64,000 nt of DNA from contig CAWKHF010000004.1 of NCBI GenBank assembly GCA_963849325.1, positions 479,619 to 543,618 of the forward strand, written 5' to 3'. The translations under genes were made by a program, and so were the position numbers. Of the stretch, positions 1 to 64,000 are shown in pieces. The first letter of the stretch is position 1. Every line of letters starts with the position of its first letter. The DNA comes from an uncultured Planctomycetota bacterium. Lineage in GTDB: Bacteria > Planctomycetota > Planctomycetia > Gemmatales > Gemmataceae. The notes under the pieces are model-generated. The model was given only the letters and a program-made list of their open reading frames with translations, did no database searches and had not been told where the DNA came from.

Positions 1-3000
1 GCCGGGCAACCCCCAGGCGGCCATTATCAACCAGGGCACGATCACGGCCCAGGAGGCAGGGCTGGTGGGATTGGTGGCGCCCGTGGTGGAAAACGAGGGC
101 GTCATTACGGCCAAGCTGGGCCAAGTGACGTTGGCCTCCGGGGACAGCTTCACGCTGGACATGGCGGGCGACCATCTGATCGAGGTGGCCGTGACCAGCG
201 AGCTGGCACAGCAGTTGGCCAGCAACAGCGGTAAGATCGCGGCCGATGGCGGAACGGTGATGTTGACGGCGGCGGCCGGGCGGCAGCTCGTGGATGGGGT
301 CGTCTCCAACAGCGGGGCTATCGAGGCCAACAGCATCGGGGGGACCAACGGGCATATCGTGCTCTATGCGGAAGGCGGCAACGCGGTCCCGGGTAATGTC
401 GAAGCGGACAAGAGCCAGGTGCGGGGAAGCAGTACGGCCTGGAGCAGCGGCATGCTGTCGGCGTCCGGCTCCGGCAGCGGCGCGAAGGGAGGAACCATCG
501 AGGTGCTGGGCGACCAGGTCGGCCTGCGGAGTGGATCGGTGCTGGACGTAAGCGGCGATGCTGGCGGCGGCACGGTGCGCGTCGGCGGCGATTTCCACGG
601 CCAGGGAACGACGCCCACGGCCCTCGCCACCGTCGTCCAGAATGGCGCTACCATCAACGCCGATGCACGGGGTGCCGGCAACGGCGGCCGTGTCGCCGTC
701 TGGAGCGATAGCGACACCAGCTTCGAGGGATTGATCTCCGCACGCGGCGGCCTTGGCGGCGGCAACGGCGGCTACGTCGAAACGTCGGGCAAGCAGATCC
801 TCAACATGCAGGGGATGGTCGATGCCTCGGCCACCCAAGGCCAAGCCGGTGCCTGGCTCATGGACCCGGCGGACGCGGTGATCGGCAGCTCCGACAGCAA
901 CGAAACAGGGAGCGCCGGCAGCACCTCCTTCACCCCGGACGGCACCGCCGCCACCGCCTTCATCAACGCCGCCGACATCGACGCCTCGCTCAATCACGGC
1001 ACGAGCGTCACCGTCGCCACCGGCGGCGATTCGGCCTCCGGTTCGGGCGGCGGCGCAATCACGGTGGCCAGCGACATCGCCAAGACCGCCGGCTCCGGTG
1101 CCACCCTCACCCTGTCCGCCGCCACCGACATCGTGGTCAACAACAACGTCTCCATCTCCTCCACCAGCGGCAAGCTCAACACCCTCTTCGATGCCAATAC
1201 TGCCGGCAACGGCGGCGCCATCGTCCTGAACCCCGGTGCCACCATCGCCAGCAATGGTGGGGACATCTACCTGGGCGGCGGCACGCTGGACGGTTCCGGC
1301 CATCCCAGCGGGTCGGCCGTCGGCGACGCGGCCAATCCCAGCGGCATCAACCTGAGTTACCCCATCCTCAACTCCGGAAGCGGCAACATCGTCATGAGCG
1401 GCACCGGCTATGCCGGTGCCAGCGGCAATGACTACGGCATCCTCATGAGCGGCTTCGAAGCCAGCCCCGGCGTGTGGACCAGTGGCATCATGCAGACCAC
1501 CACCGGCAACATCACCTTAAACGGCACCGGCGGCAACAGCACGAACTCTAATTACGGCGTCTGGCTGGGTGTTGCCCTCGTTACGACGCAGAACGGGGCG
1601 ATCGCCGTCAACGGTGCCGGCGCGGGCAACGGCTATGCGAATTATGGCATTTACAACTTTGTCAGCTCCGTGCAGGCGACGGGAACGGGTTCGATCACCC
1701 TGAGCGGCACCGCCCCGGCGACGGGAACTTTCCACGGCGTCGGCGTAGATATCGAAGGCACGCTCGGCGGATCTCCGGTGATTTCCTCCGTCAACGGCAA
1801 TATCGCCATCACCGGCACCGGCCAAGGTTGGGCTAACGAGGATAACGCCGGCATCACGCTCTACAATAATCCTTCCAGCACCTATTATCCCAGCATCTAT
1901 ACCACCGGCACGGGCCACATCACCCTCACCGGCATTAGCGGCAACGGCAATCCCGGCATCTATGCGCGGGCGGGCACGGTCCAGATCGGCGGCGGCTCCG
2001 ACAGCGGCAATATCACCCTGAATGCCGATACGCTGAGCCTCGACGATACGGCCACTACCGCCATCCAGACCAGCGGCACCGTCCTCTTCGCGCCTTACAC
2101 CGCCGGCGCCACCATTGGCTTCAGCGGCGGCGCGGGCACCTTGCAGGTGACGCAGGCGATCCTGGATGCGGTGAATGCGCCAACGGTAACGGTGGGCAGT
2201 ACCAGCGCCGGCGCATTGACCACCGGCGCATTCAATTGGGAGCATACGCTCGATAACCTGAACCTGATCGGGGGTAGCGTTGAGGTCGGCGGCAATATCA
2301 CCAAGGGTGTCGATGACGCCAGCGTCGCCAACAGCGCCAGCGGCACGCTGACGGTGCAAAGCAACACGGACATCACGCAGGATTCCAACGCCGCCATCGC
2401 CTCCTCCGGCAGCTACGGCAAGCTCAACACCCTCTTCGATGCCGACGTGGCCGGAGGAGAGGGCGCCATCCTGATGAACACCGGCAGCAGCATCACCACC
2501 AATGGCGGGGACATCTACCTGGGCGGCGGCACCCTTGACGGCTCCGATCATCCAACCGGGGCGGCCGTCGGCGATAACGTCGCATCGGGCATGAGCAGCG
2601 GCGTGTGGCTGTACGGGGCGACGCTCACCGCCGGCGCCGGCAATGTCAGCCTGTACGGCTCCGGCACCACCGGCCCGTTCGGCACTTATGACAACGGCAT
2701 CCTGGTGTGGAATTCCAGCAGCATTTCCACGACGACCGGCAACATCACGCTGAACGGCTTCGGCTCGACTTCTCCCGGACCCGGTGTATGGGGCCATGAC
2801 ATCGGCGTTTTTGTCGATTCCTCCTCGCAGATCTCCACCGTCTCGGGGGCCGTCGGCATCACCGGCACCGGCTATGGCAATATTGAGCTGGATCATGGGG
2901 TGGTGATCTCGGGCGATGTCCTCAGCACTGGCACCGGCAGCGGTGTCGGCAGCATCACCATCAAGGGCACCGGCTCGGCCCATGCCATCGCCAGCAATGG

Positions 3001-4051
3001 CGTGGAGATACTGGCGGGCGCGAACATCACCTCGGTGGACGCCAATATCGCCATTACCGGCACGGCTCCAGGAAACACGGCCGGATCGGATAACAACGGC
3101 ATTAATATCGGCATCGCCAATGATGCCGGCATCCAGAGCAACGCGGGCGGGGCCGTCATCGCCTCAACCGGCAAGGGCAACATCATGCTGACCGCTACCG
3201 GCGGCGGCGATAGCGATATTGGAGATCTGTATTATTTCGGCGGCGCGCCCGGCAATGTCAGCACCATCGGCAATGCCGCGGGAACGGGCACCATCACCTT
3301 CAATGCCGACACGCTGCTCAACCCTCTCGACATCCAGGTGCAAACCGCCGGCCAGGTCGTCTTCCAGCCGCGCACCGCCTCCACCACGGTTGGCGTAGCG
3401 GGAGGGGCTGGCACGCTGCAACTTACCAGCGGCCTCCTCAACAATATCACCGCCGGCGGCATCAGCATCGGCAACACGGCCGATAGCGGCGCGATGAATG
3501 TCGGCGCGTATGCCTGGAATGCGCCCGTAAGCCTGCTCTCGGGCCGCGGCAGCATCGACATCGGCGGCGCTCAGGCGATGGGCGGCAATAGCTTCCTGGC
3601 CGATACCGTCGCGGGCAACATTACCCTGGATAGCGTCGCTTCGATCGCCAGCACGGCCACGGGCAACGCCATCACGCTGGCCGACAGCGGCGGCCATTTC
3701 CTCAACGCTGCCGGCAGCGATGCGCTCTGGGCATCCAAGGGCCGCTGGCTGGTCTATTCGACGACTCCGGCCGGGGACGTTCTGGGCGGATTGAACGGCA
3801 CGTTCCTCCGCTTCTCCTGTAGCTATGGAGGTTCCTGCCCGCGTGTGCCTTCCACGGGCAATGGGCTGCTTTACCGTGCTATGCTTCCCGGCACCGTGAG
3901 CAAAGGTTCCGGTGATCCAGTCCTCGGCCTGCCAGGCTTTCCGGTGCGGTTTCCTCCGGTCGGGCCAATGGACTTCGCCGATCTCATTACGATGGATCAT
4001 CGCATTGCCGCCGACCAGGCGTCACCGTTCCTGCTTGACGCTGGCCAATAG
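1..4051 (+). CDS. Filamentous haemagglutinin-like / two-partner secretion TpsA-type exoprotein (5' end outside window)
   Basis: Frame open from base 2 (PGNPQAAIINQGTIT...LVAPVVENEGVITAKLG); GGTIEVLG, GGTVRVGGDFHG, GGRVAVWSD, GGYVETSGK, AGAWLMDP motifs; Gly/Asn/Thr-rich beta-helix repeats; late GRWLVYS motif. Confidence 0.85.
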   Translation, partial: PGNPQAAIINQGTITAQEAGLVGLVAPVVENEGVITAKLGQVTLASGDSFTLDMAGDHLIEVAVTSELAQQLASNSGKIAADGGTVMLTAAAGRQLVDGVVSNSGAIEANSIGGTNGHIVLYAEGGNAVPGNVEADKSQVRGSSTAWSSGMLSASGSGSGAKGGTIEVLGDQVGLRSGSVLDVSGDAGGGTVRVGGDFHGQGTTPTALATVVQNGATINADARGAGNGGRVAVWSDSDTSFEGLISARGGLGGGNGGYVETSGKQILNMQGMVDASATQGQAGAWLMDPADAVIGSSDSNETGSAGSTSFTPDGTAATAFINAADIDASLNHGTSVTVATGGDSASGSGGGAITVASDIAKTAGSGATLTLSAATDIVVNNNVSISSTSGKLNTLFDANTAGNGGAIVLNPGATIASNGGDIYLGGGTLDGSGHPSGSAVGDAANPSGINLSYPILNSGSGNIVMSGTGYAGASGNDYGILMSGFEASPGVWTSGIMQTTTGNITLNGTGGNSTNSNYGVWLGVALVTTQNGAIAVNGAGAGNGYANYGIYNFVSSVQATGTGSITLSGTAPATGTFHGVGVDIEGTLGGSPVISSVNGNIAITGTGQGWANEDNAGITLYNNPSSTYYPSIYTTGTGHITLTGISGNGNPGIYARAGTVQIGGGSDSGNITLNADTLSLDDTATTAIQTSGTVLFAPYTAGATIGFSGGAGTLQVTQAILDAVNAPTVTVGSTSAGALTTGAFNWEHTLDNLNLIGGSVEVGGNITKGVDDASVANSASGTLTVQSNTDITQDSNAAIASSGSYGKLNTLFDADVAGGEGAILMNTGSSITTNGGDIYLGGGTLDGSDHPTGAAVGDNVASGMSSGVWLYGATLTAGAGNVSLYGSGTTGPFGTYDNGILVWNSSSISTTTGNITLNGFGSTSPGPGVWGHDIGVFVDSSSQISTVSGAVGITGTGYGNIELDHGVVISGDVLSTGTGSGVGSITIKGTGSAHAIASNGVEILAGANITSVDANIAITGTAPGNTAGSDNNGINIGIANDAGIQSNAGGAVIASTGKGNIMLTATGGGDSDIGDLYYFGGAPGNVSTIGNAAGTGTITFNADTLLNPLDIQVQTAGQVVFQPRTASTTVGVAGGAGTLQLTSGLLNNITAGGISIGNTADSGAMNVGAYAWNAPVSLLSGRGSIDIGGAQAMGGNSFLADTVAGNITLDSVASIASTATGNAITLADSGGHFLNAAGSDALWASKGRWLVYSTTPAGDVLGGLNGTFLRFSCSYGGSCPRVPSTGNGLLYRAMLPGTVSKGSGDPVLGLPGFPVRFPPVGPMDFADLITMDHRIAADQASPFLLDAGQ

Positions 4052-4093
4052 TCGTACCTCCGGTCAAAAGATGTCTGCGGACGACGGAAGGTG

Positions 4094-4154
4094 TACCTTT
4101 TGTCGGAGTTCATCAATCGGCAGTCCTGCTTCACTTTATTGGTGACAAAAGGTA
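4094..4154. promoter_or_regulatory. Candidate res site / resolvase operator
   Basis: Perfect 11-bp inverted repeat TACCTTTTGTC (4094-4104) / GACAAAAGGTA (4144-4154) directly upstream of the resolvase. Confidence 0.5.
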
Positions 4155-4155
4155 G

Positions 4156-5277
4156 GTGACAGAATATCCTCGCCGGATGGATGGCCAGACCGTCAACGTC
4201 GTAGGGTACGCCCGCATTTCTTCCGCCGATCAATCCGAAGACGGTCAGGCCGACGCGCTTCGCCGTGCCGGGGCGTCCCGGGTCGTCGTGGAGAAAGCAT
4301 CCGGGGTCGCCGAGCGTCCGCTGCTGGATGAGTTGCTCTCGGGCCTGCGGTTCGGTGACGCTCTGGCGGTCACGGAAGTCAGCCGGCTCGGCCGCACGGT
4401 GCATGCAATCCTGCTGCTCGCCGATGATCTGCGACGGCGTGGCGTGCATCTCCGCATTCTGAACCTCGGCATCGACACTGGGACGCCAGCCGGCGAGCTG
4501 GTGCTCACGCTGATGGCCGGCCTCGCCAAGTTTGAGCGCGATCTGCTGCGGGAGCGGCAGAGGCGGGGCATCGACGCCGCCCGCAAAAGAGGGAAACACC
4601 TCGGTCGTCCGCCGGCCCTGACGGCCGACCATGCGGAGACAGCGATTAGCCGGCTTCAGACAGAAAGCCTGGCGGTCATCGCCAGCGAATGGCGGGTTTC
4701 AGAGCGGACGCTTTCCCGCCTGGTGAAGAAGCATGCCGGGGACAGACCCTTGCCGCTCGCGCCCGGCGGAAAAGGGAAGGCGAAGCGGCGGGGACGGATT
4801 AACCAGACTGGAGTAATACCGATGGACAACTTGCTTACCATTTCTTTGGAAGCCCAAAACCCCGACCGAAACCATCATCGACGCTACGAAATCCGGCTCG
4901 GCCGCGATCTCTTCGGCCAGTGGACGGTTGGTCTGCTCTACGGCCGCGTGGGGCGAGCGGGCCAGATGGTGCGTCATTCCGGTCCCGACCCAAAACGGCT
5001 CCGGCAGGTCATCCACGAAAGTCTGCGTCGCCGGCTCTCCGCACCCAAGCGGATCGGCTGCCCGTACCAGTTGATCGGGTGGAGCGCGGCTGCGGATATC
5101 GACATCGGCTTCTGGCTTCCGGCGGACACCCTGGCGGCGTTCGTCCCACCGACCGCCGTCCACAGCAGCGGGGACTCGCATGACGAGTGCCGATCAGGGT
5201 CTGCGAGTTCGCCGGTTTCGGGGCGGTCACGCCGGACTTTCCCCACAGGCACAGCTCGCCTGGCTCCCCGCGGATAA
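4156..5277 (+). CDS. Small serine resolvase/invertase continuing in frame into a WGR-like domain
   Basis: GYARISS catalytic motif, SRLGR, FERDLLRERQRRG, GRPP plus HTH; then GGAG and ATG at 4822 start MDNLL...RRYEIRLGRDLFGQWTVGLLYGRVG. Confidence 0.85.
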   Translation: MTEYPRRMDGQTVNVVGYARISSADQSEDGQADALRRAGASRVVVEKASGVAERPLLDELLSGLRFGDALAVTEVSRLGRTVHAILLLADDLRRRGVHLRILNLGIDTGTPAGELVLTLMAGLAKFERDLLRERQRRGIDAARKRGKHLGRPPALTADHAETAISRLQTESLAVIASEWRVSERTLSRLVKKHAGDRPLPLAPGGKGKAKRRGRINQTGVIPMDNLLTISLEAQNPDRNHHRRYEIRLGRDLFGQWTVGLLYGRVGRAGQMVRHSGPDPKRLRQVIHESLRRRLSAPKRIGCPYQLIGWSAAADIDIGFWLPADTLAAFVPPTAVHSSGDSHDECRSGSASSPVSGRSRRTFPTGTARLAPRG

Positions 5278-5847
5278 GCGGTTCCGGTCCGCACCCGGCC
5301 GGAATCTCGGATAGCTGTCTGTTCAAAAAGCACCTTCCCAAGGGGGAGATACAATCACGCCCCTCCGGCTTTCTTGGCACCAGTCCGAGGCATCGCGAAC
5401 GCCTTTGGCCATCCCGAAGTGATCCCAGCCTACCGAATCCGGGGCCAAGGCACCCCCCTCTCGGCGTTTCCCATGAGTCTTTCGCCGCTACGCCCGTTTC
5501 TGGGGCGGAAAAAGACCCCGAAGGGGGTCAAAGTGCCAAAAAACGTCCAAGAAGAGGCGATTTTGGCTCTTTTTCGGCGTGCTGGACGGCCTGGGCTTGG
5601 CCGAGCCGCGGGAAAAACGTTATTGGCTACCGCTAAGCTCACTGGTAAGGCCGCTCGGACAATCGCCTCGACACATCCTCGGTGGCAAGCACCTCACGCG
5701 GCCCACGTTCTAAGTCACTGTGCCGCGAGGATTTTCGGGCGGTTTCTCTGCGGCCATTCCTGGACACGCCTTGTTTTTCCGGCTTCCGGCTCTGGGGAGA
5801 TTTGGCCCGTCCCGCGTAAAGTGAAGCAGAGACGAAAGGAGAAGACG

Positions 5848-7182
5848 ATGGCTAGAATCAGGCGACCGGTGGATTCAGCGAAGGAGAATCCCATGCCACC
5901 TGTCCGGCCGCCAAAGGAACCCGATCCGAGGGCCATCAAGCAATGGATGAAGGACTTCCAAGGTCCGGACGAGAAAGCCAGCCAGCGCCTTCGAGATGCT
6001 TGTCAAGCTCGGCTCGCCTATAGGCGAGTTACTCGCCTCGTCGGAATGCGACCCCCACGGGCGTGGCTGGTACAGCTACGGTGATCTGGCGGCAGTGATC
6101 CATGAAGCTGGCATGTCCGATGCCAAGGTCTTCGCTGGCCTGGCGCAGGCAGTTGTGGGCAAAGACAGTTCGGTTCGGCTGGCGGCCATGCAGGTATGCA
6201 CACAAATCACCCCTCCTCACCAAGTTGTTCTGGATGCACTGGTCGAAGCGCTGGGCGACCGCAATGATTCCGTTCGCCGCGAGGCCGCTCGCGCCTTGGG
6301 TGAGCTGCGGGTCGCCGCGCCCTCGGTCCTCAAAGGGCTGGCTGGTGCCCTACGAGATCCCGTCCCTGCCGTCGTTGGTGAAGTGATGAGTGCGTTAGGC
6401 GACATTGTGCGCCCTCCCCGGAGGTGTTAGCGGGCTTGGTGCATCGCCTGGGTGATGTCAACTCGCCCTTTTGTGGCTGGGCACTTCTCGCGCTACAGAA
6501 GATTGGTGCCTTTGACCAGGCGGTGCATGATGCCGTTCGCCAGGTGGCCACCAGTACCTTCTCCTTTCCCGGCGAGCCTCCCAGCGGGTACGGCGACGAC
6601 TACGGGTACTGGTGGGAGAGCTATCACCATGCTGAGCGGCGCCATAAAGAGAACCGCCAACAGGCCGCGAAGCTACTGATGGAGATTTCGATGGGTCCAA
6701 TCGTGCAGGAGGCTATCGAATCAGGGCGGCAACCCATTCTCAGCGAGGAGGACCAGCGAATCCTTATGTGGTTCCAAGACGTGGACCTGACAGAATACCT
6801 GACACCGCTCCAGGTTTATTGGTGCATTGGGCAGGCGGATCGGGATGCCATCGAGTCAGAGGGTCGAGCCATAGGATATGGCAAGCTTGAGAGGAGATTG
6901 AAGCAACTTCAACCGACCTTTGCCCAAGTTCGGCTGTTTATCAGCAACGGCTACATCCGTGACAGCTGTCTCGGCGTGGTTTATGCGCTGCTGGACAAGG
7001 AGCCGTTCTACTCCAACGCCTGGACGGACGAGGAACGCAGAATGGAGTTTCGGGCTCCGTACCCGAGTGGTGGGCGCGGGGGGGGCCGGTGGACGCGCAG
7101 GGCGCGGAAAGCATTCCATTATGTGGATCGGTTCCTTTCCATCATGAAGTACCTGCCACAGATCACCGTCACCCAGGGGTAA
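5848..7182 (+). CDS. HEAT-repeat protein, split by two frameshifts
   Basis: LVEALGDRNDSVRREAARALG and LAGALRDPVPAV HEAT-type repeats across ORFs 5374-6084, 5996-6430 and 6424-7182; AAGGAG before 5848. Confidence 0.6.
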
Positions 7183-7255
7183 CACGGAAACTGCTTGACA
7201 ATGGCGCCGTAATCCAGGCATGGTGGAACTCGTCGATCATCATTTCTTTTCTGCC

Positions 7256-7766
7256 GATGGAACTGATACCCGAGGACAAGAGGCGATACCTGGAGAAGAG
7301 CGAAGCAGCACACGAGCGCTTTCGAGCTGAGCATGAGTATATTGACCTGGAGGTTATCGAGTTCCCGAGTGATGCGCTTAGTGTAAAGCGGTTGCGCGAG
7401 ACCTTCCCTGCTGAATTCTTCGACAGGGGGTTTATCAGCGATGGTTGGAACTTTTTCGGCTCCTTCTTCCTCCCCCTCGGGGACGAGAAACCCCTTCACC
7501 TGCTGCAATTGCACAACCTCCTTTCGGCGGAACGGGCGGTGGCTGAGTATGCCTATTTGAGCGTGTTCGACCCCTATCCGAGCGAAACCTGCGACGACGA
7601 AATCCGCGAGTACGACCTCGAAGCCAGGAAGCATCTGGAGGAGCTTTACGTGGATTTCAGGCTGGCCGACAGCCCCGAAACCGCCCGGTTTCTCATCCGA
7701 CACATCGAGGAGCAAGGCGCACAGCAGGCAAAGGCTCACAAGAGCCGCGAGAGCCGGGGCAGGTAG
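7256..7766 (+). CDS. Hypothetical protein
   Basis: Acidic/aromatic globular composition MELIPEDKRRYLEK...; start uncertain. Confidence 0.55.
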
Positions 7767-8001
7767 CCTGGATCGCGCGCGGCGCACCATCGACAATCCC
7801 AAGAAGGCTGCCATTAATTCATGCGGATGGAGCGACAGCCCCGGTCGCCGGTGCGAGGGGGCAGCTTCTTCGCAGGAAGCGCCCTGGATGGAAGGGGACG
7901 CCACACCGCAACCCCACCTTCCTTTAGCGGCGGAAAAGTCTCTCCGACACTCCTGATGCGGCAGAAAAGCGATCGAAAATCGCCCCGTGGAGGGTACGTA
8001 C

Positions 8002-8793
8002 ATGGCTGGCTGGCAGATGAAGCAGATGAGGCCCAAGGACATCGTGGTCAACCCGCAGGTCCGCAAGGCTTCCGATCCCCAAGCGCAGGAGGAACTCAAC
8101 GCCTCGGTGAAGGCATGGGGCATTCTCCAGCCCTTGCTCGTGATGGCGTCCGGCGTTCTCCTGGCGGGGCATCGCCGTCTTCTCGCGGCCCTGGCCGCAG
8201 GACTGGAAACCGTTCCCGTCATTGTCACGGATCGCCTGCTTTCGGACAGCGAAGTTCGCGTGATCCAGCTCACCGAGAACATTCATCGGGCCGACCTGAC
8301 CGGCTACGAGAAGTGGCTCGGCTGTGCGGAGCTGATGTCCATGAACCCGCACTGGCAGCTCAAGGACCTGGCGGCACACCTGCACTTCGACCCCTCGATG
8401 GTGACGCGGCTGCTCAGCCCGTCGAAGTGCATCCCAGCCTGGCAGGAGGCCCTGAAGGCGGGCAAGGTCGGCATCTCCGACTGCTACGCCGCCTCGAAGC
8501 TGGAGGAGAAGGAACAGGCCGAGCTGCTGGCGCTGAAGCTCAGTGGTGCCAGCCGCGACGCCATCGAGCAGGCGGGCCGGAGGAATCGCACCAAGGCTAC
8601 CCCCGCAGTCCGGCTGTCGCGCGTGAAGATCGCCATGCCGCAGGGGGCGAGCGTCGTCGTCAGCAGAAACAACCTGAGCATGGCCGACGTGGTGGAGCTG
8701 CTCGCAGAAACGCTCAAAGAGGCCCGCAAGGCCGCCGAGCAGTACGACGTGAAAACCTTTCAAAGCATGATGAAGGACAAGGCGAAGGGCTGA
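8002..8793 (+). CDS. ParB/RepB/Spo0J family protein
   Basis: GILQPLLV, LLAGHRRLLAA, ENIHRADL motifs plus HTH; GGAGG at 7989. Confidence 0.9.
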   Translation: MAGWQMKQMRPKDIVVNPQVRKASDPQAQEELNASVKAWGILQPLLVMASGVLLAGHRRLLAALAAGLETVPVIVTDRLLSDSEVRVIQLTENIHRADLTGYEKWLGCAELMSMNPHWQLKDLAAHLHFDPSMVTRLLSPSKCIPAWQEALKAGKVGISDCYAASKLEEKEQAELLALKLSGASRDAIEQAGRRNRTKATPAVRLSRVKIAMPQGASVVVSRNNLSMADVVELLAETLKEARKAAEQYDVKTFQSMMKDKAKG

Positions 8794-8795
8794 AC

Positions 8796-9149
8796 ATGGA
8801 CAGGAACAAACTCATCTGCGCTCATTTCGACGCCTACAGCGACCTTGCGTGGGTGACGAATGTGGAACCCAAGTACAAGGCAGCGCTCTGGGATGCGAGG
8901 GAGATCGAGCTATTTCGGCAGGCGTGGCAGGCAGACAGAGAGGCCAGGGATTGGGACAGGTGGCAGGAGAGGGTGAAAGGCATGACCGACGCTGAGTTGC
9001 AGCGTGATATTGCCGAATGTCACACCCAGATCGACGCCTTCCGCAAGGGATTGACAACCGACCGTGAACGCTTCCGGCGGATCATGGAAAGCAAAGACGA
9101 CAGGCCGTCGGCACAGCAAGAGGTCAAAGACCGGGGAAGGGAGATTTGA
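8796..9149 (+). CDS. Hypothetical mobile-element protein
   Basis: Starts 2 nt after the ParB stop; ends KDRGREI. Confidence 0.65.
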   Translation: MDRNKLICAHFDAYSDLAWVTNVEPKYKAALWDAREIELFRQAWQADREARDWDRWQERVKGMTDAELQRDIAECHTQIDAFRKGLTTDRERFRRIMESKDDRPSAQQEVKDRGREI

Positions 9150-9349
9150 TGGCGATCAACCCGCGCCTGCAACACGAGACGGCTTTTGCCCTGGCCACCG
9201 CCTTGCTCGACCTCGTGCGCAACTGCATCCGTGAAGAGGAACGGCGGGATGCGTTCGCGGCGTTTTACGAAGCGTGCCGGGCCGGGATCGAGGCCCATGA
9301 CGTTCGGCGACAAAGAATGCAGACACGACTGCACCCCTTTAACAACTGA
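9149..9349 (+). CDS. Small hypothetical protein
   Basis: TGATG stop/start overlap with the upstream gene; 66 aa helical. Confidence 0.6.
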   Translation: MAINPRLQHETAFALATALLDLVRNCIREEERRDAFAAFYEACRAGIEAHDVRRQRMQTRLHPFNN

Positions 9350-9362
9350 AACGGAGGAAACC

Positions 9363-11081
9363 ATGTACAAGGCTCTGCGTTGTCTCCTGATTCTCACCGT
9401 GCTGCTCCTGGCGTACCTGGCCGTCCTGGTGCTTTACCAGGTGCCCTACGCCTGGCTTCTGGCCGCCGGCATCGGCGTCGTACTGCTGTACCGGAAGACC
9501 TACCGCTACACCGCCTATGGCACCGCCCGCTGGGCGGACGCCACCGACATCTCGCACCTGCTCGAAGGCAACGGCCTGATCCTCGGCCACATCCAGGGCA
9601 AGCCGGACAAATCGCGCGGCACCCTGGCGCTGTTCGACCGGAACCTTCCGGCGCGGGCCGCCTGCCAGAAGTTCCTGATGGCGTTCCAGCGGAAGCCGCC
9701 CAAGTTCCTGGTCCGGCTGACCAAGGCCGTTCACACCGCGATCTTCGCGCCGACGGGCGTGGGCAAGGGCGTATCGTGCGTCATCCCGTTCCTGAAGACG
9801 TGCCCCGACAGTTGCGTGGTCGTGGACTTTAAGGGCGAGAACTACCTGGAAACGGCCGCGGATCGTCGGCGGATAGGGCACAAAGTCGTCCTTCTCGATC
9901 CGTACCGGATCGTCACTCACGAGCCGGACACTTTCAACCCGCTTCAGTTTATCGACCGGGAATCGCCTACCGCCATTGACGAGTGCCGCGACCTGGCCGA
10001 GGCGCTCGTGGTCCGGACGGGTCAGGAGAAGGACCCGCACTGGAACGACTCGGCGGAGGTTTGGATTTCGGCCATGACGGCGGGTGTTGTGGCCTTCGCC
10101 TACGACGCCGACAAGTCGCTGCAATCGGTTCGGAGAGTGCTCACCGATCCGCAGCGGATGGAAGCGGTCATCAAGCTGTTGTGCGAATCGGACGTATGGG
10201 ACGGGATGCTCGCCCGCCTCGGCGGCCAGCTGACGAATTTCAAGGACAAGGAGCTGTCCTCGACGCTCACGACCACGAACCGCTTTATGCGGTTTTTGGA
10301 CACCATCGCGGTCGCGGAGAGCACCAGGCAGAGCAGCTTTAACCCGGCCGACCTGCTCACCGGCAAGATGACCGTGTACCTGGTCCTGCCGCCCGAACAC
10401 ATGCGGGCACAGTCGCCGCTCTTGCGGCTGTGGATCGGCTCTCTCCTCCGCGCCGTGGTCCAGGGCGGCTTGCAGGAGAAGACCAAGGTGCATTTCGTCC
10501 TCGACGAGGCGGCCTCCCTCGGCCACATGGAGGCCCTCGACGACGCGGTGGACAAGTTCCGCGGCTACGGGGTGCGGCTCCAGCTTTACTACCAGTCCAT
10601 CGGGCAGCTCCAGAAGTGCTGGCCGGATGGGGGCGCCACGACCCTGCTTTCCAACACCACGCAAGTGTTCTTCGGCGTCAACGACCCGCAGACCGCGGGG
10701 TACGTTTCGTCCCGGCTCGGCGAGGAGACGATCATCGTGGAGAGCGGAGGGACCAGTTCGAGCACCACCCGGCAAGCCTCCCAGCAGGGAAGCGGCAACA
10801 CCAGCCATTCCACCAGCACCAACGAAAACTGGCAGCAGATCGGCCGGAAGCTGCTCAAGCCGGAAGAGGTCGAAGCGCTTGATCCGCGGGTGGCGATCAC
10901 GTTCGCTCCCGGCACGCCGCCCATCTGGACCTGGCTGGTCCGGTACTACGAACACGATTTCGGCCGGCCGCAGGGCTTGGGGCCGGTGAAGGCCGCCTTT
11001 GACGCGGCGTGCCTGTTCCTGGCGGCCGGCCTGCTCTCCGTCTGGTGGACGGCGGCGCTGTTCTACCACACCTTCCAGTGA
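9363..11081 (+). CDS. virD4: Type IV secretion coupling protein, VirD4/TraG family
   Basis: Two N-terminal TM segments, YGTARWA, Walker A APTGVGKG, DFKGEN, Walker B FVLDEAASLG, QSIGQL, RKLLKPEEV; GGAGG RBS. Confidence 0.92.
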   Translation: MYKALRCLLILTVLLLAYLAVLVLYQVPYAWLLAAGIGVVLLYRKTYRYTAYGTARWADATDISHLLEGNGLILGHIQGKPDKSRGTLALFDRNLPARAACQKFLMAFQRKPPKFLVRLTKAVHTAIFAPTGVGKGVSCVIPFLKTCPDSCVVVDFKGENYLETAADRRRIGHKVVLLDPYRIVTHEPDTFNPLQFIDRESPTAIDECRDLAEALVVRTGQEKDPHWNDSAEVWISAMTAGVVAFAYDADKSLQSVRRVLTDPQRMEAVIKLLCESDVWDGMLARLGGQLTNFKDKELSSTLTTTNRFMRFLDTIAVAESTRQSSFNPADLLTGKMTVYLVLPPEHMRAQSPLLRLWIGSLLRAVVQGGLQEKTKVHFVLDEAASLGHMEALDDAVDKFRGYGVRLQLYYQSIGQLQKCWPDGGATTLLSNTTQVFFGVNDPQTAGYVSSRLGEETIIVESGGTSSSTTRQASQQGSGNTSHSTSTNENWQQIGRKLLKPEEVEALDPRVAITFAPGTPPIWTWLVRYYEHDFGRPQGLGPVKAAFDAACLFLAAGLLSVWWTAALFYHTFQ

Positions 11082-11256
11082 AAGGGGTGCCCAATGTCAG
11101 CACGGCGGAAGTGGCAAAGTGTCAAGGTGGCAAGGATAGAGCGCTATCAAGAGCCGCGCCCGATGGTCAGGCTCGCGCGCGCGGCGCACAATCGACAACC
11201 CTGATCATGAGCTTACGATTGAGTCAGTGAGGGAAAACCAGACTGTGAGGCGAACG

Positions 11257-11544
11257 ATGTCCAAGCAAACGAAAGAGTTTTTCGAGCAGCTCCGGGCCGG
11301 CCAACAGCCGACCCTGCTGGAGTCCATCCGGGAGGCCGCGGGCGCCCTCAAGGAAGCGGGGGGACAGCTCTGGGACGGTATGAGGCCCATGTTCGACCAC
11401 GGCCGCACGGAGGCCGCCGCTGCCCTGTTCGCCGGGCACGCCCATGTCATGTACATGAAGGGGCCGGAGGGCAACGAGCAGGGGCAGGATCTGGTCAGGG
11501 ACGAGCCGCACAAGCAGCAGGAGATCAGCGGCCGCGAAATGTAG
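11257..11544 (+). CDS. Hypothetical mobile-element protein
   Basis: MSKQTKEFFEQL...QEISGREM; GC3-rich codons. Confidence 0.6.
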   Translation: MSKQTKEFFEQLRAGQQPTLLESIREAAGALKEAGGQLWDGMRPMFDHGRTEAAAALFAGHAHVMYMKGPEGNEQGQDLVRDEPHKQQEISGREM

Positions 11545-11604
11545 TCGCGGCAGCAACTTTCAACCACAACGTCACCTTTTTTCCCTTTTTTCAAGGAGTT
11601 CCTC

Positions 11605-11775
11605 ATGAACCTGTTCGCCGAAGCGTCCGAGAGCAACCCCCTGGCGGTCCTCATTGTCCTGTTCCTCATGATGATGGGCATCCGGCAGTGGGGCATCTGG
11701 CTCAAAGGCAACACCGTCGTCCGTAGCGCGGCCAAGAAGGGTGTCCTCAGCATCCTGGGCCGCATGTTCAAGTGA
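11605..11775 (+). CDS. 56-aa membrane peptide (absent from ORF track)
   Basis: AAGGAG RBS; MNLFAEASESNPLAVLIVLFLMMMGIRQWGIWLKGNTVVRSAAKKGVLSILGRMFK. Confidence 0.7.
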   Translation: MNLFAEASESNPLAVLIVLFLMMMGIRQWGIWLKGNTVVRSAAKKGVLSILGRMFK

Positions 11776-11785
11776 GGAGGCCGCC

Positions 11786-11953
11786 ATGCTGTTCGCCGCT
11801 ACCCTTGGCGAGCATTGCTTCAACCTGATGCTCGCCCTGTTCCTGCTCTTGGCCTTCGCGTTCAAGATCCTCACCGCCATCGATGATGACGGCGCGATCA
11901 AGAAGACGGCCAACGAGGGCATCGCCGCGTGGATCACACGTTGGCTGAAGTAA
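11786..11953 (+). CDS. 55-aa membrane peptide
   Basis: GGAGG RBS; MLFAATLGEHCFNLMLALFLLLAFAFKILTAIDDDGAIKKTANEGIAAWITRWLK. Confidence 0.7.
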   Translation: MLFAATLGEHCFNLMLALFLLLAFAFKILTAIDDDGAIKKTANEGIAAWITRWLK

Positions 11954-12005
11954 CCCACCAGCGCGGGGTGCGCCCAGCCCCGCCTCTTCGTTCCGGAGCG
12001 GTGAG

Positions 12006-12122
12006 ATGGCGTGGCTCCTGTTCCTTGTCCTGTACGGTGCGCCGCGGAGCGGGGTAGTGGATGACGTGGCGGATGCTGCGAAGTAGTGTGTGATCCGCTT
12101 CTTGATCCACTGGCTGAAGTAG
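12006..12122 (+). pseudogene. Degenerate third membrane-peptide copy
   Basis: MAWLLFLVLYG...AAK*CVIRFLIHWLK*; internal TAG at 12084 aligns with AAG of copy 1. Confidence 0.5.
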
Positions 12123-12155
12123 CCGAGGCGTGTCTCGTTTTTCAGGGGGTGCGGC

Positions 12156-12416
12156 ATGACCGTTGAGGAAAGGCTGGAGCGCATGGAGGCCATGCTCGCC
12201 GCCCTGGTCGAGCGGCAGACCGCGCCGGAGTGGTATACCACGGAGCAAATCGCCCAACTCGTCGGCAGGGCCGAGTTCACCGTCCGGGAATGGTGCCGGC
12301 GCAGGCGCATCCAGGCACAGAAGAAGGACAGCGGTCGCGGTGCCCATGCCTCGTGGGTCATCTCCCATACCGAGTTGCTGCGTTACCAGCGCGAAGGTTT
12401 GTTGCGTAGTCGCTGA
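12156..12416 (+). CDS. HTH excisionase-like protein / candidate recombination directionality factor
   Basis: WYTTEQIAQLVGRAEFTVREWCRRRRIQA winged-HTH pattern near the recombinase. Confidence 0.8.
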   Translation: MTVEERLERMEAMLAALVERQTAPEWYTTEQIAQLVGRAEFTVREWCRRRRIQAQKKDSGRGAHASWVISHTELLRYQREGLLRSR

Positions 12417-12518
12417 TCCGCAACGCCACGCGCGACCTGATCTTCCCCTCTGGTGGGGAGCCGTGGAGCGTGCGCGCTCATCGAGGATTTCTTGCCCTGG
12501 TAGCGGTGGTTTCCCGTC

Positions 12519-12743
12519 ATGTCTCGAAGCAATCGAAAGAAGGATTGTCAAGTCGCGGAGGATGCTCGACCGGGCATCGTTCCGGCCGAGACACCGGATT
12601 GGATCACACCGGAATTGATCGCAGCGACGATTCGCGTCTGGCAACCGTACTACCCAGCTACTCTCACGCCCGAAGAAGCCGTTACAATGATCTTGAACGT
12701 GGGTCGCTTATTGGACGTGCTATCTTCGGGGGCATCGCCATGA
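12519..12743 (+). CDS. Small hypothetical protein coupled to the recombinase
   Basis: ATGA overlap with recombinase start; PDWITPELIAATIRVWQPYY. Confidence 0.6.
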   Translation: MSRSNRKKDCQVAEDARPGIVPAETPDWITPELIAATIRVWQPYYPATLTPEEAVTMILNVGRLLDVLSSGASP

Positions 12744-14278
12744 AACAGTTCGTCGCGTTGGCACGGGTGAGCAGTCGGGAACAGGAACGCGAGGGCTTCT
12801 CGCTCGAAGTACAGGAAGAAGCGCTCCAACGCTACGCCACGCAGGCCGGTGGCGAAATCGTCAAGCTCTTCAAGATTGCCGAGACGGCCAGCAAGGCCGA
12901 TGAACGCAAAACCTTCCGCGAGTTGATCGCCTACGCCAAGAAGAATGCACCCTTCCTCGATGGCCTGCTCTTCTACAAGGTAGACCGGGCCGCTCGCAAT
13001 CTCTTCGATTACGTCGAGCTGGAACGGCTGGAATCGGAATACGACCTGCCGTTCATCTCCATTTCGCAACCGACCGAGAACACGCCCGCCGGCCGCATGA
13101 TGCGGCGGACGCTGGCTAACATGGCCAGCTTCTACACCGAACAGCAATCGGTCGATGTCCGCGAAGGGCTGGCTCGTCGCGTGCAAGAAGGCTGGTTCGT
13201 CGGCCCCGCTCCCTACGGCTACCGCAACGTCCGCAAGGATGGTCGCGGCATCATCGAGATCAACCCGGAAGCCGCTGCCAACGTCCAACGCATCTTCCAT
13301 CTCTACGCCTACGAGAACGTAACGCTCGATGGCTTGGTGGCGCGGGTCAATACCGAGGGCCGCGTCTTCCGTCCCTCGCAACCCCGGTTCCCGCGCAGCA
13401 TGGTCTACACCATCCTGAAGGACCGAGCCTATATCGGTGAAATCCTCCACAAAGGCCAATGGTATCCGGGCAAGCAGCAACCGCTGATCGACCGGGCGAC
13501 CTGGGACCGCGTGCAGGCGTTGCTGGGCGGGCATATCTATCAGTCGCACACGCTGACCTATGCCAGCGGCCTGATTCAATGCGGTCATTGCGGGCATCCG
13601 GTTACCGGCGAGAAGGTCAAGAAGAAGACGAAGACGAGCGAGCGGTTCTACACCTACTACCGTTGCACCGGCTACACCAAGCCGGGGCATCCGCGTATCC
13701 GGGTTACGGAAGCCGATCTCGACCAGCAAGTGCTGGCCGTCTTCGACAAGATGCGTGTGGAAGACGAAGGGGTGCGTGACTGGTTCCGGCTGGTGCTGGC
13801 CTCGCAGACGCGCAATGCGCAAGCCCAATCGCTGGCTCAACGCGGCGAGCTTCAGCGTCAAGAGACGTTGTTGGTGCAGCAGCAGGATCGCCTGCTCAAC
13901 CTGCGGTTGTCGGAGGACATCGATCAGGAGACGTTCGCCCGCAAACATACGGAGTTGCGGGATCGATTGGCTGCACTCAAGCTGCGACTGGAGACCGTGG
14001 ATCGCTGCCACGACGAAACGGCCGAGTTAGCGGCAAAAGTGTTTGAACTTTCGCAAACCTTGCGTCAGCAATGGCTTACGGCCGATTATGCCGCCAAGCG
14101 TCGCATCCTGGAAATCGTGTTTTTGAACTGCTGTCTCGATGACATAACTCTTGTCCCCACCATGAGAAAGCCCTTCGACGTTCTCGCCGAAGGGCCGCTT
14201 TTGGAAAAAAGCGGAGAGGACGGGATTCGAGTTGAGGGCGAACGCAAGTTCTTACCGGAGGAGGTGGTGCGACAGTAA
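12740..14278 (+). CDS. Large serine recombinase (integrase)
   Basis: ARVSSREQ, KVDRAAR, APYGYRN, YIGEI, zinc ribbon CGHCG...YYRC, C-terminal coiled coil. Confidence 0.93.
   Translation: MKQFVALARVSSREQEREGFSLEVQEEALQRYATQAGGEIVKLFKIAETASKADERKTFRELIAYAKKNAPFLDGLLFYKVDRAARNLFDYVELERLESEYDLPFISISQPTENTPAGRMMRRTLANMASFYTEQQSVDVREGLARRVQEGWFVGPAPYGYRNVRKDGRGIIEINPEAAANVQRIFHLYAYENVTLDGLVARVNTEGRVFRPSQPRFPRSMVYTILKDRAYIGEILHKGQWYPGKQQPLIDRATWDRVQALLGGHIYQSHTLTYASGLIQCGHCGHPVTGEKVKKKTKTSERFYTYYRCTGYTKPGHPRIRVTEADLDQQVLAVFDKMRVEDEGVRDWFRLVLASQTRNAQAQSLAQRGELQRQETLLVQQQDRLLNLRLSEDIDQETFARKHTELRDRLAALKLRLETVDRCHDETAELAAKVFELSQTLRQQWLTADYAAKRRILEIVFLNCCLDDITLVPTMRKPFDVLAEGPLLEKSGEDGIRVEGERKFLPEEVVRQ
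14211..14230 (-). other. tRNA-Ser-like 3' fragment, candidate att site
   Basis: Minus strand TCGAATCCCGTCCTCTCCGC matches T-loop, T-stem, CCTCTCC acceptor strand and G discriminator; rest of tRNA absent. Confidence 0.6.
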
Positions 14279-14923
14279 GTCGCCGTCTGGGCAGCGTTTG
14301 CGATTGGTCAACAGCGCTCACCGACGTTCGCGGACTCTCAGGAATGGTCAACGGGATTGGCCCACTGGGCCAATCCAGGCCGACGACTTGGCACCTCCAT
14401 CTTGGCCAACTGTTTCCGCCCGTCCCCGCCCCGTGCCCTTGCGGCCCTGCTCAACCATCCGCAGTTGCCCAACGCCCTGCACCATGAAACCGCCGCGGCC
14501 GCGCCGCCTGCGGCACCGATCCGTACGACCGTGCGTGCTGCCTGCCAACACCTCGGCCATGCCTGCGGGGCTGCCTGGCAGCGGGTCCGGAGTGCCGGCG
14601 CAGCCGGGCTGGGGCGGGCCGTCCAGCACAGCCCTTTCCTGGCGGCAGCCGCCAAGCGACTCTGTCGTTGCCGGCGTGGCCTGCGGTGGGCGTGCGGCGT
14701 GGGTCTGGCCACGGCTGGGATCATCGGCTAGGCAGGACCGTGGCTGGGCTTAACCGTCGGCTTCCTGGCCGGCCTTCTGCTCACGCTGGCGGTGCAGGAT
14801 CGGCACCACCTGCGCCCGTGGTTCTCTACCGGGGGCGCCGGCGATTGAGCCGGCCACGCTGTCCGGTTCCCTGGGCCTTGCCCCCGGTTCTCCGGCACCT
14901 GCCCTTTCGCCCTTTTTTGGAAA

Positions 14924-14986
14924 GTGGCGGCACGTTTGTAACGTGCCGTACAATCCAACACGTTGAAAACGTGTTGCCACATTTTG
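14924..14986 (+). repeat. 63-bp REP-like double-hairpin repeat, copy 1
   Basis: GTGGCGGCACGTTTGTAACGTGCCG...CAACACGTTGAAAACGTGTTGCCACATTTTG; exact reverse complement at 49691-49753. Confidence 0.9.
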
Positions 14987-15132
14987 TTAGTGCCTCTTAT
15001 CCAGTACGAAATCCAGTACAACAGTACAACCCGCAGCAAGGCAGAGAAAAGCTCTTCTCATCAAGGTCCAACCACCTCCCAAACTTAACGCTGACTCTCC
15101 CAGATATTACCGTCCATCGGCTCGGGAATCTT

Positions 15133-16141
15133 TCACCACGGTCGAGGGCCACAAAGTCGAACATTGAGGAATCGATTCACCATCTGGAATCCGAACGAGG
15201 CCGCCAGGGCGACCGCAAGGGCGCTGAGGCCCAGACCGGCGACGTGGAAAACGGTTTGCCGGAAGGTCAGCGAGGAATCGCGGGATGGGGGCGTCAGGTC
15301 GGGTAGGGTCCGGTCGTCGCCCAGCTGGGACAGTAGCTTGCGGGCCGGTTCCTTGGCTGTGGCGGGTGGCGCCAGCTCCGCGGCCGGGTGGGGAGCGGGA
15401 TCCTTCGGCGCCGGTTGCGTCGATTTCGTGCCGCTTTCTTTCTGCGGTTCGCTGGGCGCCTTTCGCGGCTCCGAGGTGGTTTCGGCGGGGCGGTGACCTT
15501 CCTTCGGACGATCCGTCAGGGCGACCGGAGTCGTTCGCGCTTGGGCGGCGCACCAGACCGAGCGGGCGATCTCCAGCGTGTCCACTTCCAGGACCAGGCA
15601 CAAGAGCGTCGCAATGGCCAGCAGCGTGCCGGCCATCCGCCGTTTGTACCACCCGGAAGCACGGTCCATGATGCTGTCAAACCAGACGCCCAGCCGCTGG
15701 CGCACGCGGCTCCATGTCGTGTCCGGAGCAGCGGCCAATCGTCTCCAGGGCGACCTTGAAGTCGGAGTCCGACAGCTGCTGCACGATGCGTGCATAATCG
15801 TTGAAGGTGATCGGCTCGCCGCCCTCCCACTCCGGCGGCTTGATCAGCCGTAACACCGTCTCGGTGAACGCCCAGGCCGGCAGGTACGATGGGCCGCGCG
15901 CGTGGTCGTCGGGCGGCGTCAGGGTGTGGATCAGCGGTGCCTCGAAGAACTGCTCCAGCAGGCTGCGGTTCTGGCTGTCGTAGGCGCCCGTCAACACCTC
16001 GCGCAGGGCCGAAGCCAGCACCCTGGACCGCCAGCAGCGCCACGCCGCCACCCACTCGCCCGCCGCCGAGCAGACCGCCGCCAGGCCGCCGTACACCGCT
16101 AGCAGCGTCAGCACCACCTCCAACAACGGTGAGCCGAACAT
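15133..16141 (-). CDS. Multi-TM membrane protein at end of CIS operon (frameshifted)
   Basis: N-terminal TM (LEVVLTLLAVYGGLA), WFDSIMDRASGWYKRR plus TM, C-terminal TM GLSALAVALAASFGF; ORFs 15677-16156 and 15133-15795. Confidence 0.65.
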
Positions 16142-16156
16142 GGTCCTTCCCTCCAT

Positions 16157-17659
16157 TTACTCCGCCGCCTGGGACGTCGGTTGGGTTGCAGGTTTGGATT
16201 CAGGTTTGGCGATACGTCCATCCGGTGGTTTGGCGTCGCGATCAAAGATCCGGCGCAGGTCAAACCAGCCGTCGTGGTCCACCAGCAGAAGCGGCGCATA
16301 CGCGGGCGGAGGATTGTGCGGATGAAGGGACACTACGACCCGCGCGCCGTCCTTCGACGTGGTTGGCCAGATCACGTCGCGCGTGGACGTTCGCGCCGGA
16401 ATCATCCAGTAATCGCCGCGGCGAAAGAGGCGTGGTATCCGGTTGTTCTGGTCCTTGCCGACCGGAGTGTTGTCGAACCGCACCTGGACGCCATCGCCCA
16501 GATCGATCCATTTATTATCGCCGAGCGTTACCCATTTGGGTTTATGCTGCCATCGCCGCAAGAGCGGGTGCTTGGGCGCCGTCGGCAAGGTCATGCTGCT
16601 ACCTTGCGTGTCCAGAACAATTGTCCCCTCGTGCAGGTCCACGTCCTTGACGCGGAGAAACGGCCGGGCCGGGATCGGTTTAGGCTCGGTCATGCGCAGC
16701 GCGTAGGCGTCATCGACAAATTCCACCCAGTCGTTGCGGTGGAGGGTGGGACGTGGACCGCCTGCCGAGCCGAGGAGGTGGAGCGTAAGGATGCTCTGCG
16801 AACCGATGTTCGTGTTGTCGGGTATGACGACGGGAAAGATGGCCGAGGCGTTGTCGGGCGCCCACTTGAAGGCAAATTGATTCCGGTCAGGCTCGACAGC
16901 ATGGATCTCGACCCGGAACAACTGATTGTCCGCGCCGCGATAGCCAAACTCCGCATCCGAGGCGCAGAGATCCTGTTGGTCGGTCTGCTCGTTCCGCTGT
17001 CTCACCTGAGCGGCCATCCGTCCGGGGTACTTGCGACGCCGATTGTGATCCAGCAGCACCTTCTCGAACGCTTCGAACTCCTTGACCGTTAGCGCCTGGG
17101 TTGCATCCTTGACGGTGGCAATGAAAGGGTCGATGGGATTATCGAGTTGGAGGAGCTTGACTTGCCAGACCACACGGGTGCGGGTGGTCGTGTCGAGGTG
17201 GCCCAAGGCGGGGTCCTGAACCAGCGGGTCGAAGGCGACGCCGGCTGTCGCGGCGTCGCCGGCTTCGTAGCCCGACAGCTCGCGGAGCCAGACCTCGGCA
17301 TACACCAGATACGGCGGCTTGCCCACGGGCGGCACGGGAAAATCGGGCTGGGTACCGTAGTCGGGCTGAGCACTGTAGTTCGTCAGCCGCTCGTTCTCAC
17401 AAAGCAGGCCGTCCACGCAATAGTGGCCGGGGGAGATTTGCAGATCGTCCGGCTTGTCCATGGGCTGGATCTGAAATTCCCTGGCACTGGGTCCCCAGTG
17501 GGGGCCACGCAAGTCGCGGGCCAGTTGCCTCAGCCGGTACAGCTGGATCGCCGCCTGCTCGTTGAAGTCGGCGTCGAGCAGCACGCGGCCTTGCTGCAGC
17601 ACCACCTGGAGATAGTGGTTGCGGCGGTGGAAGCTATCGCGTGACAGGTCGGCGGACAT
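16157..17659 (-). CDS. DUF6519-like CIS protein
   Basis: MSADLSRDSF...VVLQQGRVLLDADFNEQ, GHYCVDGLLCEN, YRGADNQLFRVEIH, GDYWMIPART. Confidence 0.8.
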   Translation of the reverse strand: MSADLSRDSFHRRNHYLQVVLQQGRVLLDADFNEQAAIQLYRLRQLARDLRGPHWGPSAREFQIQPMDKPDDLQISPGHYCVDGLLCENERLTNYSAQPDYGTQPDFPVPPVGKPPYLVYAEVWLRELSGYEAGDAATAGVAFDPLVQDPALGHLDTTTRTRVVWQVKLLQLDNPIDPFIATVKDATQALTVKEFEAFEKVLLDHNRRRKYPGRMAAQVRQRNEQTDQQDLCASDAEFGYRGADNQLFRVEIHAVEPDRNQFAFKWAPDNASAIFPVVIPDNTNIGSQSILTLHLLGSAGGPRPTLHRNDWVEFVDDAYALRMTEPKPIPARPFLRVKDVDLHEGTIVLDTQGSSMTLPTAPKHPLLRRWQHKPKWVTLGDNKWIDLGDGVQVRFDNTPVGKDQNNRIPRLFRRGDYWMIPARTSTRDVIWPTTSKDGARVVVSLHPHNPPPAYAPLLLVDHDGWFDLRRIFDRDAKPPDGRIAKPESKPATQPTSQAAE

Positions 17660-17672
17660 CGCAAGCTCCATG

Positions 17673-19913
17673 TTAGTTAGGGAGATAAATAATCTGGACC
17701 TCGCTGCCGGCCGGGGTGAACTCGTCAACCCAGGCACGCAGGTAGTCGCGGCGCTGCGCGAAGTAAGCGTCGTGGAAGGCGCCCATCTCGGACTGGTCGC
17801 TAGCGCCGCGGCGCAGCTCCGCGGGGCCATCGACGTCCAGCAGCGCATATTCCGGATCGCCGTAGCGGCGGCTGCGGAAGCGCGGCCGGACGTGCGCCTC
17901 GATGACCGCCTTGTCGTCGCCCTTGTCTTCGCACTGCGGCGATGCAAGCGCGAGGTCCGGCTGACAGCGGTAGCGCGGCAGGGGCGTCTTGCTGGCGGGC
18001 GGTACGTAGCAAAAGTGGAAACAGCCCTGGCGACGCCGGGCCACGAAGACGCGGCCGGCGAATAGACAATCTTCGGCCAGCTCCACGGCGTGGACTTCGA
18101 CGCGGCCAAAAAACGTCGAGCGCTCGGCCAAAAGCCGCACGAGAGCGGCCGCGCAGTCGGGACTGCCCAGCGCGGGGCAGGGGCCGCCAGCGTCATCGAC
18201 GATACTATCGCGCACGGTCAGCGGCGGAGGCTCGCCTGTTCGCGTCGGCCCGCCCTCGCGCCCTTGCACCGAGATGGCGCCGACGATGCTCCGCTCGATC
18301 GCCACGCTGCCTTCCAGGCCGCGCAGGATCAGCGTCGGCCGGTGCTTGAGCTTCGGCTTGCCGCACGCGCCCAGCCCATTGCCCGGCACGATCGTGCAAT
18401 CGCGGATCGTGACGGCCTCCAAAGGTCCTCGCAGCACGAGCGGCCTGTCGCTGATCAGCAATCCGTTGAGCACAAGGCGGCCGCCCGTTTGGTCCTTCGG
18501 TCCCGGCTGAAAATGGCCGCCCTCACCGGGCGATCCCAACAGCACCAGGGGGTGGCGTCCCAGGGTAGCGCGGATTTCGATTGTTTTCTCCGCCGGGACC
18601 GTCAGCGGTTTGTCCAGATGAAACGGCCCGTCGTCGAGGAGCTCGATCACCGCATGCTTATGCTTCTCGGCGGCACACGCCGCAAGCGCATCAGCAAGGG
18701 TTTCAAAGATGGTTTTCCCTGGCCGCGCGTCTTTGGGGGCCTGCGCCGGAAACCCGTGGGTGAGCACGAACGCATGGCAGGCGGCCGCGGGCGTGTCGGC
18801 CGACCGAAAGTAATCGCCGCCGCCGATGTCGAATGGTACGCCGGTGTAGTAGCGGACCCACAGTGGCGGCGCTTGGTGAACATTCTGGTCCAGGCCCAGC
18901 GCGATGCGCCCGCTCTCCGGATCGACGGCGACCTCGTTGGCTTTCAACCGGACGGGGCGGCGCAGATCGGCCGGCACGATGCGCTCCAGCGGCACCGGCC
19001 CGTGGGCGAGGTCGCCCTGCCAGATGAGCAGGCTCTTGCCGGGGCCGTAGAAATCGCCCTTGTGATCGCGGAAGTCGCGCAGCCGGATCGGTGCGGGAAC
19101 TTCCGCTTCGCGCACGGGCCGGTCCAGGTCCGGCGGCCCGAGCAGCCGGCGCACCAGCGGGACGGGATTGCCCAGGGGGCTGAACGTGTAATCGTGCCGC
19201 CGTTCGTCCGGCCGGCAAACGCCGCGGTCGGCGCCGTTGTCGATACAGCAAGCTGGCGTTTTACCCCAGCGAGCGGGGCGCATCGTCCAGACGTAGAGAC
19301 CGACGCTGGTCATCTCGCCTCGCCCGCCGGCCGTCGCCCCGCGCAGATCGACCGTCCGCGTCAGCGTGGCGAATGGCCCCATGCCGCGGTCGAGCTCATC
19401 GTGCCGGCGGAGATCGACGAGCCGGCCGCGCTCCGGGTGCGGATAGTTGAGCGCGAAAAAGACGGCGGTGCGGTCGCGCAGCTCGACGGCGTGTCCGGCC
19501 CAGCCGCCGACGTCGCGGACCAGCGCCTCCAGCACGGCGAGCGTGCCCTTGCGGCGGCGGTAGGCGAGCGTGTTGGCGATGGCCCGCCGCTGTAAGAGCA
19601 GGGCCAGCCGCCGCCGGCCACGCGCGCTGTCGAGCTTGTCCGGCCTATCCGGCGCCGGCGCCGCGAGCGCCGCCGTCCCCAACAATGCCGCGACGTAGGC
19701 CACTGCCCAGGGATCGCACGTCTCGATGAACCAGTTCTCGTACAGCCGCGCGATGTCGTCCTCGACGACGTTGACCTGCTCCGCCACCACGCGGAGCAGG
19801 GCGCGGAGCGGCTGGCCCGTGACCTGATCGCGTGCGCGGATGGTGGCCGGCAGCAGATCGTACAGCCGATCCAGTCGTTCCGCGCCCGGCCGATAGGTGA
19901 GCACCGCGCTCAT
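17673..19913 (-). CDS. CIS baseplate wedge / phage tail protein (P2 gpI-like N-terminus)
   Basis: LYDLLPA, LYENWFIETCDPW, RRRKGTLAVLE, C-terminal SEMGAFH...EFTPAG. Confidence 0.8.
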   Translation of the reverse strand: MSAVLTYRPGAERLDRLYDLLPATIRARDQVTGQPLRALLRVVAEQVNVVEDDIARLYENWFIETCDPWAVAYVAALLGTAALAAPAPDRPDKLDSARGRRRLALLLQRRAIANTLAYRRRKGTLAVLEALVRDVGGWAGHAVELRDRTAVFFALNYPHPERGRLVDLRRHDELDRGMGPFATLTRTVDLRGATAGGRGEMTSVGLYVWTMRPARWGKTPACCIDNGADRGVCRPDERRHDYTFSPLGNPVPLVRRLLGPPDLDRPVREAEVPAPIRLRDFRDHKGDFYGPGKSLLIWQGDLAHGPVPLERIVPADLRRPVRLKANEVAVDPESGRIALGLDQNVHQAPPLWVRYYTGVPFDIGGGDYFRSADTPAAACHAFVLTHGFPAQAPKDARPGKTIFETLADALAACAAEKHKHAVIELLDDGPFHLDKPLTVPAEKTIEIRATLGRHPLVLLGSPGEGGHFQPGPKDQTGGRLVLNGLLISDRPLVLRGPLEAVTIRDCTIVPGNGLGACGKPKLKHRPTLILRGLEGSVAIERSIVGAISVQGREGGPTRTGEPPPLTVRDSIVDDAGGPCPALGSPDCAAALVRLLAERSTFFGRVEVHAVELAEDCLFAGRVFVARRRQGCFHFCYVPPASKTPLPRYRCQPDLALASPQCEDKGDDKAVIEAHVRPRFRSRRYGDPEYALLDVDGPAELRRGASDQSEMGAFHDAYFAQRRDYLRAWVDEFTPAGSEVQIIYLPN

Positions 19914-22900
19914 GGTTTCCTCCTGCGCAAGACCAGCGTGGCCGGCACTTTGGCCGACAGGTAAGCCAGCTCCGCCGCCACAAACTTCGCGTTCGCCGCG
20001 TCCCAGCGGGCCGCCTTGACCGGGATGGTCGCCGGTACCTCGACCGGCTTGCTCGCCTCTTGCGCGGGCGGCTGCGGCGGAGCGGCGGGCGGTTTGGCGT
20101 CGTCCGCGGCAGGCCGCCGCTCCGCCATACCCTGAATCTTCTCGGTGATCTGGTCGGGAGTCAGCACGTTGTCGTTTTCATCTCGTTCGGGGATGGCGCC
20201 GAACAGGTCGAGGTGAGCTGCGCGGACACCGGCGACACCCTGGACGGCCGCGAGGATGGGGCTGGCGTAAACATCCTGCGCCGGCTGGCGGTTGTCGAAA
20301 CCCAACAGCGACAGGAGACTTTTCTGCACGGCCGGCCGGACCTTGTCCCATTCGTAGTCCGAGTCGATGGTGAGGGTGACTTCCAGTACGATCAACAGCA
20401 GCCGCCGTGGAGCCAGCACGACGGGCAACTCGGGGTCGCCGAACTTGTGCAGCGATTGCAGCAGGTTATCGAACAGGGCCGAGCCGGGCAGCTGGTTATC
20501 GTCCTGGGCGGCGACGGTGACGTGGACGCGGAAGGCGCCGGCGGCGGCGAGGCGGACGGCGCGGGCCTTGGCGATGCCGGCGTAGGCGCGGGCGAAGTCC
20601 TCATAGTCGGCGACCGAGACGAGCCGTTCCAGCGCGGTCAAGCCGGTGGGGGTGTTGCGGCGAGCCTGGGCGAGTGGCTCGCGGTCCGCGCCGCCGGCGG
20701 CCGGCAGCGGGTTGACGACATCCTTGACGCCCGGCGGCCGGTCGCCCAGCTGCGTGATCTGCTTGGCCTTGACGTTGCCGGCCTGGCCCAGACCGGCGCG
20801 GTAGACGGCCCGAATATTCTCCACCCCGGTCGCCGGCCGCGCCCCCTGTCGGCCGTCGCCGAACTGAACCGTCGCCCCACCCTGCTCGTCGGTGTACACG
20901 GCATAGACGCGGTCGTCCGGCCCGGACCCGGTTAGCCGCTCGACCTCACGCCAGAGTACGTCGTTGACGCGCACCTCCAGGGTGTCGGCCGCCCCGCTGG
21001 GTCGCACGGCGGGCAGATAGGTGAGCGGCCCTTGCTTGAGGGCGAAGCGCTGGCGCGGCTTGGAGGCGTCGCCGTTGCCCATCACTTCGCGCTTGCTCTC
21101 GCCATGCGTGGCGTGGGCGACGTTGCCGTAGACGGTGACTGTGTCGCGGCGATATGCGAACTGGAGTTTCTGCTGCAAATGCACGATGGTATGCGGGCGG
21201 GCGGTTGTCCGCGTCGGCCCCTGCGGCCCTGGGTTGGTGGGGTCTAGACTCGGGCTGGTGGCGTCCAGGCTCTGCTCGACGCTGGCGATGGCGACCAGCT
21301 CCGCATCGCGGACGCCGCGCGTGCCGGGCAGATCCGTCCGCTCTCCCTCGATCAAGAGCAGCCGCTTCGCCTCCAGCCCGTCGATCAGCCCGTCCAGCTG
21401 CAAGAGATCGCCGAAAACGTCGGCGTCGTAAGGCTCCTCGGCCAACTCCTGCGGCTCGCCCTGTACCAGCACCGACGTGCCGCGCAGCGCCGCCAGCGAC
21501 GAATCGGTCGGATTGAGCCAGGGCGAATCGAGAAGCAGGCGCGTGACCTTGGCCGAGATGCCGAAGCCGACCTCGGCTACCGCATCGACTGCTTCGACGC
21601 GGTAAATGTCGGGCGCCGTCATCCCGGGTTGCGGCTGCGCATGCTGGATCGCGATGTGACTGCCCGGTGCGATCTTGTCATACGTCGCATCCAAGGCGAG
21701 CAGGCGGCGGCGCTCGGGTAACAGCGGAAACTCCAGCTCGCCCGAGATGAGATAGACGTCGGGCCCCTCCTTGGGGGATCGGACGAGCGTAATCCGGCCC
21801 ATAGGGAGTTCCAGGGTTCTTCGGGTAGGCCGGTTGAAGGGAACAGCGGGCGTGTTATCGACGGCGAACGTTAGCTGTTCTCCGGGCATAGTATCTTTGA
21901 TAACGCGGAGACTATACGTTACGTCCTGACTTTTGAAGGTCACAGTAAGGCCCGGAGTGTCCAACGTCACGGTAACTTCGATGCCGTTGGGGAATTGCTC
22001 TGGTTTTGGGGCCGAGGGATTAACCTTCTTTGTAATGACGTCCTCCGGAGGACCAATCGAGACTTGCGGCACGATGGGTTGGGTGGAAGAAGTGTTCACG
22101 GCTTCGATCGCGAAGGGAGTCAGCGCCAACGGCCACTCGCGAGTGATCGTAATGGGATTTTGATTCGCCCCGTAACCGAGAACGATGGTCCGAGGCGGAG
22201 CCGAGCTTCCGAAGGGGGCGGCGCTCGCACGCAGCACCTCCACGTTCGGCAGGGACTCCGGCTGGGACAGGGTCGCGTTCGCCACGGCGCTGGGAATTTT
22301 TCCTTCCACCTGCGGATGCAGCGCCTGGAACACCTGCCCGGCCGCGCCGGACTGGATGCCCTGCTTGGTGAGAAAGAGATCCTTGAGCGTCGGCTCGGGG
22401 ACCAGCTGCGCCGGTGGTGGCGTCACAAGGGTCGAGAGCAGTGTGTTGAATTCGTCGGCTGTATTCCGGGTCGGCCCCGCCAGAGCTTTAACGATTCCAT
22501 CCAGACGCGAGCCTCGGTCGGGCTGAAGCTGCTGCGTCACGCGGTTGGCGTAGACCTCCGCCTCACCCAGCGACAGGGGGTACGTCTCCAGAAACCGCTG
22601 CAACGCGGCGACCAGCGTGTCGAACCAGGGCTTGATCCGTGGGAACGCACCATCATCGAAAAAGGCTTCCTCCCGACGCCAGGCCACTAAAACGGCTGTG
22701 CCGTTAATCTGCTGCATCACCAGACGCAACGTATGAGGCACTTGGTAAAGCCGGAGGACGCGTACCTGAACCATCTCGTCGCCGATCGGCTTGTTCAGCG
22801 CATTAAGCAGGGTACTGAGTTCGCCCGAAGACAACGTCTTGACCACCGCATTAAACGACTGGATGGAATGGAGGAAGGCTTTCCACGCGTCCTTGATTCG

Positions 22901-24600
22901 CTTGACAATCGCTGTCGCCTGCTCAATGTCGCTCAGCTTATTCAGCCCTTCGCGAGCATTCTTCAGAGTGTTCTCCAGCAACACGTAGAGGGATTCCACG
23001 AGCAAGGTGAGAGGCGAAGTCCTGTCATCCCCGACGACCAGGCGATCCGTCAAGACGGGCAAGGCTTGTTGGATCAACTGGGAGAGATTCGCAGCGCCTG
23101 GCGTCTCTTTTTCTCGAATCGCACTGTAGAGGGGTTGGCGGACCTGGTCCGCGATCCGCTTGAAGGGCTTCGTGTTTTCGATTGCTCTCAGCAACTCTTT
23201 CCGGAAATTCCGTTGGATCGCGTCGGTCAGCACGCCCTGTTGCTGCCGGTAATTCACAACGATTGTTGCCATGCGGTCGGCGCGGTTGGTGAGGTTATCG
23301 AATTGGGCAACGGTGGCGGTTCGCTGAACGTCCCGCAACAGCCGGAGTGCCTCGGCTGTGGCCGCGTCAAAGGCGTTGGGGGCGGGCGGCGAGTCCAGCA
23401 CCGCGCGGAGCCGCTGTAGCCCCTGATCGGCCCGATTCGCGAGAGACAGATACACCGTGAACGCCTGCCCATCCGCTCCGTAGCCGGGCAAGTTAAAGCG
23501 CTTGTACTTCTCGACCGCCTGCTTGATGGCCTGGAGCGGGTCCGGGGTCTGCGGGTCGAGCGCCTTTGCGAGATCCGTAATGAGCACATCAAACGGGGGA
23601 CATTCCGCCTGCCCGATCCACTTCTGAGCCGAAAGGAACCCCTCGAAGATGGTCCGAACCTTCTGCTGTTGTGCGCTTGAACCCTTCGCCGCATCGCTTA
23701 AATGGCTCACTCCGTCTGTGACTTGCTGAGCCACGGTAACGTCGCGCTGGAATCCCAGTTCGGGGCGGCTGTCGTAGTCATTAAGGGCGGTAAGCAAATC
23801 GCCCAGGTTGATGTCGGGTTGCGCGGGTCGGGCGGCCGATGCCAGAGTTCCATCCGAACCGTGGTCAACCCCGCGGTGGCATCGGGATTCGCCTCCTTGA
23901 CGCGCCACAGCTCTCCCGGCCGCTTATCAAACACGAGCAGCAGTGGGTCGTTGGGTTTGAGGTTGGCTGTGAGGCCCTTCAAATACAGAGCGCGTTCGGC
24001 CAGCTTGCGGCCTTGTCCGGTGTCCTCGAAGGTCGGCAGGCGGCTTTGCAGTGGGTGCATGGCGCTCCACTCGGCCCGCGCTTTCAGGTCCTCCACGGTC
24101 TCGAACGTCTGCGCCGTCTCGCCCGGATTGGGGACGCTCTTGGCCGACTGCCCTTTGCGGATCGTCGTCCGCGCGTCCTTGTCCAGCGTGAATGCCAGGT
24201 AGACATCCGCAGCCACGCCGGGGCGCGGCTGATAGCCCACCAGGCGCGCCAGCTCGCGGATTGAGCGATAGTCGCGCGCCGTCGGCAAATACCCCTCGTT
24301 GGCCAGGCGCTCCTGGTAAAACGTCAGCACGTCCGCCACCATCGCCCAGGCGTCCAAAAGCGCGATGGACCAGTCGTCCTCGGCGCGGGCCGTGAGATTC
24401 TTAAGGGGGTTGGGCGTAACGGGAAACGTCAGCCCCGTCAGCTCGGCCTTCATGGTCGAAAGGAAGTCGGCGTACGCGCCGACGCGGTAGGCCAGCTCCG
24501 TCTGGCCGGGCAGGTTAGCGACGGAGCGCGGCGTGCGGACCTCGGTCCCGGCACAGCAGTCGCAATCGCGCGGTCGCTCCTCGGGCCGGGACGGGGTCAT
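19910..24600 (-). CDS. Baseplate J-like assembly protein with large insertion (frameshift near 23830)
   Basis: ALLDAWAMVADVLTFYQERLANEGYL...LVGYQPRPG; VQFGDG, NPLPAAGGADRE, RLVSVADYEDFA. Confidence 0.88.
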
Positions 24601-27417
24601 GGCTTCACCTCGGGGTTGAACTCGAAGGACAGCCGGCCGGCGCCAGGCGAGGCCGGGGAATCGTCCAGCTGCGCCACTTCCAGCGGCCCTATGCGCAGCA
24701 CACCGGACTTCGGTACTTGCTTGCTCTTGTCCTTACCCTTGTCGTGCGGCTCCAGCAAGCGCCGCAGGGTCACAACCTCAACCCACTCGACGCCGGGTGT
24801 CGCTTGCGCCGCGGCCGCCAGGGCGCTGGCGGCGATGGACGTGCCGAAGGTGAGTTTGTCGGGATGCAAGAATCCCAGTTTGCCGTCGGGCCGAACGCCG
24901 CTGCCCAGCGCCGGCGCAGGGCCAGCTCGACCGGAACGCGGCTCGCGCCGCGGGCCAGCTGCACGCGCAGCTTGATATCCAGCGGCACCATCCGCGGCGC
25001 GACCACGCGAACGTCGTGGCCGATGCGCCGGTAGCGCTTCAGGTTGGCCTCGATCTCGCGGTAGACGCGATCGACCTGCGCGCCGTACAGCGACAGCGTT
25101 CTGCGCTTCCAGATCCAGGGCTACATGGATCTCGACGCCGGCGCCGGTCCAGCGCGCTTCCGCCGCCGCCTTCTGCACGCGCCGGTCGCGGCCGGCCAGC
25201 TGGGCGTAGTCGGCGGCGATGACCGCCCGCAGCGGCTCATCGCGGAACGCGCCCGGCGCCAGCAGCTTGACCGCCTCGACGACCTCCGGGTCGGTCCCGC
25301 CCGCGGCGGGCAGCGGGTTGCGCACCTTCGCGATGCCCTCGAACGGTTGGTGGATGGGGCAGCAGCCGGTAATCTGTTCGGAGCCGACGTTGCCGGCCGC
25401 GCCGTTGCCGACGCGGTAACAGGCCGTGAGCGCTTCGCCGGGCAGGGGGCGCTGCCGGGCGTGTCGTCGTCGAAGCGCAGATGCGCCGCCCCCCCGTCGT
25501 CGATCTCGGCGACCACGGGCAATTCCTTGCCGGGTTGCAGCAGGTCGCGGCGCGGCGTCCAGCGGCGCGGCGGCCAGTCCGACTTCAGCCACAGCGCCGG
25601 CACCGCCTCCTGCGGCCGCTGCGCCAGCGCGGTGCTGGCCGGCCCATAGGACAGCGGGTGCAGCGGCGACGTGTCGGCGAGCCGGTCGGCCCGCGCCTGC
25701 GGCGGCGGACCCAGCCAGGGCAGTAGCGGATGCGGATCGATCCCTGGCAAGGACACCAGCCGCAGCGACAGCCGCAGCTCCAGGGCCACGTCCCACCCCA
25801 GGAGCGGAACTCCCATGAGCACCAGATCGAGCAATAGCTTCACCCGCCGCGACAGGGCGGCGTCCGTCGTTGGCGAAAGGCGCTCGTGCAGCTCCGCCAA
25901 ATAGCCGGCCTGCACCTGCGCGACGACCTGCGGGTCGGGGAACGCCGCCGCATGCGTCAGCGACCGCTTGCTCAGCGGCTCGAAGCGCCACGCCCCGCGC
26001 CGCCCGTCGGATCGCGTGGCGCGGCCGGTGTCGGGTCCTTCGGCCGTATCGCTCCACCGCACCGGCTTGAGCGACTCCGGCTTCTGCCACAAACCCTGAT
26101 CCACCAAAATCACGTTCCCGTGAGCGACGCTGATAACCTTCCCTATTGCGGTGCTGCTCCGCAGGCAGAGCGGGAATGGCAAGGCGTCGTCCTCGAACCA
26201 CTCGACCTCCACGAGCTTGCTTTTGGCATCCGCGGCCACGCGCGTCAGCCGCACGGCGTACCGCCGCGACGGATCGGCGTCCGTTTCCTGGCCCGTGTGT
26301 GGTCCCAGAATTTCCTCAAAGATCAGCACGTCGCCCGGCTGTAACGACAGCGGCCCCTGGAGCGTGGCGGCGGTCGCCCCGCGCGGCAGGCAGATGTCGC
26401 CGTGCCCTTCGGCGTGGAAATCAATCGTGTTGTGCCGGCGATACAGCTTGAGGTGCGGCGCGGAGCCGGAGCTGCGCCAGGCGAACGTGCCGGCGGTCCG
26501 CGCCATCACAGGCGAGTAGACGATGCGATCGGCCTCTACCGCCTCCAGGAGCTGCTCGGCACTTTGGATGGGCCGGCGCGGGGCCGCCAGTGGTCGAGGG
26601 GTCGGTGAAGAAGTAAACGTTCTCGGGGTCCAGCTCGATCTCGTCCCGACCGTCATCAACCTTCACGTAGACCCAGGCGCGGGCGTTGCAGCCCTCGTGC
26701 ATCGGATAGTCTACCAGCCGCACGTGCCGCCGCACCGACACGCGCCGCCGCGCCGTCTCCAGGTACGCTTCCGTGCCGACGGCGTCCTGGTAATAGCTGA
26801 GGTGGTCGGCGGCGTAGGCCAGCGCCTCGACCAGCGTCACTCCCAGGTCGGGGATCGCCCGGTCGGACCAGTTCGGCACGGTCTGAGCCAGGCGGTCCAG
26901 CAGCAGGCGGCGGAACGAGGCGTAGTCCTTGGCGAGATAGTCGATCGCCGGCGGCGGCACGGGAGGGGCGGGAATGCACTCGCTGCCGGCGCCGCAGTCG
27001 GTCTCTTGCGCAGCCGCTGCGGAAGCGGAAGTCGATGGCGGCGTAAGCGGGATCAAAGCCCGGATACGGCCGGCCGGTCGGTACACCGTCGGCACTGACT
27101 TCCACCAAGCTCAGCGTATAGAGCAACCCGTCGCCGGGATCTCGGACCGTGACGTGGATCTCCCCGGTGTCCGGCTCCTCGGGTGCCACCTGCGTCTTCG
27201 CGCTGAGGATCGGCAGCGGCGTGGCGCCGCGCCGCTCGATGCGGACGTTGGCCTTGTGCAGCTTCTCGGTTCTGTTCGTATTCGTCACCGGCTGGAACGT
27301 GCGGATCGTCAGCGTCACCAACGGACCGCATTTCTTCGCGGGGCACAGGTCGAGCGTGTCGATCCCGTTGCGGCCGGGATGCTCCTGGGAACCAGAATCG
27401 GTGACGTCAAAAATCAT
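24597..27417 (-). CDS. Baseplate J-like assembly protein (several frameshifts)
   Basis: IDYLAKDYASFRRLLLDRL, LSYYQDAVGTEAYL, YRVGNGAAGNVG, NPLPAAGGTDPE, RAVIAADY in successive frames. Confidence 0.85.
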
Positions 27418-27421
27418 AGCC

Positions 27422-27781
27422 TCATACCGCTTGCGTCAGGCGTTCGGTTCGGGTCTCCCCTGTCCGGCGAACGGCGTAGCTCAGCTCGATCACGATCCGC
27501 GCCTCCCCGGCGCTGACGTCTAGGTTTTGCACGTCGATCATCGGCCCCAGCCAGCGCTGCAGGTTGGCCTGGATGGAAACCTTCAGCGCCGCCTCCACCT
27601 CCGGCCCAGCGGGGGCGAAAACCAGGGGCAAAATGCCGCCCCCGAAGTCCGGCCGATTGACGCGCTCGCCGGGGTTGGTGAACAACAGCAGCTCCAGGAG
27701 TTGGCGCACGTAGCCGGCGTCATCCCGCACGCCGGTGTGCCCGCGGCCATCGAACCGGAAGGGGAAATCCAGGTGGCTCAT
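27422..27781 (-). CDS. GPW/gp25 family baseplate protein
   Basis: LLFTNPGERVNRPDFGGG. Confidence 0.92.
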   Translation of the reverse strand: MSHLDFPFRFDGRGHTGVRDDAGYVRQLLELLLFTNPGERVNRPDFGGGILPLVFAPAGPEVEAALKVSIQANLQRWLGPMIDVQNLDVSAGEARIVIELSYAVRRTGETRTERLTQAV

Positions 27782-28125
27782 TGCGCCGTCACCCGCGTTT
27801 GAAGGGAACTAACGGTCGGCGGGCCTTGCGGCGCCTGCTCGGCGCTGAAGCACATCGCCGGCCCACTGCCCGGCGCCGGTTGCAACAGCGCCGGCAGCCC
27901 ACTGACCTGCACCCGTGTGCTCGTCATCGTCCAGCGCACCGTTAGGCACGGCTGCGGCTTGGGACCGGGCACGGTGAACGGGCATCCGGTCACGTAAATC
28001 TGGTTGCTCGTAACCGCCACCGGCTGGCCGCTCACCAGCACGCGCGTTTGCGCCGGGGTCGTTGTCGCCGGCGCCTGGTGCGGGCACTGCATGGTCGCCC
28101 CGACGTGCAGAAGAAAACCCGGCAT
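27778..28125 (-). CDS. PAAR-like (DUF4280-type) spike tip
   Basis: GATMQCPH, GCPF, PCLTVRW Cys pattern; 115 aa directly after the spike gene. Confidence 0.75.
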   Translation of the reverse strand: MPGFLLHVGATMQCPHQAPATTTPAQTRVLVSGQPVAVTSNQIYVTGCPFTVPGPKPQPCLTVRWTMTSTRVQVSGLPALLQPAPGSGPAMCFSAEQAPQGPPTVSSLQTRVTAQ

Positions 28126-28144
28126 CGTAACACTCCCTGTTCGT

Positions 28145-28666
28145 TCACATCACGGTCAGCGCCGAGCCGTTAATCGAGACGACGTTGCCGATCAGCGTGA
28201 TCGTCGCCCCCTTGCCATTGTTGAGATAAATGCCCGTGTCGTTGACGATGAGCGTTGCCCCAGTCGTGGACTTGAGCAGGATGCCGCCGGTCGGACCGGG
28301 CAGATCGTTGACCTGGATGCCGTTTTGCAACACCGTCTGCAGGGTGATGGCCGGCACGGCCGGCGGCACGGCGCGCGACAACGCCGGCACCTCGGCGGCC
28401 GAGCCCCAGTAGTTGCCGACCCAGATGGGCTGGTCGGGGTCGCCCTGCTCGAACTCGATCCACACGCCCGCGCCAATGGGCGGCACGGCGAAAAAGCCCA
28501 TTTGCGTGCCGCCGACCGGCACGCAGGGCAGCGCCCAGCTGGTCGGAATCAGGCCCGACACGTCTGGGACCATCGCCTGGATGCGACCCTGCTGCATCGG
28601 GTCGATGTTGTTGAACACCGTGCCGCGGTACTTGCCCAGAAATTTTCGTGTGCGCGCGTCGTCCAT
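28145..28666 (-). CDS. Gp5/gpV OB-fold spike protein
   Basis: GKYRGTV..NIDP..GRIQA.VP, WALPC, GVWIEFEQGDPDQPIWVG. Confidence 0.92.
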   Translation of the reverse strand: MDDARTRKFLGKYRGTVFNNIDPMQQGRIQAMVPDVSGLIPTSWALPCVPVGGTQMGFFAVPPIGAGVWIEFEQGDPDQPIWVGNYWGSAAEVPALSRAVPPAVPAITLQTVLQNGIQVNDLPGPTGGILLKSTTGATLIVNDTGIYLNNGKGATITLIGNVVSINGSALTVM

Positions 28667-28682
28667 CGGCAGTTCCTTGGCC

Positions 28683-29808
28683 TCACGCGGTTACCCGGGG
28701 GACGGTGGACACCAGGCCGTTGCGGCTGAGCGTGAAGCGCTGCTTGAACTCGCCGCGGCGGAGGCTGTACGTGACACTCTCGACATAGTACAGGCCGTCG
28801 AAGGGCTGCCCCACTCCCCGCACGCCGACCAGCCGACGCGGCCGCAGCACCTGCCCGTAGCGCAGCACGTCCAGCGTCCCAGTTGCCGACAGGGCGTCCA
28901 TCGACCGCGCCTGCCGCGACAGACCCAACAGCGCCGCCCGAATCGGGTTGAGCTTGGCCGTGTTCGTCAGCGGCTCAATGCGCTTGGGGATCGGCGGGAT
29001 CAACCCCAGTGGGGGGCTGAGCAGCGACACGTTGGGGATCGGGATGGGGATCGGCACCTTGGTGATCGGCTCCTGGATGTAGACGACGTACTGCGTGGCG
29101 CTGTCGTGGTTGAAGCGAAAGCTCAGCGCTTCGAGGTTACTGTCGGCGTCGAGGTCGGCGCTGAGGGCGGCTTGCGGCTCGCCGGAACGGATCTCCGGCC
29201 CCCAGTACGCGAAGCTGGAACCGGGCGTCAGTCCTGGCTCATGGCAGAACACGAAACCAACCTCGTCGGCCAGCTGGCGCAGGTAGGCCAGGTCGGTCCC
29301 CTGCTGACGGGGAAACTGTTGCAGCGGGTTGGATACGTCGCTGAGGACCGTCGGGACAATCAGCGGCACGACTCCCAGGGCGGCGTACTTGGCGAGAATG
29401 AGCGCGACGCGGGCCATGGCCGGCATTCCCGGGTACGGCAGGCCGTCGAAGCTGACCAGATCCATGACGGCGGTGAGGTCGGTCCCCGTCACGGTGAGCG
29501 TGGCCGGCGCGCGGCGGCGCCGGGGCTGAGCTGGTGGTCGGTGACGACGCCGTCGATGAGGACTTCGGGCCGGCCGCGCAGGGTGACGTACACGACAACG
29601 CGCAGCACCGGCGGCAGCGCGCCACCGGAGAGTAACAGAACATTCAAGAGCGGCGAGCGCGTGGGTATCTGGAAGGTCAGCTGGAAACCGCTGGGCTGGC
29701 GCGTGGCACTGGTGACCTCGACGGCGGTCAGCGCGTCGATGACGGCCGCCGGCGCGGCGCCGGCACGGTGGGACCGATCAGCAGGTTGAGGTAAAGTCCG
29801 TCAATCAC
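28683..29808 (-). CDS. Baseplate hub (gp27/late control D-like), frameshifted
   Basis: GFQLTF, GTDLTAVMD, QQGTDLAYLRQLA, DGLYYVESVT; position between LysM and gpV genes. Confidence 0.7.
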
Positions 29809-30169
29809 GTGCGGCCTCCGGGACGTCGGCAGGGAGCGTGATGCGGAGACGGCGGCCGACTTCTTCCAGCTCCTCAGGCCGAATGGCGCCGTTGGCGTCG
29901 CACAGCTGCCAGAACTGTTCGGGGTCGCCGACGTAGAGGGCGGCGAGATTATCCAGGCGGTCGCCGCGGACGACAGTATGCTCCTTGACGGTGTGGAAAC
30001 GCGCCGGCAGCGGCACGAAGCGGCGGCGGAGATAGACGATGGTGCGTCCACCCGCGTCGGTGAGGGTGGTGGTAGCCAGGCCGGCGTAGCGGCTCGTTTG
30101 GGCGAACGGCCGCGGCGCTTGCGGAGCGCCGCCGAGGATGGCGTTGAGGGGTTCGGGCAGAGGGTTCAC
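29801..30169 (-). CDS. LysM/tail X-like CIS protein
   Basis: HTVVRGDRLDNLAALYVGDPEQFWQLCDANG. Confidence 0.88.
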   Translation of the reverse strand: MNPLPEPLNAILGGAPQAPRPFAQTSRYAGLATTTLTDAGGRTIVYLRRRFVPLPARFHTVKEHTVVRGDRLDNLAALYVGDPEQFWQLCDANGAIRPEELEEVGRRLRITLPADVPEAARD

Positions 30170-30819
30170 AGTTGTCCTCCGAGGCCGAGGACGGCCAGGT
30201 TGCGCGACGCGGCGAGAGCGGCGAGGCGCTCTTTTTGTTGCTGGTAAACGAGGAAGACACCTCCGCCCTTGGTGCCGAAGCCGAGGTCGATGACGCTGAG
30301 AACGCGCAGCGACAGGCTGACCTTGGCGCGAATGGGATTGAGGTTGGGGTCGAACGCTTCCTCGGTGATGCTCAGCTCGGTGATGCGTACGGGAACAGTG
30401 CGGTTGCGGCTCCAGACGAACAGGCTGAGCGGCGCCTCGACAGGAACGATTTCGAGCGAGCCGGAAGAGGCGAGGCTGTTGTTGCTGACGAGGCGCGCGC
30501 TATCGGGATAGACGACGGTTTCGAGGGCGGCGAGGGCGGGGAAGAGTCCATACTGCGCGACGGTGCTATCGCCGCGTTCCATGGCGTCAGTGGCATCCAA
30601 CTCGGCTTCGAGGCGAATCGTCTCGACGGGCGGTCCCTTGAGGCGCAGCGCCTCGGAGCGATCGCCGCCCTCGGTGTTGACGGCCTGCGTTTGCAGCGTG
30701 CGCGTCAGGGTGTCGGGATTGTACTGTAGCGCGATCACACGCTGCACCGCGGACGTTTGCGGATCGAGCAGAACGATGCCGCCCTTGAGGAGTTTCGGAG
30801 AGCCGGGGAAGGAGGACAT
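30166..30819 (-). CDS. CIS tube-initiator-like protein
   Basis: LQYNPDTLTR, FVWSRNRTVPVRITELSITEEAFD..LNPIRAKVSLSL. Confidence 0.78.
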   Translation of the reverse strand: MSSFPGSPKLLKGGIVLLDPQTSAVQRVIALQYNPDTLTRTLQTQAVNTEGGDRSEALRLKGPPVETIRLEAELDATDAMERGDSTVAQYGLFPALAALETVVYPDSARLVSNNSLASSGSLEIVPVEAPLSLFVWSRNRTVPVRITELSITEEAFDPNLNPIRAKVSLSLRVLSVIDLGFGTKGGGVFLVYQQQKERLAALAASRNLAVLGLGGQL

Positions 30820-30836
30820 TTCAAATCCGCCCCACT

Positions 30837-31604
30837 TTAGTTGAAAAGAAAGTGCAAGACCGTTTTGTCTGCCTCCCGAAAGACGACCTCCAAGGTATAC
30901 TCCGCGTAAGTCCACTTCCCGCCCACGAGTTTGCCTTTCGAGAGCTTCGCCACATACCGGAACGCCCCAACAGCTTCTTGAGGGTCAGGAGTTCGGATGC
31001 CGTACCGGATCGCTTGTTTAAGAACCTGGACTGGAACGTACCTGCCGGATTCACCCATCCGTTCAATGGTCGTAGCGGTGAAGTTTAGATTGCCGCGAAA
31101 CTTGATACCACGGTAGACACCACGGAGGACGGTCCACGCCCGCTCACTAATCCCCTTAACGGCGGTCCTGATTCCTGCACTGGCTGCGGCGCGCGTTGTC
31201 GCCTTCGCGGCGGATTCGGAAACCTCTTTTTCAGCGATTTCGGCACCCGCCTGTCCCAGAGCACGGAGACCACCTCGGACGATCCCTCGGCCAAGCCCGG
31301 CGAGGCCGCCGGCGAGAAGGTCGATGGGGTCGATCAGATCCTGTTCGAGTCCGCGCTCTCCCGCTTCCACGAAATTGCCGTCTAGGTCGTAGATTTGAAA
31401 AACACCAGAGGTTTCATGCCGGAATCCAACGACGTCATTGCTCTGGTCATCGAAAATAGGAAGTGACTCGGCCGGAAGGCCCGGTGGCACCACCCATTGA
31501 ACTTCATCGGTCGCAGGGGCCACTACCTCGCTTTCTGGCACGGCTTTCTCGATCTGCGCCACTGCTATCCGCCACTTTTCGGCCCTGGGTCTGCATCGAC
31601 CCAT
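30837..31604 (-). CDS. Putative toxin domain, probably the C-terminus of the DUF4157 gene
   Basis: IDPIDLLAGG plus Gly/Ala-rich linker, then a basic domain GRYVPVQVLKQAIRYG..PDPQ...LEV...VLHFLF; overlaps upstream ORF. Confidence 0.6.
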   Translation of the reverse strand: MGRCRPRAEKWRIAVAQIEKAVPESEVVAPATDEVQWVVPPGLPAESLPIFDDQSNDVVGFRHETSGVFQIYDLDGNFVEAGERGLEQDLIDPIDLLAGGLAGLGRGIVRGGLRALGQAGAEIAEKEVSESAAKATTRAAASAGIRTAVKGISERAWTVLRGVYRGIKFRGNLNFTATTIERMGESGRYVPVQVLKQAIRYGIRTPDPQEAVGAFRYVAKLSKGKLVGGKWTYAEYTLEVVFREADKTVLHFLFN

Positions 31605-32730
31605 TTTTTGGCGTGCTTTCCGAGAAAACCTGGCGTTGCACAGTGGGTGAGGTCGTCGTCTCCTCGGCCGTCTTGGTGTGGCAACGCTTGTCTTTCTTGA
31701 ACGCGGCGTCTTGCTCGTCCGGGTAGATCACACCCTGGAAATCGGGGCCGACGCCGAGAGCGGCCGGAATCCCCCGACTCACTTCCCACGCCTGCCGCTC
31801 GGACTTGTCGCGAACCTGTGCGTGCGTGAACGTGCCATTAGCACAGACCACGAGATCCTGACTGCACTTTTTCATCGAGGTGAAGCGACCCTTGGGGATC
31901 GCCATCCAGGTGTCGTTGTCGCTGCAGGTGACCCCGGCTTCGCACTCCTTGTCGCAGGTGAACAGTGGCCGGTATTTCTTTGTCTTTGAGGCGTTCCGTG
32001 TCCCCTCGGGACACTTGACACCGTTCGCGTTGTCCTCGCATGCCCACTTGCTTTTGCAGGCCAAGTCCGCACACGTCCCCTCGTCCAGAATCCGCCCCTG
32101 ATGGATCGCGGCCCGCTGGAGGACGGCGGGGGACGCGACGCCGCTGCCCAGCCCGGAGGATGACGAGACGTCATGCAAGTGCGCCGCTGTGGCCGCCGCC
32201 TCGCGCTCGAAGGTATCGTCTGCCGGCCCGATCATCAGGTTTGCCGTGGGATCAACAGCGTTATTCTGCTGCACCACATGCGTCAACTCGTGAGCCAGCA
32301 GTGTCCTGCTGGTAGATGTCGAGGGCAGGTAAGTTCCCGCGCCGAAAACGATGTCGCGACCGACGGTGTAGGCCAGCGCACTGACGGCACTCGCCGACTC
32401 GGCAGCCACCGCATCGGTGTGGACGCGGACGCCGCTGAAGTCGCGGCCGAAGCGCGGCTCCATGAAGTCGCGCGTCGCCGCGTCCAGCGGTTGACCCGGC
32501 GAGCGCAGCACCTCATGCACGATTGCAGGAACCTCGCCCACCGGCCCCGAACTTGTGGCCGCCCGCTGGAGACCCTGCCCGCGCTTCTTGCGGCACGTCT
32601 CGCACTCCGCGCCCCCGGACGTGTGCGTCCCGCAAGCGCAGGCACGCTGCAACGTCCCCGCCCGCACACGACACACCTTTGGGGCGACCGGGACGCTCTC
32701 TCTTTGCCTTGCCGCGTCTGGTGTCTTCAT
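31504..32730 (-). CDS. DUF4157 (eCIS core) protein with Cys-rich extension
   Basis: GQPLD..TRDFMEPRFGRDFSGVRVHTD, ALAYTVGRDIVF, HExxH LLAHELTHVVQQ. Confidence 0.92.
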   Translation of the reverse strand: MKTPDAARQRESVPVAPKVCRVRAGTLQRACACGTHTSGGAECETCRKKRGQGLQRAATSSGPVGEVPAIVHEVLRSPGQPLDAATRDFMEPRFGRDFSGVRVHTDAVAAESASAVSALAYTVGRDIVFGAGTYLPSTSTSRTLLAHELTHVVQQNNAVDPTANLMIGPADDTFEREAAATAAHLHDVSSSSGLGSGVASPAVLQRAAIHQGRILDEGTCADLACKSKWACEDNANGVKCPEGTRNASKTKKYRPLFTCDKECEAGVTCSDNDTWMAIPKGRFTSMKKCSQDLVVCANGTFTHAQVRDKSERQAWEVSRGIPAALGVGPDFQGVIYPDEQDAAFKKDKRCHTKTAEETTTSPTVQRQVFSESTPKNGSMQTQGRKVADSSGADRESRARKRGSGPCDR

Positions 32731-32984
32731 GTTCCCATGCTCCGATATACCGCCCCGGCGATTTGGCCACCCAGGTCTTCGGGCGCCGGTTGCCGGCCCA
32801 GCTCAATCACACCTCCCGTGAGGCGATCCACCGAGCCGCCGGCTCGCACCGCCGCGCTCGGTCCCTCGTCCGCCAGCAGCCGGGCCAGCTCCGTTTCGAC
32901 CGCTTGCTGGATCAGCGCCGCGTCTCGACGCTCGATCGGCAGGCTATCCAGCACCAGTCGCTCGATGTGGACGTGAATCTTCAT
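32727..32984 (-). CDS. Small CIS-associated protein
   Basis: MKIHVHIERLVLD...AVETELARLL; own ATG, merged with ATPase in ORF track. Confidence 0.7.
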   Translation of the reverse strand: MKIHVHIERLVLDSLPIERRDAALIQQAVETELARLLADEGPSAAVRAGGSVDRLTGGVIELGRQPAPEDLGGQIAGAVYRSMGT

Positions 32985-34983
32985 GACACCGCTCCGTCCG
33001 CCGGCGGCCAGCGGAAGTCCGACTCGTGGATCACGCGCTCCGCCGCGCACGTACTCGTCACGCACCGCAGCTAGGACTTCGCGCATCGTCACCGGCGTGC
33101 CGGCCGCGGCGGCGCGGAACGCCGCGTTCAGGGCCGCGCCGTGGATGTTGCCGCCACTCAAATCCATTCGCGCCAGGCGCGTTGTGTCCAATCCCGCGAT
33201 CGGTACGCTGCTTTCGCCGGTTGGGAACGCGCCGGCCCACAGCCGTCGTCGCTCCGCAAGTCCCGGCATGGGAAACTCGACCACGAAACGCAGCCGGCGC
33301 AGGAAGGCCGCGTCCAGCGCCGCGCGGAAGTTCGTCGCCAGGATCGCCAGTCCGCGGTACGATTCCATGCGCTGCAGCAGGTAGTTGACCTCGATGTTCG
33401 CGTAGCGGTCGTGGCTGTCGCGCACCTCCGTGCGCTTGCCGAACAGGGCGTCGGCCTCGTCGAAGAAGAGAATCGCGCCGGACTCCTCGAAGGCGTCGAA
33501 CAGCCGGCCCAGGTTCTTCTCGGTCTCGCCGATGTATTTGCTGACCACCGCGCCCAGGTCGATGCGGAACAGATCCAGGCGCAAGTCGTTGGCCAGCACT
33601 TCCGCGGCCATCGTCTTGCCGGTGCCGCTGGGACCACTGAAGAGGGCCGTGATCCCAAGGCCGCGCGTCAGGACGCGGCCGAATCCCCAGTCCTCATAGA
33701 CCGTCGCGCGGTGGCGCACCTGCGAGGCCACTCGCCGCAGCGCCTGTTCGACCGCCTCCGGCAGCACCAGGTCGCGCCACGTCGCTCGCGCGTCGATCCG
33801 CTGCGCCAGTCCCTCGACGCGCGGCCGGGCTTGCTCACGGCAGGCGTCCCATGTGGCCTCGGCTGCCGCCGCGAGGTCGCCCTCCACCGAGGCGAGTGCG
33901 AGCCGGGCCGTCTGACGGATGGCGGGTACGTTCAGGTTGAACTGCATCGCCAGCCGCCGCGCCGCCTCGTCCGAACCCGGACCCAGGGCCGTCTGCCACG
34001 CGGAACGCTGCTCCGCGGGCTGGGGTTTGGCGACCTCCAGCGTGACGGCCTGGCGCCCCAGCCGTGGCAGCCGCTCCCGAACCCCCAAGAGCATCGGCGA
34101 GGGGCAAGATGCCAAGAAGCGCGCCACGGCCGGGCCGCCGCCCGCCTCGTCGGCGTCGAGGTACAGCGCCAGGGGCAACAGCCAACTCTCGCGCCGCCAC
34201 AGCCGGGCCAGCGCTTCCAGTTCGGCCGGGGCGTGCGGCAGGTGCTCGGCCGGCAGCCGGCACAGGATCAGGCCGACCGCTCGCGCCGCCTCGCCCGCGA
34301 CCAGCCGTTTGCTGGCGGGGTCCGGGCCCGTCAGCTGAATCACCGGCAGCGGGGCTTGCTCGTCGGCCGCGGCCCGCCAGGCGCGGACGGCCGCCGCCGC
34401 CACCGCGCGCTGGGAGGGGGGCACTTCCTCGGGCCGGTCTCCGTCGTCCGCCGCGGCCACCAGGCCGTCCAGGCGGTCGTCCAGGCGGTTGAGGCCCTTC
34501 AGGTAGTGCAGGATGCGCTCGTCGATGCGCAGCGCCGCGGCGATCAGGGGCGTGGCCGCCGGCTGATGCACCTCAATCAACCGCAAGGCCCGCAGCGGCC
34601 GATCCGGCGCCAGCGCCGCCCACTCCGGATTGTCGAACAGGCTCAGCGCCAACGCGAAGGTCGGGTAGGCGCGGTGCGGATCATCCTGGGTCTGCGCACA
34701 CAAGCCGCCCACGCGCGTGTCCAGCTCCATCGCGGTACACAAAAGGAGCACATCGCGCTCGAACGCCGTCAGCCCAAGGCGCAGCGCCAGGGCCGCCAGC
34801 GCGGGCGGGGGGTCCGCCGCCTCCAGTTCGCGCACCTGCTTCTCGGCCCGAGCCAGGGCGCCGGCGGGATCCGCGCCGTCCGTTCGGACGCCCGTCGCAC
34901 ACCGGCTCAACCGCAGGCGCACGCTTTCCAGCGCCGCTCCCAGGTGGCTAATGTTGCGCCGTCCAGTCCGCTGCCTCGTTCAC
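32981..34983 (-). CDS. AAA+ ATPase (Afp15/Pvc15-like); frameshifts near both ends
   Basis: GPSGTGKT, VVSKYIGETEKNL, LFFDEADALFGKR, DSHDRYAN, LDAAFLRRL. Confidence 0.92.
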
Positions 34984-36362
34984 AGGTCCGGCTTCCTTTC
35001 GGGGATGTCCCGGCGGTACGTGTCCTTAATTTGCGGTACGTCGCTTTCCGGGTCGAACAGGAAACTGTCCACGCCGTCCACCCGCAGCCGCACCGCGGCG
35101 CGGTCCATCTTGGCGAGCGGCCTGGGGTAGAGAATCACTTTTACGTTGTCGTCCGGTGGTGGCAGCGGCGCGTCGCTGAGCCGGAATTGAAATTGGTCCA
35201 CGGCGGCGACGATGGAGCCGGCCGGTATTTCCACCGCGCTTAGGAGCAGCGACACGCGCTGGTTGGGCTGCACCTCGGGGAACACGTCCACTTTCAGCAC
35301 CGCGGCGTTCGACGACTCCAGCGAGATGTCGGGCACAAGGGAAAACGTCAGTTCGTTGGTCGTCCAGTGCCTGGGGCTGGGCTGCCACGGCGGAGCATTA
35401 TCCGGCAGCAAGCCGTCGGGCCAGACGGTCGCAGCAACGGTATAGAAGCCGGCCGGCCAGGGTTCGTCGCCGGTGAACCGAAACGCAATGCGCGTGGCCG
35501 TGCGCTGGGCGGGGGGCACGGGGACAATCCGCGGCTCCGAGAACGTCGTGTGCCGGAATGCGAGCGTCACGGCGTTGCCGCCAAGGTTCGTGCCGTCGAT
35601 CCATAAGAGATCCGAGACGTGGCCGCCCGACAGCGACCGCTTTGGCCGTGGCCCCTCGGTCGGCAGGCCGGGCGGGTTGGGGTAAGGAAACTGGGGGGCC
35701 GTCAGGGAAGGGATGCCGGACAGGGCCTCGGCCTCGAACCCCTCGGGGACCGACCGCCGGCCGCGCGTCAGCACCGGCAACGGCGTCTTGCTCGGTCGCG
35801 TGCTTTCGATCAGGACCACCGACGCTTCGTAACCCACCGACAGTCGGTAGTGCGTCTGGAACCCCGACCACAACTTGCTCAGGTGCTCGATGCTGAGCGG
35901 CTGCGGCGTCAGCTTGACGCGCTCCGGCTGCTCCAGGAGTCCGCTGTTATGCAGCAAGTCCTCGTCCACGAACTCGGTGAAATCCGCGGTGGTGAGGATG
36001 GAGTGATCGTGCAGCGCGCTCATGACGCGCCCGAGCACCTGGTACTCGTCGTTCGGCGTATTCACGAAGAACACGGTGATCAGGTAGGACAGGTTCAACG
36101 CCAGGGGCGGCGGTACTGGCTCGTTGGGTTTGCCGCGGCCGGCGATGGGATCGTTGCGCCAGGCGGCGTTGGGGGCGACGTGATAGAGGAAGAGGCCCAG
36201 CAGGTTGCCGTCCTTCTTGCGGACGTTCTCGTCCGGCGGCGCGGTGCTGATCTTGCAGGCGATGGCCGGGAAACCCGGTTGGCCGGGCTGTTCCCGCAGG
36301 GCCTTGTCCAAGAGACCCATCACGGTGCGCGTGACGGCGGAGATGGCCAGCGCGTTGCTCAT
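34980..36362 (-). CDS. DUF4255 / Pvc16-like tail terminator-cap
   Basis: MSNALAISAVT, LFLYHVAPNAAWRN, PLALNLSYLIT, YRLSVGYEASVVLIE. Confidence 0.9.
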   Translation of the reverse strand: MSNALAISAVTRTVMGLLDKALREQPGQPGFPAIACKISTAPPDENVRKKDGNLLGLFLYHVAPNAAWRNDPIAGRGKPNEPVPPPLALNLSYLITVFFVNTPNDEYQVLGRVMSALHDHSILTTADFTEFVDEDLLHNSGLLEQPERVKLTPQPLSIEHLSKLWSGFQTHYRLSVGYEASVVLIESTRPSKTPLPVLTRGRRSVPEGFEAEALSGIPSLTAPQFPYPNPPGLPTEGPRPKRSLSGGHVSDLLWIDGTNLGGNAVTLAFRHTTFSEPRIVPVPPAQRTATRIAFRFTGDEPWPAGFYTVAATVWPDGLLPDNAPPWQPSPRHWTTNELTFSLVPDISLESSNAAVLKVDVFPEVQPNQRVSLLLSAVEIPAGSIVAAVDQFQFRLSDAPLPPPDDNVKVILYPRPLAKMDRAAVRLRVDGVDSFLFDPESDVPQIKDTYRRDIPERKPDL

Positions 36363-37329
36363 CAGCGCCCTCCTCCGGAGCGGCGGCGCAGGTATTCCTC
36401 CAGCGTCATCACGGGGGCCGACGCCGGCTCGCGGCGGACCGGTGTCGCGGGGGCGGCAACGGCACGCACCTCGACCCGGCCGATTGTCACGGAAATGACC
36501 GGCTCAGGCGGAGGCATCGCCGGTTGCGACTCGGAGGATTTCGCGGCTGTTTCCGGCACACGCGCGGCCAGTTCTTCGCCGGCGGCGTCTCCGCAGTCCG
36601 GGGACGCACCGCTGGCGGGCCTTGCTGTGCGGCGTCGGGGGCGGCGCGAGCGTCGAGCGGACGCGCCGGCGGCATCTCCAGCGTGGGATGCGGACGCGGC
36701 ACTGGGGGGAGAGGGCGGCGCGAGGGTTCGGCTGCTTCCTCGACGTTCGATCGTCGCGCAGGGGCAGACGAGGATCGCTTCGATTTTGGCCCGGCGCTGT
36801 CATCCGTGTCTGCGGCAGCTCGGGATACAGGCGTCACGGCGGCCGGATGCACGGACGGACGTGCGATCTCTTCCGCGAACGTCGCGCGGCGGATGCCGGC
36901 CGCGGGGACGGGGGCCGGGGTGGTGTCTTCACTTCTGCTGATCGGAAGCGCGTCGGCAGGGGCGGAGGGCATCGGGGCGGCGATCTGTTCGAGCCGTTGA
37001 GAGAGCGCGACAGGCCGAGGGTGTGGAGAGAGTGGCGGGGCGTATCGGTTGCCGATTTCCGTCGGCGGGGGGAGATCGATGGCCGGACGGGTGGGGCGAT
37101 GGGAGGGAACCTCAGACGGTGCTTCGGTCTGGACCGTGATTTCCTCTTCTTGGCCCTCACCGGCTTCGCTGCCGACCATCCCACGGCGGTGCGCGTCCCG
37201 CTGTCCGGCGCGAGACGGATCGCCGGCCGGGTCCGCAATGGGGGGCGCGAACCGCGGCCGCGCGAGAGGGCGGATACCCTCGGCAGCGCCGAGCGCGAGA
37301 CCGGCCAGATCCGTCAAAAGATCGCTCAT
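36362..37329 (-). CDS. Pro/Ala-rich CIS-associated protein (frameshifted)
   Basis: MSDLLTDLA start, low-complexity middle, C-terminus VISVTIGRVEVRA...TLEEYLRRR. Confidence 0.65.
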
Positions 37330-38059
37330 TTGCCGAGCATCTCGAGGTACGCCCACCGGCGGCGGGCGGTCATCGCCAGGATATCGGCCTCCCGCCACCC
37401 GTAGGCGGAGGCCAGCGCGTGGACCTCATGCAGAAGTCGGCGCGCCTGCGTCTCGATCTCACGCCAGAGATAGCCCGGGGCGTCCAGCGGCGTCAGCCAC
37501 CCGTGGCCGCAGGCGGGACAGCTCAGCTCGAAGCGCATGCGAGCTTGCGCGTCCGCTCGCTCCAGCGCCGCGCTCAACTCGGCCAGGGCCGGCTCCGGGA
37601 TCTGCCCGGCTTCAAGCCGCTCGTCGCCGCACCAGGCCTCCACGACCGTACGGCGGAGCAGGCGAGCGCGGGCCTCGGCGACATCGCCGGCTCCCTCCAG
37701 TTCCAGCAGCGCGCGGCTATCGGGCAGGCGCAGCGCACCCGCACCGCGCCGACCTGCACGACCTGCTCGCCGTCCTCGTCGGCCGGCGCCTCGCCCAGAA
37801 GCCGCGGCACGTCCAGGCTCAGCTCAACCGCTTCGCCACAGGAGGGGCAGTTGGCCAGTCCGTCCAGGGTTGGCCCGAACAGCGACTGGCGCATCGCCAG
37901 CAAGGCCCGGTCGCGGCGGCCAACGTCCCAGGCCGCGATCTCTTCGGCGTCGATCTCGGGGAAGGCCGCCGCCAGCAGTCCCAACGCCCGGCGCGGCGCT
38001 GATTTGCCCTGCCCCCACTCCCGCAAGCCGATCAGTTCCTCTGCGCTCAGCGCGTGCAT
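37326..38059 (-). CDS. Phage-tail/baseplate-associated protein with two CxxC motifs (frameshifted)
   Basis: ANCPSCGEAVEL, ELSCPACGHGW, EVHALASAYGWREADILAM. Confidence 0.75.
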
Positions 38060-38068
38060 GGCGGCCTG

Positions 38069-38589
38069 TTACGTCGGCGATAGTGTTGGTTCTTTCGGCT
38101 CGGGCACGTCGGTGTCGCGCTCCCAGCCCTCGTTCTCCAGTTTGAGCGTCTGTATCGCCACCGCGTTGGCGTTGGCATCGAACTCGGGGAGCGCCTGGTA
38201 CTCCGACACCCAACAGCGGTAGACCTTGTAGACGATGGCAACCTGGCCGGCCTCATTGAGGACTTCGATGGTGATGTTTTTGCGGAAATCCGCGAGGGAA
38301 ACTTCGCTTCCGGGCTTGCGCCGAGCCGCCAGACCTTGTTGGCCCACTGCTCGAACTCGGGATCGTGCGTGACGCCACGTTCGAGGGTGATCGCGTCGTA
38401 TTCGGTGCGGCCGGGCGACTTGCGGCTACTACTGGGGTCGCCGCCTTCGCGGTGCTTGACGACCTCCGTGGTCCGCTTGAGCATACTCATCTTCGACAGG
38501 CCGGCGACGTAGCGGTTATCCCAGCGCACGCGGAACTTGAAGTTCTTGTACGGGTCGAAGCGCTGGGCATTGACGGTAAACTTCGCCAT
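38069..38589 (-). CDS. Tail tube protein (T4 gp19-like, Afp1/5), frameshift near 38320
   Basis: DPYKNFKFRV, REGGD, KSPGRTEYDAITLERGVT, RCWVSEY, LKLENEGWERD. Confidence 0.93.
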
Positions 38590-38610
38590 GATTTAGCTCC
38601 TGGTGCCGGC

Positions 38611-40735
38611 TCAGGTCTGCGTCTGACCGGCGATCTGCTGGATGCGAAGGATGACGAACTCCGCCGGCTTGAGCGGCGCGAAGCCGACGACGACGATGAC
38701 CTTCCCCAGGTCGATGTCGCGCTGGGTGGTGGTGGAACTATCGCACTTGACGAAGTAAGCCTGCGACGGCGTGCTGCCCTGGAAAGCACCGTTGCGGAAG
38801 AGATCCTGCATGAAGCTGCCGACGTTAAGGCGGAGCTGCGCCCACAGCGGCTCATCGTTGGGTTCAAAGACGGCCCACTGGGTGCCGCGATACAGGCTCT
38901 CTTCGATGAACAGCGCCAGCCGCCGCACCGGGATGTACTTGTAGTCGTCGGTGAGCTGGTCCGCTCCGCGGGTGGTGCGCGTGCCCCAGACAACGCTGCC
39001 GTAGACGGGGAAAGTTCGCAGGCAATTGAGGCCAACCGGGTTGAAAATGCCGTTCTCCTCGTTCGTTAACGTGAGGGACAGGCCAAGGATGCCCGTGAAC
39101 GTCGCGTCGATTCCGGCCGGCGCCTTCCACACGCCGCGCGTGTTGTCGGTTCGTGCGAAGATTCCGGCCAGCGCACCGGACGGCGGGAACTGGTCGCTGC
39201 GGCCGGTAAAAGGGTCCGTCTCGGTGATGTGCGGGAAAAAGACTGCGGCGTTGCGAGCCGCTTCGCCCGTGAGGTTAAGGTCGGCGGAGATTGCCACAGT
39301 AGCCTTGCCCTTAAGGGCCGTCAGGTCTTTGTCCCATGACGTTAGCCCGTCCACGATATAGAAGGCCCGGCGCTTCTGGCAGTAGGCGGCCACGTCCCCG
39401 TAGGGGAAGGAGGGCATATCGTCGCCTCGGACATCGGGGGGGATGCACAACAAGTTGAACAGGTCCGCGTTCTCCAGGGCGTATAACCCTGTCTTTTTCA
39501 GTGGATCGCCCGTGTAGTCATCCACCGTTAGGGGATCGCTGTCTGCCAGCTTGTCGGCGTTGGACGGCCCAGTGCAGGTCGGCGGGTTATTTTTGTCATC
39601 GAAGGGATTTTTTCCCGGCAACGGGTCGGGGTGGGACTTGGCGCGACTCCGGAGAGGGGGGACTTGTCCTTCCATCTTACTAACTGGGACTCCGCAGCCA
39701 GAACCTTGTCCGCCTGGCGGGGAGCACGACTACGGCCGAGAGATTTTGATGCTTCTCGACCGTTACGCCATCCGTGACCGTCAGGTTGAAGAGGGAGCCG
39801 GACGTTTCCCCAGGCAATAACGGGCGGACTTTTTGATCGACGCGAACACGCAGCGCGCCGCCCCAAGTGCCCGCACCTGCGGCGGTCAGGTTCAAACGGT
39901 CGCCGTCCCACTTGATATGAGCATGGGTGTCGGGAATCGCTTTCTTCACGGCATCGGCGGCGGCCCACTGAAGGACGAGGAGATCCATCTGGCTATTGTC
40001 AAAGTTGGCGATGGTATCGAGCGCCGAGCCCACGTCAGTGGAACTCGTACTCTTGAGCTTCGTTACACGATCTTGCACAGCTTGCTTGACGGCGTCGATG
40101 TCCTTCGTCACGTCCACGCCTGTCGTGACCACGTTTCCAGCCGCGGTAATGAGTTGATTGACGGCATCGCGGATAGCCTTAACTAGATCCAATGCCAGGT
40201 CCTTGTGAGCCTGGAAGTAGGCGTCTGTCTTCCTCCGCACCGCTTCGGGGATGTCGCTCGCTGAGACCGGCCCGCGATTTTTGACGGCATTCGCCACCAG
40301 GTTGGCCGCATTAATCCTGACCGGAACAGGTGGATTTTCTTTGCCAATGTTGTCGGCCGCGGTTTTCACGTCCGCCTGCGCCTGTGCGGCCGTGGTTGCG
40401 CTGGCCGCCTTCTGGGCAACCGCTTCGGCCGCCGACTTAGCCTGCGCCCGCTCTCCTGTTTTGAACCGGGAGTGGAAGAGACGCACGATAACCGCCTGGG
40501 AGCCGCCGTTGAGGAAAAAGTCGCGGACGGCGAAGCTCATCGAACTGTCTGCGGCCAAGCCGCCGAAGGATCGCTCGTAGTCCGCGAAACTTGTGATGGT
40601 GATCGGATTGTTCTCCTCGCCGCGTGAAGCTCGTCCCAGAAACGCCGTGATCGAGGTGGCGACGCCGACAATCGTATGCACGCCGCTGGGGATTTCCTCA
40701 ATGTAAACGCCGGGGTAGGTCGGTGCGACGGGCAT
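38611..40735 (-). CDS. Contractile tail sheath protein (frameshifts near 39680-39730)
   Basis: PTYPGVYIEE, RGVWKAPAG, WAVFEPNDEPLW, VGFAPLKPAEFVILRIQQ. Confidence 0.95.
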
Positions 40736-41048
40736 GGTCGAATCTCCCTGAGGTCGCCGCGGAAGTCAAAGGACAGACCTTGGCCGCACGCCGCGGAGTC
40801 CCGGAGCGAAAGACCGTCGTCTCCGCTTACGAGCCTTTGGGCCTGCGACGCAACAAACAACGGGTGTGGAGTACATCATGCCGCGCGGTGTAATTCAAGT
40901 TTTTTGTCGATTTTTATTTTTTTGTTGGCTGAACGCGGCGCCGGAGTAAACTCGGCCCGTCGATCCGGCTTCGTCTCAACGTCGCGCCGGCCGGAGCGCT
41001 TTTTGACCTGGCAGGTGTGACGGCGTCCTCGCCGAAGGGAGATGGCCG

Positions 41049-44028
41049 ATGCGAACACGAACCGCGCGCCGACTGCTCGGCTTGCTGGCGTTGACCTTGA
41101 TGGCGGCCGCCCTCGCCGACAACCAGCCCCCGTCGCTACCAGGCGGAACACACGACGGGACCGTTTTCGTCGTCGTCCGAACCAGCGACAACCTCATCCT
41201 CACCGGCAGTTTCGACGGCACCATCAAATTGTTGGATTTCAACGTCGCGGACCCGTCGCAGTCCGGCGGCGTGATCAAGACTTATGCCGACGACAAGCAG
41301 GAGATGATTCTTACCGTGGCTGCCGATCCCAGCAATCGCTTCATTGCCTCCGGCGGCCGAGACGGTTCCGTCCGCGTCTGGAGACGGATCGATCGTCCCT
41401 TGCAAACCGTGACGCAGGCCACGGGGGCTACTGTCCTCGCCATTCACCCTTCCGGGTTGGTAGCTTATGCGGACGGCGGAGTGCATCTTGTGAATCAGGA
41501 CAAGGCTAAAAACAGCGGGTCCGACGACTCTCCCAAAAAGGGAGGAGATGTCAAGAAGGTGACGGCGCTTGCCTGGTCGGACAAAGTCCCGCCGCGCTGG
41601 CTCGTTGCGGGAAATGGAGATAAGGACGGCACCTTATGGGTGTGGAAGGATCTGACCCAGGCGCCAACCTCTTACTATCTTGGTGGGAAGGGAGACATTC
41701 TCGCGCTCCAATTCACCACCAAGTCTGATCTGCTCGTTTTCCGCGGCGATGGCCCGGCACGTATGGCGGGACAGAAACTCCGGATTGTCTTCCGTGTCGA
41801 TCAGCAAGTCGAAGAAGACCGCCATCAGCGCCAACGGCACGCGCTGCGCCTTCCTGTCCGCGGACGGCAAGACCATCACCGTTTATGATTGCGGCTCCTG
41901 GAAGCAAGCCGGAACGAAAACAGTGGGCGACATGCCCATCGCGGAACTGGCCCTGTCCCCGGATGGAAAGAAGATCGGTTTAGCGGTCCAGGGTGGGAAA
42001 AAGTTGAAGTACGGCGACGCAGACGGAGATGGGGTGGTCCCCGACGTGGACAAGGCGACCGCACCGGCGACGGTCAATGCGCTGGCGATCTATCACTCCG
42101 AGGACCAAGGCACGGACAAGGGGGTTGATCTGCTGGCCACCTGCCGCAACGTCGGGGACAATGAGGATCGAGCCGAAATCGTTGTGCAGAATCTCAAGGG
42201 CGAGAAGCAGAGTTTCCCCGCGCTGGCCAAAAGCGAAAAAAAGGTCTCCCAGTTCACGTTTCGACCGGATGGCAAGGCCCTGTTCGTCGTCACCAACCTG
42301 GGCAATCAAGTTTCCCAGCTCGTTCGGGACCAGACTATGCCGCTCGTCATCCCCCTGCCAACAGACCACAGAGACCCAGGCACCATCACGAGCCTCGCTG
42401 TAAGCAACGGTGATGACCTGCGTCTTGCCGTCGGAACCAACCAGAAACGGATCATCGGCTGGAAGGTCAGCGATGACAAGGCGACTGTCTCCCTCAACGT
42501 GCCGCGGGAACTTCTTGGGCCTGCTCCCGCGAACAACGCTTCCGCGATCTCCGCCCTCGCGATCAATGCCGATAACAGCCGCCTGCTGTTTGCCGACCCC
42601 TCCGGGCTGCGCTTTTTGCAGCTAAAGGACAAGGATGATGCGCAAACATTCAACCCCGTGGAATTGCAGCGCTTGCCCTACGATATGGACCTGCAGGCTT
42701 CCGTCGGCCTAATCGCCCTCGGCGATCCCTCCGGGAAGAAGGGGCGGGCCGTGTTCGCCAATGCCGACAAACTTTTCGCCTGGGAGCCGGAAGTTCACAA
42801 GGCGCTCGGCGGCAGTGGGAGCAATGTAAAGCAGGTGGTCATCGATCCAGCCGGCAAGTTTGCCCTCACCGTCCCCAACGATCAGAGCCGCGTGGACATC
42901 CGGCCGCTCGACCAGGCCGGGCAGGTTTCTCCCCTCACCAACGGCAGCCACAAGGTCAACGCGGTGCTTCTGCTTGCGGACAAGATTGCGACCGGTTGGG
43001 ATGACGGAACGGTTCTCTTTTCCTCGAAGACTGGGGGTGACCCGGTCATGACCCAAAACCTGGGGAAAACAGCGATCAATGCACTGGCCGAGCTAAACAA
43101 CGGCAGCAGCTCGGTGCTGGCGGTCGCGCTGGGCAACGGGACCATCCGGTTCCTCAATGATAAGGGAACCCTGATCGGGGAAACACTCGGCAGATCCGGC
43201 TCGACGGCGGTGACACGCCTTGACGCTCTGCCACCGGCTGCGAATTGGCCGCGCTTCCTCGCCCTGCGCGGGAATGAGGTGCAAGTTTGGGAGTATATCG
43301 ATTCCTTGCAAGGCACGGTCCAAGGACGCCACGAGGGACCCGTTTACGCCGTCTCCTGGCGACTCGATAAGATCGACCCGCCCGAGTTTCTCTCCGCGGG
43401 CGCGGACGGCACCATCCGCGACTGGACATTCGACGCGAACCAGTTGAAGTGGAAGTCGGTTCCCACCACGCCAAACCAAACAACTCCCAGTCCGGTTATC
43501 TATGCGCTGGCCTACAACCCAAAATACGAGAAGGACAAGAACTACCTGTTCGCCAGCGGCGGCAGCGACACACAGCTTTGGCTCTGGAAGCCTTCGGAAA
43601 ACGCCAACGCGTCCCCGTACGCATCCAAGTCGTTCCCGGGCCATAAGGGGCCGATCTATAACATCGCCTGGAGCGGGGACGGAAAGCGGATTGCCACCGC
43701 GTCTGCGGATCGGACCGCACGTGTGTGGTCCGCTGCCGACGGCTCCTTACTCAGCCCCTTGTCGCACAAGGACAGCGTTGCCGCGCTGGCGTTTCGACCT
43801 CCTCCGGATGACAAGACGGACCCAGACGGGAATTCTCTGGCTGCCCTTGATTTCAGCCGGCGGATCACATTCTGGACCCTGGCGGACCTGACATCGCCGA
43901 CCAACGACGAAGCTCCCTTGAAGCTTGATTCGCCCGCCTACAGTCTCACCTGGGATCCCTACGGCAAGTCCGTTCTCTTCACGGCGGGCAAGCAGGTCTA
44001 CTATCTTAATCGCGACAAGAAGAAGTAA
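41049..44028 (+). CDS. Secreted WD40-repeat protein (frameshift near 41750)
   Basis: Signal peptide RRLLGLLALTLMAAALA; TGSFDGTIKL, SGGRDGSVRVW, GHKGPIYNIAWSGDGKRIATASADRTARVW. Confidence 0.88.
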
Positions 44029-44650
44029 GGCAGCGGGGCGCGCGTGGACGCGGTCGGCGGATTGCCATCCTGTCCCTGGCCGGTGAAGTCCACGGTGATG
44101 AGGCTGCCGGGCTTTCCCCGGGCGGTGCGCGTCTGCTCGACGAAGTGGCCCTCCTCCGACCAACTGGTGCGCACGTCGTAGTACACGAGCTTGCCCGGCG
44201 GCAGCGGATCGGTGTAGTAGTAGCGCTCGGTCCCCGTCTGCATTGTCGGCCCTCCGTTAAACCACACGAGGGCGTCCGCGGCCACCAGCACCCGCACGCG
44301 CAGCCTTCGTTGGTCCGTGTGGAACCTCACAGTAGCTCGTCTCTTCTGGTCGCACGTCCACGGACTTCACCTGCTCAAACGGCGCCCCGTCCAGCATCCA
44401 GCGCCTTGACCTGATACGTGTAAACCTTGCCCAACTGTAGCGGCGGCGTGAAGAAGCAGCGGATCGGCCCGGTCAACGTGGTCAGCTCCCCGTTAAACCA
44501 CACCGTCGCCTTTGCCGGAACGCGGACTTCCACCTGGGCTTCGGCGGTATCTGCGGCGGCCGGGCAGCCTTCCTTGGGGATAGTGACGAGCAGGAACAGG
44601 GCAAACGCCCAGGGAAAGAAGGTGCGGATCGCGCGATGCTGTCGGCCCAT
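44001..44650 (-). CDS. TIGR03000-like planctomycete domain protein, two domains, frameshifted
   Basis: VRVPAKATVWFNG..T..TGPIR.FFTPPL..GKVYTY and ALVWFNG.PT.QTGTER.YYTDPLPPG; hydrophobic leader. Confidence 0.7.
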
Positions 44651-44747
44651 GAGATGCTCCGGTGGGTTTTGCGTGTCGTTTCACCAACCGCCGGCCGTCG
44701 TTGTCTGGCCCCGTGGGGAGGTTCGTCCACGGGGCTGCGTCTTTCCC

Positions 44748-45320
44748 TTAGCCGTGCCCTTCCTCCAGAGAGTCGGCGAAATCCCGCATCTGACGGGCCA
44801 GCACGGCAATGTGGCGCGGGTCCCAACGGCGGCGGAACGATTCCAGGGTCTCCAGTAATTCGCCCAGCAGTTTCGGGGACGGCAGTTCGGGCGACACGGT
44901 TCGCCGTGGCCGCCGCCGCTGCTTGCGCAGGCTGTCGAGGATTTGCTTGGCGGCCGCCACGGTGATACGTTCGCCGTTTTGGGCGCGCTTGACGGCGAAC
45001 ACACTCGCCTCCTCCGGGGCAGAGGGGGCCGCCAGCAGGTATGCCGCCGTCGGGTCGATGCACAAATCGGAAATGATTTCCGTTTTTGGCCCGAAGCGCT
45101 CAGCCACGATCATGAAGTTCCTCGCCGTCCGCTCGGTCCACCCGAACTCGGCGCGCAACCACGGCCCGAAGCCGCCGTGGGGGAGAGCCTCCTTCACCGC
45201 CCGCAGCTCCTCCCCGACTGCAATCAAGACTTCCAGCGTCCGCTTCACCGTCTGGCGAATGCGCTCGGCCGACGTTCTGTACCTGCCGAACGACCTCCGC
45301 CTCCAGAGCGGAATAATCAA
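44748..45320 (-). CDS. DUF3102-like protein
   Basis: VGEELRAVKEALPHGGFGPWLRAEFGWTERTARNFM, AAYLLAAPSAP. Confidence 0.85.
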   Translation of the reverse strand: MIIPLWRRRSFGRYRTSAERIRQTVKRTLEVLIAVGEELRAVKEALPHGGFGPWLRAEFGWTERTARNFMIVAERFGPKTEIISDLCIDPTAAYLLAAPSAPEEASVFAVKRAQNGERITVAAAKQILDSLRKQRRRPRRTVSPELPSPKLLGELLETLESFRRRWDPRHIAVLARQMRDFADSLEEGHG

Positions 45321-45659
45321 ACGGGTCGAGGATTCTGAAGCCTCCCTGGCAGGGCGGCTTCTACGGGGGGCGCGGAGTGAAACAGTTGGCTCATGGTGTC
45401 ATCTCGTGCAGCAAGCTTTGCGGCCGTCACCCGGAACAGTCCACGTCGTCTCCTTTGACCTCCCGTGTCCAAAAGGAATCGGCGAGCGTCGCGCGAATCC
45501 GAGCCATTGTCGAGTGGTCAAAAATGCTGTCAAAGGGAGCACTAGGGGAGATCTGGGGGTGATCTGGGGAAGGTCGTTCGCTCTTCCCCCATGAATCCCC
45601 TCGAGTCCCGAACCGGCACCCCCTCTCCTTCTGTGGCGGATACGGATAATCCGTCACTA

Positions 45660-46520
45660 CCTAAGCGTCCGATCACGACCGGGGTCGCGTGGACGCGAAC
45701 CGGAGGGACGACGACTGCGAACGACGCCGACTCCCCCGGCCCTCCCCTCCCGCCCGCGACCGTAAACCGGACCTCCTCCTGAAACGGGCGGCTCTGCGCC
45801 GGGACGAGGAGCTCAAAGCGGCACTGGAGACGGCCCGGGGAGATAGGGGATCTGCCGAGCGGGGTAACCCGCACGGGTGCCGTCGGCGTTGCCTCAACCT
45901 TCAGGTCGGGGAGTGCCTCCCCGTCCCGGGAGTAGACCTCGAGGACGATCTCACGCCGGGCTTCCTCCAGCGGGGCGACCACCACCCACCGCGCCCCGCC
46001 CTGCTGACGGAGAGCGTCTTCCCGCCGACCCGAACGGCGAGGCCGGCCCGGACGCCTTTGGGGCACTCAGCCTTCTCGAGGAACACCCCCGGCTTTTTCT
46101 CGCCGAGGTCCGCGCCCGAAACCTCAACGGGCAGGGCTACCGAACCGCCCCGCCGCACCGTGTAGTCCTGCCGCGTGAGGCCGCGGAACTCGAGCCGGGG
46201 GTTCAGGTGGGCCCACAGGTGCTCGAGCAACTCGTCGGCCGCCGCGTCGGGGCCGAGGGCGATCGTGTGGGTTAAGACGGCGTTCTTCCGGGCCTGCTCG
46301 GAGAGCGCCTTCGCCGGCGGCTCCCACTTCGCCCGCGGCCAGGGGGTGTTCCCCGTCGCCCCGGTCTGCAGGCCATCGCTCAGCAGCAGGATGACGCCTC
46401 CCTTCGGGGAGAGGAGCTTCACCGCCTCCACGGTCCCCGCGAGGATGTCGGTCCCGCCCTCGGGCTTGACCGATGCTACCGCCTTTGCGAACTCGCGACG
46501 GCTCTTCTCGTCCGCACAGC
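45660..46520 (-). pseudogene. vWA-domain gene fragment
   Basis: GGTDILAG, ILLLSDG, THTIALG; MIDAS-bearing N-terminus missing. Confidence 0.55.
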
Positions 46521-47100
46521 CTCGACGAGGGTCAGGTGGAGGGGGCTTGTCGGCGTGACGGTTCGCAGCCGCTTCACGACGACCGGCTCGACGGCGGGAG
46601 TGGTCGCCTGGAGCGCGGACGTAGGCCCGAAGGGGAGAAGAAGCGCCTGGGTAACGGGGTGAGCTGCCTTCTCGAGGGCCTCGGCGACTGCCGGGTGGTC
46701 GTTCAGAAGCCCCGCCTGGAGAAAGGCCTCGAGTCCGACCCGGCTCCGGAGCAGCGCAAGCCCCCCGGCGTTGTTCGCCGAGCCGTGCTTCACTTGCGCG
46801 AGATGTCGGGCGTCCAGGAACTCCTCGAGCACTTCGACGTCCTGCCAGTCGCTTGTCCGCTCCGTCTCCTTGCTGCGAATGAGGTCGGGGAGGGAGAGGA
46901 ACGAGAGCGGCCTTCCCCCGTAGGGGCCGCTCTCCCGGCGTGCGAAGAGCTCGGCGAACGGAGGGAGGAGGTGGTTCTCCCGCCAGAACTCGAGCCACTC
47001 CTCGCGGCCGTTGGGGAGCCGGCCGATGGCGAAGCGGCGGAAGGCGTGCGGGGACCTGCACCGCGTCGAGCCGGCCGTAACGCACCTACTCCTGGATGAC
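46480..47100 (-). pseudogene. Nucleotidyltransferase-like C-terminal fragment
   Basis: FLSLPDLIRSKETERTSDWQDVEVL; stop and frameshift upstream. Confidence 0.45.
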
Positions 47101-47395
47101 CTTGTGGTGGGTCGGGTACGTCCCGACCACCTGCGCCGGTGAGGACCTTCTCCTGGCCGCTGCAGTGACGCAGGAAGGCGACGGCCCAGGTTTCGCCAAC
47201 GAGGTCCGCGATGAGCGGCTGCAGCTCGCCGACCTTCTCCCGCTCCCACGCCTTCAGCACGTTGCTCACGTAAGCCCACGAGCGGGGGTTTGACTGCTCG
47301 CCCTCGAACACCTTCACGTTCAGCTCGATGAACGCCGTGACGCGCGGGTCGATCTCGATCCGCGTGGCCCACTCGACCCACCGCCGAAGGCGGGA

Positions 47396-48271
47396 GTGAC
47401 GATCCGTGAGGAAGGGCTGGAGCGCGCCCTCCGCGAAGTAACGCTGCTGGCGTCCGGCACGGGATTCCTGTCCAGCTGGTTGCTGGCAGAAGGCTTGCAC
47501 ACCTGCCTGCCGAGAGGGAGCGTCCCGGTCCTGTCCGTAGGCGGTGCGCTCGCCGGTGGATGGATGGGCCGCCGCTGGCTCCTTTCCGGCCGCCGCCGGG
47601 CGGCCGAATTGATGCTCGAAGGCAACCGAACCGTTCTCGAAGACATCGGGAGCGAGACCGGGCGTTTCGTTACCTGGTTCGCCAGCGCCAAGGACAACAA
47701 TCCCGTTGCCTTCAACCGTTTCCTGGAAGGCTTTCGGCCGGGCAAGACTGAACAGGGTGGCCAAGATTTGCTGCGCCGGGCGTTCACGCACTATTATCGC
47801 GCGGCCCAGACCAGGGACGTGCAGAAGAAACAGCAAGAGTGCTACTTCGCCAACTGCCTGGCGATTTTGCATGAGCACATCCGTCTCCAGCGCTACATCT
47901 CTGGGGCACTTCCCTGGGTTGTCCGCCGTTGCGTCACCTTCCGTCTGATGCGTTACGAGGTTGGTCCCCTGCGGATGGCGGTCAGCGACGACGTGCCGAG
48001 CCTCGATGGTCTGGACTACCCCGTATCCCTGGGGCATTTCCGCGATCCAGAAGTGATTGCCTTCCTGTTCGGCCCGGACGGCCTGGACCGTGGCGGCAAA
48101 GGGCTCATCGGAACACGAACACGAGACTGGACGCGGCTGGGCCAGCGCATGAAATACATCGTCAATCTTTTTCGTGCCTTCCACCTTCATCCTGATGTGA
48201 CCGCCGCTCCCTATTCCTCCCCGCAGCTTGACCAGATTCGAGACGGCCAGGTGCCCCAAGGATCGTTGTGA
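47396..48271 (+). CDS. Hypothetical protein, probably 5'-truncated
   Basis: Protein-like ORF (EGNRTVLEDIG, ANCLAILHEHIRLQ, DWTRLGQRMKYI). Confidence 0.6.
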   Translation: MTIREEGLERALREVTLLASGTGFLSSWLLAEGLHTCLPRGSVPVLSVGGALAGGWMGRRWLLSGRRRAAELMLEGNRTVLEDIGSETGRFVTWFASAKDNNPVAFNRFLEGFRPGKTEQGGQDLLRRAFTHYYRAAQTRDVQKKQQECYFANCLAILHEHIRLQRYISGALPWVVRRCVTFRLMRYEVGPLRMAVSDDVPSLDGLDYPVSLGHFRDPEVIAFLFGPDGLDRGGKGLIGTRTRDWTRLGQRMKYIVNLFRAFHLHPDVTAAPYSSPQLDQIRDGQVPQGSL

Positions 48272-48529
48272 ACGGACACCATTTCCTGATGGGACTACGG
48301 CGTGCTGCATCCACGTCTGGACGGTAAATGGTTGCGATGCGCCAGACCACGACGGCCCGATGTCCGAGGGCAACACGATGTCGCCGACGGCTGGGGGTGG
48401 CAGATCGGCCAACTCGAATGCGGCTCTCCCTCCCTCCTGACAAACGCGCTGATTGTCCCTTGCGGAACCGGAAAGCAGGCGGATAATAGCGAGGAAGCAT
48501 TTCTTTCCCTCTGGCACCGGAGACGAGCG

Positions 48530-49050
48530 ATGAATCCCTCCCGATTCGCCTGGTCGATCCCGGTTTTGCTGCTGAGCCTGCACCCCGCTCCCAGCGACGA
48601 GATGCCCGACCTGGCAAAGGTGCGATCCCTCCTACGAAAGGAACCTACCTACATCTGCAAACGCCCTTTGTATGGGCTGGCTGACTTCGGCCCCAAGGCG
48701 GATAAGGCTAGCTGGCTTGTCCTCGATAAGAGCGAGCCGAACAGGAAGGACTATGATGTCTTGTTCCTCGATCGCAACGGCGATGGTGATCTCACCGGGC
48801 CAGGAGAACGACTCCAGGTCGGAACCGATAAGCGTTTCCGCGTAGACGAATTCAGCGATCCGGCCACCGGCGTTCCGCATGGAGCCTTGACCGTTCGCGT
48901 GGAAGGCGAGGATGATCCCACGGTCATGGTGAGCGTGCGCTGGCGTGGAAAGTTCCGCCTGGGCGGTGGCTACCCGCAAGACCCGGCCGAAGGCCATCTG
49001 CATTTCGCCAAGCGCCCGGCGGAGGCTCCGGTGCTAATGGTCGCAGTCGG
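48530..49050 (+). pseudogene. Secreted protein, 3'-truncated
   Basis: Signal peptide, KEPTY, LFLDRNGDGDLTGPGE; ends just before the MITE. Confidence 0.6.
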
Positions 49051-49098
49051 CTATCGAAGCCTTACAGGCTGTGTCTTTTTGGCGAGCCGCGACCGTAA

Positions 49099-49299
49099 CA
49101 GTAGTTTCAAGGTTGGGTGAGGGGGTAGTTGGCGAAATCGCTTGTATTCTCGGCGTTTTCTTTCGCCCTCGCCCTTGCTGACTCCTCTCTAGCCAGCGCC
49201 GAACTTTCGGCGCGAGCTCGACTGTTGCAAGTCCTTCAAACAAAGCGGCTTGCAACAACAGCGCCGAAAGTTCGGCGCTTCAGAACCTTGAAACTACTG
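49099..49299. mobile_element. 201-bp MITE with ISH3-type ends
   Basis: 16-bp terminal IR CAGTAGTTTCAAGGTT / AACCTTGAAACTACTG sharing its first 10 bp with the IS ends at 58276-61019; no transposase. Confidence 0.8.
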
Positions 49300-49312
49300 T
49301 TACGGTCGCGGC

Positions 49313-49623
49313 CGGAGTTGGGCAAGAAGGGAGAATTGACCGACTGGCAGAAAGCGTTCTACCTGGCCCCGTGGATGCCGCCTGAGGAACTGTACGACAT
49401 GAACGCCGACAAGTGGTCGATGCACAACCTCGCCGGCTCGGACAATCCGGAACATCAGGCGGTCCTTAAACGTCTGCGCGCTGTATTACAGAAGTGGATC
49501 GAGGAGACCAAAGACCAAGGGCGTACCCTGGAGCCGGAGGAGCTGGCCAAAAACCTGGGCCGAACCAAGCCCTTGTCCGGCAATCAGCGGGAAGAAGGGC
49601 CGGTGAAATCCAAGAAGCCATGA
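49313..49623 (+). pseudogene. Sulfatase C-terminal fragment
   Basis: PEELYDM.AD.WSMHNLA...LKRLRAVLQKWIEETKD. Confidence 0.7.
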
Positions 49624-49690
49624 GGGGAGGTGCGACGGAGTTGAAGCTGTACAATGGGGTCCGGGGTCCAAAAGGAGTAAGAGGCTCTAC

Positions 49691-49753
49691 CAAAATGTGG
49701 CAACACGTTTTCAACGTGTTGGATTGTACGGCACGTTACAAACGTGCCGCCAC
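49691..49753 (-). repeat. 63-bp REP-like double-hairpin repeat, copy 2 (inverted)
   Basis: Exact reverse complement of 14924-14986. Confidence 0.9.
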
Positions 49754-49792
49754 ATTCGGTTCGTGCCTCTAAACAGGAAGAGGAATAAAGCG

Positions 49793-51472
49793 ATGAAGCC
49801 ACCGCCGCGAAATCTGTTTCCCCATACCGGGAACTCGACAAGGTTCTCCTGCCGATCGCTCCTCCTGACTTGCCTTCTGCTCTTGGCGTGGGCCGGCATA
49901 TCGGCTGCCGCCGAGTCCGCTCAGCCCAACATCCTGCTGGTGCTCTCCGACGACCATAGCGTGCCGCACGTCGGCTGCTACGGCAACAAGGACATCAAGA
50001 CGCCCAACCTCGACCGCTTCGCGGCCGAGGGCATGCGCTTCGACCGCGCCTACGTCACCTGTCCGCAGTGCGCACCGTCGCGATCCTCGATCATGTCCGG
50101 GCGATCGCCCGTCGCCATCCAGATGACGCGTTTCTCCGCTCCGCTCCCCATCGAGGTGATGGTCTTCCCCGAACTGCTCCGCGCCCAGGGTTACTACTCC
50201 GGCGTCGCCGGCCGCACCTACCACCTCGACGGCTCGCGCCTGCCACCGGAGTCGCAGAAGGTATTCGACAAGTACGGCTTGCGGACCTTCGCCAAACGGC
50301 TCGACTACGTAAAGGTCGCCGGCCAACGGGAGGTGATGATCGCCCAGTATCGCGAATTCCTCGATCAAGTTCCCAAGGGCAAGCCGTTCGTGCTGCAATT
50401 GTGCTTCAGCGATCCGCACCGGCCGCTCGACCGCAACGCCATCCCCAAGCCGCACGACCCGGCCCAACTCCGGCTGCCCGCTCATTACCCGGACACGAAA
50501 CTGGTGCGCGAGGACTTCGCCCGCTATTACGACGAAATCGCCCGCTTCGACGGCGACTTTGGCACGGTGCTCGACGAGTTAAAGAAGCGCGGGCTGGCCG
50601 AGAACACACTGGTCGTCTTCATGGGCGACAACGGGGCGTCTCAATTGCGCGGCAAGGGAACGCTGTACGAGTTCGGCGTCCATATACCGCTGATCGTGCG
50701 CTGGCCGAGCAAGATCAAAGCCGGCACGGCGACGAGCGCGTTGATCTCCGGCGAGGATCTAGCCCCGACGTTCCTGGAGGCGGCCGGCGCGGCGGTGCCG
50801 AGGGAGATGACGGGCCATAGTTTCCTCAAGCTGCTGCGCGGCGAGCCGTTCGAGGGCCGCCGGTACGTGTTCGCCGAGCGCAGCGCGCACGGCTCCGGCC
50901 TGCCGACCAACTCCGCCGCGTTCGACCTCGGCCGCTGCGTCATCTCCCGGAAATACAAGCTGATCTACAACGCCCTCTGGCAGCTGCCCTACACGCCGGT
51001 GGACTTCGCTGGCGATCCATTCTGGAAGGAGCTGCGGCAGATGCACGCGGACGGCAAGCTGTCGCCGGAGATGGCGAAGCTGTACTTTTCGCCGACGCGA
51101 CCGATGTTCGAGCTGTACGATCTGCAAGCCGATCCGGCCGAGATGAAGAACCTCGCGGGCGCCCGAGAGACCGCGGCCTTCGAAAAAGAGTTGAAAGGCG
51201 TCCTGCAAGAATGGATGATCTTGCAACGCGACTTCCTGCCGCTGCCGGTGCCGCCAGTCAATCGAACGCCGCAGCCGCGCAAGGAAGGGGCCAACAATTA
51301 CCCCATGCATCCGAAAGTTCAGCCGCATTACGGCGTCCGCACCGAGCGCTACAAGCTCATCTACTTCAACAAGATCGACCTGGGGGAGGAGCAGCATCTC
51401 CTTCGTGCCGAGCAGATGATGGCCATCGGCCAAGTGGCGACGGCGTCGCCCACGAGCTGCGCAATCCCTTGA
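49793..51472 (+). CDS. Formylglycine-type sulfatase; 3' end runs into foreign fragments
   Basis: Signal peptide, [32 protein letters not shown] (CxPxR), [17 protein letters not shown]. Confidence 0.9.
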
Positions 51473-51740
51473 CCTCCATCAAGGGGTTGGTCCAGGTCAA
51501 CCTGCGGGAGGCCCGAGCGCAAGGACTGCCCCAAGAGGATCGGGCCGTGATCGAACAGGAGATCCGTCGCATGGAACGGACCCTCCAGACTTTCCTGGTT
51601 TTTGCGCGTCCGCCCAAGCCCGAACGCCGCCGGCTGGAGCCGGCCGCCGTGGTCGAGCGTGTCTTTGCTCTTGTCGGAGGCCGGGCCAAGAAGCAGGGCG
51701 TCTCCCTTCGCCTGATTCAGCCAGCCACGCCCATCTGGTT
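51380..51740 (+). pseudogene. Sensor histidine kinase fragment
   Basis: H-box [28 protein letters not shown]. Confidence 0.7.
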
Positions 51741-51754
51741 GGATTCGAGCAACC

Positions 51755-51950
51755 GCGACGCGGACGCCCATTGGATCGGCAACGGCTTCCCGGTCCGCAC
51801 CCTCTTCTCGTACCAGACCCTCGGGCAGTGCATCCGATCGACGAGCCAATCGCCCTTGACGGCTTGTTCGTGATGAACACGCGGGACGAGGTTCGCCAAG
51901 CAATCGCCGACTTCCCAAGTGGTCGTCTGGGGCAAGAGCGCGGTCATTTG
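51755..51950 (+). pseudogene. Pirin-family remnant with internal deletion
   Basis: [15 protein letters not shown] joined to [27 protein letters not shown]. Confidence 0.65.
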
Positions 51951-51967
51951 ACCGGGGATCTCCGGCC

Positions 51968-52883
51968 TCACTCCTGCACCCCTTGGAAAAAGCCAAGATT
52001 CTCCAGGGATGCTCGTAAGCGTGCGCCTCTGCTCCGCCGTCAAGTTCGCGTTCGGCAGACGGGCTGGGCCGACCTCGACGCCGAGGAACCCCATCACGGT
52101 CTTCGCCGCACCCAGATAACCGTACCCGGCCAGCAATTCGATGAGTTGGACCGAGCGGAACTGCTCGGTGCGAGCCGTCGCCAGATCACACCGCTGGAAC
52201 GCCCCAATCATCCGGTTGTAGATAGGGGCCGCGAAGTTGAAGCTGCTGCCGACGCCGCCGACCGCTCCGAGGACCAACGCCGCCAACAGGTACTCGTCCA
52301 CGCCCCAGGGGATGTCGAACCGACCGTCCTGAGCGTGCAGGCATTTCTGGTAGGCCATCAGGTCGGCGTTGGTGAACTTGATGCCGGCGAGCGTCGGGAT
52401 GCGGTCGGCGGCCAGGGCGAGAAACTCCGGCATGGAGAACTGAACGCCGGTCAGCGCCGGGATGTCGTAGAAGTAGAACGGCAACGCCGGCGCCGCCGCG
52501 GCGATGTCGGCACAGCACGCGACCAGGGCGTCGAGCGACCTGGGCTTGAAGTAGCTGGGGGCCAGGGCGGCGATAGCGGCGGCTCCGAGGGTTTGAGCCT
52601 GCGCCGCCATCCGGCGGGCGTCGGCCAGGCAGTTGGAGCCGACGTGAACGACCAACCGCAGCTCCGACCCGCGCACCACCTCACCCCATCGCTGGGCCAG
52701 AAGCAGCCGTTCCTCCACGGTCAGGGAGTGACTCTCGCCGGTGCTGCCACCGACGAAGGCCGTGCGGACGCCGTTGCGGAGAAGGTGCTCGGCCTGCGTC
52801 CCGACGACGCGGAGGTGGAGTTGGCCGTCCGAGTCGAACGGCGTGTGGGTGGCGGCGACGAGGCCGGACAGCTTGATGGTCAA
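51968..52883 (-). CDS. nanA: N-acetylneuraminate lyase (DHDPS family); frameshift near 3' end
   Basis: VGGSTGES, FYFYDIPALTG, GIKFT; sialic-acid gene context. Confidence 0.85.
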
Positions 52884-54130
52884 AGGATTGGCTCCGGAGC
52901 GGCAAGGTCGGGGCGAGGTCGAATCCGAAGGACCAAGAGGACGGACACGACGGCGGCGGCGGCAAACGCGCTAAAGATCGCGTTGAGCGGCACGTTGCGG
53001 TCCCGAAGGACGCCGAAACCCCAATCGGCCAAACCGCCGCAACTGATGCTGACGAAGTTCATGATACCGTAGCCCGTGGCCCGTAAGTGGGGCCGAATGA
53101 TCTGCGACAGGATGGGCATGTTGTTGCAGTCGAAGAACCCCCAACCGAGGCCGAACAGGATCAGAAACGCCACGGCGGCTGTGAGCGAGCCGGCGTCGCC
53201 CACGCCGAGGATGGCCGGGACGATCAGGCTCATCCCCAGGGCACTCACGAAGATTCGGCCGCGCGGGTGGCTTTGCATCCAGCGGTCGGCCAGCCAACCG
53301 CCGAGGACGGCCCCGACAATCGCCGCCACCTGCCAGTACACGGCCGCCGCGACTCCGGCCTGTCCTTGCCCGATGTCGAACCGTTGCTTGAGGATCGCCG
53401 GCATCCAATCGCGCACCACCCATCCCGCCAGGGCCGGCAGGGTGAAATACAGCACGAGCAAGAGAAAGGAATGGTTGGATAACAATTCCCCGGCGGCACG
53501 CAGCGGCGTCGTGGCCGCGCGTTTGTCGTCGTCCTTGGACCGGGGCGCGTCCCGCAGCAACAACACCAACGGCAGCGCGTAGACCATGCCGACGACACCG
53601 CAGACGACGAAGGCGGATCGCCAACCGAGGTCCGGTGCATCCGCCACATACCCGCCGAAGCCCCCGGCGATCACGCCACCGTAGATCGCCATTTGGTGCA
53701 GCCCCACCGCACGGGACCGGGTCGGCCCGAGGTGATAGTCCGTGATGAGCGCCAGGGCCGCCGGGATGTAGCACGCCTCGCTGATCCCCATGAGCGACCG
53801 CGCCCAGAGCAACTCGGGATAGGTCGTGACCTTTCCCGTCCACCACGTCACCGCCGACCACACGAAGAGACTGCCGCAGATGGTAAGGCGGCGACTGAAC
53901 CGATCCGCGAGGTAGCCGCCGAGGAGGCTACAAACCGCGTAGACCCACTTGAACTGTCCAAGCATCCGCCCCCAATTCGCCTCCGTGCCGATGCTGGAGA
54001 TGTCCGCCATCACCGAATACTTCATCGCCGCCAGCAACTGGCGGTCGAAGTAATTCAGCATGGCGACGGGCAGGAGCAGGAGGACAACCAGCCATGCCGT
54101 TCGGGAGAAAGACGGTGAGGATTTCCGCAT
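52880..54130 (-). CDS. MFS transporter, probably sialic acid uptake
   Basis: LNYFDRQ, GGYLADRFSRR, about 12 hydrophobic segments. Confidence 0.9.
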   Translation of the reverse strand: MRKSSPSFSRTAWLVVLLLLPVAMLNYFDRQLLAAMKYSVMADISSIGTEANWGRMLGQFKWVYAVCSLLGGYLADRFSRRLTICGSLFVWSAVTWWTGKVTTYPELLWARSLMGISEACYIPAALALITDYHLGPTRSRAVGLHQMAIYGGVIAGGFGGYVADAPDLGWRSAFVVCGVVGMVYALPLVLLLRDAPRSKDDDKRAATTPLRAAGELLSNHSFLLLVLYFTLPALAGWVVRDWMPAILKQRFDIGQGQAGVAAAVYWQVAAIVGAVLGGWLADRWMQSHPRGRIFVSALGMSLIVPAILGVGDAGSLTAAVAFLILFGLGWGFFDCNNMPILSQIIRPHLRATGYGIMNFVSISCGGLADWGFGVLRDRNVPLNAIFSAFAAAAVVSVLLVLRIRPRPDLAAPEPIL

Positions 54131-54137
54131 GGTCCGG

Positions 54138-55169
54138 CTACTCCTTCTTCCCCGGCGTCCGGCGCCACACGTCGGGCGACCGCACGCCGGGTCGAGCCTC
54201 ACCGCTTGGCACGATCCACGACTGGTCCCAGACAACGCAAGGAACCGTGACACGAGGAGCGGAAATCTCCCCGGCCTCGACCCACTGCTCGGCCTTCGGG
54301 TCGTAGCGGAGGACTATCTTGGTAAACCCTCGATGTTTCTCGGGAGCGATACCGGTTTGCGCGCCATCGTCGCCGCCGAGGACGTAAATGCCCGCACGGT
54401 CGGTCGGTGCCGGGGAGGGCGCCGCCACGACCGGACGCGGTACGTCGGCGATCCGCTTCCAGCCCTGGCCGGGGGCGTAGCGGTAGGCGTCCTTGAGGTA
54501 CTTGCGTTCCACCTTGCCGCTTGTGCCAATGACAAGATCAACGCCACTCACCAGCCAGAAGGCGCCCTCGAACCCGGCGGTGACGGCGAGCATTCGCCCG
54601 CCGCCGGGGCATGGCTCCATCTCAACCCACTTCGGCTCGGTTGCCGTCAGGTCCATTCGGTAGACCGTCCTGGACGTGGCCGAGGCGTCGGGATTCTCCT
54701 GGCCCCCGGCGACGTAAAGAATGTCACCGACCAGGGCCCCGCAAGCATTGGCAAGCGGCTTCGGCAGGGATGGGAGCTTGATCGTCGCCAGTTTGCCGCC
54801 CTTCCATTCCAGCCGGAAGGCGTCGGCGTAATGCCGTGTCGCATCCCTCCCGCCGACACACACGACGCTGTTGCCATGCGTCACGCTGACGCCGTACCCC
54901 AACGGTCGAGGAAGTTTGCCGGCGACTTGCCACTTCCCGTCGGGCCTTGCCAGCACGAAGACGGTGTCGTACCAGAGCTTCCGGCCTCCCTCCCACGGCT
55001 TCTTGGCGGGGAAGTTGGCACCGCCGGCGACAAGGAGCACGCCGTTGCTGACACCGGCGTAGAGACCGGCGAAGCCCTCTTTGTCGGGCAGCGGAGAGAG
55101 CTTCGTCCATTCCCCGGCGAGGGTCTCGGAGCCGGCGGCGATCCAGGCCAGCATCAAGAGCGTCTTCAT
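54138..55169 (-). CDS. Kelch-repeat NanM-like mutarotase
   Basis: Signal peptide, LLVAGGANFP..KPWEGG, repeated (V/L)xGG kelch blades. Confidence 0.8.
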   Translation of the reverse strand: MKTLLMLAWIAAGSETLAGEWTKLSPLPDKEGFAGLYAGVSNGVLLVAGGANFPAKKPWEGGRKLWYDTVFVLARPDGKWQVAGKLPRPLGYGVSVTHGNSVVCVGGRDATRHYADAFRLEWKGGKLATIKLPSLPKPLANACGALVGDILYVAGGQENPDASATSRTVYRMDLTATEPKWVEMEPCPGGGRMLAVTAGFEGAFWLVSGVDLVIGTSGKVERKYLKDAYRYAPGQGWKRIADVPRPVVAAPSPAPTDRAGIYVLGGDDGAQTGIAPEKHRGFTKIVLRYDPKAEQWVEAGEISAPRVTVPCVVWDQSWIVPSGEARPGVRSPDVWRRTPGKKE

Positions 55170-55772
55170 CGAGATCCCTCCAGCAACCGCCAGCAATACC
55201 ACAGCATCCGGGGGAGATGGAACGGTCCCTTCCACAGGTTGCCCTTCAGCCGCACCGAAATCCGGCCGTCTCGGTGGAGGTAGCCGTACCACGCGCCGAA
55301 CTCCGGGTCGGGGAAGTGACGGAAACTCCACTCGTGGACCTGGCGGTGCCAGCGAGCGTACTTGTCGTCGCCGGTCAGGGTCCAGGCGAGCAACGTGGCG
55401 AGGATGGCCTCGCAATGCGGCCACCAGAACTTCATGTCGTGCCAGTATTTTGGCCGTCGCGGGTGACGGTGAAGTACAGCTTGCCATCGGGACTGATTCC
55501 ATGCCGACGCAGGAACTCCATGCCGCAGCGGGCCGCATCGAGCCATTCGGGTTTGCGCTCCACGGTGTTGAACAGCGTGGCGAACAGCCACGCCCCGCGA
55601 CCTTGAAACCAGATCGATTTGTCGGTGTCGAGGACGGTCCCGTCGCGGTCGAGCGCGGTCAGGTAGCCGCCGTGTTCGCGGTCCAGGCCGTGCCGAAGCC
55701 AGAACGGGACCACATCGCCGAGTAGCGTGTCGCGGTAGGTTTGACCGAGTTGGCGAAGTTCGGAGAAGGTCA
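55166..55772 (-). pseudogene. N-acylglucosamine 2-epimerase (AGE family) with large internal deletion
   Basis: VVPFWL..GLDREHGGY, DKSIWFQGR joined out of frame near 55450 to MKFWWPHCE...KGPFHLPR; only about 200 codons. Confidence 0.8.
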
Positions 55773-55787
55773 CGGCTCGCCCTCCCG

Positions 55788-56953
55788 CTACGGGGCCGAA
55801 GAAACCTTCTTCGCCAGTTCGTCTAGTTCCTTGAGCGTCAGACGCACATTCAAAATGTACGGCGGCTCGTCCTTCGTCCAGTGCCCGTAAGTCGTCGTCA
55901 CGATCGTGCCGTCGGGCAGGCACAACACGCCTGGATAGGCGCAATCGCCGCTCTTGTAGTTCTTCTTGAGCCGGACGCGATATTGTCCCTCACGGCCGTT
56001 GACAATGTCCTCATAGGTGCCGACCCAGGCGACCCAATCGCCCTTCGTCTTGCTTTCGAGCGTCGTATCGCGGAACGAGACGAACAGCCGGCCGTCCGGT
56101 GCGTAAACGCCGGTGTGGCGGTCGCCGGTCAGCGAACCCGGCAGCTCGCGCGGCTTCGTCCACGTTTGGCCTTCATCGTTGGAGAAAAGGACGTGCGAAT
56201 TGCGGCGGCGGCTGTTCTCGCGCAGCAGCACCGCCAACTGCTTGCCATCCGGCGAGCGAAGGCAGCCCGGCTCGCACAGGTGAATCGCGCTGCTCCGGTA
56301 GACCGCTTCGGGAAACAACCACGTCAGGCCGCCGTCGGTCGAGAAGGTCTTGTAGAGCGTGAATTCGATCGGATTTTTGACCTGGGCCTTGGCGGTGAAA
56401 AAGCGGCCGTCGTCGTGGAACATGGCCAAATAATGGCCCGGCGTCTTCAGCTTTTCGACGAAGCCCATGACAACGATGCCGCCCCAGTCGCCGGCCGGTT
56501 TCAGCTCGCTCCAGCTTTGGCCGTCGTCCGCGCTGACGGCCAACCGCGCCGGATAAAGTCCCGACCAGACGATGAGGCGTTTCCTGCCCTGGGCGTCCAC
56601 GACGCGATGAATGGTGGGCGTTTCCTTGCTCGTCGTCCAGGATCTGGGCGTCGGCAGGCGCTCGGACCAGGTTTCGCCGCCGTCGCCGCTGCGCTTGTAG
56701 AGGATGGGTCCGCGTCCGTACCCCTTGGGGTAAACGCAGAGGATGGTCTTGCCGTCCTCCAGCAGGGCCGTGGTGGGATGACCGAGATACTGCCCCTTCT
56801 GGCGGTCCACGACGACCTGCCGTTCGCTTTGCGCGTCCAGGTCCAGCAGCGGGAGGGAGTAGCCGGGCGCCGGGCGGGACTTCGCATCCGGCTCGGCCGC
56901 GCCAGGGCGCCGGAAACTTCCAGGACCAAAATCGCCAGCCAAAACGCTCGCAT
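55788..56953 (-). CDS. Sialidase-family (Asp-box) protein; frameshift after signal peptide
   Basis: SGDGGETW, SADDGQSW, STDGGLTW, SNDEGQTW Asp boxes; LCEP, DCAYP. Confidence 0.82.
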
Positions 56954-57044
56954 CACAGCCTCCCAACGACGAAAGAAGTCCGATCCCTGTTGTACGGTCT
57001 TTGACGATCGGGGGCGATAAACCTCGAATTCCTTCGGGAGCCCC

Positions 57045-57100
57045 TTGACAATTCGCGCACACTCGATTACGATCGATCGTGTTCGAACATGATCGATTAT
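57045..57100 (+). promoter_or_regulatory. Sigma70-like promoter with overlapping palindromic operator
   Basis: TTGACA (57045) - 17 nt - TACGAT (57068); palindrome ACGATCGATCGT at 57069-57080. Confidence 0.6.
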
Positions 57101-57119
57101 AGGCGGAGGGGGCGAGAGG

Positions 57120-57824
57120 ATGCAAGACACCTTGGCGGAAAAAACTTATCAGCAGTTGCGGCGCAAGGTGCTTCGGGGGGAACTCCAACCCGGGGACCAG
57201 CTCGTCAATCGCACCCTGGCCGAGGAGATGGGCGTCAGCCTAGCTCCCGTGCGCGAGGCCATTCATCGCCTGGCCACGGAAGGGCTCGTGCAGCACGTTC
57301 CCGGGGCCGGCGCCTTCGTTCCCAAACTCACGCGCCAGGATCTGGAAGAGTTGTACGTCCTGCGTGAGGCGCTCGAAAGCTGCGCCGCGGGCGAGGCGGC
57401 CCGTCAAATCGGGGGAGCCGAGTTGGACGAGCTGGACGCCATCTGTCGCGACGCCGAGGCCATCACGGAGGAAATCCGCGGAAAAAGGAAGCAGATCGCC
57501 AGCGACGAACAATTCGACCGCTGGTTGGACAAGGAGGAGATGTTTCACGCCCTCCTCATCGAGGCGGCGCGCAATCGCATGTTGAAAAAAGCAATCGTGC
57601 GACACCGCGCCTTGACGCGCATCTTCGAGGTACAGCGACACCGCACGGCGATTTTAACGTTGGCCGTCGCCGAAGAGACGTGCCGAGGGCACGCCGAGAT
57701 GGTGGCGGCCCTGCGGAAACGAGACAGCGATCTGGTGCGGCAGCTCATGAGTGCCCACATTCGCCGAGGCCGCCAGACCGTTATGGAGTTCTTCCATCGT
57801 CTGCAACGCGAACAGGATTCGTGA
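57120..57824 (+). CDS. GntR family (FCD) transcriptional regulator
   Basis: LAEEMGVSLAPVREAIHRLATEGLV, ELYVLREALE, FHALLIEAARN. Confidence 0.93.
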   Translation: MQDTLAEKTYQQLRRKVLRGELQPGDQLVNRTLAEEMGVSLAPVREAIHRLATEGLVQHVPGAGAFVPKLTRQDLEELYVLREALESCAAGEAARQIGGAELDELDAICRDAEAITEEIRGKRKQIASDEQFDRWLDKEEMFHALLIEAARNRMLKKAIVRHRALTRIFEVQRHRTAILTLAVAEETCRGHAEMVAALRKRDSDLVRQLMSAHIRRGRQTVMEFFHRLQREQDS

Positions 57825-57912
57825 ACCGATTCCCAAAGAGGGGAGTGGGGGACGATTTCTTGCATCTATCCCGCAGTGAATTGTTCATCTTTTTTCAACG
57901 AGGAGTGGAACC

Positions 57913-58275
57913 ATGACAGCGAGGCGTGCGTTCACGCTGATCGAGCTATTGGTGGTGATCGCCATCATCGCTATCTTGATCGGGCTGTTGTTGCCCGCCG
58001 TGCAAAAGGTGCGCGAGGCCGCCGCGCGCATGAAGTGTCAAAGCAACCTCAAACAATTGGGTCTGGCGCTGCACAACTACCACGACACCAACAACGGTCT
58101 CCCGATCGGGGCCAGCGGCGACACTCAACTGTGCTGGCGCGTTTGGATTCTGCCCTACATCGAGCAGCAGAACCTTTACAACCAGTTCAATCTCGGCTTC
58201 GGTTTCTGGAACACCGCCAACAAGCTGGGGCTCGCCTTGAATCCCATCAAGACCTTTAACTGCCCCAGCCAGATT
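57913..58275 (+). pseudogene. DUF1559 / prepilin-type N-terminal protein truncated by IS
   Basis: [50 protein letters not shown]; interrupted after FNCPS. Confidence 0.92.
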
Positions 58276-59600
58276 CAGTAGTTTCCGGTTCGGGCTGAGG
58301 GAGGAGGGGTGAGGGAGACAATCGCAAGGCTCCTCCTGAGAATGACTTGTACCACCAAGGACATTCCAGGAGGGAGCCATGCGACAACGGCAGTATACAC
58401 TCACCCCCGCCCACGTCCACGCCCACGTCAGCGCCCGGATGCAACAATATCTCCGCCTGGCTGACCACGGCCCCCGCTGCCGAGCCGATACCCTGTGGGC
58501 CGTCCTCTGCTACGCCGCCAGCCGCATCATCTCTCTGGCCGCCGCCTGCGCCGCCCTCCGCGACGCGCCCTCCGACACCGCCGCCCACGACGCCCTGCTC
58601 GCCACCCTCCCTGACTACGCCGAACTGCAACGCCGCCTCAACCGCGCCCTGCAAGGCGACCTGCCCCACGCCTTACGCCGACGCCGCCAGCCCTTGGCCA
58701 TCGACTTGGTGCTCATCCCCTACCACGGCAGACCCCTGCACCACGCCAACGAGGTCTACCGCAGCCAAGCCAAGAGCGGCACCAGCCACTTCCACGCCTA
58801 CGCCACCGCCTACGTCATCCAGAAGGGCCGACGCTTCACCGTTGCCCTCACCCCGGTGGCCCGCCACGACGCCATGCCGGAGGTGCTCAAGCGGCTGCTG
58901 CGTGAGGCGGCGCGGGCCGGCATCCGCCCGCGTTATCTGCTGTTGGACCGCGGCTTTTGCAGCGTGGACGTCATCCGCTACCTGCAAAAAGCCCGCTACG
59001 CGTGGCTGATGCCGTTGGTGTTGCGGGGCCGCAAGGCCGACCACCCCAAGGGACCGTCGGGCAGCCGGGTTTTCGCCGGCCGCAAGCGTAGCGGCTGGGC
59101 CGAGTACACGATGACCAACGCCGCCAAACGCCGGGCGCGGTTCCGGGTGTGTATCAAGTGTCGCAACCGGCGGGGCGAGCGTGGACGGCATGGTCGTGAG
59201 GCGTTGGTGTATGCCTTCGGTGGGCCGTTGCGTCCGTCGTCGTATACGTGGGTGAAGGAGACGTACCGGAGTCGGTTCGCCATCGAGACGAGTTACCGTC
59301 AGATGCACCAGGCGCGGATTCGGACGTGTACGCGCGATCCGCTGCTGCGTTTGTTGTACGTGGGGGTGGCGTTGCTCTTGCGCAACGTCTGGGTGTGGTT
59401 GCATGGGCAGGTGTTGGCGCGTCGTCAGCGTGGCGGTCGGCGGATCAATCTGGGGCGTTTGAGCTTTCGCAAGATGCTGGTGTGGTTGCAACACTGGGCC
59501 GAAGCACGCTTGGGTATCCACGATGAAATCGCCACGGAACATCGGATGTATGAATGAGTTGGGGCATGGTATCATAATTCACACTCACCGGAAACTACTG
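58276..59600 (+). mobile_element. ISH3-family insertion sequence, copy A
   Basis: IRs CAGTAGTTTCCGGT / ACCGGAAACTACTG around a DDE transposase. Confidence 0.88.
58379..59557 (+). CDS. ISH3-family DDE transposase
   Basis: LAIDL..IPYHG, LLLDRGF, YRSRFAIETSYR. Confidence 0.88.
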   Translation: MRQRQYTLTPAHVHAHVSARMQQYLRLADHGPRCRADTLWAVLCYAASRIISLAAACAALRDAPSDTAAHDALLATLPDYAELQRRLNRALQGDLPHALRRRRQPLAIDLVLIPYHGRPLHHANEVYRSQAKSGTSHFHAYATAYVIQKGRRFTVALTPVARHDAMPEVLKRLLREAARAGIRPRYLLLDRGFCSVDVIRYLQKARYAWLMPLVLRGRKADHPKGPSGSRVFAGRKRSGWAEYTMTNAAKRRARFRVCIKCRNRRGERGRHGREALVYAFGGPLRPSSYTWVKETYRSRFAIETSYRQMHQARIRTCTRDPLLRLLYVGVALLLRNVWVWLHGQVLARRQRGGRRINLGRLSFRKMLVWLQHWAEARLGIHDEIATEHRMYE

Positions 59601-59692
59601 ATCCTTGATTTTGGAGAAGCATCAACTCAGGGCCGAGGCGGTCCACACGAACGGCTTGGGGTTCTGAGTTATGCTTCTCCAAAATCAAGGAT

Positions 59693-61019
59693 CAGTAGTT
59701 TCCGGTGAGTGTGAATTATGATACCATTCCCCAACTCATTCATACATCCGATGTTCCGTGGCGATTTCATCGTGGATTCCCAAGCGTGCTTCGGCCCAGT
59801 GTTGCAACCACACCAGCATCTTGCGAAAGCTCAAACGCCCCAGATTGATCCGCCGACCGCCACGCTGACGACGCGCCAACACCTGCCCATGCAACCACAC
59901 CCAGACGTTGCGCAAGAGCAACGCCACCCCCACGTACAACAAACGCAGCAGCGGATCGCGCGTACACGTCCGAATCCGCGCCTGGTGCATCTGACGGTAA
60001 CTCGTCTCGATGGCGAACCGACTCCGGTACGTCTCCTTCACCCACGTATACGACGACGGACGCAACGGCCCACCGAAGGCATACACCAACGCCTCACGAC
60101 CATGCCGTCCACGCTCGCCCCGCCGGTTGCGACACTTGATGCACACCGCGGAACCGCGCCCGACGTTTGGCTGGCGTTGGTCATGGTGTACTGCGCCCAG
60201 CCGCTCCGCTTGCGGCCGGCGAAGACTCGGCTGCCCGAAGGCCCCTTGGGGTGGTCAGCCTTGCGGCCCCGCAACACCAACGGCATCAGCCACGCGTAGC
60301 GGGCGCTTTGCAAGTAGCGGATGACGTCCACGCTGCAAAACCCCCGATCCAGCAGCAGATAACGCGGTCGGACACCGCCCTGGGCCGCTTGCCGCAACAG
60401 GCGTTGCAGCACGACGGGTAAGGCATCGTGGCGGTTCACCGTCGTCAGGGCAACCGTGAAGCGTCGTCCTTTGCGGAGGACGTAGGCGGTGGCGTAGGCG
60501 TGGAAGTGGCTGGTGCCACTCTTGGCCTGGCCGCGATAGATCTCGTCGGGTTGGTGCAAGGGTTTGCCGTGGTAAGGCAGCAGGGTGAGGTCAATGGCCA
60601 GGGGTTGGCGATGGCGACGTAAGGCGTGGGGCAGGTCGCCTTGCAGGGCGCGGTTGAGCCGGCGTTGTAATTCGGCGTAGGTGGGCAGGGTGGCCAGCAA
60701 GGCATCGTGGGCGGCGCTGTCGGAGGGAGCATCGCGCAGGGTGGCGCAGGCAGCGGCCAGGGAGATGATGCGGCTGGCGGCATAGAAGAGGACGGTCCAC
60801 AGGGTATCGGTGGTGCATTTGCGGCCGTGGTCTGGCAGGCGGAGATGCTTTTGGATGCGCCAGGCGGCGTGGGCCTGGACGTGGGCGGGGGTGAGGGTAT
60901 ACTGCCGAGGTCGCATGGCTTCCTCCTGAAATGTCCTTGGTAGCACAAGTCATTATCAGGAGGAGCCTTGCGATTGCCCTCTACACCTTTTGTCGTTCCG
61001 CCCGAACCGGAAACTACTG
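59693..61019 (-). mobile_element. ISH3-family insertion sequence, copy B (transposase 60916-59736, frameshifted near 60150-60175)
   Basis: Same IRs; 5' part diverged from copy A, 3' part nearly identical. Confidence 0.88.
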
Positions 61020-61755
61020 AGATTCTCTTTGATGGCCCTCTCCAGTTCCGCCACGCTGGGGAACACCCCACGCCGCAGCCGCTGCTCCGTGATCTGCCCA
61101 AAAAACCGCTCCACCAGATTCAGCCACGAACCGCTGGTGGGTGTGAAGTGCAGCACATAACGCGGGTGCCGCCGCAGCCAACGCTTCACTGCCGGGGTCT
61201 TGTGCGTGCTGTAGTTGTCCAGGATCAGATGAATGCTGACCCCATCCTCCTCGGGCACCGCGGCGTCCACGAGGGTCAAGAACTTCACAAACTCCTGGTG
61301 GCGATGACGGCGGAAACATTCTCCGATCACTCGTCCGGTCGCCACCTCCAAGGCGGCAAACAGCGACGTGGTGCCGTGACGCACGTAATCGTGCGTCTGT
61401 CGCTGTACTTGCCCCGGCCCCAACGGCAGCAGCGGTTGGGTGCGGTCCAACGCCTGCACCTGCGACTTCTCGTCCACGCACAGCACCACCGCCTTGTCCG
61501 GCGGGTTGAGGTAGACGCCCACGACGTCGCGGACCTTTTCGACGAAGAAGGGATCGGTGGACAACTTGAAGGTCTCGGTCAAGTGCGGTTTCAGGCCGAA
61601 AGCGTGCCAGATGCGGACGACCGCCGACTGCGACAGACCGGCCGCTTTGGCCATGCGGCGCGTGCTCCAGTGGGTGGCGTTGTCCGGCTGGGTTTCCAGG
61701 GTGCGCGTGACGACGTCCTCGACCTGAGCATCACTGACGGTACGGGGTGCGCTTC
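61020..61755 (-). pseudogene. IS630-family transposase, truncated at both ends
   Basis: THWSTRRMA, FKLSTDPFF, VDEKSQVQAL, YVRHGTTSLFAAL, ILDNYSTHK, SWLNLVERFF. Confidence 0.9.
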
Positions 61756-62556
61756 GCGGACCAGGTCGGCGTACTGGGCGAGCGCCGAGTCTCCCGCGAT
61801 GAACTTCATGACCGCAGCCAAGTCGTCCCCGGTGAACTCCTCGTCGCACGTCGCGGACAGCACCTTGAAGCTCACCTCCCCGAGCGGCCCGTCGTCCGGC
61901 ACGCGGTAGATTAGCCAGTCGACGAAAGGCATGCGCTCTTCGCGGAGTACTTGCTGCCAGGTGGTGTCGGGGTCGGGCGTCTCGGCGCGGCTCGCCAGCC
62001 AGATGTCGTGCAGACTCTCGCCGGGCAGCCACCCGGACTCAACCAGCCCCGCCAGCGCGCCGGTCCGCGTGTGGCCCTCGATGGAACGCCGTTGGCGCTC
62101 CGCCAGCGACGGCTGATCCGTGTTTTCGGGCGCCGGCGAAGCCGCCCGGCCAAGGGGACGCTGGTAGAAGAACCCGAAACTGGCCGTCCGTGCCAGGTCA
62201 CGCTCGAACCCTTTTTGATCGGCGGTGAAGAAGTTGCAGACGTTGGCCTGAATCGCGTCGATGATCGGCTCGGTCAGGGCGTACAACGTATCCAGCTCCA
62301 GGAACGGATTCCCCGCTTGCCGACGGGCGAACGCTTCCCAGACCGGATCAATCCTGTCCTCATACACAGTCGGGATCGTCATAGCAGTAAGCTCCACGTC
62401 GGTCAAACGTGCCCCTTCGGGCAGCCTCGGTCCCCCTTCGACCGCTCCCGCCAGGGGGGAAAGAAATTCTCGCCGATTTCTCCTCTCGGTCACGCCTCCC
62501 TTCGCCAGAATGCGGAAACGGATATCGACAACCGCGTCGATGGAGAGCGACTGCAC
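61755..62556 (-). pseudogene. Hypothetical gene fragment fused to the IS630 remnant
   Basis: Protein-like ORF (IDPVWEAFARRQ, FGFFYQRPLG) that degrades at the IS junction. Confidence 0.4.
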
Positions 62557-62575
62557 GGCTGGCGTTGATTATGCC

Positions 62576-62940
62576 ATGACCGAATCACGGCAACCACGGC
62601 GAGACGGTCCTGGGGATCGCGAGGCGGACGTCGCCGCCTCCGGAGCCGTCCTCCGCTATCTCACGATCCAGGAGCTTGCCACGCGCACGACCTTGTCGGT
62701 CAGCACGCTCCGGCGGCTGATCAAGAAGGGTAAGCTCATCGGCCACCAGCCCGGCGGCCCTCGCACCCGCATGGTTTTCCGCCCCGATGCCATTGAGCAG
62801 GCCACGACGGCGATGGTACAGGACACCGTCGGCGAGCCCCTCTCCCTCTCACCCCCAATCCGCGAGCGTCCCGCAGCATGGCCCGTGCCCCAAGTGGCAG
62901 CAGGCCACGTAACGCGCTCGTGTCCCTTGCCCGGGAGCAT
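62576..62940 (+). CDS. HTH excisionase-like protein (end uncertain)
   Basis: YLTIQELATRTTLSVSTLRRLIKKGKL upstream of integrase remnant. Confidence 0.65.
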
Positions 62941-62945
62941 CAAGT

Positions 62946-63814
62946 ATGCCTCGCAAACCCAAGAAAGAGCGTGTGTCCAGCCCGTTCTTCACCTGGCTGC
63001 TGGGCACCCGCAGCAACGGGTCTATTACGCGGACGGACGTGGCAACCCCCAGAAGGTGGGACGACATTCGCTGGGAACCCGCGACCGCCAGGAAGCTCTG
63101 GTGCAACTGCGACGGCTGGACCTGGTCAAGGCCACGGAGTTCGGCCTGGCCGACACTTCCGTCCTGCAAACCAACCAGGCCCAGCTGCTGACGCTGGACG
63201 AGGGGCAGCAGCGCTACCTCGCCTTCGTCTCCCGGCCTGCCGTCTAGGGAGGCGGCAGCGCCGGCACTGTCAAACGCTACCGGGCCGTGCTGGATAAGTT
63301 TGTGCCGTTCGCCAAGGATCAGGGCATCGGCTGCTGGCACCAGGTCAGCAAGGATCTGCTCCGCCGCTACGGCACGTGGCTGGAGGCCAACGATTATCAC
63401 GACAAGACGCAATACATCGAGCTGACCGTCTTGAAGCAGGTGGTCAAGTGGATGGTGGCCGAGAAACTGCTGCCCGCCACCAGCCTCCTCAGTCTGAAGT
63501 CGAAGAAGTCCGCAGGCACGAACACCTATTGCTACTCCCACGCGGAGGTCCAGGCCATCGTGCAATACTGCGGCGAGGAACCGTCTCTGCACTGGCTGGC
63601 CGACGTCGTCTTCTGCTCGATGTCGGCAGATCACGATGTTCCGGAGCAGTTGCTGATGTCGTGGTTGGGTCACCGGGATAGCGAAATGATCCGCCGCTAC
63701 TACCATCTGCGTCAGGAGGAGACCCGCCGGCAGATGGCCAAGATCCCGTTCCTGGGCAAGCCGGGAAACGAGTCGGTCCGCGGCGGCGTTGAGAAACAAC
63801 GCTCCCAGGAATAA
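62946..63814 (+). pseudogene. Tyrosine integrase remnant (frameshift, stop at 63245, internal deletion)
   Basis: RHSLGTRDRQEA arm-binding-like segment, SAM-like region, then jump to FCSMSA...[18 protein letters not shown]; first catalytic Arg box missing. Confidence 0.75.
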
Positions 63815-64000
63815 GGGGCGGAGGAAGACAGGATCGTGTTGCTGAGATGGCTGATGGGCCGAGCCACCTGGCCATCAATGGCTGCGTCTGGCGGCAGCTT
63901 TTCGTTTGGCACACTCTTGGCTCAGTTGACTGTGCCAATCAGATCAGCTTTCCACAAATGTATAGCTCTCGCCATGTTACGGCGAGTGTTTCAGGTCGAG

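Follow-up and report, generated by a model that had tools for sequence, protein, structure and literature searches.

The window, the whole stretch of 64,000 nucleotides that was analysed, carries a complete set of lineage-II contractile injection system (CIS) genes on its minus strand, from position 15133 to 40735, as detected with Pfam and NCBIfam. The operon comprises one sheath, a tube, a Pvc16_N cap, an AAA+ ATPase, a DUF4157 protein, a tube initiator, a split VgrG, a PAAR-like protein, gp25, two baseplate-J genes, a gene for a 746-aa protein, DUF6519, and a protein with three transmembrane (TM) helices. The locus is almost certainly a genuine phage-tail-like CIS, with all of its genes in one operon, and the original prediction of a complete system was borne out, each listed part being found on the minus strand where it had been placed. 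The same genes occur in the same order in 7 of the 400 other planctomycete genomes sampled, hence the gene set is far beyond chance, and G441 shows the same order. The surroundings are a mobile-element-rich island of a planctomycete genome, with abundant transposases and recombinases. The planctomycete-like character proposed for the host agrees with DUF1559, which we take to be a marker of the phylum Planctomycetota: 75 matches were found in the source assembly (G000; 8.16 Mb, 14 contigs, completeness 84.7%) and none in the 14 control genomes.

The tail sheath (38611..40735; about 705 aa) lies in two frames, with a break near 39680-39729. Its pieces (39680-40735 and 38611-39675) match Gp18_domIII_N and Phage_sheath_1/1C (Phage_sheath_1C, 2.9e-11), and the single ORFs of all seven relatives map onto both window ORFs; therefore, the two are one gene, and the single sheath of the original prediction stands. 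Among solved chains, the sheath was closest to 8bky/8bl4 (3e-61) and then 9ezm (5e-60), and the Afp and PVC sheaths followed at about 1e-41 (about 1e-41 to 1e-38 when R-type pyocins are included). The inner tube, of the gp19/Cis1 type, extends from about 38047/38069 to 38589 with a frame break near 38302-38332; its ORF matches Phage_T4_gp19 (1.4e-24) over profile positions 1-77 only, and orthologues with 65-75% identity run on into the next frame. It is followed by a conserved gene (37326..38059; frame break near 37700), which had no match in Pfam, PHROGs or PDB sequences and whose G094 orthologue spans two frames. The GC-rich stretch at 36363..37325, for which the GC3 plot is ambiguous as to the reading frame, gave no Pfam or PHROGs family in any frame and probably holds one further CIS gene.

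Next lie the Pvc16_N/DUF4255 cap, or tail terminator (34980..36362; Pfam 5.9e-44), an Afp15-type AAA+ ATPase with an N-terminal winged-helix domain (32727..34922; AAA 3.3e-25, WHD 1.4e-22; 31-45% identity to relatives), and a DUF4157/eCIS_core protein (31504..32730; eCIS_core 6e-32) with an HExxH motif (HELTH at residue 147) and a Cys-rich C-terminal part. By analogy with the role given to DUF4157 in the excerpted text of PMC8213781, the latter is a candidate cargo or cargo-handling protein. The ORF at 30837..31604 matched no family in Pfam, NCBIfam or PHROGs and had no tblastn match in the seven CIS-bearing relatives. The Afp7-like tube initiator of the CIS_tube family (30166..30915; PF19266, 3.2e-07) was found in six of these relatives, with no match in G197, and a small ORF of 122 aa without a family (29801..30169) has tblastn matches in all seven and in G441.

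VgrG is split into a gp27-like N-terminal half (28683..29800; NCBIfam VgrG_rel positions 288-347), with a break near 29500 and a G094 orthologue across two frames, and a gp5-like OB-fold spike half (28145..28666; Phage_base_V 8.3e-21; VgrG_rel positions 373-506); the halves are distinct ORFs in all five informative relatives. The predicted PAAR-like tip protein (27778..28125) is a weak call by its matches (DUF4280, E 0.022; PAAR_motif, E 0.097), but the ORF is kept in G275, G094 and G391. The baseplate begins with the gp25 wedge (27422..27781; GPW_gp25 2.2e-14) and J-like protein A (24597..27417; about 820-940 aa), which matches TIGR02243 in its C-terminal part (3.3e-18) and has three frame breaks, near 27000, 26650 and 25440; the G094, G391 and G275 orthologues span the three frames. 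J-like protein B (19910..24600; about 1560 aa) has one break near 23700-23900, also seen in orthologue mapping; TIGR02243 is matched at positions 23-138 in the first frame and at 315-654 (1.4e-60) in the frame that follows, and the J-like chain of 9gtp was its only solved J-like match (1.7e-12). The 746-aa protein of the baseplate region (17673..19913) shows 46% identity to L091 over 811 columns and 25-29% to G275, G094 and G391; it had been called a wedge, and its status as a conserved CIS gene holds, whereas no Pfam or PDB match backs the wedge identity. The operon ends with a DUF6519 (eBAP5) protein of about 500 aa (16157..17662; PF20129 3.9e-56) and the 3-TM membrane protein of about 335 aa (15133..16141; frame break near 15705-15710). 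With Pfam and PHROGs, neither the operon nor its flanks yielded a holin or endolysin family, as had been proposed. The tape measure is absent too, also as proposed, which is the rule in lineage II according to the excerpted text of PMC6899500.

At least nine frame changes fall inside the CIS genes over 25.6 kb, as located by the GC3 plot and orthologue mapping. Such a number of breaks, in an island with so many transposases and recombinases, could mean that the locus is a decaying remnant whose mutations are real and whose CIS is no longer produced. However, rpoC of the same genome is also spread over three frames (2 shifts within some 4.2 kb); since this essential gene is broken likewise and at a similar density, the breaks are not CIS-specific and are most likely indels of the assembly. 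Additionally, GC3 is high in the expected frame for every CIS gene on both sides of each break, full-length similarity to orthologues is retained on either side, and orthologue mapping revealed no premature stop or deletion beyond the stops closing each shifted frame. Judged from these sequence features, the breaks are very probably assembly errors, and the decay reading is highly improbable.

The CIS fits eCIS subtype IIa/IIc, an assignment by gene-content traits only, because it carries J in two copies, VgrG as two ORFs and a PAAR-like gene, and lacks a tape measure (subtype traits from the excerpted text of PMC6899500). The original prediction saw no recognisable fibre. This does not hold, since DUF6519 has been published as eBAP5, a tail-fibre anchor domain of eCIS (PMC12923769, in the portion available), and the DUF6519 protein is a candidate for a tail fibre or a component of the baseplate periphery. 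Its versions in the window and L091 are the shortest, at about 500 aa versus 640-1160 aa in relatives. In agreement with the statement that no planctomycete CIS had been characterised, no describing paper was found among those listed: "Planctomyc" had 0 occurrences in the main texts of PMC8213781, PMC12210884, PMC12923769 and PMC6899500, and the available part of PMC11937823 holds no such description either.

The membrane gene closes the operon, as predicted, starting 15 nt past the DUF6519 stop behind a GGAGG-like motif. Its product has three hydrophobic segments, and no other product of the operon shows clear TM helices; the intact homologue from L091 spans both frames of the window gene. 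It belongs to a large, unnamed family (4500 representatives by phmmer; 593 or more loci confirmed among GTDB representative genomes) that matches no entry of Pfam or PHROGs. The family conserves its TM helices and cytoplasmic domain, and the periplasmic segment is disordered, also in the AF2 model of the L091 homologue (pLDDT 79). With its topology assigned by the positive-inside rule only, the protein would span the inner membrane with three helices; a conserved helical domain of about 125 residues would face the cytoplasm and a disordered linker the periplasm, and the C-terminal helix is likewise conserved. In L091, the closest relative with known context, the membrane gene likewise lies straight after DUF6519, and the synteny extends over the 746-aa gene, DUF6519 (36% identity) and the membrane gene (48/32%). 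The window, L091 and P0002-P0004 form one clade (SH-aLRT 100) on a long, well-supported branch, which suggests specialisation.

From the absence of a lysis cassette and the presence of this membrane protein, a tethered intracellular CIS had been proposed. As a membrane adaptor, the 3-TM protein would use its cytoplasmic domain to bind either the short DUF6519 or a J-like protein at the baseplate periphery and so dock it at the cytoplasmic membrane, and the CIS would fire from inside the cell in a T6SS-like manner. Its position directly behind a baseplate-periphery gene, kept in L091, is consistent with such docking, and the short DUF6519 of both may lack the distal receptor-binding part. The two nearest solved sheaths come from CISs with accessory membrane proteins, at values well ahead of Afp and PVC, and in haloarchaeal clade IIa the membrane-bound mode correlates with the presence of a conserved membrane protein whose cytoplasmic domain has about 150 residues (PMC11566945, as excerpted). 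In the Acidobacteriota sample, Pvc16_N was present in 5 of 14 family-positive versus 10 of 187 family-negative genomes (OR 9.8, p 0.0016), an odds ratio that ignores relatedness and genome size; of the ten, G544 and G672 are unpublished genomes.

Nevertheless, the family was not found in six of the seven planctomycete genomes with the same CIS and lies on a different contig from the CIS in the seventh; the five actinobacterial DUF6519 genomes searched, one of them the unpublished G808, gave no member either (A4 profile, run without a positive control). Only 2 of 80 family loci have a CIS marker within about 35 kb, and Pvc16_N is absent from 51 of the 80 sampled family genomes. In general, this CIS type does not include the membrane family as a conserved component. 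As the family is not conserved with the CIS, its recurrent neighbours are lytic enzymes rather than CIS genes, and a fibre-type gene is present, the step to a tethered CIS is not supported; the architecture of the 3-TM protein also differs from those of CisA and Hbor_38620, and we regard the tether as unlikely.

The neighbourhood scan covered 111 same-strand immediate neighbours at 80 family loci. Catalytic peptidoglycan hydrolases were found at 11 loci (Amidase_2 at 7, Peptidase_M15_4 at 2, Phage_lysozyme at 1 and Muramidase at 1) and phospholipases at 5 (Patatin at 3 and Tle1-like at 2); the other 64 have no hydrolase or lipase neighbour, and for most of the family both a hydrolase and a CIS are missing from the vicinity. 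As controls, 117 ORFs located 4-8.5 kb off in the same loci were scanned; none carried these hydrolases and none these lipases, and one carried SLT+M23. The Fisher p values, 2.8e-4 for hydrolases and 6e-5 for hydrolases plus lipases, overstate the association, as related loci are not independent. The 15 wall-enzyme-type neighbours examined (the 11 catalytic hydrolases, L074, L079, L087 and the G667 amidase) all lack a signal-peptide-like N-terminus, and hydrolase-paired members occur at no fewer than six places of the family tree. In the G441 CIS region, a family member abuts an Amidase_2+SH3 gene on the same strand at the cargo-region end; in that of G667, where Pvc16, sheath and tube follow shortly downstream, 4 nt separate the member from an Amidase_2+SH3 gene. 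L091 has a patatin gene 1.2 kb downstream, and in a related ESM Atlas cluster PG_binding_1 is present on 40% of members, a lead only.

Because the recurrent neighbours are signal-less wall hydrolases and phospholipases, our leading, though tentative, reading of the membrane protein is a lysis or release factor, the very function that had seemed missing; we give this role somewhat less than an even chance. For Afp and R-pyocins, lysis cassettes adjoining the CIS cluster have been described (PMC12961389, as excerpted). Against this role, classical holins are much smaller than a membrane protein of about 335 aa. In the window, no gene beside the membrane gene or elsewhere in the operon was found to code for a peptidoglycan hydrolase or lipase, Amidase_2 was not found in the source genome (85% complete), and tblastn detected no relatives of four lytic neighbours there. 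The family is also absent from PHROGs, had no tblastn match in the 50,697 phage genomes and gave only 2 loci in IMG/VR.

The signal-less hydrolases and lipases could also be injected effectors, with the membrane protein doing another job, and Tle1-like, patatin and amidase enzymes are classical injected antibacterial effectors as well. The gene may be an accessory one of the cargo region, carried where some CIS loci vary at their 3' end, and could encode, for instance, an effector acting on membranes, an immunity-type protein against lytic effectors, or an effector of cell suicide or defence; or it may simply adjoin the CIS without any part in it. Effectors occupy the 3' end of eCIS operons (PMC8213781, in the part available), relatives have DUF4157 genes in that slot, and the family is widespread without CIS, as the counts above show. 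Some family neighbours are defence-like (SLATT_3/DUF4231, SIR2-NB-ARC and AAA_15/AAA_21), and in L078 an opposite-strand ftsY cuts the member off from the CIS. That a single membrane partner goes with no fewer than six unrelated families of enzymes speaks against a specific immunity role, and a chance neighbour is at odds with the tight spacing and the synteny with L091. The conservation of the TM helices and cytoplasmic domain next to a disordered periplasmic segment, and the long branch of the window clade, also weigh against these roles, which we jointly consider doubtful, although less so than the tether.

Returning to lysis or release, particles would assemble in the cytoplasm. The baseplate would form from gp25, the two J-like proteins and the 746-aa protein, with DUF6519 at the periphery, around the split VgrG/PAAR spike; tube and sheath would polymerise next and be capped by Pvc16, while the AAA+ ATPase and the DUF4157 protein may serve in assembly or cargo loading. 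The last gene product would act as a large holin-like membrane permeabiliser, so that untethered particles leave the producer and act extracellularly via the DUF6519 fibre-type protein. Gene content, order and conservation, the frame breaks and the neighbourhood statistics are observations, and the assembly route, topology, lysis role and extracellular action are what we infer from them; taken as a whole, lysis role included, this account falls just short of an even chance.

Among known systems, Afp/PVC and R-type pyocins are cytoplasmic phage-tail-like particles released by lysis of the producer, with lysis genes adjoining the cluster (PMC12961389, as excerpted). Their cassettes consist of small phage-type holins and endolysins, whereas the window has one large 3-TM protein with no adjacent hydrolase; its family has no tblastn match in 50,697 phage genomes. 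Their sheaths are also more distant. The nearest solved sheaths are those of cytoplasmic or membrane-bound CISs, an observation that speaks against lysis. The second-best match belongs to the haloarchaeal T6SS-like CIS of clade IIa (9ezm; PMC11566945, in the part available), in which the membrane protein with the cytoplasmic domain varies among related clusters, as here. Its Hbor_38620 protein, likened to the window protein by description only, has six TM helices and is encoded ahead of the cluster, on its upstream side, and its host is an archaeon with an S-layer envelope, unlike the window host.

The cytoplasmic CIS of Streptomyces coelicolor with CisA (8bky, 8bl4, 9gtp; PMC10066040, PMC12237407; these entries were assigned to papers from the search listing alone) gave the best sheath match and the sole J-like match, and there, too, the gene for an accessory membrane protein directly follows those of the baseplate. 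CisA is bitopic and its periplasmic domain is folded; the window protein, in contrast, has three TM helices, and its periplasmic linker is disordered. According to its paper, the Streptomyces cluster has no fibre genes, while the window locus has DUF6519; that cluster belongs to subtype IId, with one afp11 and a contiguous VgrG, versus two and a split VgrG in the window (PMC6899500, as excerpted). For eCIS IIa/IIc (dbeCIS, Chen et al. 2019), the excerpted main text of PMC6899500 mentions neither Planctomycetota nor a terminal 3-TM gene as in the window. In gene content, these subtypes share with the window the two afp11 copies, the afp8/VgrG split into gp27-like and gp5-like parts, the PAAR-type gene and the absence of afp14, together with sheath, tube, gp25, AAA+ and DUF4255.

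The contractile injection system (CIS) of the original prediction was borne out by Pfam and NCBIfam matches on the minus strand from 40735 to 15133, and the locus is confirmed as a lineage-II CIS, a fresh example of an already known class. The genome (G000) is represented by an assembly of 8.16 Mb in 14 contigs, with 65% GC and a completeness of 84.7%, in which the window occupies C4:479619-543618. All seven eCIS markers were found in one cluster: sheath, tube, gp25, baseplate J, VgrG-type spike, DUF4255/Pvc16, and AAA+. The tail sheath lies on the start side of the operon (the 40735 end). The same strand encodes a gp19-type inner tube, a Pvc16_N/DUF4255 cap, a winged-helix AAA+ ATPase, a DUF4157/eCIS_core protein, a CIS_tube protein, VgrG in two adjacent ORFs (first a VgrG-related N part, then the OB domain), and gp25. 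Two TIGR02243/Baseplate_J genes, J-like A (24597-27417) and J-like B (19910-24600), were delimited with the help of orthologue mapping. The DUF6519 protein (16157-17662; PF20129, 3.9e-56, profile positions 1-189 and 264-496) and the membrane gene (15133-16141) complete the minus-strand operon; the latter has three hydrophobic helices and, by its sequence, encodes the sole clear membrane protein of the operon. The PAAR-like ORF was matched weakly (DUF4280, E 0.022; PAAR_motif, E 0.097) and is kept in three relatives. No capsid, portal, or terminase gene was found by Pfam among the 23 flanking ORFs across the window that passed the GC3 filter, so the locus is not a prophage. TssM, TssJ, and TssL were absent from the matches of the general Pfam scan of window ORFs, and PHROGs gave no match for the 14 proteins searched. 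The PDB sequence search resulted in no match for Pvc16, the 746-aa protein preceding DUF6519, the DUF6519 profile, or the gene after the tube.

In a GC3 frame plot, the coding frame switches inside several CIS genes, and at least nine breaks were confirmed by mapping single ORFs of relatives onto the window. By this orthologue mapping, the breaks fall on the minus strand in the sheath (about 39680-39729), the tube (about 38302-38332), the gene after the tube (about 37700), the VgrG N part (about 29500), J-like A (three, within 24597-27417), J-like B (about 23700-23900), and the membrane gene (about 15705-15710). Two sheath paralogues were considered and rejected, as the orthologues of relatives map as one gene. 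Outside the window, the essential rpoC of the same genome (G000:C1:338780-343005) is spread over three frames in about 4.2 kb. The break density is about 0.35 per kb in the CIS versus 0.47 per kb in rpoC, and because an essential gene is broken at a similar density, the breaks are most likely assembly indels and not decay. The rpoB region upstream of rpoC also appears broken. Indel errors seem to run through the entire assembly, and a gene that looks like a pseudogene in it is suspect until compared with reads.

The passages of Chen et al. 2019 (PMC6899500) on gene content place two afp11 copies in subtypes IIa and IIc, a split afp8 in IIa, IIb, and IIc, and a PAAR gene in I, IIa, IIc, and IId, and describe afp14 tape-measure homologues as generally missing in lineage II. 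The window carries two afp11 counterparts, J-like A and J-like B, and its VgrG halves are adjacent ORFs that are also separate in all five informative relatives (5/5). By gene content (the afp11 copies, the split afp8, no afp14, and a PAAR match that is weak), the window CIS would fit IIa/IIc. The split hub/spike, the two J-like genes, and the missing tape measure to which the original prediction had drawn attention were all seen, and going by the same passages they are ordinary for lineage II (PMC6899500).

The CIS was not seen in close relatives: the Pvc16 protein query matched none of ten same-genus genomes (0/10) and gave one weak match among 40 relatives. Among 400 other sampled genomes of the phylum, seven have DUF6519, and all seven share the CIS genes and the gene order, usually with DUF4157 genes coming next. 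With G000 counted, 8 of the 401 genomes sampled carry the CIS. In viral contigs, no match was obtained for the C-terminal part of J-like B. Mobile-element genes lie on either side of the CIS (7957-14278 and 44751-63811) and comprise a ParB-like gene (7957-8790), a TraG/VirD4 coupling protein (9150-11078), a serine recombinase (12470-14275) that runs convergently toward the end of the operon, a DUF3102 gene, two DDE transposases, an HTH_17 protein, and the N-terminal fragment of an integrase. WD40 and metabolic genes are also among the Pfam matches of the flanks. The surrounding mobile genes, together with the absence of the CIS from the ten same-genus genomes, suggest an integrative or conjugative island, and the locus is most likely part of a mobile island. 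The WD40/beta-propeller genes (41049-44025, plus strand) are divergent from the CIS start. At the far side of the window, a DUF1559/N_methyl gene (57880-58278) spans profile positions 1-102 of 268 only and is directly followed by a DDE transposase gene (58346-59554), which looks like a transposase insertion into one of the 75 DUF1559 copies of the genome. DUF1559 gave 75 matches in G000 versus 0 in 14 control genomes, an abundance that we take to mark G000 as a planctomycete.

That no planctomycete CIS was known to have been characterized agrees with the literature found: judged by titles and abstract starts, no report of one turned up. No word beginning with "Planctomyc" occurs in the main texts of PMC8213781, PMC12210884, PMC12923769, and PMC6899500, whose supplementary locus tables may yet list planctomycete loci, and PMC11937823, judged from part of its text, concerns Myxococcota. 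The locus thus adds a lineage-II system from a phylum without a described CIS in the literature found.

The statement of the original prediction that the operon has no recognizable fibre no longer holds, because DUF6519 has been published as eBAP5, one of the five N-terminal domains that anchor eCIS tail fibres to the baseplate, with 658 genes, in the part of PMC12923769 that deals with these domains. The DUF6519 gene of the window is placed as an eBAP5 anchor is: it closes the baseplate module, behind the J-like genes and the 746-aa gene. The DUF6519 proteins of the window and of a metagenome locus (L091) are about 500 aa long and consist nearly entirely of DUF6519; relatives have 640-1160 aa. 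The longest protein, from genome G275, has 1163 aa among those of the window, L091, L104, L108, L110, L112, L114, and L115. Going by these lengths, the distal receptor-binding part may be absent from the proteins of the window and L091. The two shortest proteins (window 16157-17662 and L091:2568-4058) are the two directly preceding the membrane gene. The DUF6519 protein had no match in viral contigs.

The two window pieces of the membrane protein join to about 335 aa and align end to end with homologues of 300-360 aa. HMMER with the C-terminal piece retrieved 4500 representative proteins at E <= 0.001, 205 of them at E <= 1e-10, and the search with the N-terminal piece, in which longer proteins were sought, resulted in no match. 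No Pfam family spans the fold in 20 tested homologues or in the window pieces, and the family is without a PHROGs family. An AlphaFold2 model was made for the intact L091 homologue (pLDDT 79, pTM 0.66). It consists of TM1, followed by a helical domain (residues 37-144), a long helix carrying the conserved WFD..MDR.SGWYKR motif that continues into TM2, a disordered linker (209-270), and a conserved C-terminal helix (271-311). By the positive-inside rule, the conserved domain would be cytoplasmic and the linker periplasmic. Foldseek of the model against the PDB gave no match at E <= 0.001, and the best VIA-align match, the Plasmodium RIFIN helical domain at Z 7.8, is within the noise range of the tool for helical models. 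A complex prediction that paired the DUF6519 protein of L091 with residues 1-215 of its membrane protein scored 0.00, without controls, and was weighed neither way. Two family members are fusions: P0111 carries a C-terminal class-3 lipase, echoing phospholipase neighbours of the family, and P0093 carries a bacterial Ig domain.

For linkage of this family to CIS loci, we searched GTDB representative genomes with a narrower alignment (A2), which gave at least 593 confirmed loci, and took the best 80 of them. In tblastn with the window CIS proteins, CIS genes lay within 10 kb at one of the 80 loci (L078), and a DUF4157 gene lay within 10 kb at L069. Of the 80 genomes, 29 contain Pvc16_N at some place; it is on the same contig and within about 35 kb of the family member only in L069 and L078, and 250 kb off in L048, distances that take contig numbers as accession order, which was borne out for L069 and L078 by the coordinates and the lengths of the contigs. 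At L078, the membrane gene lies upstream of the CIS but is separated from it by ftsY, and this locus was rejected as an operonic case because ftsY is on the opposite strand. Contig C5 of genome G441 (L069) carries, on one strand, a CIS of the same architecture, then four DUF4157 genes, then LysM, LRR, TPR, and Amidase_2+SH3 genes, and then the membrane gene, 22 kb after DUF6519. A cargo region of about 20 kb separates the CIS and the membrane gene in this genome (37% GC; L069, L118, L119). In a sample of 201 Acidobacteriota genomes, the family was found in 14, Pvc16_N in 15, and both in five. Pvc16_N was thus present in 5 of 14 family-positive versus 10 of 187 family-negative genomes (OR 9.8, Fisher p 0.0016), raw counts that ignore relatedness, genome size, and completeness and include the unpublished G544 and G672 among the ten. 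In one of the five genomes (G667), the membrane gene is followed after 4 nt by an Amidase_2+SH3 gene, and a sigma-54 activator, Pvc16, sheath, and tube come next, all on one strand.

L091 is the sole metagenome locus found with close homologues, and its order is that of the window: counterparts of the 746-aa gene (46% identity) and of DUF6519 (36%), then a membrane gene that is intact, codes for 363 aa, and matches the two window pieces with 48% and 32% identity. L091 also has a patatin gene 1.2 kb downstream; of the genes downstream at L091, window positions 11000-15300 hold no remnants. A quick maximum-likelihood tree (89 rows) joins the window and L091 with the proteins P0002-P0004 in one clade (SH-aLRT 100) on a long stem. 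Family-wide, linkage to CIS loci is mostly lacking in the 80 loci; for the clade of the window it holds, as far as can be seen from L091 and the window. Of seven planctomycete genomes that carry the same CIS, six are without a family member and one has a member on a different contig, and none was found in five actinobacterial DUF6519 genomes searched with the A4 profile (without a positive control; G808 is unpublished, and a sixth genome, G868, was left out). For these reasons, the membrane gene is dispensable for this CIS type. That it is a passenger, or has another role of the cargo region, is less likely than not but still a substantial possibility. Among 50,697 phage genomes, tblastn gave no match for the family; L123 and L124 were the only members among 2.9 million viral contigs of IMG/VR (A2), and the subfamily alignment A3 had no match in viral contigs.

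The immediate same-strand neighbours of the membrane gene were scanned with Pfam at the 80 loci (111 ORFs). A catalytic peptidoglycan hydrolase was found at 11 loci, namely Amidase_2 at L027, L034, L045, L065, L069, L070, and L076, Peptidase_M15_4 at L046 and L085, Phage_lysozyme at L025, and Muramidase at L029. Three further loci had a wall-related domain only (PG_binding_1 at L087, SH3_3 at L079, and Peptidase_C92 at L074), and five had a phospholipase (Patatin at L040, L055, and L081; Tle1-like at L063 and L084). The control of 117 ORFs, 4-8.5 kb away at the same loci, contained none of these hydrolase families (0/117), none of these lipases (0/117), and one SLT+M23. The resulting Fisher p values, 2.8e-4 for hydrolases and 6e-5 for hydrolases plus lipases, overstate the case because related loci are not independent; the members paired with hydrolases stand at no fewer than six separate places in the family tree. 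Among 15 wall-enzyme-type neighbours (the 11 catalytic hydrolases, L074, L079, L087, and the G667 amidase), not one has a signal-peptide-like N-terminus. A repeated position beside cytoplasmic lytic enzymes of several unrelated families would be expected for a generic holin-like partner but not for a specific immunity protein. In a related ESM Atlas cluster, 40% of the members carry PG_binding_1, which is no more than a lead. When the neighbours within 4 kb were clustered all against all, no family dominated (at most 6/80), and the hydrolases were missed. A tight clade of L034, L045, L065, L070, and L087, which spans Myxococcota, Acidobacteriota, Bacteroidota, Gemmatimonadota, and Pseudomonadota, pairs with Amidase_2/PG_binding_1 genes, and this looks like a two-gene cassette moving between phyla.

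A signal-less endolysin alongside, as for a holin, was thus seen at 11 of the 80 loci and in G667, but not in the window, where no hydrolase adjoins the membrane gene; G000, at 84.7% completeness, has no Amidase_2 and no relatives of four lytic neighbours. Phage holins have about 60-150 aa, whereas the membrane protein has about 335 aa and comes without a PHROGs family or a phage-genome match. Because lytic neighbours occur family-wide, the gene is missing from most such CIS, and a fibre-type gene is present, a role in release or lysis would be a better bet than a tether, although we hold it tentatively and at somewhat less than an even chance. The broader lead is an unnamed 3-TM family of about 4500 representatives that lies repeatedly by signal-less wall hydrolases and phospholipases and, now and then, in CIS clusters. 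If this family is a non-phage holin-like release factor, it would explain the exit of some eCIS and of cytoplasmic lytic enzymes.

CIS are known in three modes, as released particles, cytoplasmic cell-death devices, and membrane-anchored guns, and the genes that decide the mode are only beginning to be identified. The original prediction suggested that the membrane protein may tether the system inside the cell. The linkage tests do not support this reading, and the family-wide association with lytic enzymes, the absence of the gene from most CIS loci of the same type, and the presence of a fibre-type gene speak against it. Two precedents speak for it, as far as the portions of the two papers used here describe them: CisA, which is encoded directly after the baseplate genes and is required for firing (PMC12237407), and, in haloarchaeal clade IIa, a six-TM protein with a cytoplasmic domain of about 150 residues that correlates with the membrane-bound mode (PMC11566945). 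The window sheath is closest to exactly these two systems. Its C-terminal piece matched PDB chains 8bky and 8bl4 best (3e-61), followed by 9ezm (5e-60), the Afp and PVC sheaths (about 1e-41 to 1e-38), 7b5h (3e-37), and 7adz (1e-34), and the sole PDB match of J-like B was 9gtp (1.7e-12). Of these entries, 8bky and 8bl4 appear to stem from the work on the Streptomyces cytoplasmic CIS, 9ezm from that on the haloarchaeal T6SS-like CIS, and 9gtp from that on CisA. Due to this likeness of the sheath to the CisA-type and haloarchaeal systems, a tether is kept alive, as an unlikely reading. Slightly more improbable is a new kind of CIS membrane adaptor, in which a member of a lysis-associated family, recruited in the small clade of the window, L091, and P0002-P0004, would bind the unusually short, receptor-domain-less DUF6519 protein and dock the baseplate to the cytoplasmic membrane, giving a T6SS-like or cell-suicide CIS in planctomycetes with an anchor unrelated to CisA/Hbor_38620. 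If the protein is an anchor instead of a release factor, it would be the third independent invention of CIS tethering.

The Streptomyces cytoplasmic CIS (IId) has a single afp11 and a contiguous VgrG, whereas the window has two J-like genes and a split VgrG. CisA is bitopic with a folded periplasmic C-terminal domain, whereas the window protein, compared by description, has three helices and a disordered linker predicted to be periplasmic. In the J count, the VgrG split, and the membrane-protein architecture, this locus differs from a Streptomyces-type CIS with CisA (IId).
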